From Bispira polyomma (lineage: Eukaryota): a stretch of 64,000 nucleotides of DNA. Position 1 is the first letter of the stretch; the number at the start of each line of letters is the position of its first letter. Positions 1 to 64,000 of the stretch are shown one piece after another. The DNA lies in contig OZ287749.1 of the NCBI GenBank assembly GCA_965649765.1, positions 76,322,001 to 76,386,000 of the forward strand, in the 5' to 3' direction. The notes beneath the pieces were generated by a model that saw only the letters and a list, made by a program, of their open reading frames with translations, searched no databases and was not told the origin of the DNA. The position numbers and the translations under genes are program-made.

Positions 1-483
1 AATTCCGGGATATTGCCAAAAAAATAGAACAATTTCACTGCAAATCGAACACACCCTCAAACACACCCTCAAGAACAGGGAGTGATCAAAACCAAATCCA
101 AACAACATATGCCTAGAAACGAGTAAAAGGTACTCAAATTTGAAATGTCTCCCAACATTAAACATGTTTTATGATTTAATAGATATAGTTTGTTACTCAT
201 TTGCATCCAAAAAGCCTGCATTTTCAGAATTGCGATGTCATTTTTTAATCATGTTATTCAGTAAATAATTTACCGATACCAATACACCTAGACTACCATC
301 TCATCCCCAGGTGTGATAGATAAAAACTATAAAGCAATACATGTGTATATTTTAATAGCTAACTTAAAGGATAACATATTTTGTTCCTATCAGAGATGCT
401 AATCTATTGGTTTGTTACAAGGATTAGACGACAACTACTGAACAATTATATAAAAATTTAGCATAGGGACAGGGCATAGACCA

Positions 484-593
484 TTAGGGGCTGTCATCCA
501 GGGATTTGTGTTTTAACTTTTTGACCATGTGCCACCTTGGCAGAAGGGTGCACTCTTCTGAGTGCCATTCTAGTTGTATAAGAATTTGATACC
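484..593 (-). CDS. Possible terminal coding exon of the VWD/lectin gene (GYQILIQLEWHSEECTLL...DDSP*)
   Basis: Pyrimidine-rich acceptor (tccttcccctag, AG at 595-594), phase-1 compatible with the TSP1 exon, open to TAA at 484-486. No recognisable domain, so the gene could instead continue beyond the window. Confidence 0.4.
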
Positions 594-859
594 CTAGGGG
601 AAGGATACACATAATGTAGAATAAGCGACTGCCAGTCGGGCAATGTTTTATAACTATGTACTACATGCCCAGATATTGCAATCTGACATTCATTTTTTGT
701 GCAATTATTACTAAATTTTATGGTCAAAATGTTTTGCTAGTACACATGTGAAATTGTTACAAAAGCCAGCGTGCATGATCATTTTCAGATAAATGTAATG
801 AAAAATGGTGTGTCTGTGTCCAACTTGTCATGTAAGGATTATATGAGCAATTTACTCAC

Positions 860-1396
860 CTGGACACTCTTTCAAAAAGCATGGCTCCTGCTTGACAAAA
901 CCTCCCCGACATGGTTTACCACCATTATTGGACCTAGGTGCATTGGGCATTCTTCTAAAGGTTTGAGTACCTGCTCCACAAGTTTTACTGCATCCACCAA
1001 TAGCATTCCATGGCCCCCACACACAGTCCACTGTTTATATATACATATACAGTAAAACCTTTTTGTTCTTTTTGATTATTTTATATTTCACAATTTAGTA
1101 CATTAAGCAACATTTACATAGAAGAAGCACAACGGGTCTGTATGCAATTATGATTTCATAATATACATATATAACATAACTTTAGTTTATTTAATTTTTG
1201 GTTTGTATGGTCCAATCTACTTTTACAAACTTCACTCATTCTTTCACTCTACTCATTATTTTTCAGTCTATAAGGCATACTTCAATTTCCATTCTATCAG
1301 TTAGATGCCTGTAGAAAAAGGTATCAGAAATGAAATTAAACAGGAGAACCTGAACCAGTAGAATTTAGAATATGTTGGAAAAGCTAGATTTTTTTT

Positions 1397-1427
<31 letters not shown>

Positions 1428-4400
1428 AAAAGAAGGTTTAAAAAATTATAAAGATGGATTTTAGTATATAGCAAGAGGAAAACATAAATTAAGAGAGTTC
1501 AAAAATGTTTATGAAATTGTACATTCGGCTAACAAAAGTTCAGATAATAGACGTATATTAAATATAACGGAATCATTTACTTTTTAAGCCGTTTCTGTTG
1601 ATATAATCAGAGTATATATTATTCATTATCGTATAAGTTTCAGCGAATATTACTTACACAGGACGATTGTATATAAAGTGACACAAGACCAGAACTACCT
1701 GAACTACACACATTATAAATTCCTTCAATAATAAACCACTGACGTTAAAAGTTGTTCAGAAATTTGTTGACTGACCGAGTTTGTTTGTCCACAAAGTACA
1801 CAGATGTTCGTACATTGTTCACCATATGTTAATGTTGTGACAGGTTGAGTATATCCATCACTTAAGTCTATTATAAAGCTTAGTTTAAAAATGTGAGCTT
1901 GCCTGAATACATCTTCTAAAATCACTAAAATTCTTTGTAATACAGTGACAGGCAAATCATTTTTGGTTTTGAATTGTTATGCTCTCACATATGTCACCTG
2001 ATATTAGAAAAAGGTTGTATGAGTAAAAAAAATATTGCTATCACCAGTACTTTAGAAAATCTCTCATCAGATCTATTGAAATTTTGATACATCCACTAAT
2101 TTTTTGGTTATTTTATCACTTTTTAGAAGTTGTGATGTTGACTAACCAAATTGGCATTACTAATACATAAATATGATGTTGCTGTCATGTGTAACATGGT
2201 AGAGGGAGTCCAAAATGGCGATTTTTATGAAGAAACATGCTTATAAATAATCGGAGTTTATTTGTAAAGTCTCAGTTAATATGCAAACATTAGAATAGTC
2301 ATTCGTAGAATTCAAGCTTTCCATCATTACCAAAAAGAGTAGCCTAAAACACATGCAAACCCTTACACACACCTTGTCTAAGGATGTTATCTTAGAATTC
2401 TAGCAGCCAAACCAGGGACCTTCTGATCACCAATCCTGTACTCCCCCAACTGAGAGTTGACCCGTGGACTTTCTTATCACCAGCTAAATTCGCTAACCAT
2501 TGGGCCACGGGAGACCACTTATGACAATTGTTATACTGATCAGATTACATCATTAGTGAGACACAAAAATAGTTCAAAGTTTTTCATTGTCTCTTTACAA
2601 TTGGTAGCGAAACTTCACTCAGTATTAACTAGCTAAGCCGCATAAGCCTATAAGGCAGCACAGCTAGTATGCTTCCTTAAGGAGCTAGCTGAGACTGAAC
2701 AATTGGTTAACACGTAGAAGAGGCCAGACCAGGGTAATAATGTCAAAGCATATTAGATAACAGTGATGTTCACAACTCTGCTATATGGAATGATAATTAT
2801 TATTATTAGTATAAGTGTTTAGCTACACCCACCCACTTCCTCTTTTTAATATGTGGTTTCCGAAGGCCTACCTGCACACTGGGAGTGGTCATAGTCACAT
2901 GACCTACAGAGGGATAGTCGGCACCGTCTGCTGCATACGCCGCCTTGCTGGTGAATTATTGCCCTACACTGGGGCTTACTGATACAGCGACGGGTGATCT
3001 GAACATGTCTGCTGGAGAATGGTACACTTGTTATTTCTTCTAGGCAAATGGCCTGAAATTTAAGTGGTGTGTATATTAAATCCCCTCGCCACTGATGCTA
3101 TGTTATTATTCTTAGCAGTGGCCGTATTCTCAAAAGATCTTCAGGTCAACTTCGACTCAAGCTCAAAATGTAAAGTCCAAATATCTCTTGCTAGAATTAA
3201 GTAAATTACAATCTGGGTGTATATTTAAATTCAGCACTAAAATCTCTATGAAATTGAATGGTCAAAAGTATAGGTTTATCTCCATATACAATAACATCAA
3301 CACAGCCTTAAATTTCACTTGAGTCTGACTTTAAGATTATTTCGAGAATATGGCCTCTGGTGTTGTATTCCCCTCACAATATGGGACTCCAAGTGCTACT
3401 GATTATGTCTGTAAATCAAAATTCTAGTCTTTAAACAAAGCATTAGGAGTATCATAGCGTGGTACCCTGGTAACGCAATCAAACCTTAAAGGACTAGGAT
3501 AAATACTTCTACTTAAGCAGAATTTCTACTAAAAAAACAGCTGTCCATATAGGGTTTACTCGCTTAAGTTTCCAATATCCATAAGAAGGCACTTCCATAA
3601 AGATGGTGCTGTGTCAAAGAATGATTTAGAGAGCTATTTCTGACTTCCATATTCCCTTTTATAGAACTTGAAGATTTGGAGAAATTTGAGGTCTGGGTTT
3701 AACTCACACAATTGTTTCTAGCAGAGGTGATGATGGTGGACAAGTGTTAGACTGTACCAAGTGAAATTCCTGTTTACATTGTGTCACCTGGTTCCAGTTA
3801 GTAACTCAGGGAATCACTAATTTAGTGAACACACACCACTTCCAGCTTTTTATAAAGGCCTCATGTATATATTTTAACAGTAGATTTCTGTCAAATCTAC
3901 AGTACTCAAGGAAAATAAAACAACAAAATGGACTCATTGGTTTGTTACATATAAGAACATTGTGGTATGTTAAAGCACTCTGCTAGAGTGATCTTTTTAT
4001 AGAATTGGGGAAACCCCTAAGCTTCTAGAAGCTGGTTCTATTTTGTTTCTGTTGTTATTGAAGTTATTATAATTTGTTTACAATTTTATTCTGGAAAGTT
4101 CTAGCGATTGTTGTTTACATTCTTTAGCAGTGGTATATATAAAGGTTGACAGCCTGGCCACAGAGTAGAGTTTATTGAGTTGGTGTGCTATAGGAACTGC
4201 TATACTGTGAAACATTTTATTTCTTTTCCTGTGGATATAAACTGATTACTATATACGTTTTATGGTAAACTCATTGGAGTGAACTGGATAAAAGTTGTGG
4301 ATCTACCAGAGATTGGATTTACTGCATATTGGATATTGTTTGCATCCTGGACTGGATAGCTCAGTTGTGCAGACTATCTGGATATATACATTGTGATCGT

Positions 4401-7400
4401 GGACACTGGACTGATATCAGGCTACAGGCATTGTGTTAGCGGACACCGAGCGGATCTCAAGACGGATTGCTGGATACAGTGGACAAACTTGTTTAATTGT
4501 TATTTACGTGGACAGAACTGTGGTCAGGTCAGATCGGTTTCATTATTGTATGAACTATTAAGAGTATCTCAGTTGACTGTAATTCTGTAGTTGTGTAATT
4601 GTTATTTTATTTGTTAAATAAATTTGTTTAGTGAAACTTTTTGTCTTTTCCTGTTACAACCTAAAAGCAACTGGTAATTGCTACCGCGCTTGCTCCCGTG
4701 ACCGTAACATGGTTGCTGATAAACAGACATAACACTTGTGAATACACTTTGACCTCGGCTGCTATTTATCATGAGGTTAAAAGTAATTTTGTATTTTACG
4801 TTAAAGATGACTTATTGAAAAGAAATTAAAATAATTGTTTATGCTCTTGGCCTAAATTGATTTGGCCAGTTCCAAAATGTATGTATAGTATGCCTAAAAT
4901 GTTAACCACATTTTTAAGATCTGTAAAAATGGTACAGATGATAGGAACAAGATTTACAACTTATGAATTAAATATTACGTTAAAATATCTAGCACTGGAA
5001 TATGTAATTTGAATTCAAATGTATGTGTAAATTCTACTTCTTTGCTCTTTTCGTAAATTGTTTGTCTGTTTCCTATTATCACATTCATTAGACATGTAAT
5101 ACGAGTAGGTAATATAAACTACTGTTATTAAAGCATGTATATGACTCACATCGTCCCCTTCACAAGTAACCCATTCTCCGTAACGTTGACAATCGTAATC
5201 ACTTGTGGCATTCGTACAGGTCAGACACTTCAGATAGCCCTCGCCTTCATCACATGGATTGTCAGGAAATGGATCCTCTGTGCACAACACAAGTTCAGGG
5301 GATTTCTTGATTAAACTTAATTCAATTTATTTATTATAGTGAAGAGTGTATAAACTTACACAACGTACATGACACTCAGGCCATCAGAGCGCTTAAAAGT
5401 CACTTAAAACAGATACAATACATCCAGCCCACCAGAGAGCCTAAAAATCACTTTAAACTGTTACAATAAAATGTGTGGTGATACAGAATTCATACATGGG
5501 ATATATATAGTCATTATTTACTTTTATAAGAATACACCTCAGCTTTTTTTATATTCCCACCTTTTTCAACATAAATATGTAGAGATCTTGGGTTAAGTTA
5601 CAACAACATCGACCATATTCACAAAAGGTCTCAGTCTTAACCTAGGCTTAAGCTTAGGATTTAATTGGTCTTTGATTATGGCCGAAAAAGTTAAGATTTC
5701 AGTCTTAGTCTAAGTGACAGTAAAAAAAAAAATCCTCACTTAGTTTAAACTTTGTACTTAACACTAAGAGTGACGGGGGGCAGTCATGTATATTCAAAGC
5801 ATAAATGTTAAGCTTTAAAGACTAATTAGTTAAGACGAACACCTTTTGTAAATATGGTCCCAGAAAAACAGAAATACAGGGAATTGTCAATGAACATGAC
5901 ATATATTTATCTAGGTGATAATTTGATAGGTAGAATACCTGAATAGGGTAAAACACCAATACCCTCTATATACTACAGTAGAACCTCTATTATACGGACA
6001 TTTTGGCAGAGTAACATTTTGTTCAGATAATAGAAGGTTTGTAAAATAGAATAATGTAACTTTGGGGGGAGTGAAAATCAGTTCATAAAATTGAATAGTC
6101 AGATAATAGAAGTTTGGATCATAGAGGTTATACTTATAGTGTCATCTATATAGACTGTCACTACAATTAAACCTACCATCTATACACTGTCTGGTGCCAT
6201 CTAATACCCCGCAGTATTGGTCCTCTTCACACACGTGAGTGGTTGAGGTGATTAATAATTGGTCACATCTGTATTCTACAGAACAGTCCTCAGACAGCCA
6301 CACCTCTCCTTGCTTATATTACAAAAAGTAAAATGAAATCAGGTCAATTGTGCCAAATTTGTGCAGACCAGCAGAAACAGAGAAAATTTCTAAACAGGCT
6401 ATCCGAAACAGGAAAATTTAGTTTCTGCAGTAAAAATGTATACATAAAATTACCCTTAATTGCCCCTATACAGAAAACATATCAATCACAAGTAAAGCTA
6501 AACTCATTATAAACCCATGTATTAAATTTGGTAAACATACATGCAGTAGTTTTGTATGAAATCAGTGAAAGCCGTCTTCACATTGGCAGCAACAGCGGCC
6601 ATCTTGTGTTTTTTTTTCGTAATGGAGCCAAAATTAATCCCCAGCAAGTTATACCCATGATATAAACACATGTAATAAAATCGGTAAAAAATTATCTACA
6701 GTACTTTGGTTTTTAAATGAGTGGAAAAACTAAACTCGGACAGTAAAAGAGAGTTAGCACAGCACAATATAAAAAATATGAAAATATGCACATTGTTCTT
6801 TTTCTACACATCAGAAAGTTTACAAGCAGGCAAAAATGTGAAGGTTTTACAGTAATTTTTACCTCTCAAAATACTACAAACTTTACTTGTGAGCAAATTG
6901 TTTAAAGGGGGTTTACATGAATTTCTCTCCCATGTGATAATTTCCACTGCCATCCACACAGCTCATTGCTTTTTTACAGAAGAACAAAGCCTCTGACCGG
7001 CAATTGCTTAAGAGAGGGGAGATACAGTTTGGAGCAACAGCTAGGCATTATCATCATCGCATGGAACATGATCAACTTTTACAATCACACCCCAGCGAAT
7101 TGATCTAATGTTTAATAGGGCTGAAACGACTGCAGATCTGTGAATGATGATGTCATAATGCTTGTCCAGTACTGAGTTATTAATTAATAATCGGCATACC
7201 TATGCATCATATAACCAAATCTGAGGCTATTATTTGGAATAATTACTGAGAATTAACAATATAATATATTTTGCCAGCTGATAGAAGCTCATTTATTTTA
7301 TGTGCGCCGTAGATTTTCACTTCCGTTAATGACGCATGCGCTCTCAAAACTATAAATTGGCTTTAATTAACTAAAGGGTTTTTACAGTAATACTGTACCT

Positions 7401-10400
7401 TATGGTAATTTCCACTGCCATCCACACAGCCACACTGCTCTATCTCTACACATTCCTCTCCCTGTAACACTGTACCGCCCTCACACACACAGGCTTCTCT
7501 CTCAGGTAAGTCACATGACTCTGGAGCTTGAGGATCCTCACAGGTAGCTGGACATCCGCTGGCAGACTCAGAGTGTTCAAATCCATCGGGACAGATCACA
7601 GCTAAAATTAGGACATTGGAATCAAATACAGTGAATTAGCCAAATTGTGTCACTTTAAAGAGGTGTGGACTATTCAGAGGATTACAATTAACTCTGGTAT
7701 TAAAACGGGACCCAGGAACAAGTTTTCTCTACAGGGAGATGTTCACCATTTAGTCAAATCCCTTATTAGGGTATTTGCATGTATTGCAGTTACACATGGC
7801 CTTCATTTGAGTTGCGTCTGCAGAGGTAGGCTAGTTTTTATGTTACTTATCTGCAAAACGTAAATTAAAAAAATATACCAAATACCAAGTCCTTATATGA
7901 CAGCTTTGCAATTTTGTATGCTGCATATTTTGGCCGGAATATCATATTGTAAAGAAAAGATCGAAGATAATGTTTACTGTAACGCTCAATAGGTGTCACA
8001 AGATCCATTTATTTGCTATATATATATATGTCAATAACACGAAAACTCGTAGTAGTACAGAAACTAGTGATTTGACCATACATCTATATATATATATAGG
8101 TTGTCGGGGGTAATACCAGACAACTTACGACAATTGGCATCGTCTCTCCAATCTCTCACTACAGTACCCAGTACATCCTCACAGAAGTCCACAAATGACT
8201 CAATCACATCACACGCAGCCTCATGACGATGCTGATCATTGTCTCCCACTTCCCCACAATCATAGCTGCAGTCTTCCAGGAAGCTTTTGGCAGCATGTGG
8301 CAGCTCATCTATACACTGGAACAGGGGGCTGTCCGGGTCCTTAACGAGTATTTTACACTCGTCTGGAATTTCATCTGGGACCTCAATGTCAGTAACGGGG
8401 TCCTTACAACTAGATAAAAAATAAAACATAAATTCCTTTGCAGAGGGTAATGTTATGGCACAGTATTTATCAAACGTCTTAAACCCATAGTTACATTCAT
8501 TGATCAATAGATTTCCTTATTAATGAAAATAATCTACATAAGTTACGACTCACTTTAGAGAGCTCCATGTAGTCAGATTTTATGTATAATTTTTATGTTA
8601 TAAAAGCTGATTAAAATCAACATAGTAGTATAAGATTAGTTTACGTAGCTCATAATGGCGACTTATTAATAAAAACACTTAGTGTTTATAATCAGTGGTC
8701 AACAGACACTTGAAAGTGACCCTTCAGGTTGAACTTGAGAAACACTTGAGAAAACATTTTATTGCTAAATTTTCATCTGAACCAATTAGATTGACAAAAA
8801 AATCTGAATGGCTTAGACAAAGAATGTAGGTGAATACAGCCCCTGATCTGAGCCTGACCTTTGAATGTCATCTGAGTAGACTTTCCAGCTGTTTCCTATC
8901 TTGCTGTACATATCACTGTCACCAGACACGTCCTCTCCATCTTTGGTCACACAGTCGTCTGGTTGGTCTCCATTCATATTCCCACAGATACCCTCCACCT
9001 CAGAACTGAAAATAGAATAACATGCATGCCTCAGGTTATCATTTTTTTTTTTCAAAAAAGGTGCTTGCTTCAACTCCTAGTTTGGGGACTTGGTCTGGTG
9101 ATCGGAGAGGTTACCGTGTAACCCCCAGAATACACCCCTTTTATATTATTATACCTGGGTCCTGGATTCTGGGAGGGCTCATTAAATCTACCTCAAAGTA
9201 TACCCCGGGGTAAATTCTAGGCCATAAAAGAATCTACAATCTACATTCTCCTACTAAAATAGCAAACGCAAACACATTTTTTTATTAAACCAGCATTATT
9301 AAAATGTTAAAATGACGCAAACAGAATAGTAATTCATTTCTAAAGCTGAAATACGAAAGGACCAGAGAAATAACAACAAGCTTTGGTTATTATTTACAAA
9401 TTCTGAATCTTCCAGACTACAATGTACTAAGACATCAGAGGTAAATACAATAGAACCTCTATTATCGGAATACGTTCAGAGAGCACATTTTATTTGTTCA
9501 GATAATACAAGGTTCATAAAATAGAAGGAATGTTTTAGTAAAAAAAAAAGATAAAGGAGACTATCAATCTGACAGAGTGAAAGCGTATTTTTGCGAATAT
9601 TTTTGAATAATAGAAATTTAGGATAATAAAGGTTCTACTGTAACACTTTTGGTAATCATAAACAGGAACACTTCATGATACATGTATATATTTCCCTACC
9701 AGTAGTTGTCTGGGAGAGTCACAGAGACTGCGTGTCTGCCATCGAAAGTCACCCGCAGTCCAAACTCTGTTTCTAGTGTCACTGTGCGCCGACCGTCAAA
9801 TTCTATGAGTACGTTTGGGATTCCACTGTAGGGTAAGGCCACAACGACACTATCCACCTCAGAAATAATGTACAGCATGGCTAATGTATTCACAAAGATT
9901 CTGAGCCTAAATGTTTTGTCTCAATCAATTTCATAATGTTTTTAAAGATTCTGATTGGCTGGGACTAAACAAAGTTAAAGAATTTCACTCGAAGAATTTT
10001 GTGAATACAGCCCCTGAACAACATAACACACTTCCTGTTTCTGCATACAGGTTACAATAGAATATCTGTTATCCAAACATGTTGAGGGCAGTGAGATTTT
10101 GTTCAGATAATACAAGGTTCAGACATTTTTGTTCTAAAAACAATAGCAAAACATAAATTAGAGATTAATTCATAAAATTGAATATTCATATAAAAGGACT
10201 TTTGGATGCCATGATAAAGTGATCGCTTGTGGGACTCATCCAAACTGTTGCACTATAAAGAGGTGTACGATATACTTTCAGAGGTACTGTACAATTACCA
10301 GGTATCAAAACAGTTCTTTCGGTTCCCTGCGATAGCTTTCTCTTGGGGTCGAAAGGGTTAAATTTGGTCCAAGCAGAAAGAAGTTAGCCATTACAGTAGG

Positions 10401-13400
10401 ACCAAATCCTGTGGATATTGGACATTTCGACTTGTACAGAATCTACTGTGGTTTACTTTACTTCGAAGAAATCTGTGTTTTACATTTTAGCAAAAAAAAA
10501 ACATTGAATGATATAATGACCGTTACGGCATGACCATTATTATGTATGCCTATTTAATACTGCAACTCACTGCGCTTTAGTCGTATAAAAGTCCAACCTT
10601 CCAGCTCAAACAAACACAATTACTAGATGCTAAATGTACTGTATTTTATCACTGATCTTATAAAGCACACCAATTGTAGAGCCTTCTATTCACATCTACA
10701 GTGTACACATTATTTCCTGTGTGTATGTGAAATATGTGGTTTCATACAACATGAATTTTTAGGTATCTGTTTTTTGGACAATCCTTACTGCAGTGCGTAT
10801 GAAATGTTTGTTAAAAATAAGATAAGATCTTTGAACGAAGTATTTGGAGCTACCAGTAATTATAGTGTCTTGCGTAGAATAAAATGGTGTAACAATAGTC
10901 TTATTGAAGCATATCTGAACAGCCCTGCTGAAAAAAAAGGTTTGAAATAATTACCAAATGGAAGAAATCTGTTTATGTATATTCAGTATTACTGTGTACA
11001 ATTAATTTTATAACCTTAAAATATTTTTTTTTTCTCATTTATATGACCTTATGTATTTTTATGCGATATATAATGTTTGAAATTAACATATACATAAATT
11101 ACAATATACTACACGCCACTCACCAATACTACCCCTCCTTGTCTGAGTATCACCTGGTGACCATACACTAGTACAGTCACAGTCTTGGTATACGACACCC
11201 TGGTCTTTCCATTTCTGTGCTCATTCTCTACCAGCACCTGGAATTCAGTCTCTGTGGTATTCTCTATAGTACCACTTAACAAGTACCTACAGGTACCCTG
11301 GAAGTGGATCATCTTACCGTCAAAGGTCTTGTAATGGGGATCACCAGAGGCTGAGCAGGTCAAACCAGCTGTTAAGTACAAGATGAGATGATTTTGTTTT
11401 GTATTCACATTTAACAAAATTATCATTTATTTAATTTATTATGTACCTTTATAATGTATTCAAAACACTATTAACCTTTTCTTGACTTCTCAAGTATAGC
11501 AACCAGCACTATGTAACTGTCATTCAACTAACAGAAGACAGAGCTTTGTCGTTAACAAATTATCAACATCGCCAAGGTTTGTTAGCTTGCCACTAGGGTT
11601 TTACTAAGGACCCAATAACAGAGGAATGTCATTTTTAGTAAAAGGTTAGTGCAATATACCATAAGATTTTTCTCAGAGCAATAGAGGGTTGAGATTTGAA
11701 CCCACAATTAGAGAGGTGGTAGCCCGTAGTGTTACCAACAGTACCCCAGATGTTAGTATGAGAGGACAAATAAATGGTCACATTTAAATATTACAGATTA
11801 CTTTGATTGACAAAGGCCACTTGTACATGAAATTATCTCTCTTTGAAGCATAAACTAGAAAACCCCTAATTGATTGTAATATATAAGCAATATATTATTA
11901 GTAAAGCTTTTAGGACTGCATAAGGTCACATTTATACCTATACTCTATTTGCACTGCATATGTATAAAAGAATTCAATACTATTTAAAGCTTTCAGGACC
12001 TCAATATTAAAGATTAGGTGACTTTTTCACTTTGTAATTTATCCCCAGGGGCCATCCTTATCTAAGTGTCTTAAATTTATGCTGAAACTCAAATAGCACA
12101 TGATAAATATACAGATTGCATCATTTCATGGAAATAACCTACACATGTTACTATACATTTTAATAGAGCTTTCAGCAAGAAATTCAAATAATTATGTAAT
12201 CATACTATATATTTTTTTTTTCTTGCACACAAAGATACAGAAGATCATAATATGTGATTATAGTGAATGTAAGAATTTTTATAAATACTGCCCCTTTAGC
12301 TTCAGTTAAACACAGTGTAGAAACTTTCTTACCCCCTAAAAAAAAAAAAAAAAATTAAAAAATTCTGCACTTAATGTAGTGCAATAAGGCCTAATCTCAC
12401 AGTGTGAATGTTGATATGTAGCACATATTACCTTTATGCCCTCAGGTTATAATACACAACATTATAGTATCTTTCTCTGGGAAAGTATCTACACTGAACA
12501 TGAGATTTGTGGAGAATATCTCTAGTTGTGATTGAGTAAGTGGCCTTCTGCATTAACAAAAAAGCTCGCTTAATAATAAAATGCTACACTGACAAGGTTT
12601 GTCTTTTGTATATGTCACATAATCAGTCATAAAATCATGTTCACACATTTTTTCTGCCTGTCTTTGTCAATTATTTTCAGATTTTTTTCACTATAAATAT
12701 TTACATGTTACGGGTTTTACACTAAAATGTTATCACACCTGTGAGAGGTACTTATATTTTACAGTATATTACAAACTGCTGCTATTATTATTATTTTGCT
12801 AACAGTGAATTTTACTATCATGATTCATATTGTTAAGACAGAAACAACATTTAATAAAATCCAACAACATGCTGATGATTGTTACATTATAGCCAGGTAA
12901 TTTAATGTTACCAGCCGAACATAATTTGCATCTATGTGCTAATAGCATTCTGTGAAAACTTATTCAGGTCATAGTAAGGCTGAAAATCAATAAGAACTAA
13001 TGCAAATAAGAAAAACCATTTTGAGAAGCAGATATTTGTTTTTGAAAGTTTTAGTATCATTACTATCGTACACACGAAATGAAATATTAACATAATTTAA
13101 GTCCTAGTTATGCACAAAACACCCAATAAAAAGCTACACTGACAATGTTTGACTTTTATAAATGACACATGATCAGTCATAAAATCTTGTACACACATTT
13201 CTGCTGTCTTTATCAATCATTTCAATTTTTGTTCTCACTAAATGTCAAGATGTTACAGTTCTTACAATTAAATGTTATCACATCGAATGTGTCAATAATA
13301 ATATTGGATTTCTTGATCGACACATTTTAAGGTTTAGTAAAATCCAAAACACAATTATGCACTCCCAGACTAGTCTTAATTTTTAGGTGCGTTATAATAG

Positions 13401-16400
13401 AGCGATAATATCCTGGTTAGAAATATTTACGTAAAATCCTTTTCAAGAAATTCTCTCCAGGTATAATTTATTTGTATTTTGAAGATATTGATCAACTCTT
13501 TTGTTATATTTTAGGAAATACTGACATTTATATGCCCCCACTTGCACATGTTTCTCTTAATTCATGTACACAATCGTATGTAGCCCTACAGTTAATAAAC
13601 ATAAGTATTTCTTATTGTACAACCACTTGAAATAAAAGACAAATTGGAAGTCCCCAAGATATTATATAAAAAAGACTCTATAGAAATGTCTTTACTTTAG
13701 AATCGTTGTCCACTTACTAATAAAAAATGTTTAAAAAAAATACATTATAATTATAAAAGTGTAATCATGATATCTAAATTTGCACCTGTCTTGATGGCAT
13801 CATAGTGCTTTGCTGTTATTGCTCCTGTTACATGGAACAAGTTTTCACAACAGACTGTTAGTTCACAGGATATAATCACTGGTTTTAGAACTTAGACATA
13901 CCTTTTCAGGCTGGCCGAACCACCCCCCTCGCCCCCTCCCTTCTATACTACTCCTTAGTTTCCCCTGGTTGGATGCCTGTTGGTAACCACCTTTTTGCTC
14001 GGCCTTGGACTTTCCTTTTTGTTTGGATATCATCACCTTAAGAGGCGCCTTATAAATGCTTCAACTATAATAAGCACCATCAGGGTAAATATATTGCATT
14101 GTGTGTCAATACCTTGATCTTTACATGCCCCACACTTGAGGTTGGACTGTTGACAGCCACATTTAGTGGACAAAGACCCATCATGGTGTTCTTCCAGTAG
14201 ACACTGCTCCTCCATACCACAATGACTTGGACAGGGAGCTGTTGAAAGGAACCATAGTTTTTACTCTACTGCCTTGCTAGATATTTTCGTCATCAGCAAC
14301 ATAAACATACTTTTAATTAAAGCAAAGACGTGGAAATTATATATTAACTGTTACAGGTCAATATATCACAACAATACCAAAACATAGAATTTTATTCAAT
14401 TTAATTGCATTTAATATTTTTAAGTAATTTTGAAGGTGTAGCATATTTAAGGAGGCTAATGTTAAGTATTGTAGAATACAATATTATTGAAATAGACAAT
14501 ATGTTTGAGCACACTAGCAAGAACAAAATTTCCCACAGACACACTTTAACATATATTAAAGGTGCATTTGTAAAATCTAAAGAGAAGAAAAATCTTATAC
14601 AATATCATTACAATTAACAATTCTCAGAAAACCATCAAAGACAATACTTACTCACAGACAGATAATTTCCTTTTTTAAATTATGTTAAAATGTTTTACTT
14701 ATAGAAATCTAACATTAAGTATTCTACCGTACATTATTATTGTAATTAGAGTAAGGAATCTAAAATTAGCAACCCCAAAAATTTAGGTCAAACTAATAAA
14801 AACTGGCAAAAATTAACTGGAATTTAGGTAAGTAATAGTCACAAAAATCTCAATTTTAGCAAATATTACCACACAATACTACCAAAAGCACAACACTTTC
14901 TATATTTCTTAAGGAGCGAATATACCTGGCTGATTTTGCGTCCAAATCCCTCATCTGTTTTAGACATCCGGAAAAAATTAAAATAAAATAAAATAGAAAA
15001 ATAGATATACATGACCGGCGGCACATCCGAATCAGCAGCCAAAATTTTCGAAATCGGTCAAAAACCAAATTTTTACATCTGAACACTTAAGTAGTAACAA
15101 TACTCAACAATAAAAAAACAGCCAGTTTTTTATATGTAGTGTATCTGCAAACTTGGACATCAGATGGCGGAAATGGACATTGGATGATGGACTGACGTAA
15201 AATCGGCCAGGTCTATTCGCCTCTTAACTCCACTATTATTTAGCACAATATCAAGAATGTATTTACTCACGGACACATCTTTCTTCACTGTGTGGCTTTC
15301 CCCTTCCTTTACCTCTGTTGGCTTTTCTTTTCAAGCCATTTAGTTTTTTGTGTACGACACACACGTATTCCACTTCGAGGTACTTGTAGGTATGTCTACA
15401 TGGGTCCCCAAAGTATTTAGAGTCTGCTATGAGCACACACATCTTCATATTGTTACAACGACACTGAACTATGCCTTTTGCAGCTGGACTGTAGCAATTT
15501 GTATCATCCATATGATTTCTGTTAAAAGGGGTAAAAAAACACACACATTATCAATGATTTAGCTATAACTGAAGTTGTTTTTTCATCTTTAAAGTTTAAC
15601 ACACAAAACATATGTATTAATTTGTATTTATATTGTGATTAATTAAATGTTTCTAGATTCACAAACATATTTTTCTGTATATGTTACACAATCCATAATA
15701 ATTTTTATTTTAAAAAACAAACTTGCAGCCAAAGCTTCATTATTTAAAGAAATTAAGAAACAAAGTGTCTGTTCGGATAATAGAACACTCATAAAATAGA
15801 CAATGCATCTAAAAGTGCAAAACGATAGGAAAGCATAAAATCTGGAATAGTGAAAATGAGTTCATAATTTAACTAAAATATTTGGAAAATAGAAGTTCGG
15901 ATAAAAGAGGTTCTATTGCATATATTTTAAACAAGTGACAAACTAATTGTACCATAATTATGAAAAAGGGAAATGTAGTTTTACAGAATTCTAGACAAAA
16001 CTTTATCATTTTAACACTAATCACCAAAGTGGCAATTTAACAATGATCATCAAAGTGGCAATGGTGAAAACATGGATAGAGCAACAAAATAATCACCTGG
16101 CTTACAAACATATATTATCATGTATCAGGAGGTTTTTTAAGACAGGATTGAGAAGGAATTTTACACAGCATGGATTGTACCTGTTAGTAGGGCAGACTTC
16201 ATTATCTGATTGTGTCCTGCCAAAGTTAGAATCAATAACTCGGATGACTGATCCAGATGGACATTTCAGCTTCATTTTTCCCTGGTTCTCACACAAAATT
16301 GCAATATTTGGCTGGCACTGGGTGTCTATATAATGTAACAATAGAAATATGATAAACTTGTTTTTAACATAATTTGTATAAGTAAGGTTGACCATTGAAT

Positions 16401-17758
16401 GTATTGTATAATACAGTCTTACAGAACAATTCATGTTCAAAGAAAAAGCAAGTTTCTCAAGCGACTGAATTTTCCCTTATTATAGTACTCTTATAAATTA
16501 TTTTCATTTGCGAACACTCTGTCAACATTAAATATCTGATGTGCATAAAATAATACTATGCAGCAATAAATTACATTAATGATTTGAGTAACAGACGGAA
16601 TGGCAAATGTGGTATGATCTAGTGTTTTTACAATATATTAAAATGGACTTGCAGCAATTAAGGGTCTAGCATGGTCTTGGTCAACTATGCACAGCAATGA
16701 TTTAGAATAAAGCCAGGCTTTCTGATGATTTACGTAGGGCATACAAGGGGAGATACAATATTGTTAAAGTAACCATACTGACAAGGGGCAGTGGCAGGCA
16801 GGCTGTGTACAATAATAGTTAGCTATATAATTATATATATGTTGATGTAGTAAAGTACTACTTGGCCCATGCATGTATGTACTTAACCACATAATTTAAG
16901 TAATTATGTAAGAATGACGTTATTGGTGTCAAAGTTTAATGGTTGATATTTATCTACTTTATGTTAAAATCTCTGAATATATGCTCTATCTAAATATAAA
17001 TATTGTTACTTTAACACAAAAATTTAAAAAAAATGTTTTTGAAATGTTTACAAATAATATCTATGTTATAGGAGACACAAATTGAGATATGTCTTAATTA
17101 AATTCCAATAGTATTATAAAGCATCAAACTTACATGGGTTGGGGAATCTATGCCTTGGCCTTCCCTTGGAGCCATGAGAACCCTTCCCTCTTGCCTTCAT
17201 CAAGTCCTCCAGCACGTCTTGTTTCATTTTCTTCTCTTTTTTACTTTTACTCCAACTAGAACTACTACTTGAACTACTGCTAGATTTGCCGCCATCTTTG
17301 GATTTTCGACGACTTCCGCCGTCGTCATGATGACGTCCCTTTCTGACGTCACTATCGTGTTTCTTGTGGCTAAAAGAACTACTAGATTTGCTATGTTTAC
17401 TATGGACACTTTTACTGTGGTCCTTGTGATGTTTACTTTTGTCATGCTTTTCGTTATCTTTGTCATCCTTATGATAACTGGATTGAGCTTTTGGTGAGTA
17501 TTTTCCCCCACCTAATGAAGCGTGGTTGTCTTTATGGTTTTTACTTTTGCCATTCTTTTCTTTATCTGTGTCATCCTTATGATGACTGGATTTAGCTTTT
17601 GGAGAGGATTTCCCCCCACCCAATGAAGCATGGCCTTTTTTATTTGATTTTCCGCCTTTACTTTGATGTTGCCCTCTTTTTGCTGCAGATAATTCTATCA
17701 GTACTACTGCCAATATGACAGTTATTATCAGAAGGCGTACAGGTGACAGCCAAGACAT
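860..17758 (-). CDS. Secreted multidomain protein of the FCGBP/zonadhesin/tectorin-like VWD class: signal peptide, K/S/H-rich region, SUEL lectin, Cys-rich linker, VWD-C8-TIL-TILa, Ly6-like module, TSP1 (about 930-970 aa)
   Basis: Exons (minus strand): 17134-17758, 16181-16325, 15271-15518, 14113-14238, 11124-11368, 9700-9857, 8859-9005, 8129-8409, 7399-7601, 6177-6312, 5150-5277, 2872-3052, 860-1030. All have GT donors and AG acceptors and join in compatible phases. Motifs: signal MSWLSPVRLLIITVILAVVLIELSAA; SUEL lectin LCENQ..LKCP..NFGR..C / FGDPC..TYKYLEVEYVC; VWD CSASGDPHYKTFDG, GICGNMNGD, IGNSWKV; C8 DCSYDC..AAC..C..WR; TIL CP..SGCPATC..C..CVC..G; TSP1 DCVWGPWNAIGGCSKTCGAGTQTFRR..GGKPC. 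Confidence 0.85.
3116..3359. mobile_element. MITE with terminal inverted repeats (GGCCGTATTC-type family)
   Basis: CAGTGGCCGTATTCTC at the left end vs GAGAATATGGCCTCTG at the right end. Related TIR elements at 5611-5859 and about 9880-10011. Confidence 0.6.
3943..4709 (+). mobile_element. Solo LTR (767 bp) in an intron of the VWD gene
   Basis: Termini TGTTAC...GTAACA, perfect 5-bp TSD TGGTT (3938-3942 and 4710-4714), internal TATA (about 4134-4143) and AATAAA (about 4617-4622). Confidence 0.8.
5611..5859. mobile_element. MITE with terminal inverted repeats
   Basis: GACCATATTCACAAAAGGT vs ACCTTTTGTAAATATGGTC; internal palindromic CTTAAG-type repeats. Confidence 0.6.
5976..6134. mobile_element. 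Tc1/mariner (pogo/Tigger-like) MITE
   Basis: TA|CAGTAGAACCTCTAT left end, degenerate ATAGAGGTT right end, internal GTTCAGATAATAGAAG repeats shared with 9448-9640. Confidence 0.6.
9448..9640. mobile_element. Tc1/mariner (pogo/Tigger-like) MITE
   Basis: TA|CAATAGAACCT ... AGGTTCTACTG|TA: TIRs with TA TSD. Further degenerate copies at about 10055-10289 and 15765-15920. Confidence 0.7.
12572..13285. repeat. Diverged direct duplication of a ~170-200 bp AT-rich block in intron 4
   Basis: AATAAAA..GCTACACTGACAA.GTTTG..TTTT.TA.ATG.CACAT.ATCAGTCATAAAATC occurs at about 12575 and about 13125, both followed by similar ..AAATGTTATCACA. Confidence 0.7.
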
Positions 17759-18037
17759 GTTCTGAAAAATTTCACTCTATTGTAAAACAATTTTACTTCA
17801 TTAGCTGTACCAATCACATTCGTTTTTAACTTAGCAGAAATTTGATTAATAAATTGCAACTAAAATTGACATTTTTAAGTTGTTTAAAGCAAAATTACAT
17901 GCATAATTGTATAAAGGAACCAAAAACATTAGCGTGCATAAATATAATAGAACATTACATCTGTATTATTTGGGGTAAAACCCTCAAACCCCAATCTAAA
18001 ATTTTGGGGCGAGAAAGTAAGAATCCTGACGTCATAA

Positions 18038-18391
18038 CTGGATTCAATATTAGTAATCATGTCCATCCTTTCATCATTGAAATTAAATAGGAAGCCACCA
18101 CAATATGTTGATTTGTTTGACCCAACTGGATGTGTGACTAAACTGGCTTATGTTGGTAATCATGTCCACCCTTTGATTAATCAAAGCAAATAGGAAGCCA
18201 TGACCAAATGTTGATTTGTTTGACCTAACTGGATGTGTAATTAAATAGCTTAACTGGCTTTAGTGTTGGGTAATCATGTCCACCCTTTGAATAATGAAAT
18301 AGTAAGCCACAGCTCTAAGTTGATCTGTTTGTTCTAACTGGATGTGTGATTAGGCAGGTAACTGGCTTTAGTGTTGGTAATCAGGTCCACC
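18038..18391. repeat. Tandem repeat, unit about 103-112 bp, about 3.3 copies, upstream of the VWD gene start codon
   Basis: Unit ACTGGCTT..TGTTGGTAATCATGTCCACCCTTTGA..AATAGGAAGCCA..GTTGATTTGTTTGACC.AACTGGATGTGT starts at about 18038, 18142, 18253 and 18361. Confidence 0.85.
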
Positions 18392-18624
18392 AATAGAAGA
18401 GTGACTAAATGCTAAATATTTATAATATTACAATTTTTTTAAATAAATTAAAAATACTGAATATATAATAATAATAACAATATCTTTTTATGTTTGTTGA
18501 TACAAAATATAGTTTGTGTGCTATGTAAATTTTGTAGCCAGTTTAAGGAGTAAGAGAAAAGTCACTGAAATGTAATTTTATAAATATCTTTTCATATTCT
18601 ATTATATTATGTTCCTGTATACAA

Positions 18625-18810
18625 AATCTTAAGTTATGCTAGTTTTGCATTTTAATCCAATCTCAAGTTGGGCTGGTTTTCCTAGCCAATCTTAAGTTGG
18701 GCTAGCCCATCTTAAGATGGACTGACCCATCTTAAGATAGGCTGCCAAACTTAGGATCCTAAGTTGGGCTATAGCCCATCTTAAGATTGGCCAAATCGGA
18801 AGTTGGGCTC
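18625..18810. repeat. Array of short palindromic units (CCCATCTTAAGATGGG/CTTAAGTTGGGCT), probably a MITE interior
   Basis: About 8 self-complementary CTTAAG-centred units within 190 bp. Confidence 0.6.
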
Positions 18811-20265
18811 CAACATTGATATTGATATTGCTGAAGTAAAATCTTCAACAAAAAAATGTTAAATCATTCCAATATATATGCTTTAAATTAGGTGAATTTA
18901 TTATTACCTATAATTGTAAATTCATTTGCCAGACATAATAATGAAAGTTTTTGACTATGAGCAAACATACTAAAACAACAGGCTTGTTTTACATTAACGT
19001 ATCAATAGCTTGATGAATACAAATGAAACATGGAAAACTTGAAGATTTGTAAACAGCCTGAAAATCATTGTTTCTACTGGATAATTGATAACTAATCATT
19101 TAAGAAAAAAATACTTTTCCGTATAAAAAACACATTAATACACTTTTCATATGGCATCATGGTCAGACCGGTTCAATTGCTTCCAACCAAACCGTGAAGC
19201 CCTAATATACATGTCATTTTCAAAGATGGCGTCTATAATATATAATTGTATAATATATAGATGTATGTATCGTGGTTAATTATATGAAACATATAATTGA
19301 TTGTATTGTTATACATTTGTTTTCATGTGAGCCATCGTCTACAGCATCCGAATTAGTCAAACATGTCCCTCACAACATGGCCAGGGTATTCATCTGTAGG
19401 CAATGGCATGTCCAAATCTTGCCAAAGGAATATTATCCCACCAATGAACCTAGCGGCATTAGTAGGCGTGGAAGGGGCAACCTTGTGATCACTAAACTCT
19501 CTAACTACTAGGCCACGGGGGAGCACAATCATTATCTTCATACTTATCTGTCAAATGAAGTGTGAACATGTTGATTAATGATTATTATATATATATCCTT
19601 ATCTGTCAAATAAAGTGTGAATATGTAAATTAGTGATCCTTACCTACATACTTATATCTGCCAAATTTAAAATAAACATGATAATTAGTGATTGTTATCT
19701 ACATACATGTACTTATCTGTCAAATTACTGTTGGTCCAAAGAAATCGTCAACAATCGATTCTCTCCTTCCACTTACTCCAACGAAATAGTGAAAGAACAC
19801 CTCCAGAAAGGGTATATATTTAAACCACTGCCCATCAATCATTCATTACGTCGCTGAGGGGAGGAGCTTTAATGGATAATGATGGGAATTTTATGTGGGG
19901 CTGGCATCAATGTGTCAGTCAGTTGAATAGCTGGTTGTCATTCTATATCTTATCTATCATCTACGTCAGTTTGACAATTAATCTATATGTTAATTCTTGT
20001 TTTGAACGTTAGACTGACATGTGACAAGAACGATTTTAAAGCATATAATAATTATGATCTAAGATTTTGTAGCTTTACAGACCACAATGATTTTCTGCTG
20101 TTTTGGGTGGTTGTTTTTTTTTTTGCTGTTTTTGTAGAAGAAAATACACAGAATGTTTATAAAGTTAGTTCCTCATCTATCATCTTAAAAATCACCAATA
20201 AACAATTTTTTGTTAAACATACCATCTCTTACTGACGTGGAATTATCATGTCCTTAGCTAGTCTT

Positions 20266-20590
20266 TACAGAAGCCTATACAGGTCATACAGAAAAAAATT
20301 ATCTCGTAATTACAAGATAGTGCTTTCTCGTAATTTTAACATAACACCCTCTCATAATTTCAAGATAGTGTATCTCGTCATTTCAAGACAACCTTATGTT
20401 GAAATTACGAGATGGCACAATGTTGAAATTACGAGATAGCACAATATTGTAATTTCAACATATATCTCGTAATTGTGAGATAGCGCTATCTTGTAATTAT
20501 AAGAGAGCATTATGTTGAAATTACAAGATGGTAGTATGTTGAAATTACGAGATAGCAATTTTCTTTGTATGACCTATATAGGCTTTTGTA
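20266..20590. mobile_element. Non-autonomous DNA transposon, IS3EU-like MITE
   Basis: TIRs TACAGAAGCCTATACAGGTCATACA / TGTATGACCTATATAGGCTTTTGTA, 6-bp TSD AGTCTT (20260-20265, 20591-20596), interior of ~21-bp TATCTCGTAATTTCAA(C/G)ATA repeats in both orientations. TAY..RTA ends with a 6-bp TSD fit the IS3EU superfamily as I recall its definition. Confidence 0.7.
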
Positions 20591-20852
20591 AGTCTTAGAT
20601 TTGACTACTGTATTTCAGTAAACCACACGTTTACCAACAAGCATAATTAAAATACAGCTGTAACTTTGTGTAACTACCTCAGTCAAAATCACTTATATAT
20701 TAGTTACAATTTTGGTAAACCATGCAATAGTAAATGAGTACAACCATAATGAAAAAAATACAGGTGTAACTTTGTGGCTTTGACAAAGTGGTTTTTTAAT
20801 CAAAGCAAATCAACTATTGGGTGAATTTAACAATATACTTTTTCATATTGGA

Positions 20853-21110
20853 TTTGAATTTTAATATTTAACGTCCACTCTAGTACCTTTAATTTGGTTA
20901 TATTAGGACGGATAGTTGGAATGCTGGAGGAAACACTGCGTACAGTTGGTCAAGGTTCTGCACTGAAACCAGTGGCCTACAGTAAGGAACTACCACCTTT
21001 CCCACATAGACATCGACAGGAGGCGAACTTGCGACCATTCGATGTCCAGAGGTGAGAGACCAGAGATTGTGAAGCACAATGCTTGCTAACCATCAGGCCA
21101 CTGCGGCCCC
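20853..21110 (-). mobile_element. tRNA-derived SINE, full length
   Basis: Reverse complement of the 54560 SINE (GGGGCCGCAGTGGCC...GTGGACGTTAAATAT); approximate TSD TTTCAT(A/G)TTGGA. Confidence 0.85.
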
Positions 21111-24100
21111 TCTGTTTCATGTTGGAAACCTAATCAAGGAGTGAAAAAACGACAATGCCAAAAAGTAAAACTCGATGTGCATTTCATCATAACTTCACTC
21201 GCAAATTCAATTTTAATAGATTCTTGTTTGTCCTATGTCTCATTCATTCAGCACATTACATGTAAATCTGGCACTGCGGCTAACAGACTCACCAAGTAAC
21301 ACAGAGGACCTGCATTCGATTCCAGCCTTCACAACCAACTACTTGCAGATGCATAGTGACTCAAGTGACTGCTTAAATTGACCGTTCTCTGTCTTCATAT
21401 GCTATTCCCAGTGGCAGACTCAAGATCATTTGGTATCTTGATGAATAGTCACTCCAAGCCTTTCTCTTCAGTAATGATCGAATGATGCTCAACCGATGAT
21501 ATGGTTGGTTTTTTTAAAGCCAAGAAAAGGTTAATAAGCAGATTGAATAGCAGAAAATGGAAGGTTACTTTAGTATAATTTTAAATACAACAATAAATCA
21601 GTAGTTTTTGTGTAATCCTGGTGACGAAAAAGCAAACCAACCAATGTACACCTGTAAAACACGACCTCTTTGGCAGGGATAATAAGTTCAATTTTTATAG
21701 GTAAGCCTTTGCAGTCAAGGCACATAGCCAGTAGTCAAACCTGAGACTTTTTGATCATCAGATCAACTCCTGGACTACTGGGCCTGGTGAGACCTTACGC
21801 AATTTGATATATTCTTCACTGAAACTAGCCTTGTTTGAGGCAAAGGCGACAATGTCCTTTAATAACACATTCAGTGGGTAACTCCTCTTGATTGAAAAAT
21901 ACTGTCATGTAAAATCTACATAATCAAAGCAAAACATTGCCTTGAAATGACAAACCACATGGTACATATTAGCCACTCACAAATATTTGAGTGATGGATA
22001 GATATCAATCCATCATATCCAAAAACATCCTTCTCTTGAATTTAATATACAGAAAAATAAGGTACCATTAATTTTATTGCCAGTGTGGACAACAAAAACA
22101 TTTTTATGGAGAATAGTTTGATGTCAGACAAAAAGTCTGTCTTTTTTCGTAAAGTGCATCTGTGTAAATCAATATAAGAGAAACAAACACAAGATAAATT
22201 GTTTTTTAAAACCTTCTACCTAAGACAACTGTATCTTATAAAATATATTGACAGAGAGGTTTAATGTGTACAGATGTCAGTATGGAAACAGTACTTAACA
22301 GTAAATGTCCAGTTTGTAACTTAAAACTTATCATTTCATTCTGTTTTTATAATTTTCTTAAGGAATAAGTGAAGAGTACAATTATTTTACATTACTGTTA
22401 GGGCACTCAGTAGAGAACATACCTCCATAAAGCTGTCACAATGCCAACACATTAAAGAGACAAACTCTACCTTTGCTAGTCCGCTTCGCTGCAGAATTCA
22501 ATGAATTTTCTCCATAGGCCAATGTCCCCATTCCTCCACTAAATTTGAGGTCACAAATAGGTTTAGTAATTTTTGTGTAATCTGAGTGACAAACAAACTA
22601 GTCAACTGTTAGAGGTCCTGTTTAGCCTAGCATTAGTTATAGAAATTCAATTTGTACAGTTTAAGAGAAACTTTAAATTTGCCACTGCATTGTGAATATC
22701 ATCAGAGTAGCTGCAAAGTTATATATATTACAACTGTATAGATTTTAAACTATTGAATGATTTGTTGTTTTCGTTATGCCTAGGTTATCTCAACCATAAT
22801 ATTATTTTGACCAAGCTTTTAGAAAAATTGATTTATCTTTGAAAATTTAGTGACACACATACAGCAGCAGGGCTTTGCTTTGCTTTACTGCTACACTTTC
22901 TCTCACAAATGTATACAAGTAAACACCTATTATGTCCATAACCTTGATGTTGGTGTTTTGAAGCTTTCCTTTGTCATATTTATCCATATGACGTATACAT
23001 GGGTGCTGTGTAATGATTTTTGTCTTCACATTATTTTCAGGTCTTTGTGTTTAAACACAGATTATGCATAGGTCATAGAATGATTAAAGTTTGTTATGTT
23101 ATAAGTATTTTTGTTATATTTTTCTTTTAACACCTTTTTATTAATTATGACTTGTATTTACAAAGATTATTATTCTTAATATATTTTATCATCCAATTTT
23201 ATTGACCAATGAATATGATTTAGGCAATTAGATTGCTTAAGTTTGTAGTCTAAGAATATTGCTGAATATTTGATCTATTTTTGCATGTCAAAACAAATTC
23301 ACTGTTCACATGGTATACAAAACAAACCTGAATAATAAGTTTGTGATCTACTTCTAGCCAATAAAGTTTATAGACTCGGTCATCTTCAGTAGTCACTGGC
23401 TAGTTCACATCTTGCTGAAGGATGTTATTTCACCAATAAACTGAGAGCAATCAGCAGGAGTCGGACCCGGGAATAGGTAAATACCAGACAAACTATGGTA
23501 GACCACATACCATGTAACAATTTTATATCTTGGGCAGTAAATAAGCTACCACAGATGGATGATATATTAAATATAATTCTCTTATATAATTCTTCATGTA
23601 ATAAATATTTCTATCTCTTATTAGTATTCCTTAGTTCTTATTTACCATGATATATTGAGTTGGTGGTTCTAATGGCCTATGCAAGGTGTACTCTATAGTA
23701 TAATAACACACCATTGTCAAACCCAGCGATTTCACTGGACCGAACAAGGTCACATGACATGTTATAAAGGCCCTCTGGACTACAGCTGTTTCCACCTGAT
23801 ATTTGACAACTAAATATTTGAGAATAAATGATTTTACAAACAAAAAACAGTATAATAGATGGTTATATATTTAATTATGTGACATTAACAGCTGTTGCAA
23901 CACAGCTGGGCTGTTACAGATATTCTCTGGTCTCAGAAAAGTGTCTTAATATGTACATACACGAGGGTTTCTACAATCAAAATTTCTTCAAATGAAATCT
24001 ATACATTTGTTAATTCATTTAATATTATTAGTAATAGGAGTATACAACAAACAATGTTGTACAAAAAAGATGACACATGTATTCTATTAGATACTACCAA

Positions 24101-24174
24101 TTTTGAAATGGAATTTATTAAATTTATGAAACATACAAGATATTAAATATTATGTTAATGTTAATGATTTTACT

Positions 24175-24440
24175 TCTATAGTGCCACAATCGATGACAAG
24201 GCATCCTCTGTGTGCAAAAAGATAGTCCGGTAGACAGAAAAAGTTTATGATCAGGGTTCAGTTGTGACCAGGAGATGAATGCTGAGGCGGGAAAGTGAGA
24301 TGATACAGATGCTTTTTGAGCTTTTTTCTGTGATGTTTGTCTCAGTCCAAAGACTAGTAGGAAGGCTATTCCACTCAGCAGGTGCTGCAACGAAGAACGA
24401 TTTTAAACCAGCTGATTTTTTTGGTAGGAAACCAGAGTCT
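24175..24440 (-). mobile_element. L2/CR1-clade LINE 3' fragment
   Basis: Translation AGLKSFFVAAPAEWNSLP matches the conserved C-terminal FSVAAPxLWNSLP motif of L2/CR1 ORF2. A related 3'-tail fragment lies at about 28735-28850. Confidence 0.6.
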
Positions 24441-24924
24441 GTTTGCTTAATAATTATGTTCAGCAATAGTTTTGAATGCCACAAAACATTTCTCAATCTA
24501 ATGAGATTTTTTGGTATTTTAGTCAAATATTTACAAAAATGTATACCTTGTATTGGGTTACCATCTTTATCTACCAAGGTACACAATGTACTTTGGTGAA
24601 GAATTTTATTTAAAACGTTTTAAGTATGATTGCTTTATTTGTCTTCCCTTAGTATTGACTGTATTGTCTAGAAACATCAACTAATTTAAATTAAATCATT
24701 TACAATCATTTGTCTCTTTTCACTTGACAATTTAAAACTGATACATTTTTTCATTTAAAATTGATGTATATTTAAAGTCCAATGTCTTCACATTTCAGTG
24801 TTGTAGTTTGTCACACTTACACACATATAATACTAATAATAGATAACTTCTTGGATGGCTCAAACTGTAATACAAAATAAAACACACACACAAATGGAAA
24901 TATGCTAAAATGTTCTGTATGACC

Positions 24925-25581
24925 TTAGTGTGGTGCGGCACCATTGTTGCACTTATCGCCATCACAGAAGCAGTAGATGGCACCACCTTGGTAATGACAT
25001 CCGGTCTTGTAGGGGTTCACACCAAACTCGCCCTTGTAGCAACCTCTGAAGATGTCTCCATTGGGGTCCTTTCTGACATAGCAGTTGCTGGAGCAGTCCC
25101 ATACATCAAGACCAAACATCTCTGCTTCCTGACCACTGAATGGGCCCATACACTTGTCCCAGCCTCCATTGATGGTGTAAGGCACAGGTACATAGGTTTT
25201 CTTCACATAGCCTCCCTTTTGTTGTCCGTAACTATTTTTCTGCTGCTGTTGTTTGTATCCACTCTGCTGCTGTTGCTGGTGTGGTTGTTGTCCGTAGCCT
25301 TCACTGGACTGGTGTCCGTATCCTTGCTTGTTCTCTGTACCGTATTCCTTGCCGTATTTTACAGACTCTACAACGATCTTTTTACCATAGTAGGTCTTGG
25401 GTGGAGAGTATGCACACTGGTAGCAATTCTTTCCTTTCTTCTTGTAGGTCTTGGGCTGGTCCCCATAGCCTACTTGCTGCCCATATCCTTCCCCTTCTTC
25501 TCCTCCTGCATTAGACTGGTATCCAAAGCCATAACAAATGTCAATGATTACAGCAAGGCAGAGGAGAACCAAACCTTTCAT
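24925..25581 (-). CDS. Secreted Gly/Tyr/Gln/Lys-rich Ly6/three-finger (Quiver-like) protein, copy 1 (218 aa)
   Basis: Intronless ORF; signal peptide MKGLVLLCLAVIIDICYG; 10 mature Cys in LU spacing (CYQC...C...CSSNC...RGC...C...CFCDGDKCN); conserved in three copies; upstream TATA. Confidence 0.9.
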   Translation of the reverse strand: MKGLVLLCLAVIIDICYGFGYQSNAGGEEGEGYGQQVGYGDQPKTYKKKGKNCYQCAYSPPKTYYGKKIVVESVKYGKEYGTENKQGYGHQSSEGYGQQPHQQQQQSGYKQQQQKNSYGQQKGGYVKKTYVPVPYTINGGWDKCMGPFSGQEAEMFGLDVWDCSSNCYVRKDPNGDIFRGCYKGEFGVNPYKTGCHYQGGAIYCFCDGDKCNNGAAPH

Positions 25582-25685
25582 GGTTGATGATGGTTTTTGC
25601 AGTGTTTTCTAAAATCGGTTAATGTATTGTGAGCTGTTTTCAAGTGACTAAACTGTTCCATGGTCTGTATTGAGTTGTGTGTTGC

Positions 25686-25692
25686 TTATATA
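25686..25692 (-). promoter_or_regulatory. TATA box of Ly6-like copy 1
   Basis: TATATAAG about 105 bp upstream of the ATG, inside a block (GTGGACATGCCACTGAGATGCTAACTACCAGTATATAAGCAACAC) identical in all three copies. Confidence 0.7.
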
Positions 25693-27107
25693 CTGGTAGT
25701 TAGCATCTCAGTGGCATGTCCACTTTGTAAAGAATGTGACAGTAAAAAACAAGTAGCCATTTTTCAACAAAAAACATGGTCAGCGTATTTAAGTCAACCT
25801 TAATGTACAGGATGGGATTCTTGTTAAATAATAAAGTATTTGTTTTGGATTATAATATAATTTAAATTTGGAAGCATGTGTAATATTGAAAAGATATTTA
25901 AAGATTTGAATATAAAATGTAATATGTAGTCAATGGAGGTATAAATAGTCCAATTGACATCATTTTAAGTAATGGTAATCTTAACTATGAGATATATTTG
26001 ACAAAGTGTAACTAGCTGCAACCAAGTAACACTAATGCAAAACAAGCCAACACAACCTGCTACTGATGAAAAACGTTCATAAACAAATCAAGACTAGAAT
26101 TAAGTCATTAACCATTCATTCAGATTACACCAAAACTTATTTGACATTTAATTTGGTGAAGGGATAGGGACATGGGCCAAAGAAGAATCCATTGAATTTT
26201 GGAGCGAATAAAGTTAGTAAGATAGTGGTATTAAAGTATTTTAAACTTTTTAGCAGTGTGCCATCTTTGTGGCAGTATGTGCTCTACTGAGTGTCCTAGT
26301 AGTTAAGCAAAATAACTGTCCTCTTCACTCATTCCTGAAGAAAATTATGAATATGAAATAATAAGTTTTTTCAGGTATAAGGTGATCAAAAAAAAAAAAA
26401 AAAATTATATTATGTGTGATTTCACTTATATTGATTTACCCAGAAATATCATAATTTCTGAACTTATACCAAAGAAAATAATATTTGCAAGAATAATTTT
26501 ACAATATAAATGAAAGAGGTTATAAGTTTAAAAATACCAGTAGCTATTAAAAATCTCTATGTGCTATAACTACATATATTACAATATATAAGTTTCATTT
26601 AGGTGTAAGGTAATTTCTTCTGCAATGTGTTAATTACAGTTAATTCAACTTAAGTCAAGTGTCATTTCCAAAAGCATGACCTTTTTCATAATGATGAATG
26701 TGGTGTACATACTTAATAGAGCCACTGGTGCAAAATATTTAACTGCACCTTTATATATGAATATGTGTGTGTACAGGTTTTGTAATGTATTTCTGTCTAA
26801 AATATCTACTAGTTAAGGTTATTCCTAAACTTAAAATTATGTCCATTAGGCTACTCATTTGTCCTGTCACTGCATATTACATATTTACATTCAATTGTTT
26901 TTAAATATATTTTGAATATTACACAAGCTTCCCAATATACATAATAGGTTGTAATCCAAAAAACGAATTAGTTAACAAGAATCACAGCCTGTACATTAAG
27001 GTTGAAGTAAATACTCTGACCATGTTTTTTGTGTTACAATGGCTAGTTGTTTTTTTACTGTCACATTCTTTGGCAAGTGGACATGCCACTGAGATGCTAA
27101 CTACCAG

Positions 27108-27114
27108 TATATAA
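27108..27114 (+). promoter_or_regulatory. TATA box of Ly6-like copy 2
   Basis: TATATAAG about 120 bp upstream of ATG 27233, in the same conserved block. Confidence 0.7.
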
Positions 27115-27232
27115 GCAACACCCGGCTCAACACAGACCACAAAACAGTTTTGTTACTTGAAAACAGCTAAGAAGTATATAATACACTACAAAACAGATTT
27201 AAGTAAACACTGTGCTAAAATCACCATCAACC

Positions 27233-27856
27233 ATGAAAGGTTTAGTTCTCCTCTGCCTTGCTGTAATCATTGAAGTTTGTTATGGCTTTGGATACCAGTC
27301 TAATTCAGGAGGAGGGGGAGGATATGGGCAGCAAGTAAGCTATGGGTACCAGCCCAAGACCTACAAGAAGAAAGGCAAGAATTGCTACCAGTGTGCATAC
27401 TCTCCACCCAAGACCTACTATGGTAAGAAAGTCGTTGTTGAGTCTGTAAAATACGGCAAGGATTACGGTACAGAGAACAAGCAAGGATACGGACACCAGT
27501 CCAGTGAAGGCTATGGACAACAACCACATCAGCAACAACAGAAAGGAGGCTACGGACAGCAAAAGGGAGGCTATGTGAAGAAAACCTATGTACCTGTGCC
27601 TTACACTGTCAATGGAGGCTGGGACAAGTGTATGGGCCCATTCAGTGGTCAGGAAGCAGAGATGTTTGGTCTTGATGTATGGGACTGCTCCAGCAACTGC
27701 TATGTCAGAAAGGACCCCAATGGAGACATCTTCAGAGGCTGCTACAAGGGCGAGTTTGGTGTGAACCCATACAAGACCGGATGTCATTACCAAGGTGGTG
27801 CCATCTACTGCTTCTGTGATGGTGATAAATGCAACAATGGTGCAGCACCTCACTAA
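27233..27856 (+). CDS. Secreted Gly/Tyr/Gln/Lys-rich Ly6/three-finger (Quiver-like) protein, copy 2 (207 aa)
   Basis: ATG at 27233 in ACCATG context (the ORF-track start at 27212 is non-ATG); same signal peptide and Cys framework as copy 1. Confidence 0.9.
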   Translation: MKGLVLLCLAVIIEVCYGFGYQSNSGGGGGYGQQVSYGYQPKTYKKKGKNCYQCAYSPPKTYYGKKVVVESVKYGKDYGTENKQGYGHQSSEGYGQQPHQQQQKGGYGQQKGGYVKKTYVPVPYTVNGGWDKCMGPFSGQEAEMFGLDVWDCSSNCYVRKDPNGDIFRGCYKGEFGVNPYKTGCHYQGGAIYCFCDGDKCNNGAAPH

Positions 27857-30364
27857 GGTCATAAAGAAGATTTTAGCATATTGTCCTTCTTGTGTGTGTT
27901 TCTTTTTGTATTACAATTTGAGCTATCCAAGAATTGATCTATTATTAGTATTATGTTTGTTCAAGTGTGACAAACTACAACGTTCCACTGTGAGGACATT
28001 GTACTTTTACTTTTCATCAAGTTTAAGAGAAAGTGTATTAGTTTTATAATATGTAATCAAATTATCAGGTGAACAGAGACAATTACTTCAAAATAATTGA
28101 GTGTCTATCAAATTTGTTGATTTTTCTAGACCATATGGTCAATACTAAAGGAACACCCACAAAGCACAAAGCAATGATACTTAAACTGTTTGATACCATA
28201 AAATGAAAATGAAATTCTACGCCAAAGTATATTATGTCCCTTGGGAGATAAACAAGATAACCCAATACAAGGCATAAATATATTATATATTTACGAAACA
28301 ATCATATTAGATTGAGAAATGTTTCGTGGCAAATAAATTCATGTCTAAACATGCTATATTGATGAGCAAAGAGGCTTAATATCCAAGGGACACATTTATT
28401 GCCTGGGAATTTTCATTCATTTTAAAATATCTCAAACTTATGCAATGTTTTAGGGGTTTACTTGTTTATATATTACTATTGATTTGTTGTTGAAAGTATA
28501 CTTTTATATCTTGTATGTTTCATCAATTTAATAAATTACATTAAAACTTGGTAGAATTCAATACAATACATGTGTCATACTTTTGTATACTTCATTGACT
28601 TTTTTGTGTACTCTTATTAATATTAGTGTTAAATAAATCAGCAAAGTGTATGTGCAGATTGACACTTTCCAAGGCTATAGATATATCTATAGAGCCTGTA
28701 CTGAGCAGCTATTATTGTCTATACCTATTACTTCTATAGAGCCACAATCGATAATTCGGAATCCGCTGCCGTGCACATCACAATCACTATGCAAAGGAAT
28801 AGTCAGATCGGAGAAAAAGTCTGTGATCAGAGTTCAGTCGTGACCAGTAGGCGAAATTGAATAGAAGAGCAAGTTGATTATACTGTTTGTTTGCAAACAC
28901 CTAAAGTACGGCCAGGGGGCAGACTAAACCTCTAAAACATGTCGTGTGACCTTGTTTGGACCAATACTCAGGCTTTTTGAACCACTAACTCAATCTGAAC
29001 CAAGGAACACTAATGGGATAGAGTCATCAACTCTGATAGCTAACTAAACGTCCCAGATATATAATTGTAACATAGTATGCAGTCTCCAATGGTTAGTGAG
29101 TTGGTCTGGTGATCAGATCAGATTGTTAGGGAAGTTAGTCACAAGTTAATCACAAATGCCCTGGTTCGACTTCTGCTGACGGCTCTTGGTTCATTGGTGG
29201 AATAACATACTTTGGCAGGATGTGAACTAGCCAGAGCCTACTCATGAGACTGAGACTATGTTTTTTTAACTTTTTTGGACAGACATAGATCACAAACCTC
29301 TTAATCATCTTCCAATTGGTATACCATCTAAACAATGAATTTATGTCTTATGACATGCACATTTCAACCAATCATTCACCTATAATGTTAGACTGCAAAT
29401 CTTGGAATTTCCTTTTTGGCCAACTTGATTGCTTAAATCATATTCATCGGTCGATAAAATAGGATAAAAATAAATAACAATCTTTGTGAATACAACCCAA
29501 AATGTTAAGAATATCATGTATTGTAAGGAAAAAATGACTGACGATATAACAAAAAATATCTGCGTTTATAGCAAAATCCTATAATATAACAAAAATGCCC
29601 TATATTATAACAAACTTTAATCAAATTTCTATGACCTGTGGATAATCTGTGTATAAACACGACTTGAATAAATTCTGAAGAAAAAAGTGATTACACAGCA
29701 CCCATGTATACGTCATATGAATGAATATGACAAGGAAAAGCTTCAAAACACAAACATCAAGCTCCGGGACATATGGGTGTTCACATGTATATATTTTTGA
29801 GACATTTGTGGTAGTAAATAAAAACCCTGCTGTCTGATATATGTCATAAAATTTAAAAATTAGAAATCAATTTTGCTAAAAGCCTGTTCAAAATCATATT
29901 TTGGTTGAGAAAACCTAGGCATAACAAAAACAACAAATCGTTCAATAGTTTTATTATACAGCTGTACCATACAACTTGCAGCAACTGTGATGATATTCAC
30001 AATGCAGTGGCCAAGTCGAAGTTCTCTTAAACTGTACAAATTGAATTTCTGTACCTGATGCTAGGCTAAATAGGGCATTATGTGGAGGAGAACTGTCGAG
30101 AATCAGGAGTTTCTTTAAAATTAATAGTCCCAGTCGAACGATTTGAGGCAATTCTATGACTCAAACTGCTGAAACCTAAGGTGACAGCAACAAATTGTAT
30201 TTTTTAGTGTTGTTCAAAGTTTGAATCTCCAAAAACACATACCCATTATATATATAAATAAAGGTAAGATGATAAAATTTTATTTAAATTTAATTTTATA
30301 TATAATTTTGATGAATAAATGTAATATGTATTTAAAAGTTAATGAATATGATGTACCAATGTAA

Positions 30365-31179
30365 AGTGGTGGTTCCATATTCAAGTTAGATTGGCAAAAT
30401 GGGCTCGATTTTAAAGTCGAAAAGGTTGGGCGGAAAAAGACAGGAAAATGAAAATGTGGGGCGACTTTCCCGATCAAATTGATTGCGCCCCGTGTTGACG
30501 GGACATCTACCACGATCGAACTTGAGGTCTGTACTAAAACTTCCCCGGTGCTCCCCAACCTAGGTTAAGATCGAACTTACTGGCGATAGAATCTGACGAA
30601 TCAGCCTAGGATCAAATATGATCTGACAGATTCATATCCCCGACCATAAGGATCAAATTTCTGAAAAGTCAAAATGTGCTAAAATATAAGAAAAAATAAC
30701 TTTAGACCACATTTTTGATGAAAGTTTGTTGCAAAAACGTTTTATCGTTCATAAACTGCACCGGAAGTGGGTTTGATGTCGCAAAGGTAAACAACTGTTA
30801 AACTGATGTCTGTTATCGGGACTATTATGGTAAAATATCTGACAAAATGGGTTTAAATAACAAGTTATGTGTTTTCAAACATATATTCTTCCCGACCTTC
30901 CAGACCACCCCGTTTTCACCCCTCGACCAATTCGTTTGAACTGGCCAGTGATAGGACAGGCCTGGAGTGAGATAAGACCAATCAGTCAGAACATAATGAC
31001 AATCCAATGGAACTTATTCGCCAAAGCGGACCTTCCCGTTTTTAGAGGTCGAATATTCTTCTTAACCTTCCCGACCACCCCGTTTTCGCCCCCTGATCTA
31101 TACATATCGCCGCTTTTCCTGTTATCGATCACAAAGTCGGGATAGTCGGGGACCAAATCCTGATAGTGAAACCACCATT
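30365..31179 (-). mobile_element. Non-autonomous internally deleted derivative of the PIF/Harbinger family at 44.4-49.6 kb
   Basis: TIR AGTGGTGGTTCCATAT / ATAGTGAAACCACCATT flanked by TAA/TTA. 30365-30660 matches the reverse complement of 49270-49597, and 30880-31100 matches the reverse complement of 44440-44510. Confidence 0.8.
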
Positions 31180-31304
31180 TTAATTTGAACTGACAAATTT
31201 ATTAAACAAGGTCATTCATTAAATGAACTAATAGAAATGCATTTGCACATGAGAACATGGCTCCTTAATCCTTCTCAAAGCATGTCCTTTTTAGTGCACG
31301 TTGT

Positions 31305-31934
31305 GGCCTGGTCACCCCTACATGTGCTAACGTCCCTCAATGTAGCAAAGCATATAAACTAAAAACGTGGGAGCTTCGTGTCAAAGTGACGTCATTTTCA
31401 TAAAGGGGGAGTCGATTGTGAGGTTTTTGTGACGTTTTATGATGTTCCGTGACGATGTTGGTACTTGTACACACGAAGAGGAGGCAAAAAACGGTCCCTT
31501 AACTGGTAGGGTATAACTACCTACAACTAGGTAGAGCTAATGTACTGCTACTTACGGCTGCATTCTGCTGCCTTCTGCTACTTAGTGAAACTTTTGCGAC
31601 TAACGGAGACGATCTCACTATTTACTGGGACTTCCTCGCTACCTACTACTACATATAGCTACTTACTGATACGTCTATGCTACTTTCGGAAACGTTCAGG
31701 GACGAACAGAGAAACGGGGAGAAATGGGAGCTGTGACTGTAATGTTTCAAACAGTTTGAAGCAGTACACGAAAAAGACGAAACGGAGACGTTTCCGGAAC
31801 GATATCATCTGTCGCAAAACGTAAAGAAACAATCACAGAAGGGATCCTTACTTCCTACTATGTTTCAAAACGTTTCTAAAATTAACACAACGTGACACAA
31901 ACTTAGCTCCAGAATGTGTAGGTGTGACCAGGAC
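31305..31934. mobile_element. MITE with TIRs (Harbinger-type ends)
   Basis: GGCCTGGTCACCCCTACA vs TGTAGGTGTGACCAGGAC (16/18 inverted match). Confidence 0.6.
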
Positions 31935-32643
31935 ATAAGTGAGCATTAGTGGATATTCATCAGTGAACCTCTCAGATTGTGAAAAATTGTTGGTGAGTTA
32001 TGTCCAATTATTAATACATTTTCATAAGTCTGTGTTGCTCGGTAAAAAATGGTTACAATTAGGGAATGTGTATTCATTGCAATTTGTATAAAAATGTTGT
32101 GATTTTATCTCATATTAATGTCGTGATTGTGTCAATAAGCATCAGTTAGTGACCATTCGTTGGTATTAGTGAGGATTTGTTGCAAGTTGTATCACAAATG
32201 GGCAGTTAGTCGGGATTAGTGGGAAATTGTGTACAAAAGCCATAAATACTGGCAATGCTGCCATTATTGAACAAACTTCTGTGCAGAGCAGATGTAGTCT
32301 TAAAAAAATTGTATTTAAATTTTAGAATTGCCATCCATTTGGGTTCCTATCCCTTGAACACAGGTTGACACTTCGTGATATTTGTACTGGCTTGTGAACT
32401 GTTAGTCTGGGTCACAACAGAAGTGACTTGAGGCTTCACTCTTCCTACCTCTGGTGACATGCTGACCTTCCTCTTTGACTCTGTTTAAAAGTTCCTTTGT
32501 TTCTGGCTTTGTTTCATCTCCTGAAGAGTTATATTGTGGGTGTGTGCCTGTGGAACACTGCTTGGAGCGCACCACCCCCTCATCTGCTACTCCTAATGGG
32601 ATTTCGCCTCAGATGTTTCTCATAGAATGGGCAACCATGGTTA

Positions 32644-33890
32644 TGTAAACAACAAAAATTACTTAGCTCTGCTGTAAACTTATAAAGAGGATTGAAGCAG
32701 ATAGAGGGTCCCGGTCCAGATCAATTCGGGTAAATTTCAACCCTCCTTCAGAGGTGGTTTGAAGCAGATTGAGCCAACCCTCTATGTAGTGTGAACGCTC
32801 TCAATCCGGGTTGAGTGGGGTTACAATGGGGAGTACTGTAAAGTTTGAGATTTAAGCTGGGTGGGCTTGTATAGATCGAATTCATCACTGTTTTAGAGAG
32901 AAAGGCTTTTCTGAAATGGGGCATATTGAATTCGTGGTGGATTACTGTTTTTTATAAAGCTTAACTTCTTTGGTGGGAAGTATAGTAAAGTGTATACATT
33001 TTAATCAAGGAACATCAAAATTGTAATCAAATAAACTGTGTTAAATAAAATAAATTACATTTTTAATTGGGCCTTATTCAATTAGTTTTTGGTGATTAAT
33101 CTTTGTTCAAGCTTAACTTGTTTGATGTAGCTTAATTACACAAATAGAAACTTCTTATGTTTTATTGCTATTCGCCTTTTGCTCAGGTTTAAGGGACTGA
33201 CACAAATTACTGTAAATATTCTGATTCATTAGAACAAATCAAATTTACCTTTTTCATAGTTTTGTGTAAAACATTGCTTATCAATGAACTAAGGAAATTA
33301 ATTTCCCCCATAAAACATTTTATTTAACTAACAGATATATGACCCCACACAAATATACACGGTTTTACTGTATTTAATTCTCAACACCTGCCCCATAAAA
33401 CAGCAAGTCTTTAAACCCCAGATTATGTTTTCTAGTCTGGACACTAAACCCGGATTCAGCTTAATCCGGTTCGATCCCGAATCTGGGTCAATCGGGATTA
33501 GTCTAAACAGGGCCTTAATAGTCCAGCACATTAACATTTGAGCTAAAGGGGAAACCCCCAAAGCCTGAGTGTTTAATGCACTGATACACACATATATTAC
33601 ATGTCTCTCCCCCTACAAAGACCTGACCACAGGTCTTATATACTGCTACCACATTTATTCTATTAACTTACTTGGCTTATGAGAGGGGGATCTTACAACT
33701 GAACTCCAATCTGTAAACAACAGAAGTTACTTAGCTCAGCTGTAAACTTTAAAAAGGACTTGCTACTGCTGGAATTCGATCCTGGGCTGTCATGGATTTT
33801 GAAATTAATAGTCCATTACACCAACAGTTGAGCTAAAGATGAAACCAAAAAACTGGAGTGTTTAATTCACTGATATACACGGATATTACA
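32644..33890 (-). mobile_element. Miniature non-autonomous LTR retrotransposon (TRIM) with tRNA-like sequence in its LTRs; 3' LTR interrupted by a truncated DNA-transposon fragment (about 32692-33514)
   Basis: LTRs TGTAA...TTACA at 33712-33890 and 32644-33601 (split); 4-bp TSD GTTA on both sides; 110-bp interior with a TGG-starting PBS-like site (33708) and PPT AGGGGGAGAGA (about 33604-33614); A-box/B-box-like motifs in the LTR. Confidence 0.75.
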
Positions 33891-34567
33891 GTTATAATGT
33901 GACAACTGATCTCGGCTGAGTAATTGAACTCTATCTGTGCCATATGCAGGGGTATGCTATGGAATTTTGATTTAGGGGGCTGTATTACTTAGCCATGTAA
34001 GGAACTTAAGTGTTAGGCTAGAATGTGGCCTGGCCCTGATACTTTAATATATCGGGACTGAACTTAAAAATTGTGTATTGGGAGGTGGCTTTAGCCAGCA
34101 TGCTCATCGGGGGGTGAACCTTAAAACTCCACCACCATAGCCCTGGAAAGATTACTTCAAGAAAAGCATTTTGTTTTGACAACAAGTGTAATATTATTCT
34201 TAATTGGTTAAAACACTCTCTACAAATCTCATTGGTTGACCTTGTGGGTCACTGCTTGTGTTGTGGGTATTTTCCTCACTTTGAAATTACAAACTGAGGT
34301 ATCAACAGCTGTAGTCTGCTTAAATTGGACGCCATTGTACTATTTTAACATTTACAAACTTTTTAGTTGTGATACTGGACTATTTTATCATTTATTGGAC
34401 TGTTCAAGTGTTTTATGATTGATACACACATTCATTTGTACGTGGTAAGTGTTTTATAGTGACAGTGCAGGAGACAAAGTATATTGAACAATATAGTTTA
34501 TCATGGTCCGGTCCGTCAATGTATATGTTGCTGTATTTTATATACAAAGAAATGAACAGTAAATTGC

Positions 34568-35838
34568 AGGGTAATCATAGATCTGAGTTGGCCGGAAGGT
34601 GGTAGTGTAAATGGGGGTGTCCTGAAGGACTCCTACTTAGGTACCAAATTTATCCTTACATTTCCTTCAGTTGATAATATAGTAGAGCAAGTGAAGTCCT
34701 TTGGAAAGGGCTCACATATATACAAGATAGATATTTCTAGGGCATTTAGGCATGTCAAGATAGATCCCAAAGACTATGATTTGTTAGGCCTCTACTAGAA
34801 AGACTTCTATACTGACACATGTCTTCCCTTTGGGTCTAGGCATGGTAGCCAGATCTTTCAGAGAATTAGTGATGGAGTAAGGTATATCATGAGTAAAAAT
34901 AACCACAAGATTATCAATTATATTGATGATTTAATAGGCTGTGGTGTACCCAGCAAAGCTAAGGCAGCGAATGACTTCCTGTACCAATTACTAGGTGAGT
35001 TAGGTCTTACCATCAGTGCAAAAAAGTTAGTTCCACCAAGTACACAATGCATATGTTTAGGAGTACTAATTGACATTGTACAAGGTACCATTTCTATTCC
35101 TGTAGACAAACTAGAAATCAAAGTCAAAACTTGTGCCACTTGGTAGGATTTTGAGGTAACCACAAAAAGAAAACTGCAGTCATTATTAGGTTCTCTCTTA
35201 TATGTCGCAAAATGCTGCAAGCCAGCTCGCATTTTCCTGAACAGAATGTTGACTACTCTTAGAGCTGCTAGTAATCCGAAGCGTATTGTACCAGATGAAG
35301 AATTCCACAGGGATGTTAATTGGTTTCAGTCTTTTGTAGCTCAGTACAATGGTGTCACCTTCTTTAACCACAAGCCGGTGGCTGCAGTCATTGAATTAGA
35401 CGCATGTTTAACTGGGGTAGGGGCCAGGTATGGGGATAGGTTATACACTCTACCAATTCCCCAGTCCATCCAAAGTATCGGATAGTCAGACTAGAAATGG
35501 TAAATATTGTGGTGGCTTTGAAGGTGTGGGGTAGTTACTGGAAAGACAGCAAAGTGGTTATCCGTTCTGACAATAGTGCAGTAGTATCAGTGTTAAACAC
35601 AGGTAGGACTCGAGACAAATACCTTGCAGCTTGTGCAAGGAATGTATTTCTCCTTACAGCTAGGCACAACATAGACTTAAAGGTAGTGCACATTTTAGGC
35701 ATTAATAATGCAGTGGCTGATACACTATCCAGGTGGATGGGCTCCAAATCTCAGTGGCAAATAATAAACAGGCATGTTAATGATCCTGTTTGGTGTGACC
35801 TTAAGCAAGAGGCCTTCCACCTGGATTGGTCCATATAG
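34568..35838 (+). pseudogene. Reverse transcriptase / RNase H of the YR retroelement (disrupted)
   Basis: RVIIDLSWP, YKIDISRAFRH, LPFGSRHGSQIFQRISD, NYIDD, LQSLLGSL, IELDACLTGVG, IRSDNSAVV, NAVADTLSRW; stops at about 34796, 35144 and 35483 plus a frameshift before 35497. Confidence 0.9.
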
Positions 35839-35869
35839 ATTAAACATTATTGTAGGTACTACTCCAGTC

Positions 35870-36835
35870 ATGAAGGCCCTGACCACTGGTGCCATTGGGA
35901 GGCTCACAGGAGCATTCAGGCCGTCTACACAACGAGCCTATACGGCTATGTTTAGAAACTTCTTAGGGTTTTGCTGCTTCACAGCTATTTCAGTGCATAG
36001 AATTACAGTCCATGTCTTATTGGCATTCATGGAATTCTTGGCCTACAATAAGACCTCTCCATCTCAAGTGGCCAATTACATGGCAGCTATTAAGTCCAGT
36101 TTATCAGTATATAGCCTACCAGTTCATGTGTTTTCGGATAATAGGATCAAATTGTTCCAAAAGTCATTGTTACTAAACAGACCACTCACTGTAAAAATGA
36201 AAGGCATATTCCAAGTGCAGGACTTGGAAAAAATTGTCCAGTTGTCTGACACTATGTTTATGGGTCAGGTGTATAAATCCATTTATTTGTTAGCATTTTT
36301 TGCTTTCTTTCGTATTTCAAATCTAGTTCCACATGCAAATGAACCATTTGATCCATCGGTTCACTTGGCCAGAGGAGACATCTTTTTTGCTCCACCAGGG
36401 CTGCAAGTACTACTGAAATGGTCAAAGACCATGCAATCAAAGAATAAGGTTCAGCCAATTAAAGTTCCCTCACTAGGTGGGTCTCCAATATGTCCTGTAA
36501 GTGCAGTAAAAAATGTATTGTCCCTTACATCTGGGGGAAAAAATCACTAGTTATTCCAGATTAAGAAAGCAGGTGGTTGGAGTCCACTAAATGATAACAT
36601 GGTTAGGCAACATTTAAAGAAAGTGGTATTGGCTTTAGCGCTAGATCCTTCTACTCACCCCTTTCATACCTTCAGGCATTCAGGTACCACCTTGGCATTC
36701 AACTCTAACGTTCCAATACAACAGATCCAAAAACATGGTACCTGGACGTCTGATTACGTCTGGAAATATATTGTAGACACCCAGGACTCGGCTACCCAGG
36801 TGGCTACTACCTTTCAAAATCTACTTTCTCAATAA
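35870..36835 (+). pseudogene. Tyrosine recombinase of the YR retroelement (one in-frame TAG at 36548-36550)
   Basis: FFRISNL (R), KWSKT (K), CPVSA, HTFR (HxxR), HGTW, WKY (catalytic Y); ORFs 35774-36550 and 36599-36835 are in the same frame. Confidence 0.9.
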
Positions 36836-38279
36836 TACTACCACTAGTTTGGTTGTTTGGTGGTTATTTATTTATGTTCTACTACTACGGTCTAATATAT
36901 CTTAAACTTTACATGTATAACTATTAATTCATAATGTACTACATAAGTACAGCTCTGGTTAGGTAACCAGAATAATTGTATACTAAAAATAATAGAACTT
37001 ATATATATACAGTATACTAAATATTAAGAACTAAAAATGCATGTATCGGCACCAGGTTCATCTTATTCAAATCAAACATCTTAAAATAAAATTTCAAATT
37101 TAATTCATATCAAAAACTTTCAAAATCAAACATTTTAAATCTTGACTAATTATATATATAATAATTCATAAAATTGGGAAGCTGTTGGCTTTAAGTTAAG
37201 GCTCCCTCATACCTATGAGGTCACCTTAGCTTAAATAGAATAAGTAATATGGTGTGTAACTGTAACATAGTTAATTATTAATATACTCACAATTGGCAAC
37301 AGGTACCTTGCATTAATTCATTAAACTCAAAAATTTTACAATTTCAATTAAGTAATTTCTAATTCCCATTCTCAAAACCCATGGTACCTGATGCCCTTGT
37401 TAGGGTGACCTTAGTCATTTAAGGTCACCCTACAAATGTTTTGTGTTGTACATAAAATGTAGTAGTAGTAAAATAAAATTTTATACCCGCAATACTCAGT
37501 GTACTCACTGGTCACTCAAGGTCACACATAGACTGTGCCTATGTTATAAAAGTTTAACTGTTATTGACAGAGTTTATTTTAAAAACTTGTTTCTTATCAC
37601 TTTTTAATGTTGTTTTAGTAATTTTTTCCTTGGGACCGACATGTTTCACAAAATTATGTTGCAATATCACTTTCTGCAAAAACAATTCTTTATTTAAAAC
37701 ATATAGTACTCATCTAACCTAATATGCTCCCTACTGTTTTTTTTTATTAATTCCGACTTTCACATCTATTTCCTGAAACCTTAAACTATAACTTGACTGA
37801 CAGCCTTAAAAATACCTAGGGTAACCTTACTAATAGGGTAATTGGGGTTCTTAAATTTAAAATAGTTTATGATTTTAGGGTGAAAGTTTAGGCGACCTTA
37901 AACTTAGTTTAAGACTACCTTAAAGGATTTTTATCTGAATAAATCTTGCTTTTTATATATTCAGCTTCGAATATCAGCACTGTTAACTTGGATGTTTATA
38001 TAGTATAATAGTTTTAGGATTGTGTGTTTGTAAATAAAATGTTATATTCCGCAATCTTGTCTTTACCCTGTGTTGGAACCTTTGGCCTAGAACTGGGAGA
38101 AAGCTCTGAATCCAGCCTTCCTGGTGGATGCAACAGAGAAAACAAAAAGTCCATTACCTCTCTTCAGGTTACTGAAAGAACAAAGAAAAGCAAGGTAGCA
38201 GGTTGTTGGGCCACAACAGTCTTGAAAATGTTGACATGGATTGTTGTTTTTTGGTGTATGGAGTGACATCGGTATCAGT

Positions 38280-39150
38280 GCTCAAGCAAAAAATGACCCT
38301 TTATAGATAGCTTGGAATGGATTGACTTATTAATCCAAAAGGGAATCACAGTAGTCAAGGCAATTACTTGCAAGGGCAATACCCACAATTATAGCAGTAT
38401 CTAGTTACAAATGGTTTCTGATTCCTATGATATCACAAAAGTGATAATAGCAGGAGCAACAGATGTGACCAATATGGGTATTAGAAAGTCAAAAGTGACA
38501 CCAAGGTTCTTGGCATTATCAGAAGGCATTATATATTTACATAGAAGAATCATGATCTTATGTGTATGAAGGGTATAAAGTTGAGGGCCGAGGACAGAGC
38601 CCAGGGTTACTCCTTGTGGCAAGTTGAAAGAGGATGAGAAGTGATTATCTAATTTAGTTGTTTTGCTCTGAGAGTGAGATAGGATTTGATCCAATCAAGG
38701 ACAGTGCCATTGAGTCCAAACTATTATTTGAGGGTGTCAAATAATAGTCCATGGACAATGGCGGGTGAGAGATCTAAAAGAGTGAGCAAAACTGTTTTGT
38801 CATGATCCAAGGTAAGGTTTATATTGTTACTAATGAAAAGGGGCACTTTCTGTTTATTGAAACTTTCTGTAAGCAGATTAGTGACAGTTTGCAATGCTGT
38901 GTGTGTTGAGGCGGTCAAAGATTTGTTGTGCAACAGTTCTCTCGATATAAAGCTGAGATTGGATGCTGGTCTATAATTTTTAGCTGGTTTTTGTCAAGCC
39001 CTGTTTTTTTTTTAGCAAAGGAGCAACTTTACCGATTTTGCAACATGACGGAAAAATACCATGATAAAGTAATAAATTAATCATGTTGGTTATAGGTGTG
39101 ATAAGAATCTCGAGGTATTTATTCAGAATAATGGCCAGGACAAGATGTAA
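38280..39150 (-). mobile_element. L2/CR1-clade LINE reverse transcriptase remnant
   Basis: Fragments KNYRPASNLSFISR, LLTLLDLSPA, GVTLGSVLGPQLY, AKNLGVTFD in the expected order, with deletions and frameshifts. Confidence 0.8.
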
Positions 39151-40346
39151 TTCGCAGGATTTTCTAGAAAAGGCTATAATGAGTTTTAATATGCCATTCT
39201 CTAAAAGTGTGTGGAAATGGAATATATTAAAAACTTTGTAGCCCTGGCTAAGTTGCTTATTTTGTCAATAAAGAATTTACCAAATTTATCTGCTAAAAAT
39301 GTGAGGCAGTGATTGAACTTTTTTAAATGTAAGGTGAATAATTCTGTTTATTTAGTCCCAGAATGACATGTTATTGAGGCCATTTGGACTATAGGTATTT
39401 ACTTTGGATATTTGGCAACAGAATATTTGACAATAAGTGATTTTCCCCACAATAAACAGAAAAATAAATGGGTATAAGTGGCAAGTCGTGGCTCTTATGG
39501 ATATCCCTATAACCTTAGAACGGTGTGCCAATCTGTAGATATACAATCATATAACCAGTGTTTCTAAAACTAAAAAGAAAATCCATACATTTGCTGATTT
39601 ATTTAATACTAATAATAATAAAAGTATACAAAAACAGTGTTGTACAAAAAAGATGACACATGTAATCTATTAGATTCTACCAACGTTGTAATGGAATTGT
39701 TTAAATTGATGAAACATACAAAATATCAAGGTAAACGTTCATTACCAAATCGATAGTAATAAAGAAAAATAACCCCAAAAACATTCCATAAATTGATATC
39801 TTAACACAACTAAATATTGCCAGGCAGTAAATGTATCCCTTCCATATTAAGGCTATTTGCTCAATAAATACAGCTTGTTTAGCTATGACTTTAAATCCGA
39901 CAAAACTGTTATCAATAAAACACGATATTTTGGTCTTTTGGTCAGATTTATCTACAAAAGAACACAATATACTTTGGTGTAGAATTTAATTTTTATTTTA
40001 TGTAAAAACTGTTCAAGTATCATAGCTTAGTATTTTGTGGGTGTTCTTTTACTAGTGATCATATGATCTGTGGACATCAACTAATTTAAATCCTCAAACA
40101 CATTCAATTATTTTCAACCATTCTTCTCTTTTCACTTGACAATTTGATTACATAATATAAAACAAAAACACTTTCTTTTAAAATTGATGCATACTAATGT
40201 CTAATGTCCTCCCATTCCAGTTTGTAGTTTGTCACACTTACACACAGATAATAAAAACAATATATAGAAACTTGGATGGCTTAAATTGTAATACAGAAAA
40301 ACACACACACACATTATAATAATATCCTTAAATCTTCTGTACGACC

Positions 40347-40982
40347 TTAGTGAGGTGCGGCACCATTATTGCACTTATCGCCATCACAGAAGCAGTAGAT
40401 GGCGCCACCTTGGTAATGACATCCGGTCTTGTAGGGGTTCACACCAAACTCGCCCTTGTAGCAACCTCTGAAGATGTCTCCATTGGGGTCCTTTCTGACA
40501 TAGCAGTTGCTGGAGCAGTCCCATACATCAAGACCAAACATCTCTGCTTCCTGACCACTGAATGGGCCCATGCACTTGTCCCAACCTCCATTGACAGTGT
40601 AAGGCACAGGTACATAGGTTTTCTTCACATAGCCTCCCTTTTGCTGTCCGTAGCCTCCTTTCTGCTGTTGCTGATGTGGTTGTTGTCCGTAGCCTCCACT
40701 GGACTGGTGTCCGTATCCTTGCTTGTTCTCTGTACCGTATTCCTTGCCGTATTTCACAGATTCTACAACGACTTTCTTACCATAGTAGGTCTTGGGCGGA
40801 GAGTATGCACACTGGTAGCAATTCTTGCCTTTCTTCTTGTAGGTCTTGGGCTGGTATCCATAGCTTACTTGCTGCCCATATCCTCCCCCTCCTCTTCCTC
40901 CTCCTCCTGAATTAGACTGGTATCCAAAGCCATAACAAACTTCGATAATTACAGCAATGCAGAGGAGAACCAAACCTTTCAT
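40347..40982 (-). CDS. Secreted Gly/Tyr/Gln/Lys-rich Ly6/three-finger (Quiver-like) protein, copy 3 (211 aa)
   Basis: ATG at 40982-40980; near-identical to copy 2; flanks 39600-41730 homologous to the flanks of copies 1 and 2. Confidence 0.9.
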   Translation of the reverse strand: MKGLVLLCIAVIIEVCYGFGYQSNSGGGGRGGGGYGQQVSYGYQPKTYKKKGKNCYQCAYSPPKTYYGKKVVVESVKYGKEYGTENKQGYGHQSSGGYGQQPHQQQQKGGYGQQKGGYVKKTYVPVPYTVNGGWDKCMGPFSGQEAEMFGLDVWDCSSNCYVRKDPNGDIFRGCYKGEFGVNPYKTGCHYQGGAIYCFCDGDKCNNGAAPH

Positions 40983-41088
40983 TGTTGATGATGGTTTTTG
41001 CACAATGTTTACTAAAATCGGTTAATGTATTGTGAGCTGTTTTCAAGTGACTGAACTGTTTTGTGGTCTGTGTTGAGTTGTGTGTTGC

Positions 41089-41095
41089 TTATATA
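41089..41095 (-). promoter_or_regulatory. TATA box of Ly6-like copy 3
   Basis: Same conserved promoter block as copies 1 and 2. Confidence 0.7.
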
Positions 41096-42054
41096 CTGGT
41101 AGTTAGCATCTCAGTGGCATGTCCACTTTGTAAAGAATGTGACTGTAAAAAACAACTAGCCATTTTACAACAAAAAATATGGTCAGAGTATTTGAGTCAA
41201 CCTTAATGTACTGGCTGTGATTCTTGTTAACCTATTCGTTTTAGATTACAACCTATTATGTATATTGGGAAGCATGTGTAATATTGAAAATATTTTAAAG
41301 AATGTAAATATAAATATGTAATAGATAGTGACTGGAGGTATAAATAGTCAAATGGAGATAATTTTAAGTTTAAGTGTACCCTTAACTATTAGATATATTA
41401 GACAGACATGTAATAGCAAACCTGTACACACACACTCACACATATTCATATATAGGTGCAGTTAAATATTTGGCACCAGTGGCTCTATTAAGCATGTACA
41501 CCACACTCTGTTACATAAACATGAAAAAGGTCGTGCTCCTGAAAATGGTGTCTGACTTGGCTTAAGCTGAATTAACTGTAATTAACACATTGCAAAAGAA
41601 ATTACTTTACACTTAAATTAAACTTTTGTGTTGTTATGTTTGTAGTTATCACAGAGAGAAGTAACAGCTTTTGGTATTTTTTAACTGATAATCCCTTTCA
41701 ATAATACTTTATAATCATTCTTGAAAATGTTATTTTATTTGGTGCAACTTACAAAATTGAGGTATTTCTCTGTGGAGAACTAAGGTGACCTTAAGCTGGT
41801 GGAACTGTGGTCTGTCTATGAATGACAGTAAATGACTGTAGCAATCGAGGTTTTTGGTACATGGCCAGAATGTCAAATAAATGTGTAGTTCTATTATCAT
41901 GCACTCCTCGATTTGCACAGAGAAGAGGAATGTGTCTGTGTAACAGTTCTACTGAAAATAAAAAAGGATACATGTTGTATTTAATATATATAGGGCTAGC
42001 CTTGTAAAAGGCTTAACGTGGTAACTATAGTCAGCTTTTTAAAACTACATTCAT

Positions 42055-42165
42055 CCTCTGCTTGGGTTACAGAATGTGATGAAGTGTGATGAAACTTAAC
42101 AATTGCTTTTCTTCTCTGCTTGGGCTACAGAATGTGATGAAATGTGATGAAACTTAACAATTGCC
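42055..42165. repeat. Two-copy tandem duplication (about 58-60 bp)
   Basis: CTCTGCTTGGG(T/C)TACAGAATGTGATGAA(G/A)TGTGATGAAACTTAACAATTGC twice. Confidence 0.8.
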
Positions 42166-45138
42166 AATACTGTGTTGACAATATAGATGGAGTCAATATA
42201 TTTACACAAAATGGGTAAATAAGTGTTGACTCGATTGGAGTCCAATGCCAAATAATATTGATAACCCGAGGCAAAAGCTTCATTCATCCTGTCTGAATAC
42301 AAACTGTATTCTATTGTATTCAAATTTGTGGCCAGCGCATGTATCTACCTTTATATATTATTAAAAATGTTAATTCTTGATTGTCTAAGTACAGCCAACC
42401 AGTAACTGTCATTAAACTGAAGAGGGAGAGGCTCAAGGACACAGTTTATTAATGTACCAAAATGATCTTTAGCCTGCCACTGAGGATAAGATCCAATGAC
42501 TGAAGCCCTCTATTTGACATAGTCAGGCTGGGATTGAACCCATCCAAGTTGTCTGTATTCATACGTGAGTGTATTACTCACTAGGCCACAGTGGCAAACT
42601 TTCGAAGTAAGACTTTCAAAACTAATATGCTTTGGATTTAAAATGGAAGCAAAGTCTTTAAACAAATCTTTTTTAGTGGGGGGCATGTGACCCCAGTATT
42701 GAGCGTGGGGATTTAGTAGACCGAGTTTTCTGTCGTCGATATGGCCGTTTTTTTGTGATGGTGGCCGTTGGTGACAGAGTTGTTTACTATAACAAATTGT
42801 TGTAAATGTGAAACAGCATATTTAGGCATACACTTCATTTGACCATCATATAATGTCAAGGACATCTGTATTGATCTTTCCTTTACTTATGTAGATAGAA
42901 TTATTTTTGATCTTGTTTTATTAAAATTATATCATTGGGTATCATTGGTATTAAATAAAAATGTAAATCTGTTATAATGTCAAATTATTTCTATCAGAAA
43001 ACCCCGAGAAATCCCATAGGAAGAGATGGTGTGCGCATGCGCCAACAGGTTCTCGCTATCAAACATGGAGGATAAATTTACAGAAACCTTTTATATATCT
43101 TGTATAAATTAAAATATTGATGATCGGCATTCAATAAAGGCTCTTGTACAAAACAAACCATTTATCTTCAATTCCATATATTTTTTACTAGCTAAATCCT
43201 TATTTTGGGTTGTTATTTCTTACATTTTCGTTGCTGTTACACATTGCATCGTTGGCTAGAATCTATAATGTTGCCCATGGCATATATGTGTTAGGTTGAT
43301 AGTATATATGGTGGTTTTGTAGTTCAGAAAGCTTGACTATAGACCTTGTTAGCCACCATCCCAAAGAAGATAAATGAATATATTGGCCATTACGCCTGTG
43401 GAAGGCTACAAACAAATGTGCAAGAAAAGGTGTGGACTGAACTAATTGCTAATCGTGTCAGAAATCAAAAACAAGTCTTCAGTTCTGCACAATTTTTTCG
43501 GTTTAAATACTGTATAAGTTGACACTTTCACTGAGAATTAATATCTGCCGGTGAGACTGTTTGGTAATAGTTATAATTGCCTTTTAAATTTGTATCAATT
43601 TTGTTTTTTTAAAAAATGAAACTTTTTCTAGTAAATTTCTTGAAATTGTACATCAGATTAGTGAAATTTATCTTTATATGCAGCATATGCAGCTGTAGTA
43701 TGTTTATTTGGACAAACTGAGTTCGGTAAAAGTGACTGCTATGTGAAATAAGTGAAAAGTAAAGCTATACATTTACTAATTAGATATAAAGGAAAGTCAT
43801 TTAGATCATACTATAACATCTATAAATATGAATTTTGATTATGCCAAGTCTAAGATATAGAATGTCGAAGCTCATATTTAAGAATAAAATCACAAACTCC
43901 AGGGTGAAGCCAGATGTTATAAATTGTTTATCTTCTTTTTTAATGGTTTGAAAAGTATTAAACATCCTAAAGGTTATGTGTATTGTTTTATTTTAAGTAT
44001 GTTGATCGGCTCGTTACTGTAGCCTCTTTGGTACTGGACAACTGGACATTGTATACCTCTGTCAGTAGGCTATGTTTTTACATCTGGCTGTTGGTTCTTT
44101 TGTTTGTTTGCTCCTTTATATGTAGGATTATACAAACATACTAAACTAATTTTGTGGAGGGCTAGGGCATGAGCCGAGAAAGAATCCAGTAAATTTTAGT
44201 GGAGTACACACCTCTTCCAAGGCATCACAGGGCAAAAAAGTGTGAAAACCCTTATTCTTAAAGTATCACAGAAATATCAAACATTATAGAAGGGTAGGAA
44301 TGAGCCCAAAATAATCCATTAGGTTTTAGTAGAGCGCATATCTTTGCAAAGACACAATAAGTGAAAAACATTACTGGATCCACACTAATTAAGTGGGGGT
44401 TCGACATTCAGGTTTGGTCCCCGACCTTCCGGATTTTGAGGTCCGGGACACATACAGGAAGGTCGGGGAGCAAAAACGGTGTGGTCGGGAAGGTCAGGAA
44501 GAATGTAAAAAAAGCTAATATTTTGAAAATGGTCCCGACTTTGGTCCTGGACCTCACAGTTGGGACCATCAATACATTCGATCCTTTTGCCAATATGTTC
44601 TATCGGATAGGTCGGGCGCACTGCCGGACTGTCCTATTGCCGGCCCGGCCTGTCCTATTGGGATCCGCCCCTTTTTCAATATGACAGGCCGGGCCGCCAA
44701 TCCGATCGAACTTATTTGGCTCCCGACTTGACGTATTACACCCCGTTTGTACTTTTTGTCATCCCAGCAGAACTTGGTGTGAATACGTTTTTTTACCCGG
44801 ATCAAAATTAACACAGCAGGACAGAACATATTGGCTATCAGATCTACCGGGAGAGGTAAAAGATCGAACAGGGGGAGGATAGGACAGAACTTATCAGCAA
44901 TAGGATCTGATGTATTCAGTACCGACCAATAGGATCGAACTTATTCAGTATGGGATGTTTGGGTATAAAGACATCCCGTCAGTATTGGACTTGTTGTATG
45001 TGGAAATTGCTGACTGGCACAAAGTTGTGTTTTTTTGTAGAGAGGGATTTTTATTGTTTTTAATTAGTTATATGTTTTGAGTTTAGGGCAAGTTTTACAG
45101 TTAGGTTTTTTTCACACACAACATTAAAGATACCTATA

Positions 45139-46002
45139 TTGAGAAGAGTCAAGAGGAAGATTGTGGAGGAGAGAGAGAAGGAGTTTGAAGTGGGAGTTTC
45201 ATCTGATGAGATAGAGAGGAAGAGGAGAGATGACAGGGGGAGTCCGACAGTCAGTGAGAGAGCAGAGAGTGAGAGAGAGGATGCTTCACAAGGATTGCCT
45301 GGATCTTCACAGTACAGAGGACGCATGAAGAAGGCAGGAAAGATGGTCCACGTCATACTGACAGAGGAGGACGAGGAAACAGTGTTGGATTTTGTCAGAG
45401 ACAACAAGGTGCTTTTTAACAAGCGCCACGAACAGTTCAAGGACAGGACACTGAAGGAGAAGTTGTGGTCCGATTTTGCAGCTACCTGTGATTTGAAAAC
45501 CAACGAGGTTAGGACTTGGTTTGAGTCTGGACAAGCCGCACCCGATTTTACAGAGCGAGAGAACTGGCTAATCGCGCACTTCTCGTTTCTGGGATCACAC
45601 ATTGTCAGGCATGTCAAGTTTTCAGGCTTCAAGCCCAGCGCGACGTCCACTCAGGGATTGTCACCACCCTACCAGGGAAGCCACGCTGTGTCCAGATGTT
45701 CCAGCATCGGAGAAGAAGGCGACAGCGTCACAGAGACCAGTCTCAGGAGCCTCCAGAAAAATTCCCCATCTCGACTCAGCTCAGATGCCAACCAGATGCT
45801 AGGAGAGCACCTCACGCAGAACAGGACACTGATGAGTAGCTTGGTTGGAGAGCAGAGAAGTCCCCAGAAGCCTGTGACCAACCGTAGCGCCTTTTTCGCC
45901 TACCTATCAGCCGAGGCAGAGAAGTTGGACGAGGGCGAGTTTCAGAAGTTCCGAGACAGTACCTTATCCTGCCTCAGCCAGATCCAGCAAGGCAGAAGTT
46001 AA
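45139..46002 (+). CDS. Harbinger MADF/Myb-SANT-like DNA-binding protein (probably damaged; frameshifted continuation to about 46680)
   Basis: LTEEDEETVLDFVRDNKVLFNKRHEQFKDRTLKEKLWSDFA..VRTWF, W-L...FSFL..HI and C-terminal SAFFAYL..E...L...F..F; first ATG at 45325. Confidence 0.75.
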   Translation: MRRVKRKIVEEREKEFEVGVSSDEIERKRRDDRGSPTVSERAESEREDASQGLPGSSQYRGRMKKAGKMVHVILTEEDEETVLDFVRDNKVLFNKRHEQFKDRTLKEKLWSDFAATCDLKTNEVRTWFESGQAAPDFTERENWLIAHFSFLGSHIVRHVKFSGFKPSATSTQGLSPPYQGSHAVSRCSSIGEEGDSVTETSLRSLQKNSPSRLSSDANQMLGEHLTQNRTLMSSLVGEQRSPQKPVTNRSAFFAYLSAEAEKLDEGEFQKFRDSTLSCLSQIQQGRS

Positions 46003-47819
46003 CCCCTCAGAAGTGCCTTCGCCAGACCAGCCTTGACATTTACCCTGTTGCAAGCGCCTGGATTGAGCTACGTGGTGATGGATAGAGCTACAGAGTCTTC
46101 GGCTGTTGCACAGAAGCCCGCGTTTCAACAGAACTTTTCGTCCCAGCAGTCTTAGCACCCACCACAGTACGTTGTGGTAGGTAGAGCTACAGAGTATTTG
46201 GCTGCTGGGTCGTCACAGCAGAAGCCTGCTACCACGTTTCAACAACAGAACTTTCCGTCCCAGCAGTCTCAGCACCCACCACAGTTTGTTGTGGTGGGTC
46301 CAGCTACAAAGTCTTCGGCTACTGGATCGTCTGTGAAGTCGCTGACTTACTTCAGCATGGAAGAACATTCAGGGGTTGCTACTAAGTTGAAGATGCCGAG
46401 CATATCTCCTAGTAAACAGTACTCAAACCCGCCTTCTAATGCGTTCTTGTTTGAGGAGTCTGCACACAACACATCAACAATTTTGAGCTTTCTGAGGAAG
46501 TACAACAGCGAACTACCCCAGGAACACGCCACAGGAATATTGGTAACGCCTTTACCAGTGGACAATCAGCAGTCACAAGTGGTCCTGATCGACAACACTG
46601 ATCATCTCACAGGCCCCCCACACCTCAGCCAGAGTCCGAGCCCGTGTCACAGCATCAGCTACACCTCAAGCCCGCTTCACTAGCACCGTCTACTTCTACC
46701 ACTCCACGACCAACACCGCCACAGTAGCCAGTCAGCAGTCTCCAAAGGGGGTGGTGTGTTTCGAGCCACCCCAACGTCACCTGCGGCCCTTTTTAGGGCC
46801 ACTCAATTCCCCCAAGAACAATATGTTGAGCTTTTGTTAAAAAAAATAAATCCCAAACATAAGATTACGCTGTCCCCTCAAAAAAAATTAACACTCATAC
46901 AGACCAGACTTACTTATCACCCCCCCCCCCCAATAATTGTTTGTGAATGTCCAACTTGTCCCTGTTTAGATAATTTTGTTTGAGAATAGGGGGGGTGGGG
47001 GGGGAAGAATTAAAACCTCCCAAAATTGCCCAAGTAAGTATCTAATTTAGAATGAAAATCCCTATCCCCATTGGAAAAGTTTTTGTTAAGTGACAAGGGA
47101 TACCAAATATGAGATATTATTAGAAAAAAGAAATAAAAAGTCTGTCAAATCAGTCCCAATAAGTACCAAATTGAGATATCATGTCCCCATCCCCATAATA
47201 AATGTTTCTGATAAATAATGACAGACAATAATGGTAAGAAATTGTTTTAGAAGGGAAGACAGTACAAAGTCTGTCCCAAATAACCCAATAAATACCAAAT
47301 TGAGATACAAGCTCCCCAGGCTGTAATGCACTGTGTGTGTTTTTGGGGGAAAAGAAAAATCCACAAATAATTTTGAGGAAAAGGAATTGAGAATCTTTTT
47401 CTTAAACTTTAATTTATGTGTTGATGCAATGAAAAGTTTTTTTTGTAGGCAAAATAAATAACCTCGTGAGATAAAAATCTTCCAAATGAGTGGTCACACA
47501 ACTTTTTCTGGTTTCAACCCTTTTTGCCCAAAACAACTGGCACCAAGGGGTTTCATTATGTCTGTGTGTGTAGGGTTTTTAACATTTTCAATGTTTTGTG
47601 GGAGGACTGGGTAAGTTGTATGTATGTAGGGGTCCTGGGTATTACATTTAGTGATTGTTATTTTTAATGGGTTGGGGGTGGGAGTGTAACAAACAGCTCA
47701 AACATTGTTTTTAAAATATTTGGGTGGTCCTGAAAAGGACCTTTTAAATTTTTTGCTACTGCAAGACCTCTGGGTTGGCTTCTCATCTGGCTGAGGTAGT
47801 TAGGCTCAGGCTTAGGTTT

Positions 47820-49076
47820 AACTCTTTCCTCTTGCCACGGGACTACCCCCTCATTCATAAAAAAGTCCATTAACACGTCCCTCTGTTCTTTGGCTGCCCT
47901 GGATGGGTTTTTGTGGGTGGTCGGTCGATTTCCAAGTAACTACACCTCGGGTTCAGGTGGATCATCTTGTGGGTTGGGGTGCTCTAGTGTTAGGTTTCTA
48001 CACCGGCTTCTCAGTATGTTATGTAATATCACACACGTCAATATCAGATTTGAGGCCACTAGGGGGTGCTGTTGCATCATCGTCAGTAATAGGCAGAAGC
48101 GGCTGGCCAAAATCCTAAAAGCATTCTCCACTACCCGCCTTCCCCTGGATATCCTGTAGTTACAAATTCTCTGTGCATGGGTGAGTTCCTTCCTCGAGTA
48201 GGGTTTTATCATCCACGTTTTCAGAGCAAAGGCGTCGTCCCCCACCAGAAAGTATTTCACGTCACGTCGAGACCCCTCAAACAGTGGTGCAGGTCTGGGC
48301 AGCCCAATGGATCTATCTTCTATCTTCTGCTTGAGCTCTGAGTGGTTAAAAATTTGGGTGTTGGAACAGGAACCACTACAGCCAATGTCCACCCAAATAA
48401 ATCTGTAGTCCGCATCAACCAGGGCAAACAGGACAATGGAGTGGAAGCCTTTGTAGTTGTAGAATTCGCACCCAGCCTTGGGAGGCTTCTTGATGGCCAC
48501 GTGCTTCCCATCGATAGATCCAACAGCATGAGGGATATTCCACCTGTTCCTGTAGACTTCTTCTATTTTCAGCCAGTCTGCGGGGGTGGTTGGGCAGGCT
48601 AGATTTTCTGTCTCATATTCCCTAATGATGGTCTTGCATACTTCTGGTATAAACTTGGTGATAGATGATTTCCTAACCCTGAACTGGTAGGACAGGGACC
48701 TGTAGCTCTCCCCAGTGGCCAGGTGCCTCAAAGTTACAGCCAGTTTCAGTCCAACATCCAAGGGCTTTCTGAACCAAGTTATTTCTTTTTTCACATGGGG
48801 TGTTATCCTATCCTTGATTTCGTCAAATATATCAGGTGGTAGCCTGAAAAAATTCCTGTATGAGGCTGCATCCCCTTCCTGTACCTCCGGCACTAAGTTT
48901 GTGTAGTAGCCTAGGGTCTCTCTCTGACCGATCCAAGGCTTGACCCAGCAGATGGGTGACATACGTGGAAGTCTAATCTTCTGCGGGGGAGCCCAAGAGG
49001 CGCGTGGTGGTGTTGAGTTCAAATCTTCCTGAGCCTGAGCCTGAGCCTTGTCTTTGTCATGTTGTAATATAAGCAT
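47820..49076 (-). CDS. HARBI1-like DDE transposase (frameshift near the C-terminus)
   Basis: KLAVTLRHLATGESY, GSIDGKH (D), YNYKGFHSIVL, LVGDDAF (D), NYRISRGRRVVENAF (E), CVILHN; tail EQRDVLMDFFMNEGVVPWQ is in another frame. Confidence 0.9.
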
Positions 49077-51602
49077 GAGGATACATATTTCAATCTAAAA
49101 AAAAACTAAAAATGTCCCTAGTCTCCTCAAAATATCTTCATCACTTCTTCCTGGCATTTTACTCAATTACTCAATCATTAATGAGCTGATTACCCAAAAA
49201 TTCCTGAGTTTTAGGGCTCAAAAAGAGGTACTTATAGGGTCTGGAAGCACTCCCGACTTCATCTTTCAGAAAGTTTGATCCTATTGGTCGGAATGACCAA
49301 TAGTCAGATCCTATAGTCAATATGTTCTATCCTAAGCCAATACGTTCGATCCTATCGCCAATAAGTTCGATCCTATCAAGGTCAGGGGTCAATGGAGTTT
49401 AAAGTCGTACGGCCTTTACGTATGATCGGGGTCGCGGGCACGTCAAAACGGCGCGCAATCAGTTCGATCGGGAAGGTCGGGGCACATTTTCATTTTCCCG
49501 CCCAAAATGTGGATTTTATTGATTTCTTGGTCCCGACCTTTCCGACTTTAAAGTCGGGGTCTTTTTGCCGACCGAAATTGTATGTGGAACCCCCCCTTTT
49601 ATGAATAATTCTTCTTTGGCCCATACACTTATTATTTGTGTCGGTATGTGGGCCCTGGTGGATGAATGCGCTCTACTTAGTCTTGTTTTATGTTGTGACC
49701 AGTTAACCATTTTCCTCTATCTAGCTTTTATGTAAAAAGGATAATTATACCCATTGGTGATACTAATAATGATAAAAACACTATATTTTGTTCAGTGAAA
49801 CTAGGAATGAGCTGAATGATCAGTATCATAAAACTGACACCAAAATATATAATTAGAAGTGGATAGATTAATATATATATAATGGATATAACAATTACAC
49901 GTTTACACAAGTTTTTAATATAGGCTTGTATAATACGTTTGTTTCCCCTGATTTGTAAACTGAACTAGTTTACTCAATATAAATTTTTTTTTTAGTCCCA
50001 CTAGCAACAAAACTTTGTTGTAAAGACAGACCCCAAAAGGACATAAATAGTTACATTACAAGTCAGCCAAGATAAGTCATTATGTTGATCTTGTTTTTCT
50101 AACCTATATGTGGATCCAGATTAACCTCACCAGGTCCAAAATAAACATAATAAGTAGATATATGTGAGGATTTTATTTTTTTCTTTTACAAAAACTTTGT
50201 AGTGAATACAGACATAAACAGTTAGATTAAAAGTCACCAATCTAGGTTACTATGCTGATCTTGTTATTCTGGTGTCAATGTGAATCCAGATTTTAAAAAA
50301 TCTCAATAATTGGACACATTTTTGTATTTTGCAAAAACATCAGAAGTTATAGGGTAAATATGTAAATGAGACAAATATATGTCAGTTTCTCGTGTACTGG
50401 CAAGTGATCTTTACTGGTCACAGATAATGTCAGATCAAGGTCAGAGGTCTCTATAATACATTGAAAGATGTGGTTCATTATTTATTGTTAGACTAAATAT
50501 TGTTAGCATTACACATCTATTTACATAAAGAATAGAGGCGATTGAAAGTCACCATAACTTAATTAAGGTTACCATAAATAAGTCTGATAAAGAGAAAAAA
50601 CATTAGGCTCAACTTAAATGAATTAGTTTTAACTTAAAGTTGATGAAAAAACAGAGTTTAATAACTGTATACCTTGTGCTATAAAATTAGAATAAGATAA
50701 ATATTTGAATTTAACTAAATGTAATTAACCATGCATTACTAAGTGGGCAGATACAATTAACTATGAAAATCACCCAAGCACCAGGATAAGGTAGGACATT
50801 ATCGTGGTGGAGCACCAGTTAAAGGATGCCACTTGAACATGTCAGATACTTCCTGACCAGCAATCACAGTGTCAGAAACATACCTCCACACACAGTCCGA
50901 CGTCCAGGTGCCGTTTTTTAACTATGTTGAATGCTGACGTTGTGAATAAAGGCAAATGTACCTCCACAAGGGACGGTGTGGAAAGTAAATTCTGAGTTTT
51001 GTATCTGCAACACATAAGTCAAATGACGCCCTACCCGGGTAACAGCCAAGAGAATCCATGGTTGGTTCAATTTGACCTGGAACAGTGGGTAAATATTTCC
51101 ACTGAGTGGGACAGCCAATGCAACAGTTAAAGCCCCAGCAGGGCAAAAATACAAATTTAAAATTTCAATCAAATAAGCTTTAATATTGAAAACAATTAAA
51201 AATATTAATATTAAAAACAATTAAGAAATATAAAGCAATCTAAAGTCACATAACATCTAAATCAAATAAAGCAGAAACTTTTAAAATATGTATAAGCAAA
51301 ACAGATTGTCATATATTTAAACAATTTAGTCACATTTAAAGTTATATAAGGTACTTATATAACAAGAACCTTTAATTCAAATCAATTTGAAAATAATATG
51401 CTCATAATATATTTTTGTACTGTCTATATTTATATACGCTATCTACAAATGGCAAATATATAAGTTTGTGAAGTTTATGTTAATACTACCATTATGACAT
51501 AAAATTAAACAAGCTGAAAACAATTATTTAAAGTTTAAGCATGGTGAATACAGTTGCCAAAGTATCAAACTTGGTATATATATTACTTTATGGAATACAA
51601 GG

Positions 51603-51795
51603 GTTTTGAATTTGAATTGGAATATTTAACGTCCACTCTAGCACCTGTTTTAGGTTATATTGGGGACGGGTAGTTGGAAACGCTGGAGGAAACACTGCAT
51701 ACAGTTGATCAAGGTTCTGCACTGAAACCAGCGGCCCACAGTAAGGAACTACCACCTTTCCCACATAGGCATCGTCAGGATTCGAACTCACGCCG
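51603..51795 (-). mobile_element. tRNA-derived SINE, 5'-truncated
   Basis: Same family as 54560; perfect 13-bp TSD ATGGAATACAAGG (51590-51602, 51796-51808). Confidence 0.85.
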
Positions 51796-52398
51796 ATGGA
51801 ATACAAGGAAATATATATAATATATTGTAGTTCTTAAGGTAATACAAGGAAATATATATTTATATAACATGTATTTTTTGTTGTAGTTCGTAAATTAAGT
51901 TCAGTATATTGTTAAACGTAGACATAAATATTCAACAGCTGTAATTGGCGATCAGTCAGGAGAACATCAGAAGTAAGATTAGGATTAAAAGCCAACCAGA
52001 TAAATCATTTACCTTGATCTTCTATTTCTTGTGTTAATTGTGCCAACGCAAGATTTGTACAGAATGCATAAAGAAAAAAGTTCCTTAATATCCAATAATT
52101 ATCAATCTTTAATATTTCATACAATTAAATCGACAAATATGTTCATGAGCATATTTAATATTGCAAACCGCACTCTGTGACAAATTTACCATACAGAAAC
52201 TACTGCTAAAAATAAAACCAAAAAACTCACATTTACAGGTGGCTTAACATGTTTTCCCAAATGAAACTTGGTTCATTCTGATACTGAATTTCAAATATTA
52301 CTGACGAATTCAATTAATTATTTATCACAGTAACAAGTTGAAGTGCTGGGTTTGTCCTCATTGAAACTGCTGCTATGATGTCTTTAAACTGTCCTCAT

Positions 52399-55300
52399 TT
52401 ATAACATTTTCTCTGTGTCTTCCTTTCCTTTGATTCTCACTCCAAGTTTGCCTTCCTCTTTGACTTTCCTGAGAAACTCCACCCTGTCTTCCCATTCTGG
52501 CATCCCATCCCGCATTTCCTCATGAATGATGACATCAATGCAGTCATCATATGCAGAAGAAACCCTTCTGCCAGATATCTCATTGATAAGTTGCAAATTT
52601 CTGATGGCTTTCTCGATGTTGCCTTCAACATACTTCTTTGCTTCATCCGAACTGCTATCTATGGCATTTAGAAGAATGCCCACTTTTTCCTTTTTGTCTA
52701 CTTTGTATTCTTCTGGGAGATCTGAAAACTTCTTGGTGTGCTTTTCCATCTTTAAGAAAATTTGAAAAGCTCTGTTGAAGTGTTGATCCCAGTAACAGTT
52801 CCCTGGACATACAGTGCAATATCCATCCTTCATCGCACAACATCCATATTTTGCATCATCATCCACTACTGCACAATTGGCATGACACGTGACAAAACAT
52901 ATAGAGCAATTGGTGACCTGTTCTCCACAGTATGGCAAATTTCTCTTGACCTTGACAGGTTTGAAGATTTTGTACTCAAAGTCTGGCACTTTCTCGATAA
53001 AAACATCTGGTCTCACCTTTTCTTCTATCAGGTTTTTCTCTTCTTCCATCACTCTGAGCCTTTGGCAGCCAATTCTAACCAAATTATTTAATTGCCTCAA
53101 ACCTTCAGTGGCTTGGTCTCTTCTCTCAAGGTTATCGGGTGTGATGTGCAAACTGACTGGTTTCTCAGATTCTACCTTTTCAGATAGGGCATCAAGTGCT
53201 TCTTGAGTGCCAGACCATGCTGCCTGCAGGCTCTTCTCAACTTTATTGGCATTACTGTAGGGTATGGCCTTCATTTTATTAAAGGCAATCATGTTATTAA
53301 AGAAATGCTTATTGCTCTCCCACAGCTCAGAATCTGCAATAGCTTTCATTACAGGCATGTCATCATCTTCTTCTGAAAATCCAACCAAATTGGTTACTTT
53401 ATGTTGCAGTTGTTCTCCATACATCTGCACAAGTTCCCTATAAACTTGTAAATACATTGGATGCACTGCTTTAGCTTGAGCATTGTAAACAAACCATATC
53501 GCACTAAAGCAGTCTACTTCATGCGCTACTGGTGCGTTCATAAACTTTTTTAAGTTATCCACAACCTCTTGCTCATCCACTCGGTTCTGCCGAACTGTAC
53601 TAAAGCCTGGCATATCAACAATATTCAATGCAAATGGCAGAGTAGTGTTAGATGTGGATGGAATGGTGTAAACATTGATCCATTTGGGCCGATTTGGACT
53701 ATTTTCCTCTGGATCTGTGATTCTGAGAGTAAACTTGTCCTCCCATTTGACCCCAAGTGCATGGTTGGTCACACAATCTATCAGGGTACTCTTGCCGCAA
53801 TCCTTTGCACCAACGACCAAGATGTTTTTCTGTGGGTCAATCCTTGAAGGATTCCCTTTACGTTCAAATAGAAATGAACAAAATAGTTATATATCTATCT
53901 CTAATTTTAGGAACTAATTTAAGTCATAAAAAGTTTAAAATCATATTTAAATATTGTGTTTAAGCCCTCAAGTGTTACATCATCAAAAAGCTTCTTTTTT
54001 TGGATCGAGTAGCGATAATTTTATATGTTTTTGTTATTAATCCCTTAATGCCTACCTTGGCTATATTCATGCATTTACGGAGTTTGTTTTTAATTTATTA
54101 TAAAATATGTACTAGATTACAATATACACATGGGTATTGTAAGTTGTCAACACTATTGACAAGCTTGAATGAAACATTTGTTTCACTGTTGGATATAGTT
54201 ATCTTGCCAAAGTTGTTTGTTTTGCCAAAGCATTGCTTAATAACACATCTACTGTTATAAATATATACCTATTTTGAAAACCTCACATTTAATGGTAAAA
54301 CCCCCAGTAATATAATTGAGGAATCTCACCAAAAGTGGTGCCTTAATGTAGAGGGACAATAGTTTTATCTCCTATCCAGTAAGCAGTATATTAGACTGAT
54401 GACTAATAGAACACAGACCCAGAACCCTACCAGTGTACTTCACTGTTAGCTAAATGCATATGTATGACATCAATACATACCCAGCATATACCCAGAACCC
54501 TACCAGTGTACTTTATTGTTAGCTAAATGCATATGTATGGCATCAATACATACCCAGCAGGGGGCCGCGGTGGCCTAGTGGTTAGCAAGCATTGCGCTTC
54601 ACAATCACTGGTCTCTCACCTCTGGGTGGTGTGAGTTCGAATCCCGTCAATGCCTATGTGGGAAAGGTGGTAGTTCCTTACTGTGGGCCGCTGGTTTCAG
54701 TGCAGAACCTTGATCAACTATATGCAGTGTTTCCTCCAGCGTTTCCAACTACCCGTCGGACTATAACCTAAATAGGTACTAAAGTGGACGTTAAATATCC
54801 AAATTAAAAAAAACAAACATACCCAGCATATACCCGGAACCCCAACAGTGTACTTCATTGTTAGCTAAATACATATGTATGACATCAATACATACCCAGC
54901 ATATACCCAGAACCCTACCAGTGTACTTCATTGCTAGCTAAATGCATATGTATGACATCAATACATACCCAGCATATACTTCCTGGCACCACAACTTGTA
55001 TCTTCCCATGCTTTCACCATGGGAAGTTTTATCACTGTCCTACCATTAAGTTTGTATGCCATGGCTTCAGTGACCCTGTCTGGGCTATCATGGTTCTTCT
55101 GTGTTCATGTGAAAACAAAATATACTTTGTATATGTAACATCATAACTAGATAAAATTTACCCTTCTATCATAGATATTACAGATTATATTATGTCATTG
55201 ATATTATAGATATTTCTAAAAGGTAATATTCCCAAAACAATCATTGTCTAAAACCTACTACAATAATATAAACTAGATCTTTTGACAAAGTGTTGTCTTG

Positions 55301-55921
55301 ACTAAACCAATTTTAAATTAGGCACTCTTGGTCTTAGATATAGTGCAGCTTTAGGTTTAGCCCAGTTGTAAATTGATGACGTTTGCATGACCAAAGTCTT
55401 GTCTTTGAATTGTATTCACCAACAATGACTTGCCTAAGATTTAAGGCCAAAATTTGAATTTTAACCCGAAAATGCATGTGTCACAAAATATAAACACAGA
55501 ATCACTACATATATCAATAAACTATAGTAACTGGAAAGTCATTTATGAGAGTCATGTTTTTCATTTTGTTTCATAAGGCTTAGACTTTAAATTTCTTAGG
55601 ACCTTTCTAAGTGTAGTCAGAATAATGCCAGAAATAGTGAGACATTTTGCATGGACAATTACACCGACCGTTACAACACTCTACCACTTAGCTACCACAC
55701 TCTACCACAGTACAGGTAGCTTGGATGCCCTCTCAGTGCTCATATACTCAAAATATACAGCTTTCTTTAAGACATCAAAAAAGTACCTTGGCTCTGTGTT
55801 CCCTCACAGTATGCAAGTAATCTGACATTCTTGGGTTGGTCAGTTTGGCCACTTCTTCTATCCACTCATCTTGGTTTGATAGTAACTTGCCCTGGGGCTT
55901 CTTGGCACGTGGTTCATACAT
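52399..55921 (-). CDS. Septin/AIG1-like P-loop GTPase with C-terminal Cys-rich module, paralogue A (at least 573 aa)
   Basis: Exons 55787-55921, 54969-55098, 52399-53855 (phases 0, 1), each homologous to an exon of paralogue B; G1 GAKDCGKST, G3 DMPG; TNCSICFVTCHANC...CCAM..GYCTVCPGNCYWDQHFN. Possible extra 5' coding exon at 57625-57673. Confidence 0.85.
54417..54980. repeat. Tandem repeat of about 73 bp (4 units) containing the exon-2 donor site of GTPase A, interrupted by a SINE
   Basis: Unit CCCAGAACCCTACCAGTGTACTTCATTGTTAGCTAAATGCATATGTATGACATCAATACATACCCAGCATATA. Confidence 0.9.
54560..54816 (+). mobile_element. tRNA-derived SINE, full length
   Basis: A box TGGCCTAGTGG, B box GTTCGAATCC, A-rich tail, perfect 12-bp TSD ACATACCCAGCA (54548-54559, 54817-54828). 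Confidence 0.9.
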
Positions 55922-58687
55922 AGCTACAAATAGCATAAGGGACTGCGTTCGTAAAATGTTTTTGTATAGAAATGTACTTAGGACATGGTTGAAATAAAGA
56001 AAGAATGTATTGTTTAAAAATAAGCCTTTACTTTGTCTTGATTAACAATATTATTATAAGAAACACTAAATCTGTGATCAGTGAAATACTGTTTAAGTGG
56101 ACATTTTCATTAATTTGACCTATTTTGGCTAATAAGTTTGGATAGTGGAAATTAAGTCCTAGTAAAATTGAACTTTTATTGATATTTCAAATAATCATTG
56201 CCAACAGCAAAAATAATTTCCAGTCAATCAGAAATTGTAAACAGATGTTAGATTAAGTCTAAACTTAGCAATTTTACTATAGTGTCTTTTGCACATACCA
56301 AATCTTTTGAAGAAACTTTGAACGCCATCTCGAACCATTGTAGGATCCGTTCCAAGAAATTTCTTCATGAAAATATTATGTGTTGTGGAAGCTGCAACAA
56401 TTGCTGGAATTGGAAAGATTTTTAATAGTTACAACTGGTATCTAAGTTATTTCCACAGCTGACCATATTCTTGAAAATGTTATCTCCCACACAAGACTGC
56501 TCATCGCAATTAATTAAGTTTGTCAGGTTAATTTGAGCATGACGTTGCTGTAATTATACTTTTTGTAACCTTATTTTTGGACACATTCATAAAATGTTTG
56601 TCAAAAGGGTATTGTGTGTATCTTTTACATTCTCATAATATACAAATTCAAATGTTTACACAAAAAATAACTTAGAATGGTGTTTAAACCCTATGTCATA
56701 CAGGGATGGTATTCATAAAATACATAAGCCCAGAAATTATGGCAAGTAAATCTAATGCGAAGGTATGGGAAATGTTAGAAAAATAAATCGCATTTCTTTG
56801 TAGTATAATGCCATGGTTACACTGGCCTTACGTTTTAATCTGGCACAAAAGATATCTAAAAATAGAATGTGTACGTGAAACGTAACCATTTGTGTAGTGA
56901 ACATAGTGTACTCGAGTAAACTTAAGCATGTGTGAGGAAGATGGTCCCTTAATGTCCCATTAATTTCAAAATTTTGCGAAACGGTTGGTGCATTTGCGGG
57001 TAACATATGACACATATTCCATGTGTATATGACTTAAAGGACCGCAGTAAAACGTACTATACACCCAAATAATATTTAAAACAAGAACAGGAGATCGAAA
57101 CGGGTTTAGAAACTTGGCTAACGATACAAACATAATTGAAAAGGCTGTTAAATGTGTGTAAAACGTGTCCCAAACGTGTATAGAGCATGTAAAAAAAGGC
57201 CCATACATTAATTTTTTGTTACATTTTCCTAAATTTTCTGTTCGTTTAAATTTGTTGGCTCACATTTAAAACAAAGCGAACGTGCTAAGTGTGGCCACAG
57301 CATAAGACTTTTTTCTTTCTTGAACCAGTCTTAAACTTGGGACTCTTTCGTCTCAGCTTATACCCATCTCATATTAGGATTCACCAATAGTGACAACCAA
57401 AAACCACAAAAAGAAGCTTACGAGAAAAATTCTTCACTGTTTTATTTTACCTGTCATTTAAACTTCAATTTTAAGTAACAGTTAAAAAATATAACTGTGC
57501 ATAAACAAGCCACAATTAGTTATTATTACACAATATGTAATATTACGAAAAGGAGACCACACTATATAGCTTAATATCTGTTTAATATCCGTCTAATACC
57601 AGTAACCTAACAATTTTTACTGACCATTTTTGTGTTTCTTCTCAATTTCTTCTTGTTGTTTGTCAACATTCATCGTTGTTATAATTTTGTTCTATTATTT
57701 ATACCAACTAGTCCAATTTTGTCACAATATAATGCACTTAAGTATACAGTATAATACCCTCCAAAGATTATGTTTTCAAATAGTTCCCTACTGCCTTAAA
57801 ATAATAGTGATTTGCTATAACTAGTTCAAATATATATTTTCTATATTTGCAATAAGCACTATCTCAGTCCAATTGTAAGATAGAATGGTTAAATCCGATC
57901 TGAAATGGCTTAACTGCGACGATTACTCAAGACTCAGAAGTGAAACTGAAACTCTTGCTGGGTATTTCTGGGAATGTTGGCTAATTTGAGGGGAGTGTTG
58001 ATATTTTGTGCACATGTAGGGAGACCTCCTTCTGCATTGTTAAATATCGGAGACATACAAATACTAGTCATTGTAAGTAGCTAAACCTCTTAGAGGTTAG
58101 TGTTTTTTAATAAAGGGATAATCTTTAATTTGAAAGATAAAGGAAAATAGAAGGGCCACTCAGAGAAAAACATTTCTTGATGTGTATCGACTTACTATCT
58201 TGATACCTAAACTTGGCAATTACCCATTGTAACCCTATACTAGATAAACATGATGTTTAGACTGGGTGAGATTAATATCCATGTTAATATACAGTTTTAT
58301 CATATTTATTAATATGTATGTACACAGTTGTACATATAAATGATTATTGCTTGTAATTTATGTAATGTAATATAAGTTATTAAATAATACTTTATTATAA
58401 TGGGAAAGATGTAGAAATGTATTTGTCGTGACAGAGTTTATATTATTTTACTAAAAATTTAATCTTGTTGTCATTTATATTTCACAATATAGTTAATCGT
58501 TTTAGACTGCCAATAGCCGACCAGTATAAACATACTATCATTCCCTTGACTGAAGCCAGAGGCTTGGGGATCACCAATTATCAACGTCCCCAAGGATCTT
58601 TAGCCTTCCAATAGGGATAGGACCCAAAGACAGAGAGACGGCCTTTTTGAGTGGTCATCCGACCCAAAAGGCAATGGCGTGTTCACA

Positions 58688-58960
58688 TCATAACGTCCTC
58701 TTCTATACTGTTATCACTGTGTCCCCTTCTGTCAATTTTTAATCACAACGTCTACTTCTGTGAATTGTATTATTAGAGAATCTGTCTCTTTTCTTGTCAC
58801 AAGGTCCTCTTCTGTCAATTTAATATCACAATGTCCCCTTCTGTCAATTTAATATCACAACGTCCTCTTATGTCAATTGTATTATCAGAATATCGTCTTC
58901 TGTCTCTTTTGCTATCCCAATCCCCCCTCCTGGTAAATTAATATCACAACGTCTTCTTTT
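58688..58960. repeat. Degenerate minisatellite, unit about 30 bp
   Basis: Recurrent ATCACAACGTCCTCTTCTGTCAATTT. Confidence 0.75.
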
Positions 58961-60521
58961 AATACGTATTTTTCAACGTCTATAATTATTAATTATTTTC
59001 TAATAGTGACTTAGACTGTTTAACATTAATTATTGAAAAAAAAAGTGATTAATTAATATTAGAAATAACAAACTGATTACAGTTAAAACCATTAGGTAAA
59101 TGTATGATAAAAGTGAATAATATAAATAAAAATCAACCTAAGTAAATATAAAAATAATATTAGGAATGAACTAAAAGGTTGGTACGATATAGTTAATATA
59201 AATTAATGCTGATAAAAAAACAAAGGTTTTGAAAAAGGTTTCTTAAAGTTGGTAAAAGTTTCTGCCAATATGAATATCCAGTGAAAGATCATTAAAACAG
59301 GAGCAACATTGTCGAAACAATGGTTACCATATTTGGTATTGGATCAATGTGCAGTCATTTAAGTTCCAATCTAATCTAGTCCTTTTAGGATCTAAATCTT
59401 TCCTCTGAAAGAAGGAAATAAGTGCCCTAGGTAAATTCATAATATGAGGGGAATAGCCAAGTTCCTCAACACAAAAGGTTACCATTCAGCCAAGGGAGAG
59501 GAAGCATATGTTAAAAAGGCTTGCTTGATCAAATAAGATGGAAATGCTATTTGCTGTCCTGATGTGGAGTAGGAGATTATTAAAGAGAGAAGGAGCCATA
59601 GATGTTGCTGATTTGTCGAATGGCTCCTGTTTGGATAGATGGGCTTTGCATATACTCAAACTTAGAGAAAATTGTGATCCGGGTTATTCATAAGGATCAC
59701 TCTGGACGAACTGTATGGATATATAAGTTCTTTTGTGTAAATTGGTTGGCCAAAGTTTGTTTTGTAGGTCAGGAGATGCATTTTCAAAATAAGTCTGTAA
59801 CTTGTTTTATTGATTTTGAGATCTTAGGACCATGTAGGCAAGTAGGGTTTATTAAGGTCAAATATATATGTAGAAGCAGTGTTGTAGGCAGTTTGAAATA
59901 CTTCACCGATTGACCTAAAAGTACAAGTTCATGGGTTATTAAACAAAGTAAAACAAATATGTTATCATTTAGAATAAAGAAAATTACACAACCATAAATA
60001 CAACATATATATATTCATAGAAAGGCAAACTCTACAGAAACATAAACATATTCAAAGTTGACAATCAAAGCTCCTGGTTCTAGTAAATGCTTGATCTTCA
60101 TGATCCCCATCGTCCTTTTATTACACAACAAAATGAATATCTTTAAATAGACGTTGCTTAGACTTGCACTTCCAAGTCTTTACTTTTGTTATAACAGTGT
60201 ATGACTACATTGTGAAAAGGTCATATGCTATAGTGTTTACTGTTATTTCAAAAGTTTACAGTTCTTCCATTTCATTTGAATTTCATGGTACTTATAACAA
60301 TGTCCTCAATGTCTTTACCTTTAACGTATGACTACATTATTAAAATATTATATACTTCTGATTAATGTTATTCCAAAAGTACAATTCCATTCTGGGTGGG
60401 GTTTACTGTATTTATAACAATGTTCACTGGAATGATTTGCACATGGTCTATTTTTTCTCTGCTGTTCTATATGATATACAGTATGTACATGTTGGAATTA
60501 CAGTCACTTCTATACATATAT

Positions 60522-63500
60522 TTATAACATCTTTTCAGTGCCTTCCTTCCCTGCAATCCTCACACCAAGCATTCCTTTATTCTTTAACATTTTTAGAATA
60601 TCCACTCTCTTCTCCCATTCAGGCATTCCATCTCTCATCTCTTCATGGATGATGACATCAATGCATTCATCAAAGGACTTGGAGACATCTCTGCCAGATA
60701 TTTCATTTATAGTGGCCATGTTCTGCATGGCTTTCTCTATGTTATGCTTCACATTTTCCTCCGTTGCACCAGACTTCCCTGCCAAAGCTTCCAGCAACAC
60801 ACCAACCTGCATCTTCTGATCAACGTCAAACTCCTTTGGTAATTCTGAAAACTTCTTGGTCTGCTTTTCCATCCTTATGAAAATTTGAAAAGCTCTGTTG
60901 AAGTGTTGATCCCAGTAACATTTCCCTGGACATACAGTGCAATATCCATCCGTCATCGCACAACATCCATGTTTTGCATCATCATCCACCACTGCACAAT
61001 TGGCATGACATGTGACAAAACAGACGGAGCAATTGGTGACTTGTTCTCCACAGTATGGCAACTCTCTCTTGACCTTGACAGGTTTACAAATTTCATATGT
61101 AAAATCAGGTACCTCACAGATAACTTGCTTTTCATTCACTTTCTCCGTGATCATATCCTTCTCTTGATGCATCACCTGGAGCCTTTGGCAACCCATTCGG
61201 ATTAAGGTATTCAGTTGCCTTAGTCCTTCGGTTGCCCTTTCTCTTCTTTCCAAATTTTCCGCAGATATGTGTGCACTGAAGGGTTGAGCAGACTCCACCA
61301 TACCAGACAAGTCATCGAGGCCGTCTTGGCTGCAGGACCATGACTCTTTCAAATTTTTCTGGAACTTATCAGCATTGCTATATGGATTCGCTTGTTGTTT
61401 GTTGAATACTAGCATGTTGTTAAAGGACATGATCCTTTCATTGGGTAATCCTGCTTCATCAATGGCATCTACCACAGGCCATTTTTCGTCATCCTTAGCA
61501 AATGTAATCAAATTAGTGATACTGTTGTCAATATTCCTCCCATAAACATTCACAAGCTCTTGATATATGCGCTTGTATGCTGCTGGAACATGCTGTAAAT
61601 GGGCTTGGTAAACAAACCACACCCCACTAAAGGAATCTATCTCATGTGCAACAGGATTCTTCATAAATTTCTTCAAGCTGCTGATAACATCGTCATCAGC
61701 TTTATTCTGCCTGACTGTACTAAATCCAGGAACATCTACAAGATTGACGGCAAATGGCATTGCTGTGTCAGATGTAGAAGGGATGGTATAGACATTGAGC
61801 CATTTGGAACCATTTTGATTTAAGCCTTCATCTGGATCTGTGATTCTCAATGTAAACTTATCGTTCCACTTGACACCCAGTGCATGGTTGGCCATACAGT
61901 CGATCATGGTGCTCTTACCACAATCTCTTGCACCAATCAGAAGTATACTCTTCTGTGGATCTGTTTTAGAAGGTTTCCCTGAAAATAGATCAAATAAAGT
62001 ACTCATTTAAATAAAATGTTGTTGTCTTTTTAAAAGTAATCTTCAGTGGCTATTTGTCATTCCACAAGCATGTGTATGTGGTTCACTTACCATATGTTAA
62101 TGCAAACTAACCAGGTACATCATGAACTGAACCGGTATCGTATGATCCAATATTTATTTCTTATTTCTTAGATAATGTCTTTCGTTACTATATTTAAGAC
62201 AATTTTCGACATTTTAAGTTCATTTTGTTTATCTAATCTTGGTATTTTTACATAAAATCTTAAAATGGCATAACTTCAATCACCGAATCATTCCTATGTT
62301 GCTTTATTGTAAATATAATTCAAGTCAAGGGATTGCATAGTTATTTTTAGCAATATATAAGTGGTCATGGTAGAATTCAGATAACCCACTACTTGTGCTA
62401 CAATGTTTTAAAATAACTGCATTGCACTTTTGTTAACTAATATATAATTACTAAACAAGTAAGTGGGGTTATGGACATAATGAGAAGGTCAAGCTTTACC
62501 TAACACATATTTTCTTGCACCAAGACCTACATCTTCCCATACTTTTACAAGCGGCAGTCGCACAATGCAACGACTATTGGACTTGTAGTTTGAGGCCTTT
62601 GTCACAATTTCCTTTCCAGTTACAGCTTTCTCCTATAAGAATAAAGAAGTACTTGAATTAAAAATGAATTACTGTCTGTATAGAATATATGGATGGAGTC
62701 AGCTGATGTAGTGCTTTCTGTTTGATGGACTTTATAGAGTTGTTAACCCTGGGCCTTTTATCTTTTACTAAAATAGTGACCTCGTGCTGCTGTTGTATAA
62801 TGCAGGTTTATTCATACGACATGTTGTGCCATAATCAGATTGTATTTACTATCGTTCAAATAGTCAAACTACACATAATAGGTGTTTAGCCCCCTTTTTG
62901 ATTCACTACATGACTTCAAATAGTCAAACCACACATAATAGGTGTTTAGCCCCCTTTTTTGATTCACTACATGACTTCAAATAGTCAAACTACACATAAT
63001 AGGTGTTTAGCCCCCTTTTGATTCACTACATGACTTAAAATAGTCAAACTACACAAAATAGGTGTTTAGCCCCTTTTTTGATTCACTACATGACTTCAAA
63101 TAGTCAAACCACACATAATAGGTGTTTAGCCCCCTTTTTTGATTCACTACATGACTTCAAATAGTCAAACTGCACATATTAGGTGTTTAGCCCCCTTTTT
63201 GATTCACTACATGACTTAAAATAGTCAAACTACACATAATAGGTGTTTAGCCCCCTTTTTGATTCACTACATGACTTAAAATAGTCAAACTGCACATATT
63301 AGGTGTTTAGTCCCCTTTTTGATTTACTGCATGACTTAAAATAGTCAAACTACACATAATAGTTGTTTAGCCCCCTTTTTGATTCACTACATGAATTAAA
63401 ATAGTCAAACTGCACATATTAGGTGTTTAGCCCCCTTTTTGATTCACTACATAACCTAAAATGGTTGAATATGACATGAAAACTCAAACAATCCAAAATT

Positions 63501-63664
63501 CAACTTACACCAGCCCTAAGTTCTCTCACTGTTTTCATGTAGTTGGTCACTTTCTCATTACAGCACTTGTCCACCATATCTATCCAGTTGGTGTCCATCT
63601 CGGTGTTCTCTTTTACCTTCTTACTGCCCACCCATTGTGGTACAATCTTCAGGGGATCATACAT
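60522..63664 (-). CDS. Septin/AIG1-like P-loop GTPase with C-terminal Cys-rich module, paralogue B (at least 581 aa)
   Basis: Exons 63509-63664, 62500-62632, 60522-61978 (phases 0, 1); last exon 1457 nt as in paralogue A; G1 GARDCGKST, G3 DVPG; same Cys-rich module. Confidence 0.85.
62855..63460. repeat. Minisatellite, unit 60-61 bp, about 10 copies, in an intron of GTPase B
   Basis: AAATAGTCAAACTACACATAATAGGTGTTTAGCCCCCTTTTTGATTCACTACATGACTT repeated with few substitutions. Confidence 0.95.
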
Positions 63665-64000
63665 GGCTGTGGGAAAACACAAAACATACTGGATGTTATA
63701 CTAAGGCCAAAGACACAGTTTCGTGGGTGGGAAACTTCTGCCATCAACATGTCAATTATACCGTTGCTGCAATATATCACAGTGACAGAAGTCATATGTG
63801 ATTTGTTGTTATATTTATATATTTGTAAATATGGAGCTTAACCTACAAAAATAACGTCCGATTAATCGTTTTTGGAGACCAATCATTCCATCATTTGTAA
63901 AAATAAAATGGTGGCTTACAAAGCCTGCAACCCATCAAACACAGTTGCTTATTATTAATATAGATACTAATGAGCAATAAATTCACAAACATATGGTCTC

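What the first reader, a model, noticed from the sequence alone, without database searches (positions are those of the whole stretch)
860..41000. Possible co-regulated secretory 'glue' cluster: a VWD-lectin scaffold gene next to three Tyr-rich Ly6 genes
Seen: within 41 kb the only host genes are four secreted, Cys-rich proteins with low-complexity Lys-rich segments, and the large one also carries a three-finger-like module (LKCLTC...C...C...ITRRC...C). Established: VWD(GDPH)+C8+galactose-binding lectin domains co-occur in invertebrate adhesive proteins such as sea star Sfp1. Inference: the large protein may be a gel-forming, glycan-binding scaffold and the amplified small proteins its cross-linking partner.
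Basis: inference. Interest (0 to 1): 0.75.

Follow-up and report, generated by a model that had tools for sequence, protein, structure and literature searches.

The report
Worm matrix genes beside three-finger retrocopies
A segmented-worm genome places three intron-free copies of a small secreted "three-finger" protein with a long tyrosine-rich loop next to large lectin/von Willebrand-type matrix genes, which makes them plausible tube or glue components, but nothing yet shows that they work together.

Summary
The four genes are real and roughly as described. The claim that they form a co-regulated glue cluster is untested.

**Small genes** (24925-25581 -, 27233-27856 +, 40347-40982 -)
- They encode secreted, basic proteins rich in Gly, Tyr, Lys and Gln, under purifying selection (dN/dS 0.04-0.18).
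- They belong to a family known mainly from annelids and have a three-finger (Ly6-type) fold.
- The first finger carries a 35-312-residue low-complexity loop across the family.
- All three lack the introns of a paralog on another chromosome, exactly at the exon joins. They therefore look like processed retrocopies that were later duplicated together with their flanks.

**Large gene**
- Domain order: signal peptide, a K/S/H-rich basic stretch, SUEL lectin, VWD (with GDPH), C8, TIL, TILa, a weak Ly6-like module, TSP1.
- It does not end at 860. That exon closes on a consensus splice donor, and more TSP1 and Ly6-like exons lie left of the window.
- Further left lie paralogous mosaic units.

**Linkage and expression**
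- In one related species, orthologs of a small gene and of the C8 exon sit on contigs of identical length, so probably the same 1.9-Mb contig.
- The intron-bearing paralog has no such neighbour.
- No RNA run exists, so co-expression could not be tested.
- The defining features of gel-forming mucins are absent.

The scan had already noted both stretches, and a similar three-finger retrogene amplification elsewhere in this genome.

The parts
17134..17758 (-). Large gene, exon 1: ATG, signal peptide, then a K/S/G/H/D-rich basic low-complexity stretch that includes a 108-nt internal repeat
   Evidence: ORF. Composition K 22%, S 21%, H 10%, pI 10.3. Donor CCAT|GTAAGT. Tandem repeat at 17432-17633.
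16181..16325 (-). Large gene, exon 2: N-terminal half of the SUEL (D-galactoside/L-rhamnose) lectin domain
   Evidence: Pfam PF02140, E 5e-4, profile positions 1-34. Splice phases fit exons 1 and 3. Boundaries are predicted and not confirmed by RNA.
15313..15518 (-). Large gene, exon 3: C-terminal half of the SUEL lectin domain, followed by a K/R/G-rich linker
   Evidence: Pfam PF02140, E 2.8e-13, profile positions 26-80. 48% identical to the paralogous exon in L014.
14113..14238 (-). Large gene, exon 4: small Cys-rich module with no family match
   Evidence: Eight Cys in the ORF. No Pfam hit. Paralogous exons lie in L012, L013 and L014.
11124..11368 (-). Large gene, exon 5: start of the VWD domain, with the GDPH motif
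   Evidence: Pfam PF00094, E 9.7e-18. 64% identical to the paralog in L014.
9700..9857 (-). Large gene, exon 6: middle of the VWD domain
   Evidence: Pfam PF00094, E 5e-3, profile positions 78-131.
8859..9005 (-). Large gene, exon 7: end of the VWD domain
   Evidence: Pfam PF00094, E 3.1e-5, profile positions 129-155.
8129..8409 (-). Large gene, exon 8: C8 domain
   Evidence: Pfam PF08742, E 2.4e-7. Ortholog fragment P0146 at 58% identity. Three paralogous exons at 34-35% identity left of the window.
7399..7601 (-). Large gene, exon 9: TIL domain
   Evidence: Pfam PF01826, E 1.7e-8.
6177..6312 (-). Large gene, exon 10: TILa domain
   Evidence: Pfam PF12714, E 3.2e-6.
5150..5277 (-). Large gene, exon 11: N-terminal half of a Ly6/three-finger-like module (weak)
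   Evidence: Pfam UPAR_LY6_2, E 6e-4 to 8e-4, below the cut-off. Profile of 10 paralogous exons against PDB: Lypd6B, E 0.013.
2872..3052 (-). Large gene, exon 12: C-terminal half of the Ly6-like module
   Evidence: Cys-rich ORF. No Pfam hit. Phases fit exons 11 and 13. The two halves were not joined or folded.
860..1030 (-). Large gene, exon 13: TSP1 repeat. It ends on a consensus splice donor, so the gene runs on past the left edge of the window.
   Evidence: Pfam PF00090, E 9.6e-9. CCAG|GTGAGT. Further TSP1 and Ly6-like exons in L015 and L008.
24925..25581 (-). Small gene 1: intronless 218-aa secreted three-finger protein with an 87-residue G/Y/Q/K-rich first-finger loop
27233..27856 (+). 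Small gene 2: 207 aa, head-to-head with gene 1
40347..40982 (-). Small gene 3: 211 aa
22747..29951 (.). Inverted duplication that holds small genes 1 and 2 with their shared upstream and downstream flanks. The same unit recurs around gene 3 (about 39363-41659).
   Evidence: the repeat finder families D1-D8 and I1-I23. Flank identities 75-95%.
34889..36835 (+). Broken retroelement with tyrosine-recombinase and RNase H-like pieces (DIRS-like). It is filler between the genes, not part of the system.
   Evidence: Weak Pfam hits to RVT_3, Phage_int_SAM_5 and Phage_integrase, all below the cut-off.

Best explanation
Two unrelated kinds of secreted-protein genes lie side by side. The adjacency is secondary.

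(1) The large gene is one member of a local tandem family of extracellular mosaic proteins. Its order is: signal peptide, a charged low-complexity head, SUEL lectin, a Cys-rich module, one VWD-C8-TIL-TILa unit with GDPH, a Ly6-like module, then TSP1 and more Ly6-like modules that lie left of the window.

(2) The three small genes are retrocopy-derived members of a secreted family known mainly from annelids. In this family a 10-Cys three-finger (Ly6/QVR-superfamily) core carries a long, disordered, basic Gly/Tyr/Lys/Gln-rich loop in place of a normal first finger. There is no GPI-anchor tail.

Shown:
- gene structures and domains;
- the three-finger fold;
- purifying selection on all three copies;
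- precise intron absence compared with the C12 paralog;
- duplication of the copies at DNA level together with about 0.4-0.85 kb of upstream sequence;
- probable contig-level linkage in one related species.

Inferred:
- Both kinds of product go into an extracellular material such as tube lining, cement, cuticle or mucus.
- The mosaic protein binds glycans and matrix through its lectin, VWD and TSP1 modules.
- The small protein offers a compact disulfide-locked knob plus a flexible Tyr/Lys loop for cohesion or oxidative (DOPA-type) cross-linking.
- Whether they are made in the same cells or bind each other is unknown.
For: Small family.
- 23 homologs at E<=1e-3 among 106 candidates. Those that carry a name are all annelid: Paralvinella, Capitella, Owenia, and Pectinaria gouldii 'CM3 protein'.
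- 123 representatives at E<=1e-3 in 1.84 billion proteins.
- Of 10 distant hits scanned, 5 match Pfam QVR (Ly6-like), 2 of them above the cut-off.
- The AF2 model of the natural short-loop member P0009 has pLDDT 86.6. In the VIA-align search of 48,161 chains, ranks 1-38 are all three-finger proteins (Z 6.8-3.8) and the next row is Z 2.3. The window protein's own model gives the same picture (pLDDT 57; the loop, residues 75-124, is below 50).
- Loop I measures 35-312 residues in the 33 members that have both flanking motifs.
- dN/dS is 0.04-0.18 at dS about 0.17.
- The C12 paralog has introns at ..TIN|GGWDKC.. and ..DPNG|DIFRG... DNA similarity to copy 1 covers exons only, and the blocks abut in the copy. 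Homologs from other species break off at the same two points.

Large gene.
- Pfam domains, phase-consistent splice chain, donor at 860, downstream TSP1 exons, paralogs.

Linkage.
- P0001 (78% identity to small gene 1) and P0146 (58% identity to the C8 exon) both come from ENA, each on one contig of 1,891,194 bases.

Analogy.
- Passages on Sfp1 and Mlig-ap1/ap2 in PMC6410801.
Against: - There is no expression or proteomic evidence at all.
- No Pfam model matches the small proteins. Foldseek gave no hit at E<0.1, and every VIA Z-score is below 8.
- No poly(A) remnant and no A-run of 8 or more is left behind the copies. Target-site duplications were not looked for. DNA similarity to the C12 gene does not cover the first ~50 codons, and the candidate C12 first exon is only 29% identical at protein level. 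The C12 gene may therefore not be the direct parent.
- That the two contigs are the same is inferred from equal length only.
- Family members occur in annelids with very different tube habits, so a cement role is not implied.
- The meaning of 'CM3' could not be found.
Confidence: 0.6

Rival explanations
1. The four genes form a co-regulated secretory 'glue' unit. The VWD-lectin protein is a gel-forming, glycan-binding scaffold, and the amplified Tyr-rich three-finger proteins are its cross-linking partners.
For: - The domain set resembles known adhesive proteins.
- The composition is Tyr/Lys/Gly-rich and basic.
- Copy number rose to three intact, selected copies that kept a shared promoter stretch.
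- The two kinds of gene are probably on one contig in a related species.
- A retrocopy that lands in a secretory-gene neighbourhood could borrow its enhancers (inference).
Against: - The small genes came in by retroposition, and their intron-bearing paralog has no such neighbour.
- Linkage between close relatives is expected by default.
- The window gene has a single VWD-C8-TIL unit, no mucin domain and no cystine knot was seen, so 'gel-forming' is not backed.
- No expression data exist.
- 'Ly6' and 'three-finger' do not occur in the tubeworm adhesive paper I searched by terms (PMC11667028).
Confidence: 0.2
2. The small proteins act like ordinary secreted Ly6-family proteins: soluble ligands or organisers of receptors, junctions or chitin. 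The long loop is a spacer or a binding surface. Their position next to the mosaic genes is an accident of retroposition.
For: - Three-finger fold and transitive homology to QVR-type Ly6 proteins.
- The core is highly conserved while the loop varies freely in length and composition, G/Y/K-rich in most members and V/T/E/K-rich in others. This fits a conserved binding core.
- One distant hit pairs QVR with a chitin-binding domain (P0129).
- Roles of insect Ly6 proteins in septate junctions and chitin organisation are recalled from memory, not from any call.
Against: - The loop makes up about 40% of the mature protein, and its Gly/Tyr/Lys bias is kept in most members, as expected of a material protein.
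- Brachiopod and Owenia relatives also join a Ly6 core to Tyr/Gly-rich repeats.
- Three selected copies suggest a demand for quantity.
Confidence: 0.2
3. The small ORFs are dead retropseudogenes and the 'cluster' is an annotation mirage.
For: Intronless copies lying among transposon debris.
Against: - All three frames are intact.
- dN/dS is 0.04-0.18 at dS about 0.17, and the C-terminal domain is identical at protein level despite synonymous changes.
- An ortholog at 78% identity exists in another species.
Confidence: 0.02

Closest known systems
Ly6/uPAR (LU, three-finger) superfamily, Pfam QVR branch; secreted members such as the SLURPs
   Same: Ten Cys, with an N-terminal CxxC and a C-terminal C-x-C...CN. 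Three-finger fold. The family profile reaches QVR-type proteins. There is no membrane anchor, as in secreted Ly6 proteins.
   Different: No curated Ly6 model matches directly. The first finger holds a low-complexity insert of 35-312 residues. The window copies are intronless. A 2026 survey of invertebrate LU proteins lists annelid architectures only as 'LU, RK' (passages of PMC13719153).
Pectinaria gouldii 'CM3 protein' (AHA44498.1 / V5L1P4), an unpublished database entry
   Same: Same family: 44% identity over 75% of the query, E 6.8e-40. Same Cys framework.
   Different: Short loop of 47 residues with little Gly/Tyr/Gln repeat. What 'CM' stands for, and where the protein is made, could not be found in the paper library.
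Sea star Sfp1 and flatworm Mlig-ap1 / Mlig-ap2 adhesive proteins
   Same: Large secreted Cys-rich mosaics that combine a lectin, VWD-C8(-TIL), strongly basic Lys-rich regions (ap1) and C-terminal TSP1 repeats (ap2) (passages of PMC6410801).
   Different: No sequence relationship was tested or claimed. Here the lectin is SUEL-type, the basic region is K/S/H-rich and only about 180 residues long, Ly6-like modules are interspersed, and no EGF array or discoidin was seen. Presence in an adhesive secretion is unknown.
Gel-forming mucins / von Willebrand factor / SCO-spondin-type VWD-TSP1 proteins
   Same: A VWD-C8-TIL-TILa unit with GDPH, and TSP1 repeats.
   Different: One VWD unit per repeat in place of D1-D2-D'D3. 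No mucin domain, no cystine knot and no LDLa was seen among the Cys-rich ORFs of the region. SUEL lectin and Ly6-like modules are added.
DOPA-type Gly/Tyr/Lys-rich cement and foot proteins of tubeworms and mussels
   Same: Secreted and basic, with Gly 17-20%, Tyr 11-12% and Lys 10-11% in motifs such as GYGQQ and GGYVKK. Tubeworm cement is DOPA-rich and made in dedicated glands (passages of PMC11667028).
   Different: Those proteins are repeat polymers without a three-finger core (recalled from memory). No DOPA, gland expression or tyrosinase link was shown here.

Membership tests
Ly6/uPAR three-finger superfamily (small proteins) | Conserved 8-10 Cys framework with an N-terminal CxxC and a C-terminal CxC...CN | tested here: met
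   The Cys columns are invariant or nearly invariant across 25-26 family members.
Ly6/uPAR three-finger superfamily (small proteins) | Three-finger beta fold | tested here: met
   P0009 model with pLDDT 86.6: ranks 1-38 of 42 rows are three-finger proteins, Z 6.8-3.8, and the next row is Z 2.3. Window protein model with pLDDT 57: ranks 1-38 of 47 rows, Z 5.9-3.8, next row 2.7. Foldseek alone found nothing at E<0.1.
Ly6/uPAR three-finger superfamily (small proteins) | Significant match to a curated Ly6 family model | tested here: not met
   No Pfam family at E<=1 for any of the three proteins. The link is transitive only: the family profile finds proteins that match Pfam QVR, 5 of 10 scanned and 2 of them above the cut-off.
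Processed retrogene (small genes) | All coding introns of the source gene are missing exactly at the exon joins | tested here: met
   The C12 paralog has at least two coding introns. blastn blocks abut at query positions 1634 and 1744 of copy 1. Homologs from other species are truncated at the same points.
Processed retrogene (small genes) | Poly(A) remnant and target-site duplication | tested here: not met
   No A-run of 8 or more within 1.3 kb downstream of any copy. Target-site duplications were not searched for. Such marks may have eroded at dS about 0.17 and beyond.
DOPA-type adhesive or cement protein (small proteins) | Basic, Tyr/Gly/Lys-rich low-complexity sequence | tested here: met
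   Mature proteins are G 17-20%, Y 11-12%, K 10-11%, pI 8.6-9.0. The loop alone is Y 14%, K 14%, pI 9.5.
DOPA-type adhesive or cement protein (small proteins) | Made in an adhesive gland, present in the secretion, Tyr converted to DOPA | not testable with these tools
   No RNA run is on record. The three runs that hold the gene are genomic DNA. No proteome was available.
Gel-forming mucin / VWF-type polymer (large gene) | Several N-terminal VWD assemblies plus a C-terminal cystine knot for end-to-end polymerisation, and a mucin (PTS) domain | tested here: not met
   The window gene has one VWD-C8-TIL-TILa unit. No cystine-knot-like ORF was seen among the Cys-rich ORFs left of the window, although Pfam was run on only 10 of them. 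The only Ser run has 9 residues.
Sfp1 / Mlig-ap-like adhesive mosaic (large gene) | Lectin + VWD + C8 in one secreted Cys-rich protein | tested here: met
   The comparison rests on passages of PMC6410801.
Sfp1 / Mlig-ap-like adhesive mosaic (large gene) | Presence in adhesive footprints or glands | not testable with these tools
   No expression or proteome data.
Co-regulated gene cluster | Correlated expression of the members | not testable with these tools
Co-regulated gene cluster | Linkage conserved in other species | tested here: inconclusive
   P0001 and P0146 each lie on an ENA contig of 1,891,194 bases, so they are probably on one contig, at unknown distance and in one close relative only. 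The intron-bearing paralog on C12 has no such neighbour within 10-14 kb. More distant genomes could not be reached.

The most novel reading that the evidence does not exclude
A new class of material protein. A disulfide-locked three-finger knob presents a long, disordered Tyr/Lys/Gly loop that can be oxidised and cross-linked. An RNA-derived copy landed beside a family of lectin/VWD/TSP1/Ly6-like matrix genes, captured their secretory-gland regulation and was then tripled. Knob and scaffold are therefore secreted together, and the knob docks on the scaffold while the loop cures the tube or cement.
Probability: 0.15. Interest if true: 0.75.

Novelty: new variant of a known kind. Interest (0 to 1): 0.45.

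Why it matters
If the small proteins are matrix or cement components, they would show a way of building a biomaterial that has not been described. A folded three-finger domain, usually a receptor ligand, would serve as the anchor for a low-complexity, possibly DOPA-forming loop.

The locus also offers a clean case of a retrocopy that stayed functional, kept a promoter stretch through later duplications, and sits next to a tandem family of lectin/VWD/TSP1 mosaics. That makes it useful for asking how retrogenes acquire regulation.

For annotation, the practical gains are two:
- The large gene is about twice as long as the window suggests.
- Ly6-like modules occur inside VWD/TSP1 mosaics in an annelid, an architecture not listed for annelids in the 2026 survey whose passages I read.

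Tried and rejected
- Pfam on the three small proteins: nothing at E<=1.
- Foldseek against PDB for both models: no hit at E<0.1, although most of the top rows are three-finger proteins.
- ESM Atlas: only weak leads (0.75-0.78) to activin-receptor and UPAR/Ly6 clusters. I used these as a hint only.
- Papers. I found no paper on the Pectinaria gouldii 'CM3 protein' or on Ly6 proteins in annelid tubes or cement. One search was badly framed and returned noise.
- Expression. The look-up of sequencing runs listed three runs, none on record as RNA. Laid on 11950-17949, their contigs cover all 30 bins, introns included, with pieces of 2412-2943 nt and no differences. They are genomic DNA. They confirm the assembly, possibly from the same sample, and say nothing about transcription. 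The joints listed there lie in repeats and are not introns.
- Pseudogene reading: rejected by dN/dS.
- Gene end at 852-860: rejected.
- Poly(A) tail behind the retrocopies: none left.
- Shared promoter between copy 1 and the C12 gene: no colinear DNA match upstream or in the first ~50 codons.
- Not done: a search for shared cis-motifs between the large gene and the small genes, which I judged unreliable without expression data. Also not done: a full exon model of the units left of the window.

Full report
**What is in the window.** The window is G000:C2:76322001-76386000 of a 1.04-Gb, 75-contig genome. It has 31-46% G+C and no N. The named homologs of its small proteins are all annelid, so the organism is a segmented worm.

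**The three small genes: structure.**
- The ORFs at 24925-25581 (-), 27233-27856 (+) and 40347-40982 (-) encode 218, 207 and 211 residues. They are 93-95% identical at protein level.
- Each begins with a signal peptide.
- The mature proteins are Gly 17-20%, Tyr 11-12%, Lys 10-11% and Gln 9-11%, with pI 8.6-9.0.
- Each has ten Cys: CYQC near the N-terminus, then 76-87 low-complexity residues, then a compact block GGWDKC...NCY.R...RGCY...CFC..D.CNN. Six residues follow the last Cys-Asn. There is no hydrophobic tail, so no GPI anchor is expected.

**The three small genes: selection and duplication.**
- Pairwise dS is 0.166-0.173 and dN/dS is 0.15, 0.18 and 0.04. The C-terminal block is identical at protein level in all three despite synonymous changes. 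These are working genes.
- Copies 1 and 2 lie head to head inside an inverted duplication (about 22.7-29.95 kb). Copy 3 repeats the same unit.
- About 420 bp upstream is shared by all three copies, and about 850 bp by copies 2 and 3. About 1.0-1.1 kb downstream is shared at 75-95% identity.

**What family the small genes belong to.**
- Pfam finds nothing at E<=1.
- A word-indexed search found 23 proteins at E<=1e-3 among 106 candidates. Those that carry a name are annelid, among them 'CM3 protein' of Pectinaria gouldii.
- A profile of 26 sequences, run against 1.84 billion representatives, found 123 proteins at E<=1e-3, 79 at <=1e-10 and 20 at <=1e-30.
- I scanned ten of the distant hits. Five match Pfam QVR (the quiver-type Ly6 domain). 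Two of these are above the curated cut-off: a limpet protein with three tandem domains, and a protein that pairs the domain with a chitin-binding module. Two match DUF7622 and three match nothing.
- Relatives in Owenia and the brachiopod Lingula also join such a core to Tyr/Gly-rich repeats.

**Fold of the small proteins.**
- The AF2 model of the window protein is mediocre overall (pLDDT 57). The core scores 63-78 and residues 75-124 are below 50.
- The natural short-loop member P0009 gives pLDDT 86.6, with 105 of 155 residues at 90 or more.
- In exhaustive structural alignment against 48,161 chains, ranks 1-38 are three-finger proteins for both models: Ly6/uPAR family, TGF-beta-family receptor ectodomains and snake toxins. 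Z is 6.8-3.8 for P0009 and 5.9-3.8 for the window protein. The next rows drop to 2.3 and 2.7.
- All Z are below 8, and Foldseek alone gives nothing at E<0.1. The fold call therefore rests on the clean separation from unrelated rows, the Cys framework and the transitive QVR link.
- In the models the first finger is a long beta-hairpin whose tip is the low-complexity insert. In the 33 stored members that have both flanking motifs, this loop is 35-312 residues. It is G/Y/K(/Q)-rich in most and V/T/E/K/I-rich in a minority.

**Origin of the small genes.**
- A genome search found seven matches: the three window copies, and four exon-sized pieces of a single locus on contig C12.
- That locus has coding introns after ..PYTIN and after ..DPNG.
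- At DNA level, copy 1 matches it only in the exons (77-84% identity), and the matching blocks abut exactly in the copy.
- Truncated gene models from other species break at the same two points, including Capitella after ..DPNG. The introns are therefore ancestral, and the window genes are best read as descendants of a processed mRNA copy that was later duplicated as DNA together with its flanks.
- Caveats: no poly(A) remnant survives, and the first ~50 codons have no DNA match to the C12 locus. The C12 gene may be a sister of the true source.
- The C12 locus has no VWD, lectin or TSP1-like Cys-rich ORF within 10-14 kb on either side.
- An earlier report of this scan describes another amplified three-finger retrogene elsewhere in this genome. 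I did not check it.

**The large gene inside the window.** On the minus strand, 13 exon candidates carry the following:
- a signal peptide and a basic head (K 22%, S 21%, G 11%, H 10%; pI 10.3), with a 108-nt internal repeat;
- a SUEL lectin split over two exons;
- a small Cys-rich module;
- VWD over three exons, with GDPH;
- C8, TIL and TILa;
- a two-exon Ly6-like module;
- TSP1.

A chain of canonical GT/AG sites with matching phases runs through all 13 exons, and the exon 1 donor is CCAT|GTAAGT. The boundaries I give are predictions.

The Ly6-like module is weak. Two of 10 paralogous N-half exons hit Ly6 Pfam models at about 1e-3, below the cut-off. A profile of the ten gives Lypd6B at E 0.013 as its best PDB hit.

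**The large gene is longer than the window, and it is not alone.**
- The TSP1 exon ends CCAG|GTGAGT, a 7-of-8 consensus donor. The apparent stop codon lies inside that donor.
- Left of the window, on the same strand, come three more TSP1 exons, a Ly6-like exon pair, two TSP1 exons and two more Ly6-like pairs (L015, L008). Five of the five putative TSP1 ORFs scanned match Pfam TSP_1. Four are above the cut-off and one is just below, at 20.3 bits against 21.6.
- Further left (L014 to L010) lies at least one paralogous gene. It starts with its own signal peptide and a DNDSEGKD-type charged repeat. It is followed by SUEL, Cys-rich, VWD, C8, TIL, TILa and Ly6-like exons, repeated about three times, then four TSP1 exons and several Ly6-like pairs.
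- Identities to the window gene are VWD 64%, SUEL 48% and C8 34-35%.
- The module order after the last TILa (Ly6-like, four TSP1, Ly6-like...) is the same in both genes. This supports reading the exons left of the window as part of the window's gene.
- Without RNA I cannot say whether the left region is one giant gene or several.

**Linkage and expression.**
- The only database hit to the C8 exon (1 of 7 candidates) is a 147-residue fragment, 58% identical, on an ENA contig of 1,891,194 bases.
- The closest relative of the small genes (P0001, 78% identity) is on an ENA contig of the same length. They are probably one contig, so the two kinds of gene are within 1.9 Mb in one related species.
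- The counterpart of the C12-type gene there (P0022) is on a contig of a different length, 3,378,111 bases.
- This is the default expectation for close relatives and says little about function.
- No RNA run is on record. The three runs that hold the small gene proved to be genomic DNA.

**How it most likely works.**

Shown:
- secretion signals;
- the fold of the small proteins;
- the domain content of the large gene;
- purifying selection;
- retro-origin followed by local duplication;
- a neighbouring tandem family of mosaics.

Inferred:
- Both products are extracellular matrix or tube components.
- The mosaic can bind galactoside or rhamnoside glycans through SUEL, and matrix through VWD and TSP1.
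- Its GDPH motif may allow acid-triggered cleavage, as in other VWD proteins. This is established knowledge of that motif and was not tested here.
- The small protein pairs a rigid, disulfide-locked knob with a flexible, cationic, Tyr-rich loop. That composition is shared with DOPA-type cement and foot proteins (passages on DOPA-rich tubeworm cement; repeat motifs of those proteins are recalled only).
- Lectin + VWD + C8, Lys-rich regions and C-terminal TSP1 repeats are the building blocks of the sea-star and flatworm adhesives (passages).
- This is resemblance in kind, not homology, and the features that define gel-forming polymers are missing.

**Verdict.**
It is weakened by the retro-origin of the small genes and by the unlinked paralog.
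- The most interesting solid result is the family itself: an apparently undescribed, mainly annelid branch of three-finger proteins with a giant low-complexity first finger, here tripled from a retrocopy. No paper on it was found in searches. The 2026 invertebrate LU survey lists annelids only as 'LU, RK' in the passages I read.

Noticed in passing
window 52399-53820 (-) and 60522-62006 (-): Two paralogous intronless ORFs of 473 and 494 aa. Each has an N-terminal P-loop/GTPase-like region (weak Pfam hits to Septin, MMR_HSR1 and AAA_29, all below the cut-off) and a conserved Cys/His-rich block near residue 300-350.
   Followed up: partly
window 44300-49100: A G+C-rich island (0.43-0.46) with a MADF-like ORF (45139-46002 +) and a DDE_Tnp_4 transposase (47940-49076 -, E 4e-29). 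It looks like a PIF/Harbinger-type transposon.
   Followed up: partly
window 18035-18391: A 103-bp tandem repeat (3.3 copies, 77% matches) starts about 280 bp upstream of the large gene's ATG. Whether it has any role is unknown.
   Followed up: no
window 17432-17633: A 108-nt (36-codon) tandem duplication inside the coding low-complexity part of exon 1 of the large gene. The basic head grew by internal repeat.
   Followed up: no
L009 about 6250-6530 (G000:C12:27380250-27380530, -): Behind the second coding exon of the intron-bearing paralog lie at least five tandem in-frame copies of its last 13-14 codons (Y.K.SYV..PYTIN type). They could be alternative exon ends or a local slippage array.
   Followed up: no
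L012-L014 (G000:C2:76272001-76302000): Near-identical TIL, C8, Ly6-like and Cys-rich exons recur at spacings of about 7.3 and 8.9 kb. This is a very recent tandem repeat inside the paralogous mosaic gene region. Two of the three C8 matches there contain stop codons within the aligned frame, which may be intron read-through or decay.
   Followed up: partly
window 62858-63462: A 60-bp tandem repeat, 10 copies, 92% matches.
   Followed up: no
window 12350-12549, 14750-14949 and 15750-15949: In the three DNA runs these bins have word depths 100 to 1000 times above their neighbours, so they hold high-copy repeats inside introns of the large gene.
   Followed up: no

Follow-up and report, generated by a model that had tools for sequence, protein, structure and literature searches.

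Three closely related genes in a 64,000-nt stretch of Bispira polyomma DNA (the window, within which all coordinates below are positions) encode putatively secreted proteins with a very long insert between Cys2 and Cys3, and they raise the question of how this insert is folded and what it is for. A first-pass annotation had proposed a three-finger scaffold that displays a disordered, disulfide-closed loop, in an adhesive or structural protein.

Three intronless genes for predicted secreted proteins

As that annotation had described, the genes consist of uninterrupted ORFs encoding a signal peptide and 10 mature cysteines, with inserts of 87 (copy 1) or 78 residues (copies 2 and 3):

24925..25581, minus strand: copy 1, intronless ORF, 218 aa, Cys2-Cys3 insert of 87 aa
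27233..27856, plus strand: copy 2, intronless ORF, 207 aa, insert of 78 aa, head-to-head with copy 1
40347..40982, minus strand: copy 3, intronless ORF, 211 aa, insert of 78 aa

Each product contains 12 cysteines, two of them within the N-terminal hydrophobic stretch. The other 10 belong to the mature chain and follow the spacing C-x2-C-x(87/78/78)-C-x18-C-x3-C-x13-C-x13-C-x8-C-x-C-x4-CN in the three copies. Hydropathy was high over the first ~20 residues only, from which the signal peptide was called (with an inferred cleavage site), and was 0.3 or lower everywhere after. Because of this, no GPI signal, hydrophobic anchor or transmembrane tail is found at the C-terminus by hydropathy, and the chains have a hydrophilic end 7 residues past Cys10, in line with the claim of secretion without a GPI signal. 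The mature chain of copy 2 has 22 Tyr in 189 residues, as counted previously. The GYGQQ and QKGGY motifs that had been called repeats are present, but with just 2–3 occurrences they form no true repeat array. Antisense ORFs overlying each gene were rejected as genes, being shadows of the coding strand.

The copies lie in duplicated blocks and share a potential promoter element:

24477..28652, no strand: inverted duplication holding copies 1 and 2 (self-BLAST, 24477-26003 against 28331-26794, 82% identity)
39584..41769, minus strand: duplicated block holding copy 3, 82% identical to 26442-28652
27104..27116, plus strand: TATA-containing upstream block of copy 2, identical in the three copies and similar in the orthologue from another species
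25684..25696, minus strand: TATA-containing upstream block of copy 1
41087..41099, minus strand: TATA-containing upstream block of copy 3

Between the window copies, dN in the core was 0 against a dS of 0.13-0.23; compared with the orthologue, core and stalk gave a dN of 0.015-0.04 and a dS near or above 1. Judged from these substitution rates, the copies are under strong purifying selection. Because the core is unchanged at this dS, the TATA block is kept and dozens of homologues exist, the ORFs are not chance ones. A paralogue on contig 12 has four exons and three coding introns, of which those before Cys1 and after a D-x-N-G motif are at positions common to Paralvinella and Owenia genes. 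All its intron positions are missing from the window copies and from the orthologue (P0001), and by gene structure the window genes look like an old retrogene of this four-exon gene that was then triplicated locally. No poly(A) remnant or target-site duplication was seen in the 500 nt downstream, decay of such marks being expected at a dS of 1.6-2.1 to the orthologue. A single flank, non-coding, is shared with the orthologue's contig.

A predicted three-finger head with a stalk

The predicted structure of copy 2 divides its sequence as follows:

27233..27286, plus strand: predicted signal peptide, aa 1-18 (hydropathy; cleavage inferred)
27287..27382, plus strand: Gly/Tyr/Lys-rich N-terminal segment, aa 19-50, variable across the family
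27383..27409, plus strand: start of the LU core with Cys1-Cys2 and the conserved YSPP motif, aa 51-59
27410..27451, plus strand: outgoing strand of the finger-I stalk, aa 60-73 (AlphaFold DSSP E16-29)
27452..27568, plus strand: disordered Gly/Gln/Tyr/Lys tip, aa 74-112 (block pLDDT 45-59; composition)
27569..27610, plus strand: returning stalk strand, aa 113-126 (AlphaFold DSSP E69-82)
27611..27853, plus strand: LU core from Cys3 to Cys10, aa 127-207, with zero amino-acid changes between the three copies

AlphaFold modelled the segments flanking the tip as an ordered antiparallel β-hairpin of 14+14 residues (block pLDDT 88-96), with disorder confined to residues ~74-112, a 39-residue Gly/Gln/Tyr tip, and with a short helix after Cys3. 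In the model of a relative, the whole insert of 117 aa formed a continuous hairpin (a 51+51-residue ribbon), although AlphaFold may over-regularise Val-rich repeats in this way. The models therefore do not agree with a disordered lasso closed by a disulfide.

The three-finger fold itself was recovered from the predicted models. With VIA, the top 38 rows for copy 2 were all LU, 3FTx or TGF-beta receptor ectodomains, the best at Z 6.7 (66 aligned, rmsd 3.6) and the first unrelated row at Z 2.4. A relative's model gave the same outcome, the Z-scores on these predicted models being modest (6.7-7.0). The Atlas returned QVR and Ly-6_related, and the Atlas feature search with copy 2 returned LU-like matches scoring 0.78 at most. 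The fold searches gave LU matches with VIA and Atlas, but no significant E-values with Foldseek (nothing below 0.001 for the copy 2 model).

A whole LU domain normally comprises 60-90 aa (PMC13719153); the Cys1-Cys10 span of 150 aa in the window protein exceeds this because of the stalk, and the core minus the stalk is of normal LU size. By prediction, the window proteins are three-finger (LU) proteins with finger I drawn out into a rigid β-ribbon. Within the superfamily, the nearest groups are Quiver (PF17064) and the nematode Ly-6_related proteins (PF06579), which have in common with them the signal peptide, the fold and the 10-Cys pattern ending C-x-C-x4-CN. The window proteins differ from these by their lack of a GPI tail, the lack of a Pfam match and the helix after Cys3, and from the superfamily at large by a finger I of 78-87 aa.

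A family in annelids and a brachiopod

Dozens of homologues were detected, and every named one, a minority of the total, comes from an annelid (Owenia, Capitella, Paralvinella, and Pectinaria with its 'CM3 protein') or from Lingula. Their Cys2-Cys3 inserts range from 11 to 312 aa, i.e. ~30-fold, with the window copies mid-sized, and have a Val/Thr/Glu/Lys composition. The long ones show a Val-rich repeat of ~10 aa that is missing from the window copies; V-[PS]-[RK] motifs recur in them at intervals of ~10 residues, the lag-10 autocorrelation is 0.21-0.38, and β propensity is high. When the inserts were tested for mirror symmetry, most results lacked significance. V-P-x repeats are presumably also a feature of articulin/alveolin and of the valine-rich shell proteins of molluscs, a likeness by description; in the present family the repeat sits inside an LU finger.

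Eight cysteines are invariant in the family alignment (A3), and one member (P0034) has lost Cys7 and Cys8 jointly, which fits the 7-8 disulfide of the LU pairing scheme (1-5, 2-3, 4-6, 7-8, 9-10). The core aromatic residues are conserved. The window proteins contain no tandem decapeptide array of the Mefp-1 type; SPPKTYY, a family-conserved motif, occurs once in copy 2, at the base of the ordered stalk, and 26 of 57 family proteins, Tyr-poor ones included, retain SPP[KR] following Cys2. The analogy drawn with mussel foot protein-1 accordingly finds no support here.

The family tree, based on few columns, resolves little beyond small clades (the contig-12 gene was left out and compared exon by exon) and places long inserts in at least two weakly placed groups. 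A sister branch carries a CBM_14-like domain with a Pfam E of 0.0016-0.005, below the cut-off, for which 10 of 10 Atlas neighbours were in the same family or clan (score 0.82); its Capitella member is named chitin-binding type-2 in UniRef. The B. polyomma genome has two such genes with this domain, and one sister gene in it encodes about 16 mfp-1-like PSYKS decamers. Pfam found no CBM_14 domain in the window proteins themselves.

The first-pass annotation had recognised no named family, and neither did we. Pfam gave no match for the window proteins, Quiver PF17064 included, while 21 of 24 relatives matched PF17064 weakly (best E 4.2e-5; best score 24.6 bits, against a gathering cut-off of 27.3 bits). 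A PDB sequence search with the family profile gave nothing. No family member was named in the literature searched, including supplements to work on annelid chaetae, tubes, single cells and larvae, and we found no paper or earlier report describing a stalked three-finger family. For annelids and brachiopods, only ordinary LU and receptor-kinase types are listed in a 2026 survey covering 387 invertebrate genomes (PMC13719153). Stalked three-finger proteins thus apparently constitute an undescribed family of annelids and a brachiopod.

Possible functions

A structural extracellular protein, one of the options originally put forward, remains the most likely class. We see about an even chance that the window proteins are secreted building blocks of a hardened, tanned protein/chitin composite, most likely of chaetae, otherwise of tube wall or cuticle. 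The disulfide-rich LU head, invariant and rich in aromatics, would carry finger I as a rigid antiparallel β-ribbon ending in the Gly/Tyr/Gln/Lys tip, and would bind a conserved partner, chitin or another head. Ribbons could act as fixed-length spacers, packed against one another or along fibrils, while a tyrosinase or peroxidase would tan the matrix by cross-linking Tyr and Lys of the tip and N-terminal segment. Having three copies would raise dosage in the secretory cell. Annelids and Lingula represent the two groups with chitinous chaetae, so the restriction of named homologues to them was counted toward chaetae. Also in favor are the predicted stalk, the insert range with its 10-residue periodicity, the CBM_14-like sister branch, the conserved aromatics, the purifying selection, the conserved promoter and the precedent of insect Retroactive (Rtv). 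The latter, likewise a three-finger protein with 10 Cys and conserved aromatics, is required for cuticle chitin (PMC3561106); it differs from the window proteins by a C-terminal hydrophobic segment, a role in Knickkopf trafficking and the lack of a stalk, is likened to them by description, and was absent from the matches. The doubt of the same paper about a direct chitin-protecting role of Rtv (PMC3561106) counts against a chitin role here, as do the absence of a chitin-binding domain in the window proteins and the modest Z-scores. More tentatively, finger I may be a telescoping β-ribbon that, going by the number of residues, would measure about 5 to 50 nm and would fix the spacing or the fibre geometry of the chitin matrix in chaetae; the family would then be an undescribed annelid-brachiopod structural one.

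A DOPA-type tube cement or mucus glue, in which the LU head stabilises a basic Gly/Tyr/Lys-rich, DOPA-hydroxylated chain that coacervates with acidic phosphoproteins, is possible but rather doubtful. Several named hosts are tube builders, the PSYKS decamers of the sister gene would suit a glue, and so would the composition of the window protein (11.6% Tyr, 10.6% Lys, net +8; in copy 2, 10 of the 22 Tyr are in flexible parts, five in the N-terminal segment and five in the tip). Polybasic GY-rich proteins are a main class of sabellariid cement (PMC4275877, PMC12621633). Cement precursors show strong repetition and little amino-acid diversity. Like the GY-rich Pc-1/Sa-1 of this cement and mussel Mefp-1, the window protein is secreted, basic and Gly/Tyr/Lys-rich; unlike these repetitive chains of low amino-acid diversity, it is ~75% ordered and consists of a folded disulfide domain with an invariant core plus one short low-complexity tip. 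The 'CM3 protein' deposited from the cement-tube builder Pectinaria gouldii (AHA44498.1 / UniProt V5L1P4; E 4e-41) has the same Cys frame and motifs, with 40% identity over 203 columns, and its name might point to cement. However, no paper that we found documents the meaning of 'CM3', which is a database name only, and the protein is more acidic and nearly tipless, with an insert of 47 aa. Many other members are also Tyr-poor or acidic (3.8-5.5% Tyr, net charge down to -14), and Capitella and Lingula have family members but no grain-cemented tube.

It is unlikely that the proteins are soluble three-finger ligands (receptor modulator, pheromone, immune or antimicrobial protein) with finger I lengthened toward a recessed site, as in the stalk-and-knob of ultralong cattle antibody loops. 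Receptor binding through the fingers is seen in the majority of known LU proteins (PMC13719153), and the window proteins are secreted with a cationic tip, but the near invariance of core and stalk is the opposite of selection on recognition proteins, the tip is low-complexity, and inserts of 200-312 aa made of Val-rich decamers would make little sense. It is very improbable that hairpins from several subunits close into a β-barrel, giving a tube or pore like those of aerolysin-type proteins or of phage tail collars. For the long-stalk model, Foldseek ranked long-hairpin assemblies highest (lysenin pore, phage tail; E about 1e-3), but these are shape-only matches (TM 0.09-0.2, rmsd 13-41 Å) as expected for any long hairpin. 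The long inserts are also highly charged, with no alternating hydrophobicity of a membrane barrel (lag-2 autocorrelation -0.14 to -0.28), though packed hairpins may form a soluble hollow tube.

Known three-finger proteins act as ligands of receptors, as toxins or as membrane regulators, and an ordered finger-I ribbon varying 30-fold in length would be a structural use that we found described nowhere. If located in chaetae, these proteins would provide a named, testable protein component of bristles, about whose protein matrix little is known. They would also allow the homology of annelid and brachiopod chaetae, which has been stated as open (bioRxiv 10.64898/2026.03.09.710468), to be tested directly at the molecular level. 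The chaetal ribbon would then be a component common to annelid chaetae and brachiopod setae, with the LU fold serving as a material rather than a ligand. If located in tube cement, they would represent a cement protein that is folded, whereas those known are repetitive. In both cases, the family would offer a natural disulfide-anchored scaffold of tunable length.

Three intact genes with a conserved product

The three intronless paralogues were found to be uninterrupted, at the positions assigned to them in the first-pass annotation:

24925-25581, minus strand: copy 1, 218 aa, no introns or stops
27233-27856, plus strand: copy 2, 207 aa, no introns or stops
40347-40982, minus strand: copy 3, 211 aa, no introns or stops

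Each copy has a hydrophobic N-terminus, previously read as a signal peptide, and the expected 10 mature cysteines, with 87, 78, and 78 aa between Cys2 and Cys3 in copies 1, 2, and 3, respectively. The reported lack of a GPI-type tail also held, as all three stop 7 residues past the last Cys, with no hydrophobic end. Copy 2 contains 22 Tyr, 20 Lys, 35 Gly, and 17 Gln per 189 mature residues.

Each copy sits within a duplicated block (1.5-2.2 kb, 82-84% identity); copies 1 and 2 are in head-to-head orientation, and gene dosage appears to have been increased. Copies 1-3 share an identical TATA-containing block, about 120 nt ahead of the ATG, which can also be recognized in P0001, an intronless orthologue from another species. 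Because an 89-residue core shows no amino-acid change among the copies (vs dS 0.13-0.23), and because dN/dS to P0001 is low (dN 0.07-0.09, dS 1.6-2.1), copies 1-3 are functional genes by sequence criteria. Head and stalk (the two strands between Cys2 and Cys3) are under strong constraint, in a protein predicted to carry a secretion signal and no anchor.

The window also contains:

860-17758, minus strand: multi-exon gene or genes encoding a signal peptide, a Ser/Lys/His-rich 214-aa first ORF (17114-17758), then SUEL lectin, VWD, C8, TIL, and a Lypd6-like LU exon
34799-36835, plus strand: degenerate DIRS-like retrotransposon (fragments of RT, RNase H, and tyrosine recombinase), located between copies 2 and 3
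47940-49094, minus strand: intact Harbinger/PIF-type DDE transposase ORF, 384 codons (DDE_Tnp_4, E 4.5e-29)
52399-53886 and 60522-62006, both minus strand: two intronless paralogues for a protein of about 490 aa, 71% nucleotide identity
62855-63465: tandem array of about 10 copies of a 60-nt unit (91-94% identity)

The first is a putative secreted mucin-like mosaic, immediately downstream of copy 1. The 490-aa paralogues have an N-terminal P-loop GTPase-like domain, with weak septin and MMR_HSR1 matches, and 16-17 Cys.

A three-finger head

A Pfam search with the window proteins gave no match, while 21 of 24 shorter-loop relatives matched Quiver (PF17064) below the cut-off; the window proteins fall outside Quiver both by this cut-off and by anchor. 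An AlphaFold model of copy 2 (residues 45-207, 40-row alignment) had a mean pLDDT of 83. The three-finger fold proposed earlier was recovered in a wide structural search, whose first 38 rows were three-finger toxins, Ly6/uPAR proteins, and TGF-beta-receptor ectodomains. The Z values were modest (6.7 over 66 residues with rmsd 3.6 Å for the best row, against 2.4 for the first unrelated one). The Atlas ranked models of Quiver and of nematode Ly-6-related proteins first, while Foldseek with this model, taken alone, gave nothing significant. Despite these modest Z values and the Foldseek result, Cys pattern, profile, and shape agree, and by Cys pattern and predicted fold the proteins belong to the LU (Ly6/uPAR) superfamily. 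Their disulfides would presumably pair as in the LU canon.

Finger I as an extendable ribbon

The stretch between Cys2 and Cys3 had been described as a disordered lasso. In the copy 2 model, however, two strands of 14 residues each (60-73 and 113-126) are predicted with high confidence, and disorder is confined to 74-112. Among relatives the gap ranges from 11 to 312 aa, and long inserts are enriched in Val, Thr, Glu, and Lys, with a 10-residue period. One relative, P0028 (117-aa insert), is predicted to form a continuous hairpin of 51+51 residues (block pLDDT 80-91), which likewise sits on an LU head in the structural search. The gap range, the periodic inserts, and this hairpin lead us to read finger I, on modeling grounds, as an extendable beta-ribbon. 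The predicted architecture is thus an LU head, a rigid stalk, and a flexible tip; in the window proteins the ribbon would be short (about 5 nm, estimated at 3.4 Å per residue), with a Gly/Gln/Tyr/Lys tip. Two further relatives, P0033 and P0035, have an additional Cys pair within the stalk. This pair would hold the ribbon together at its midpoint and lends support to the register of the hairpin.

The sequence that had been compared with mussel mfp-1 proved to be the conserved stalk entry, found in 26 of 57 family proteins. The ordered parts hold 12 of the 22 Tyr of copy 2, several at family-wide aromatic positions.

Family range and origin of the window copies

Homologue searches gave 20 matches (word-based) and 115 (full HMMER). 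All named matches came from the annelids Paralvinella, Capitella, Owenia, and Pectinaria or the brachiopod Lingula. Sequencing runs without a species name account for most of the remainder, and at least one long-stalk member is from a marine metagenome. One member (40% identity) was deposited as 'CM3 protein' of Pectinaria gouldii, a name for which a literature search found no paper. A distant sister branch combines a short finger I with a CBM_14-like domain, whose chitin-binding identity is weakly but consistently indicated, and Tyr/Pro/Lys-rich repeats. In Owenia, the P0124 cluster is a recent expansion: three chromosomes carry at least six LU + CBM_14-like genes that are nearly identical.

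In the B. polyomma genome (1.035 Gb, 75 contigs), contig 1 carries two sister-branch genes, and contig 12 one distant member and one close paralogue of the window copies:

contig 1, 39480306-39487577, minus strand (L018, L019, L027): short-loop LU domain, then a long exon containing about 16 decamers of the PSYKS type, then a CBM_14-like exon
contig 1, 74780692-74785006, minus strand (L016, L017, L029): LU + CBM_14-like domain, several exons
contig 12, ATG 27384667, stop near 27378958, minus strand (L007-L008): parent-like paralogue, four coding exons, shorter tip

The decamers of the first gene do resemble mussel mfp-1, and this gene is a stronger candidate for a DOPA substrate than copies 1-3.

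Compared exon by exon, the contig-12 paralogue showed 93% identity to copy 2 in its last exon. Two of its introns (before Cys1 and after a D-x-N-G motif) also occur in the Paralvinella and Owenia genes. Introns are therefore ancestral, and the window copies have lost all of them. These copies are most simply explained by an ancient retroposition that predates the split from P0001's species, followed by local triplication. A REKR processing site past the signal peptide is present in the contig-12 parent and absent from the window copies. At the start of the parent's intron after the stalk exon, the end of that exon and its GT donor are present in about five tandem copies of 47 nt, a unit length not divisible by three.

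Candidate role

We infer that the window proteins may be structural units of a secreted material that hardens. A role in a tanned chitin/protein matrix, of the chaetae first and of the tube wall or cuticle next, has in our estimate about an even chance of being correct. A Val-rich ribbon of variable length fits a role in packing or spacing better than one in receptor binding. All named hosts are annelids or Lingula, which make chitinous chaetae, and the sister branch carries a chitin-binding-type domain with tanning-type repeats. There is also a precedent in insect Retroactive, an LU protein required for cuticle chitin (PMC3561106). A cement or mucus glue is a possible but doubtful alternative; the window proteins lack the repeats that define the mfp-1 and Pc-1 adhesive classes. 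That they are classical three-finger ligands is unlikely. A barrel or pore is highly improbable: it is suggested by nothing but shape matches with an rmsd of 13-41 Å, and the long inserts lack alternating hydrophobic residues.

Such an architecture is not mentioned in a survey of invertebrate LU proteins published in 2026 (PMC13719153), and a literature search by identifier and motif, with most subscription journals outside its coverage, found no paper on the family. The family is a real, apparently undescribed variant of the known LU fold, with a striking family-level feature and, in the matrix of hardened secretions, a candidate function only.

Follow-up and report, generated by a model that had tools for sequence, protein, structure and literature searches.

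The element at positions 32644..33890 of the window, by which we mean the whole 64,000-nucleotide stretch of Bispira polyomma DNA analysed here, is an old, decayed copy of a Helenus-type miniature LTR retrotransposon (TRIM), which lies on the minus strand and carries no genes. Elements of this kind have already been published as Helenus (Kojima 2024, PMC10886601), and the hybrid of LTR and tRNA is itself known; what appears to be new is a family in a new phylum, an interior derived from the primer, and a recurrent correction of the primer site. The first ~47 nt of the interior are recognizable as a decayed complement of positions 76-27 of tRNA-Ala(AGC). We hold it to be likely that the account as a whole is right, namely that this is a Helenus-type TRIM, probably transcribed by Pol III and probably copied by Gypsy machinery, with tRNA-Ala(AGC) as its putative primer. 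The features of the window copy, in the direction in which it is read, are the following.

33891..33894, no strand: target-site duplication (TSD) GTTA on the 5' side of the element, a 4-bp duplication in the sequence
33712..33890, minus strand: 5' LTR, 179 bp, TGTAA..TTACA, intact
33825..33835, minus strand: A box, fitting TRGYnnAnnnG
33773..33781, minus strand: B box, 43 bp past the A box, GWTCRAnnC in many family copies, here with T as last base
33766..33842, minus strand: tRNA-like cassette, limits approximate, not foldable as a tRNA
33602..33711, minus strand: interior, 110 bp
33694..33711, minus strand: 18-nt primer-binding site (PBS), tRNA-Ala(AGC), in the mismatched form of the majority, decayed further in this copy
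33667..33686, minus strand: block complementary to tRNA-Ala(AGC) positions 46-27, with A opposite 37 at 33677 and C opposite 34 at 33674
33618..33637, minus strand: 8-bp hairpin immediately upstream of the polypurine tract, kept between subfamilies (cross-group identity 0.76)
33604..33614, minus strand: polypurine tract (PPT)
33515..33601, minus strand: 3' LTR, first 87 bp (U3 and A box)
32691..33514, no strand: MITE, presumably PIF/Harbinger-like, at TTA, repeated in the genome, left end deleted
32644..32690, minus strand: 3' LTR, last 47 bp
32640..32643, no strand: TSD GTTA on the 3' side of the element, a 4-bp duplication in the sequence

Without the MITE, the copy is 468 bp long and non-coding, and no open reading frame of at least 110 aa was found over it. 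The positions of the PBS and of the purine tract show that the reading direction is that of the minus strand and that the intact LTR is therefore the 5' LTR; the two LTRs are identical at 112 of 132 aligned bases. The 179-bp LTRs, the GTTA duplication and the 110-bp interior described in the first-pass annotation are all present where it placed them, together with a PPT, and the start of the PBS is to be set directly after the CA of the LTR. The start of the site in the family, TGGTGGAG, is decayed in the first bases of the window copy. Furthermore, one B box of this copy is gone and the other is damaged, having T where the published consensus ends in an invariant C. Contigs from two sequencing runs at the window locus are dominated by other copies.

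The MITE in the 3' LTR has 645 candidates in the genome, of which the best 40 were scored. Its relatives have terminal inverted repeats, with TAA on both sides in one of them (L037), and TTA or TAA targets are seen at single ends in L033, L034, L036 and the window; from this target we take the MITE to belong to a PIF/Harbinger-like superfamily. The loss of the B box had been placed at a DNA-transposon insertion, and the MITE is indeed inserted in that LTR, but the loss itself came about by a later deletion, which removed 47 bp of the 3' LTR, B box included, together with ~28 bp of the left end of the MITE. Elsewhere in the window (45064-49094), a minus-strand frame with a DDE_Tnp_4 domain (Harbinger-type transposase) faces a plus-strand frame in a GC-richer stretch, and is possibly a relative of the mobiliser of the MITE.

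A search of the 1.04-Gb genome with a 289-bp element query returned 2,358 first-look candidates, and among the best 40, which were scored, non-self copies are 79-83% identical over the query. A 16-mer of the LTR has 1,571 exact genome matches, as against 0 for the control. Copies were sampled in three groups, A (window-like), B (L108-like) and C (L164-like), from which near-duplicate loci were removed (5, 2 and 4). The layout of LTR, interior and LTR is present in most of 30 family loci, and solo LTRs and tandem arrays also occur. Among 69 elements examined, 37 have clean ends; this set, in which two near-duplicate pairs are still included, contains 15 exact 4-bp duplications and one exact 5-bp duplication, where shuffled pairing gives an expectation of 1.1 for exact 4-bp duplications (maximum 7). 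With up to one mismatch allowed, the count rises to 24 of 37, compared to 6.5 by shuffling. The paired LTR/TSD structure, on whose presence in other copies the first-pass annotation had made its reading depend, is found in other copies of the family.

The best non-self identity over the full query is 83%, 77% and 81% for three queries (best 40 candidates each), and the LTR pairs of clean copies are 83-92% identical. The family looks old and long inactive, in that no non-self copy exceeds 83% over the full query among the best 40 candidates per query, a sampling that could have missed a young subfamily. It is probably without an existing name, which lends support to the earlier suggestion of a possibly new family: a motif search in the accessible text of the Kojima 2024 supplement, where line breaks can hide matches, gave no family match, with five of six family motifs absent and the sixth not at the primer site. 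Six copies on six contigs (L003, L004, L005, L009, L010 and L018) have identical flanks, and so represent a single insertion that was spread inside a larger repeat. At another location (G000 C1 105962653-105963266) the A-box 16-mer recurs at 48-bp intervals, where part of the LTR seems to have turned into a short tandem repeat.

The cassette of the LTR was compared with the A- and B-box consensus given in PMC4333407 (TRGYnnAnnnG and GWTCRAnnC). Both boxes, at a spacing of 25-60 bp, are found in 16 of 36 LTRs of group A, 15 of 44 of group B and 6 of 28 of group C, with 0 on the antisense strand of the LTRs and ~0.001 in shuffles. Hence, of the tRNA-like cassette originally claimed, the boxes stand, far above shuffles, but the proposed check for tRNA covariance came out negative: ARAGORN made no tRNA call in the window or on the 30 family loci, and Rfam gave neither a tRNA nor a 5S rRNA match in the window stretch or 20 family loci. 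Folding of the cassette is no better than that of shuffles (z -0.3 to -1.5 in five copies), and the cloverleaf and conserved anticodon arm of a functional tRNA gene are missing from it.

Between groups A and C, identity is 0.80 in the A box and 0.69 in the B box, as opposed to 0.23 in the anticodon region, 0.31 in the variable region and 0.34 past the B box, the figures of the middle regions being depressed by gaps; the spacing of the boxes differs (31, 33 and 43 bp) while the boxes are retained. Since the boxes are kept and the tRNA arm between them is not, this is the pattern of a kept promoter rather than of a kept tRNA. The U3 is also kept between groups (0.60-0.66), and a Pol II or upstream promoter would accordingly be an alternative. 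A T4 run past the B box is present in 10 of 36 group-A LTRs and missing in 26 of 36, so that read-through is possible.

In order of similarity, 66 LTRs set against 42 host tRNA sequences favour Lys-CTT (z 10-15) and then Thr (z 5-8), these z-scores being inflated because they treat related copies as independent; similarity to host tRNA-Lys and tRNA-Thr exceeds that of all 60 shuffles. In the window copy, the 5' half of the cassette is nearest to host tRNA-Lys-CTT and its 3' end to tRNA-Thr-AGT. The donor may have been Lys-like or a mosaic, as judged on an incomplete host set that lacks Lys-TTT, Cys, Gln, Glu, Gly, His, Met, Phe, Pro, Trp, Val, Asp and true Asn, and in which ARAGORN mislabels several intron tRNAs. 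A further search for host isotypes mostly led back to the tRNA array that was already in the set. The likeness to an intron-containing tRNA-Tyr noted at first is not borne out, host Tyr genes reaching a z of 0.4-3.5, below Lys-CTT and Thr, and this origin was rejected on the basis of this incomplete set. An initiator-tRNA motif, considered as a potential source of the B-box arm, has no exact genome match. Large tandem arrays of tRNA genes, with many decayed copies, are located at G000 C3 12.38-12.43 Mb, C7 38.3-39.4 Mb, C8 47.3-47.4 Mb and C11 11.5 Mb.

The start of the PBS in the family is the complement of the 3' end of tRNA-Ala. When the PBS was checked against host tRNA 3' ends, as had been suggested, tRNA-Ala(AGC) fitted best, with a median of 8 anchored matches, as against at most 5 for the other isotypes compared. 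The site exists in two states. Among 62 copies selected by similarity and with a readable PBS, 60 carry 5-10 mismatches over the 18 nt and two carry none (one of these being the query), the majority form having ~6 mismatches in 18 to tRNA-Ala; exact-pattern searches of the genome find the mismatched form 246 times and the perfect form 56 times. Half of the perfect-site loci examined (15 of 30, from the 56) belong to the TRIM lineage. Of these 15 copies, 14 agree with the tRNA at nt 17-18, which lie outside the search pattern, and 1 agrees with it at nt 19-21; the matching ends at nt 19 in 13 of 15. This 18-nt end of the perfect match is where retroviral plus-strand synthesis halts before m1A58, the 18-nt break described in PMC11251516.

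In a tree that covers 68 copies and omits the PBS, the 12 perfect-site copies require 11 changes, a number equal to that for shuffled labels, and a single clade of these 12 is rejected (p-AU 3e-53). As the mismatched form is common to all three groups, it is the earlier of the two, and the perfect form has arisen more than once, the scattered perfect sites pointing to repeated copying from the primer. Nucleotides 11-18, although they mismatch tRNA-Ala, are kept between groups A and C (0.79). Self-pairing was rejected as the cause, there being no folding partner of nt 11-18 that is common to the three groups; their conservation would call for an added assumption in our model, and escape from tRNA fragments may be one reason. 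A third form of the site, found in L159, L162, L169, L209, L215 and L225, matches tRNA-Ala to ~nt 13 and then diverges, and may be a site that was corrected in part and gave rise to a subfamily.

Past the PBS, the complement continues. Nucleotides 19-42 of the interior alone pair with Ala-AGC at -23.5 kcal/mol, the next isotype reaching -17.6, and 0 of 100 shuffles are as low; for a control stretch, 93 of 100 shuffles pair as low with Ala-AGC. The block complementary to positions 46-27 could be placed in 59 of 68 copies, with match rates of 0.88-0.98 at most positions and lower ones at CpG (30 and 29) and at 46, and it ends abruptly, position 27 still matching at 0.88 and position 26 (G26) at 0.02. 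Within the block three mismatches are fixed: C opposite A34 (53/59 copies), A opposite A37 (54/59) and, at position 39, T (54/59), which still permits a G-U pair. The first-pass annotation had seen a PBS-like site in this interior but had overlooked the antisense copy of the primer tRNA and the two states of the PBS.

All 20 Ala-AGC gene calls examined in the host have A34 and A37. In human, Ala-AGC bears I34, m1I37, m1A58 and m2,2G26, of which the last is known as a stop (PMC5066629); in reverse transcription inosine behaves as G, and 1-methylinosine in general as T (PMC4446420). Of the three fixed differences, two thus fall, as does the end point, where the reverse transcript of a mature tRNA would place them, and the imprint was likely written from the modified, mature primer, with modifications predicted from other eukaryotes. 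By our own rough estimate, the chance that two of three mismatches fall at modified positions is 0.002; the imprint goes back to a single ancestral event and was recognised in hindsight, and no modification explains the mismatch at position 39. The copying process is seen again in two further copies with fresh runs past A58: in L117 the run follows the tRNA almost exactly and mismatches it opposite A58, and in L132 the run is shorter. Finally, groups A and C agree in the block at 0.76, compared to 0.54 in the spacer, a degree of conservation in keeping with a function of the block in gripping the primer.

Three of the 30 perfect-site loci examined (L133, L134 and L135, on G000 C9 and C1) are members of one Gypsy family, in which Pfam recognizes zinc knuckle, protease, RT, RNase H, integrase and chromodomain. 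A third frame, 800 aa long, has no Pfam match itself; 6 of 12 of its relatives carry Baculo_F, by which the family would be env-bearing. The frames are broken in all three copies. The LTRs measure ~885 bp, with within-copy identities of 96.6% and 99% over the stretches compared, and the 4-bp TSD is exact at one site and has one mismatch at the other, two of the copies having common flanks. The PBS is the identical 18-nt tRNA-Ala site; beyond it, no sequence common to Gypsy and TRIM was found, and the anticodon block is absent from the Gypsy. Since its LTR pairs are 96.6-99% identical, as against 83-92% in the TRIM, this Gypsy is younger and at best a relative of the true helper. It is a candidate helper, which shows that suitable machinery is present in the genome rather than that it served the TRIM.

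No pol was found in the 10 kb examined at each of six further loci with the Ala site (0/6). A second small LTR-like family, with another LTR end, also bears a tRNA-Ala site (L107, L112, L115, L120, L123, L124 and L083); in L083 and L124 the tRNA complement extends well past A58, and L123 resembles a very short TRIM.

In the mechanism that we propose, Pol III would start immediately ahead of the A box in the 5' LTR, read through the weak T-rich signal and end in the cassette of the 3' LTR, yielding an RNA of ~370 nt with the cassette as its repeated end, which would be packaged by a Gypsy helper. The primer would be held in three places, at its acceptor end (8-10 nt), T stem (6 nt) and anticodon arm (~17 nt), a grip that would offset the six mismatches in the 18-nt core. 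Plus-strand synthesis would once have run past m1A58 along the mature primer as far as m2,2G26, placing C across from I34 and A across from m1I37. In later rounds, the first 18 nt would sometimes be overwritten with a perfect copy of the primer, in the manner of retroviruses, and ordinary strand transfers and a 4-bp staggered integration would follow.

A fuller version of this mechanism can be put forward only tentatively, and we think it possible rather than probable. It describes a Pol III mini-retrotransposon whose interior was built from the reverse transcript of a modified primer. A grip of ~45 nt on tRNA-Ala(IGC), anticodon loop included, would allow the PBS to be too mismatched for a block by 18-nt tRNA fragments and the primer nevertheless to be won inside env-bearing Gypsy particles. 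The copies would then constitute a fossil tRNA-seq of I34, m1I37, m1A58 and m2,2G26, and primer inheritance of the retroviral type would operate in a Gypsy system.

Other explanations were weighed against this account. The element might be an ordinary TRIM driven by Pol II, the LTR of which carries the inert relic of a tRNA-SINE insertion, and the failure of covariance searches to recognize a tRNA, the absence of G19 from the A-box region of the cassette and the conserved U3 (0.60-0.66 between groups) are all in keeping with this. A relic would hardly, however, have kept its boxes at 0.80 and 0.69 while the sequence between and after them fell to 0.23-0.34, nor kept them as their spacing varied between 31, 33 and 43 bp, and we regard this reading as unlikely. 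That the majority PBS is the exact complement of another tRNA-like RNA, with tRNA-Ala as an occasional second primer, has very little probability in our view. Such a primer would account for the conservation of nt 11-18 despite their mismatch to tRNA-Ala, and the host tRNA set is incomplete; against it, none of the matches listed (100 of 112) for a tRNA T-arm pattern ending in CTCCA has the needed sequence, and the interior past nt 18 is specific to Ala-AGC.

Closer to our own account is a Helenus element in which the complement grew by selection for tighter pairing and the perfect sites were acquired by recombination with co-packaged helper RNA. Pairing, too, favours C opposite inosine, the block is more conserved between groups than the spacer (0.76 versus 0.54), and a helper with a perfect site exists. 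Selection for pairing does not, however, predict A opposite 37, which adds no pair, or a match that ends sharply at G26; L117, with its fresh, near-exact run past A58, and L132, with its shorter one, speak for copying, and the perfect-site copies continue in their own interior and not in that of the Gypsy. This combination of selection and recombination is therefore improbable, and copying from the mature primer is the reading that we retain.

Some neighbours of the TRIM in the window deserve mention. Beside it, at 34799-36550 on the plus strand, lie damaged frames of RT (Pfam RVT_1 at threshold), of RNase H-like and of tyrosine-recombinase-like type, which are probably the remains of a DIRS/Ngaro-type element. 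Three single-frame gene copies (24925-25608, minus; 27203-27856, plus; 40347-41021, minus) encode a secreted-type protein rich in Gly, Tyr, Gln and Lys with a Cys-rich end, whose named homologues are all annelid, one of them the Pectinaria CM3 protein; among 26 matches of one window protein, all four named homologues are annelid. Two paralogous frames of ~495 aa lie at 52399-53886 and 60522-62006, both on the minus strand, and the second groups with AIG1/septin-like GTPases in the ESM Atlas.

If the account holds, the primer can be named from the record that it left in the interior rather than from a short match, and there is genomic evidence that an invertebrate Gypsy-type reverse transcriptase can pass primer sequence to its progeny, an inheritance reported, in the portions of the literature consulted, for retroviruses and not for Ty1/Ty3. 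The mismatched site is still the majority despite repeated correction, and a trade-off that sets priming against silencing would thus become testable outside mammals. The account would also offer one route by which a TRIM interior is born without deletion of a helper, and would widen the range of Helenus to annelids and to a tRNA-Ala primer.

Among known systems, Cassandra and Ajax are likewise TRIMs, each LTR of which contains a piece of a Pol III-type small RNA; there the piece is a 5S rRNA segment, none of which is detected by Rfam in the annelid TRIM. The first-pass annotation had named Helenus and Ajax together as tRNA-bearing LTR groups, which is correct for Helenus, whereas Ajax carries 5S (PMC10886601). 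The bivalve TRIMs of PMC6934838 are described there as being without a canonical primer site, and a 2026 meeting report (PMC12859917) does no more, in its accessible text, than cite Helenus. The open-access literature, to which our survey extended (subscription journals and Repbase lay outside its scope), yielded neither an annelid Helenus nor an interior copied from a modified primer.

Helenus (TRIMp3) is the closest relative in kind. It is non-coding and less than 1 kb in length, with two LTRs that bear a tRNA-like A/B-box cassette (PMC10886601), a PBS directly past the 5' LTR and a PPT before the 3' LTR; the animal elements have a 4-bp TSD, solo LTRs and tandem arrays are shared, and the lengths of LTR and interior are within the bivalve range. 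The beginning of our LTR, upstream of the A box, resembles, by eye only, that of the nemertean Helenus-1_NGe. Differences lie in the motifs, as most Helenus have YGG where TGT is found here, and GGTTC where GGATC mostly is; the family boxes nevertheless agree with the general consensus TRGYnnAnnnG / GWTCRAnnC. In the accessible parts of PMC10886601 and its supplement, annelids are absent from Table 1 and S1, and no tRNA-Ala primer features in Fig. S2 (hymenopterans, vertebrates and bivalves); that paper gives short primer sites, with no long antisense tRNA copy and no two-state PBS.

The two states of the PBS recall the mouse ETn/MusD elements, in which the commonest PBS mismatches the primer and perfect ones are dispersed across the tree (Cullen and Schorn 2020, PMC7472051), as they are in the annelid TRIM. 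As explanations, the authors put forward that the primer is copied and that 3' tRNA fragments are escaped. ETn/MusD is retroviral, however, and has 2-3 mismatches, compared to 6 of 18 in an invertebrate TRIM that is apparently dependent on Gypsy. According to the same review, Ty1 and Ty3 strictly inherit their own site and not the primer sequence. In these yeast elements, primer binding is bipartite, a short acceptor-end site being helped by other arms (PMC5371799), and the annelid TRIM is similar in combining an acceptor-end site with extra pairing to the arms of the primer. In the TRIM, by contrast, this extra pairing is colinear, extends through the anticodon loop, and has the look of a copy of the mature primer.
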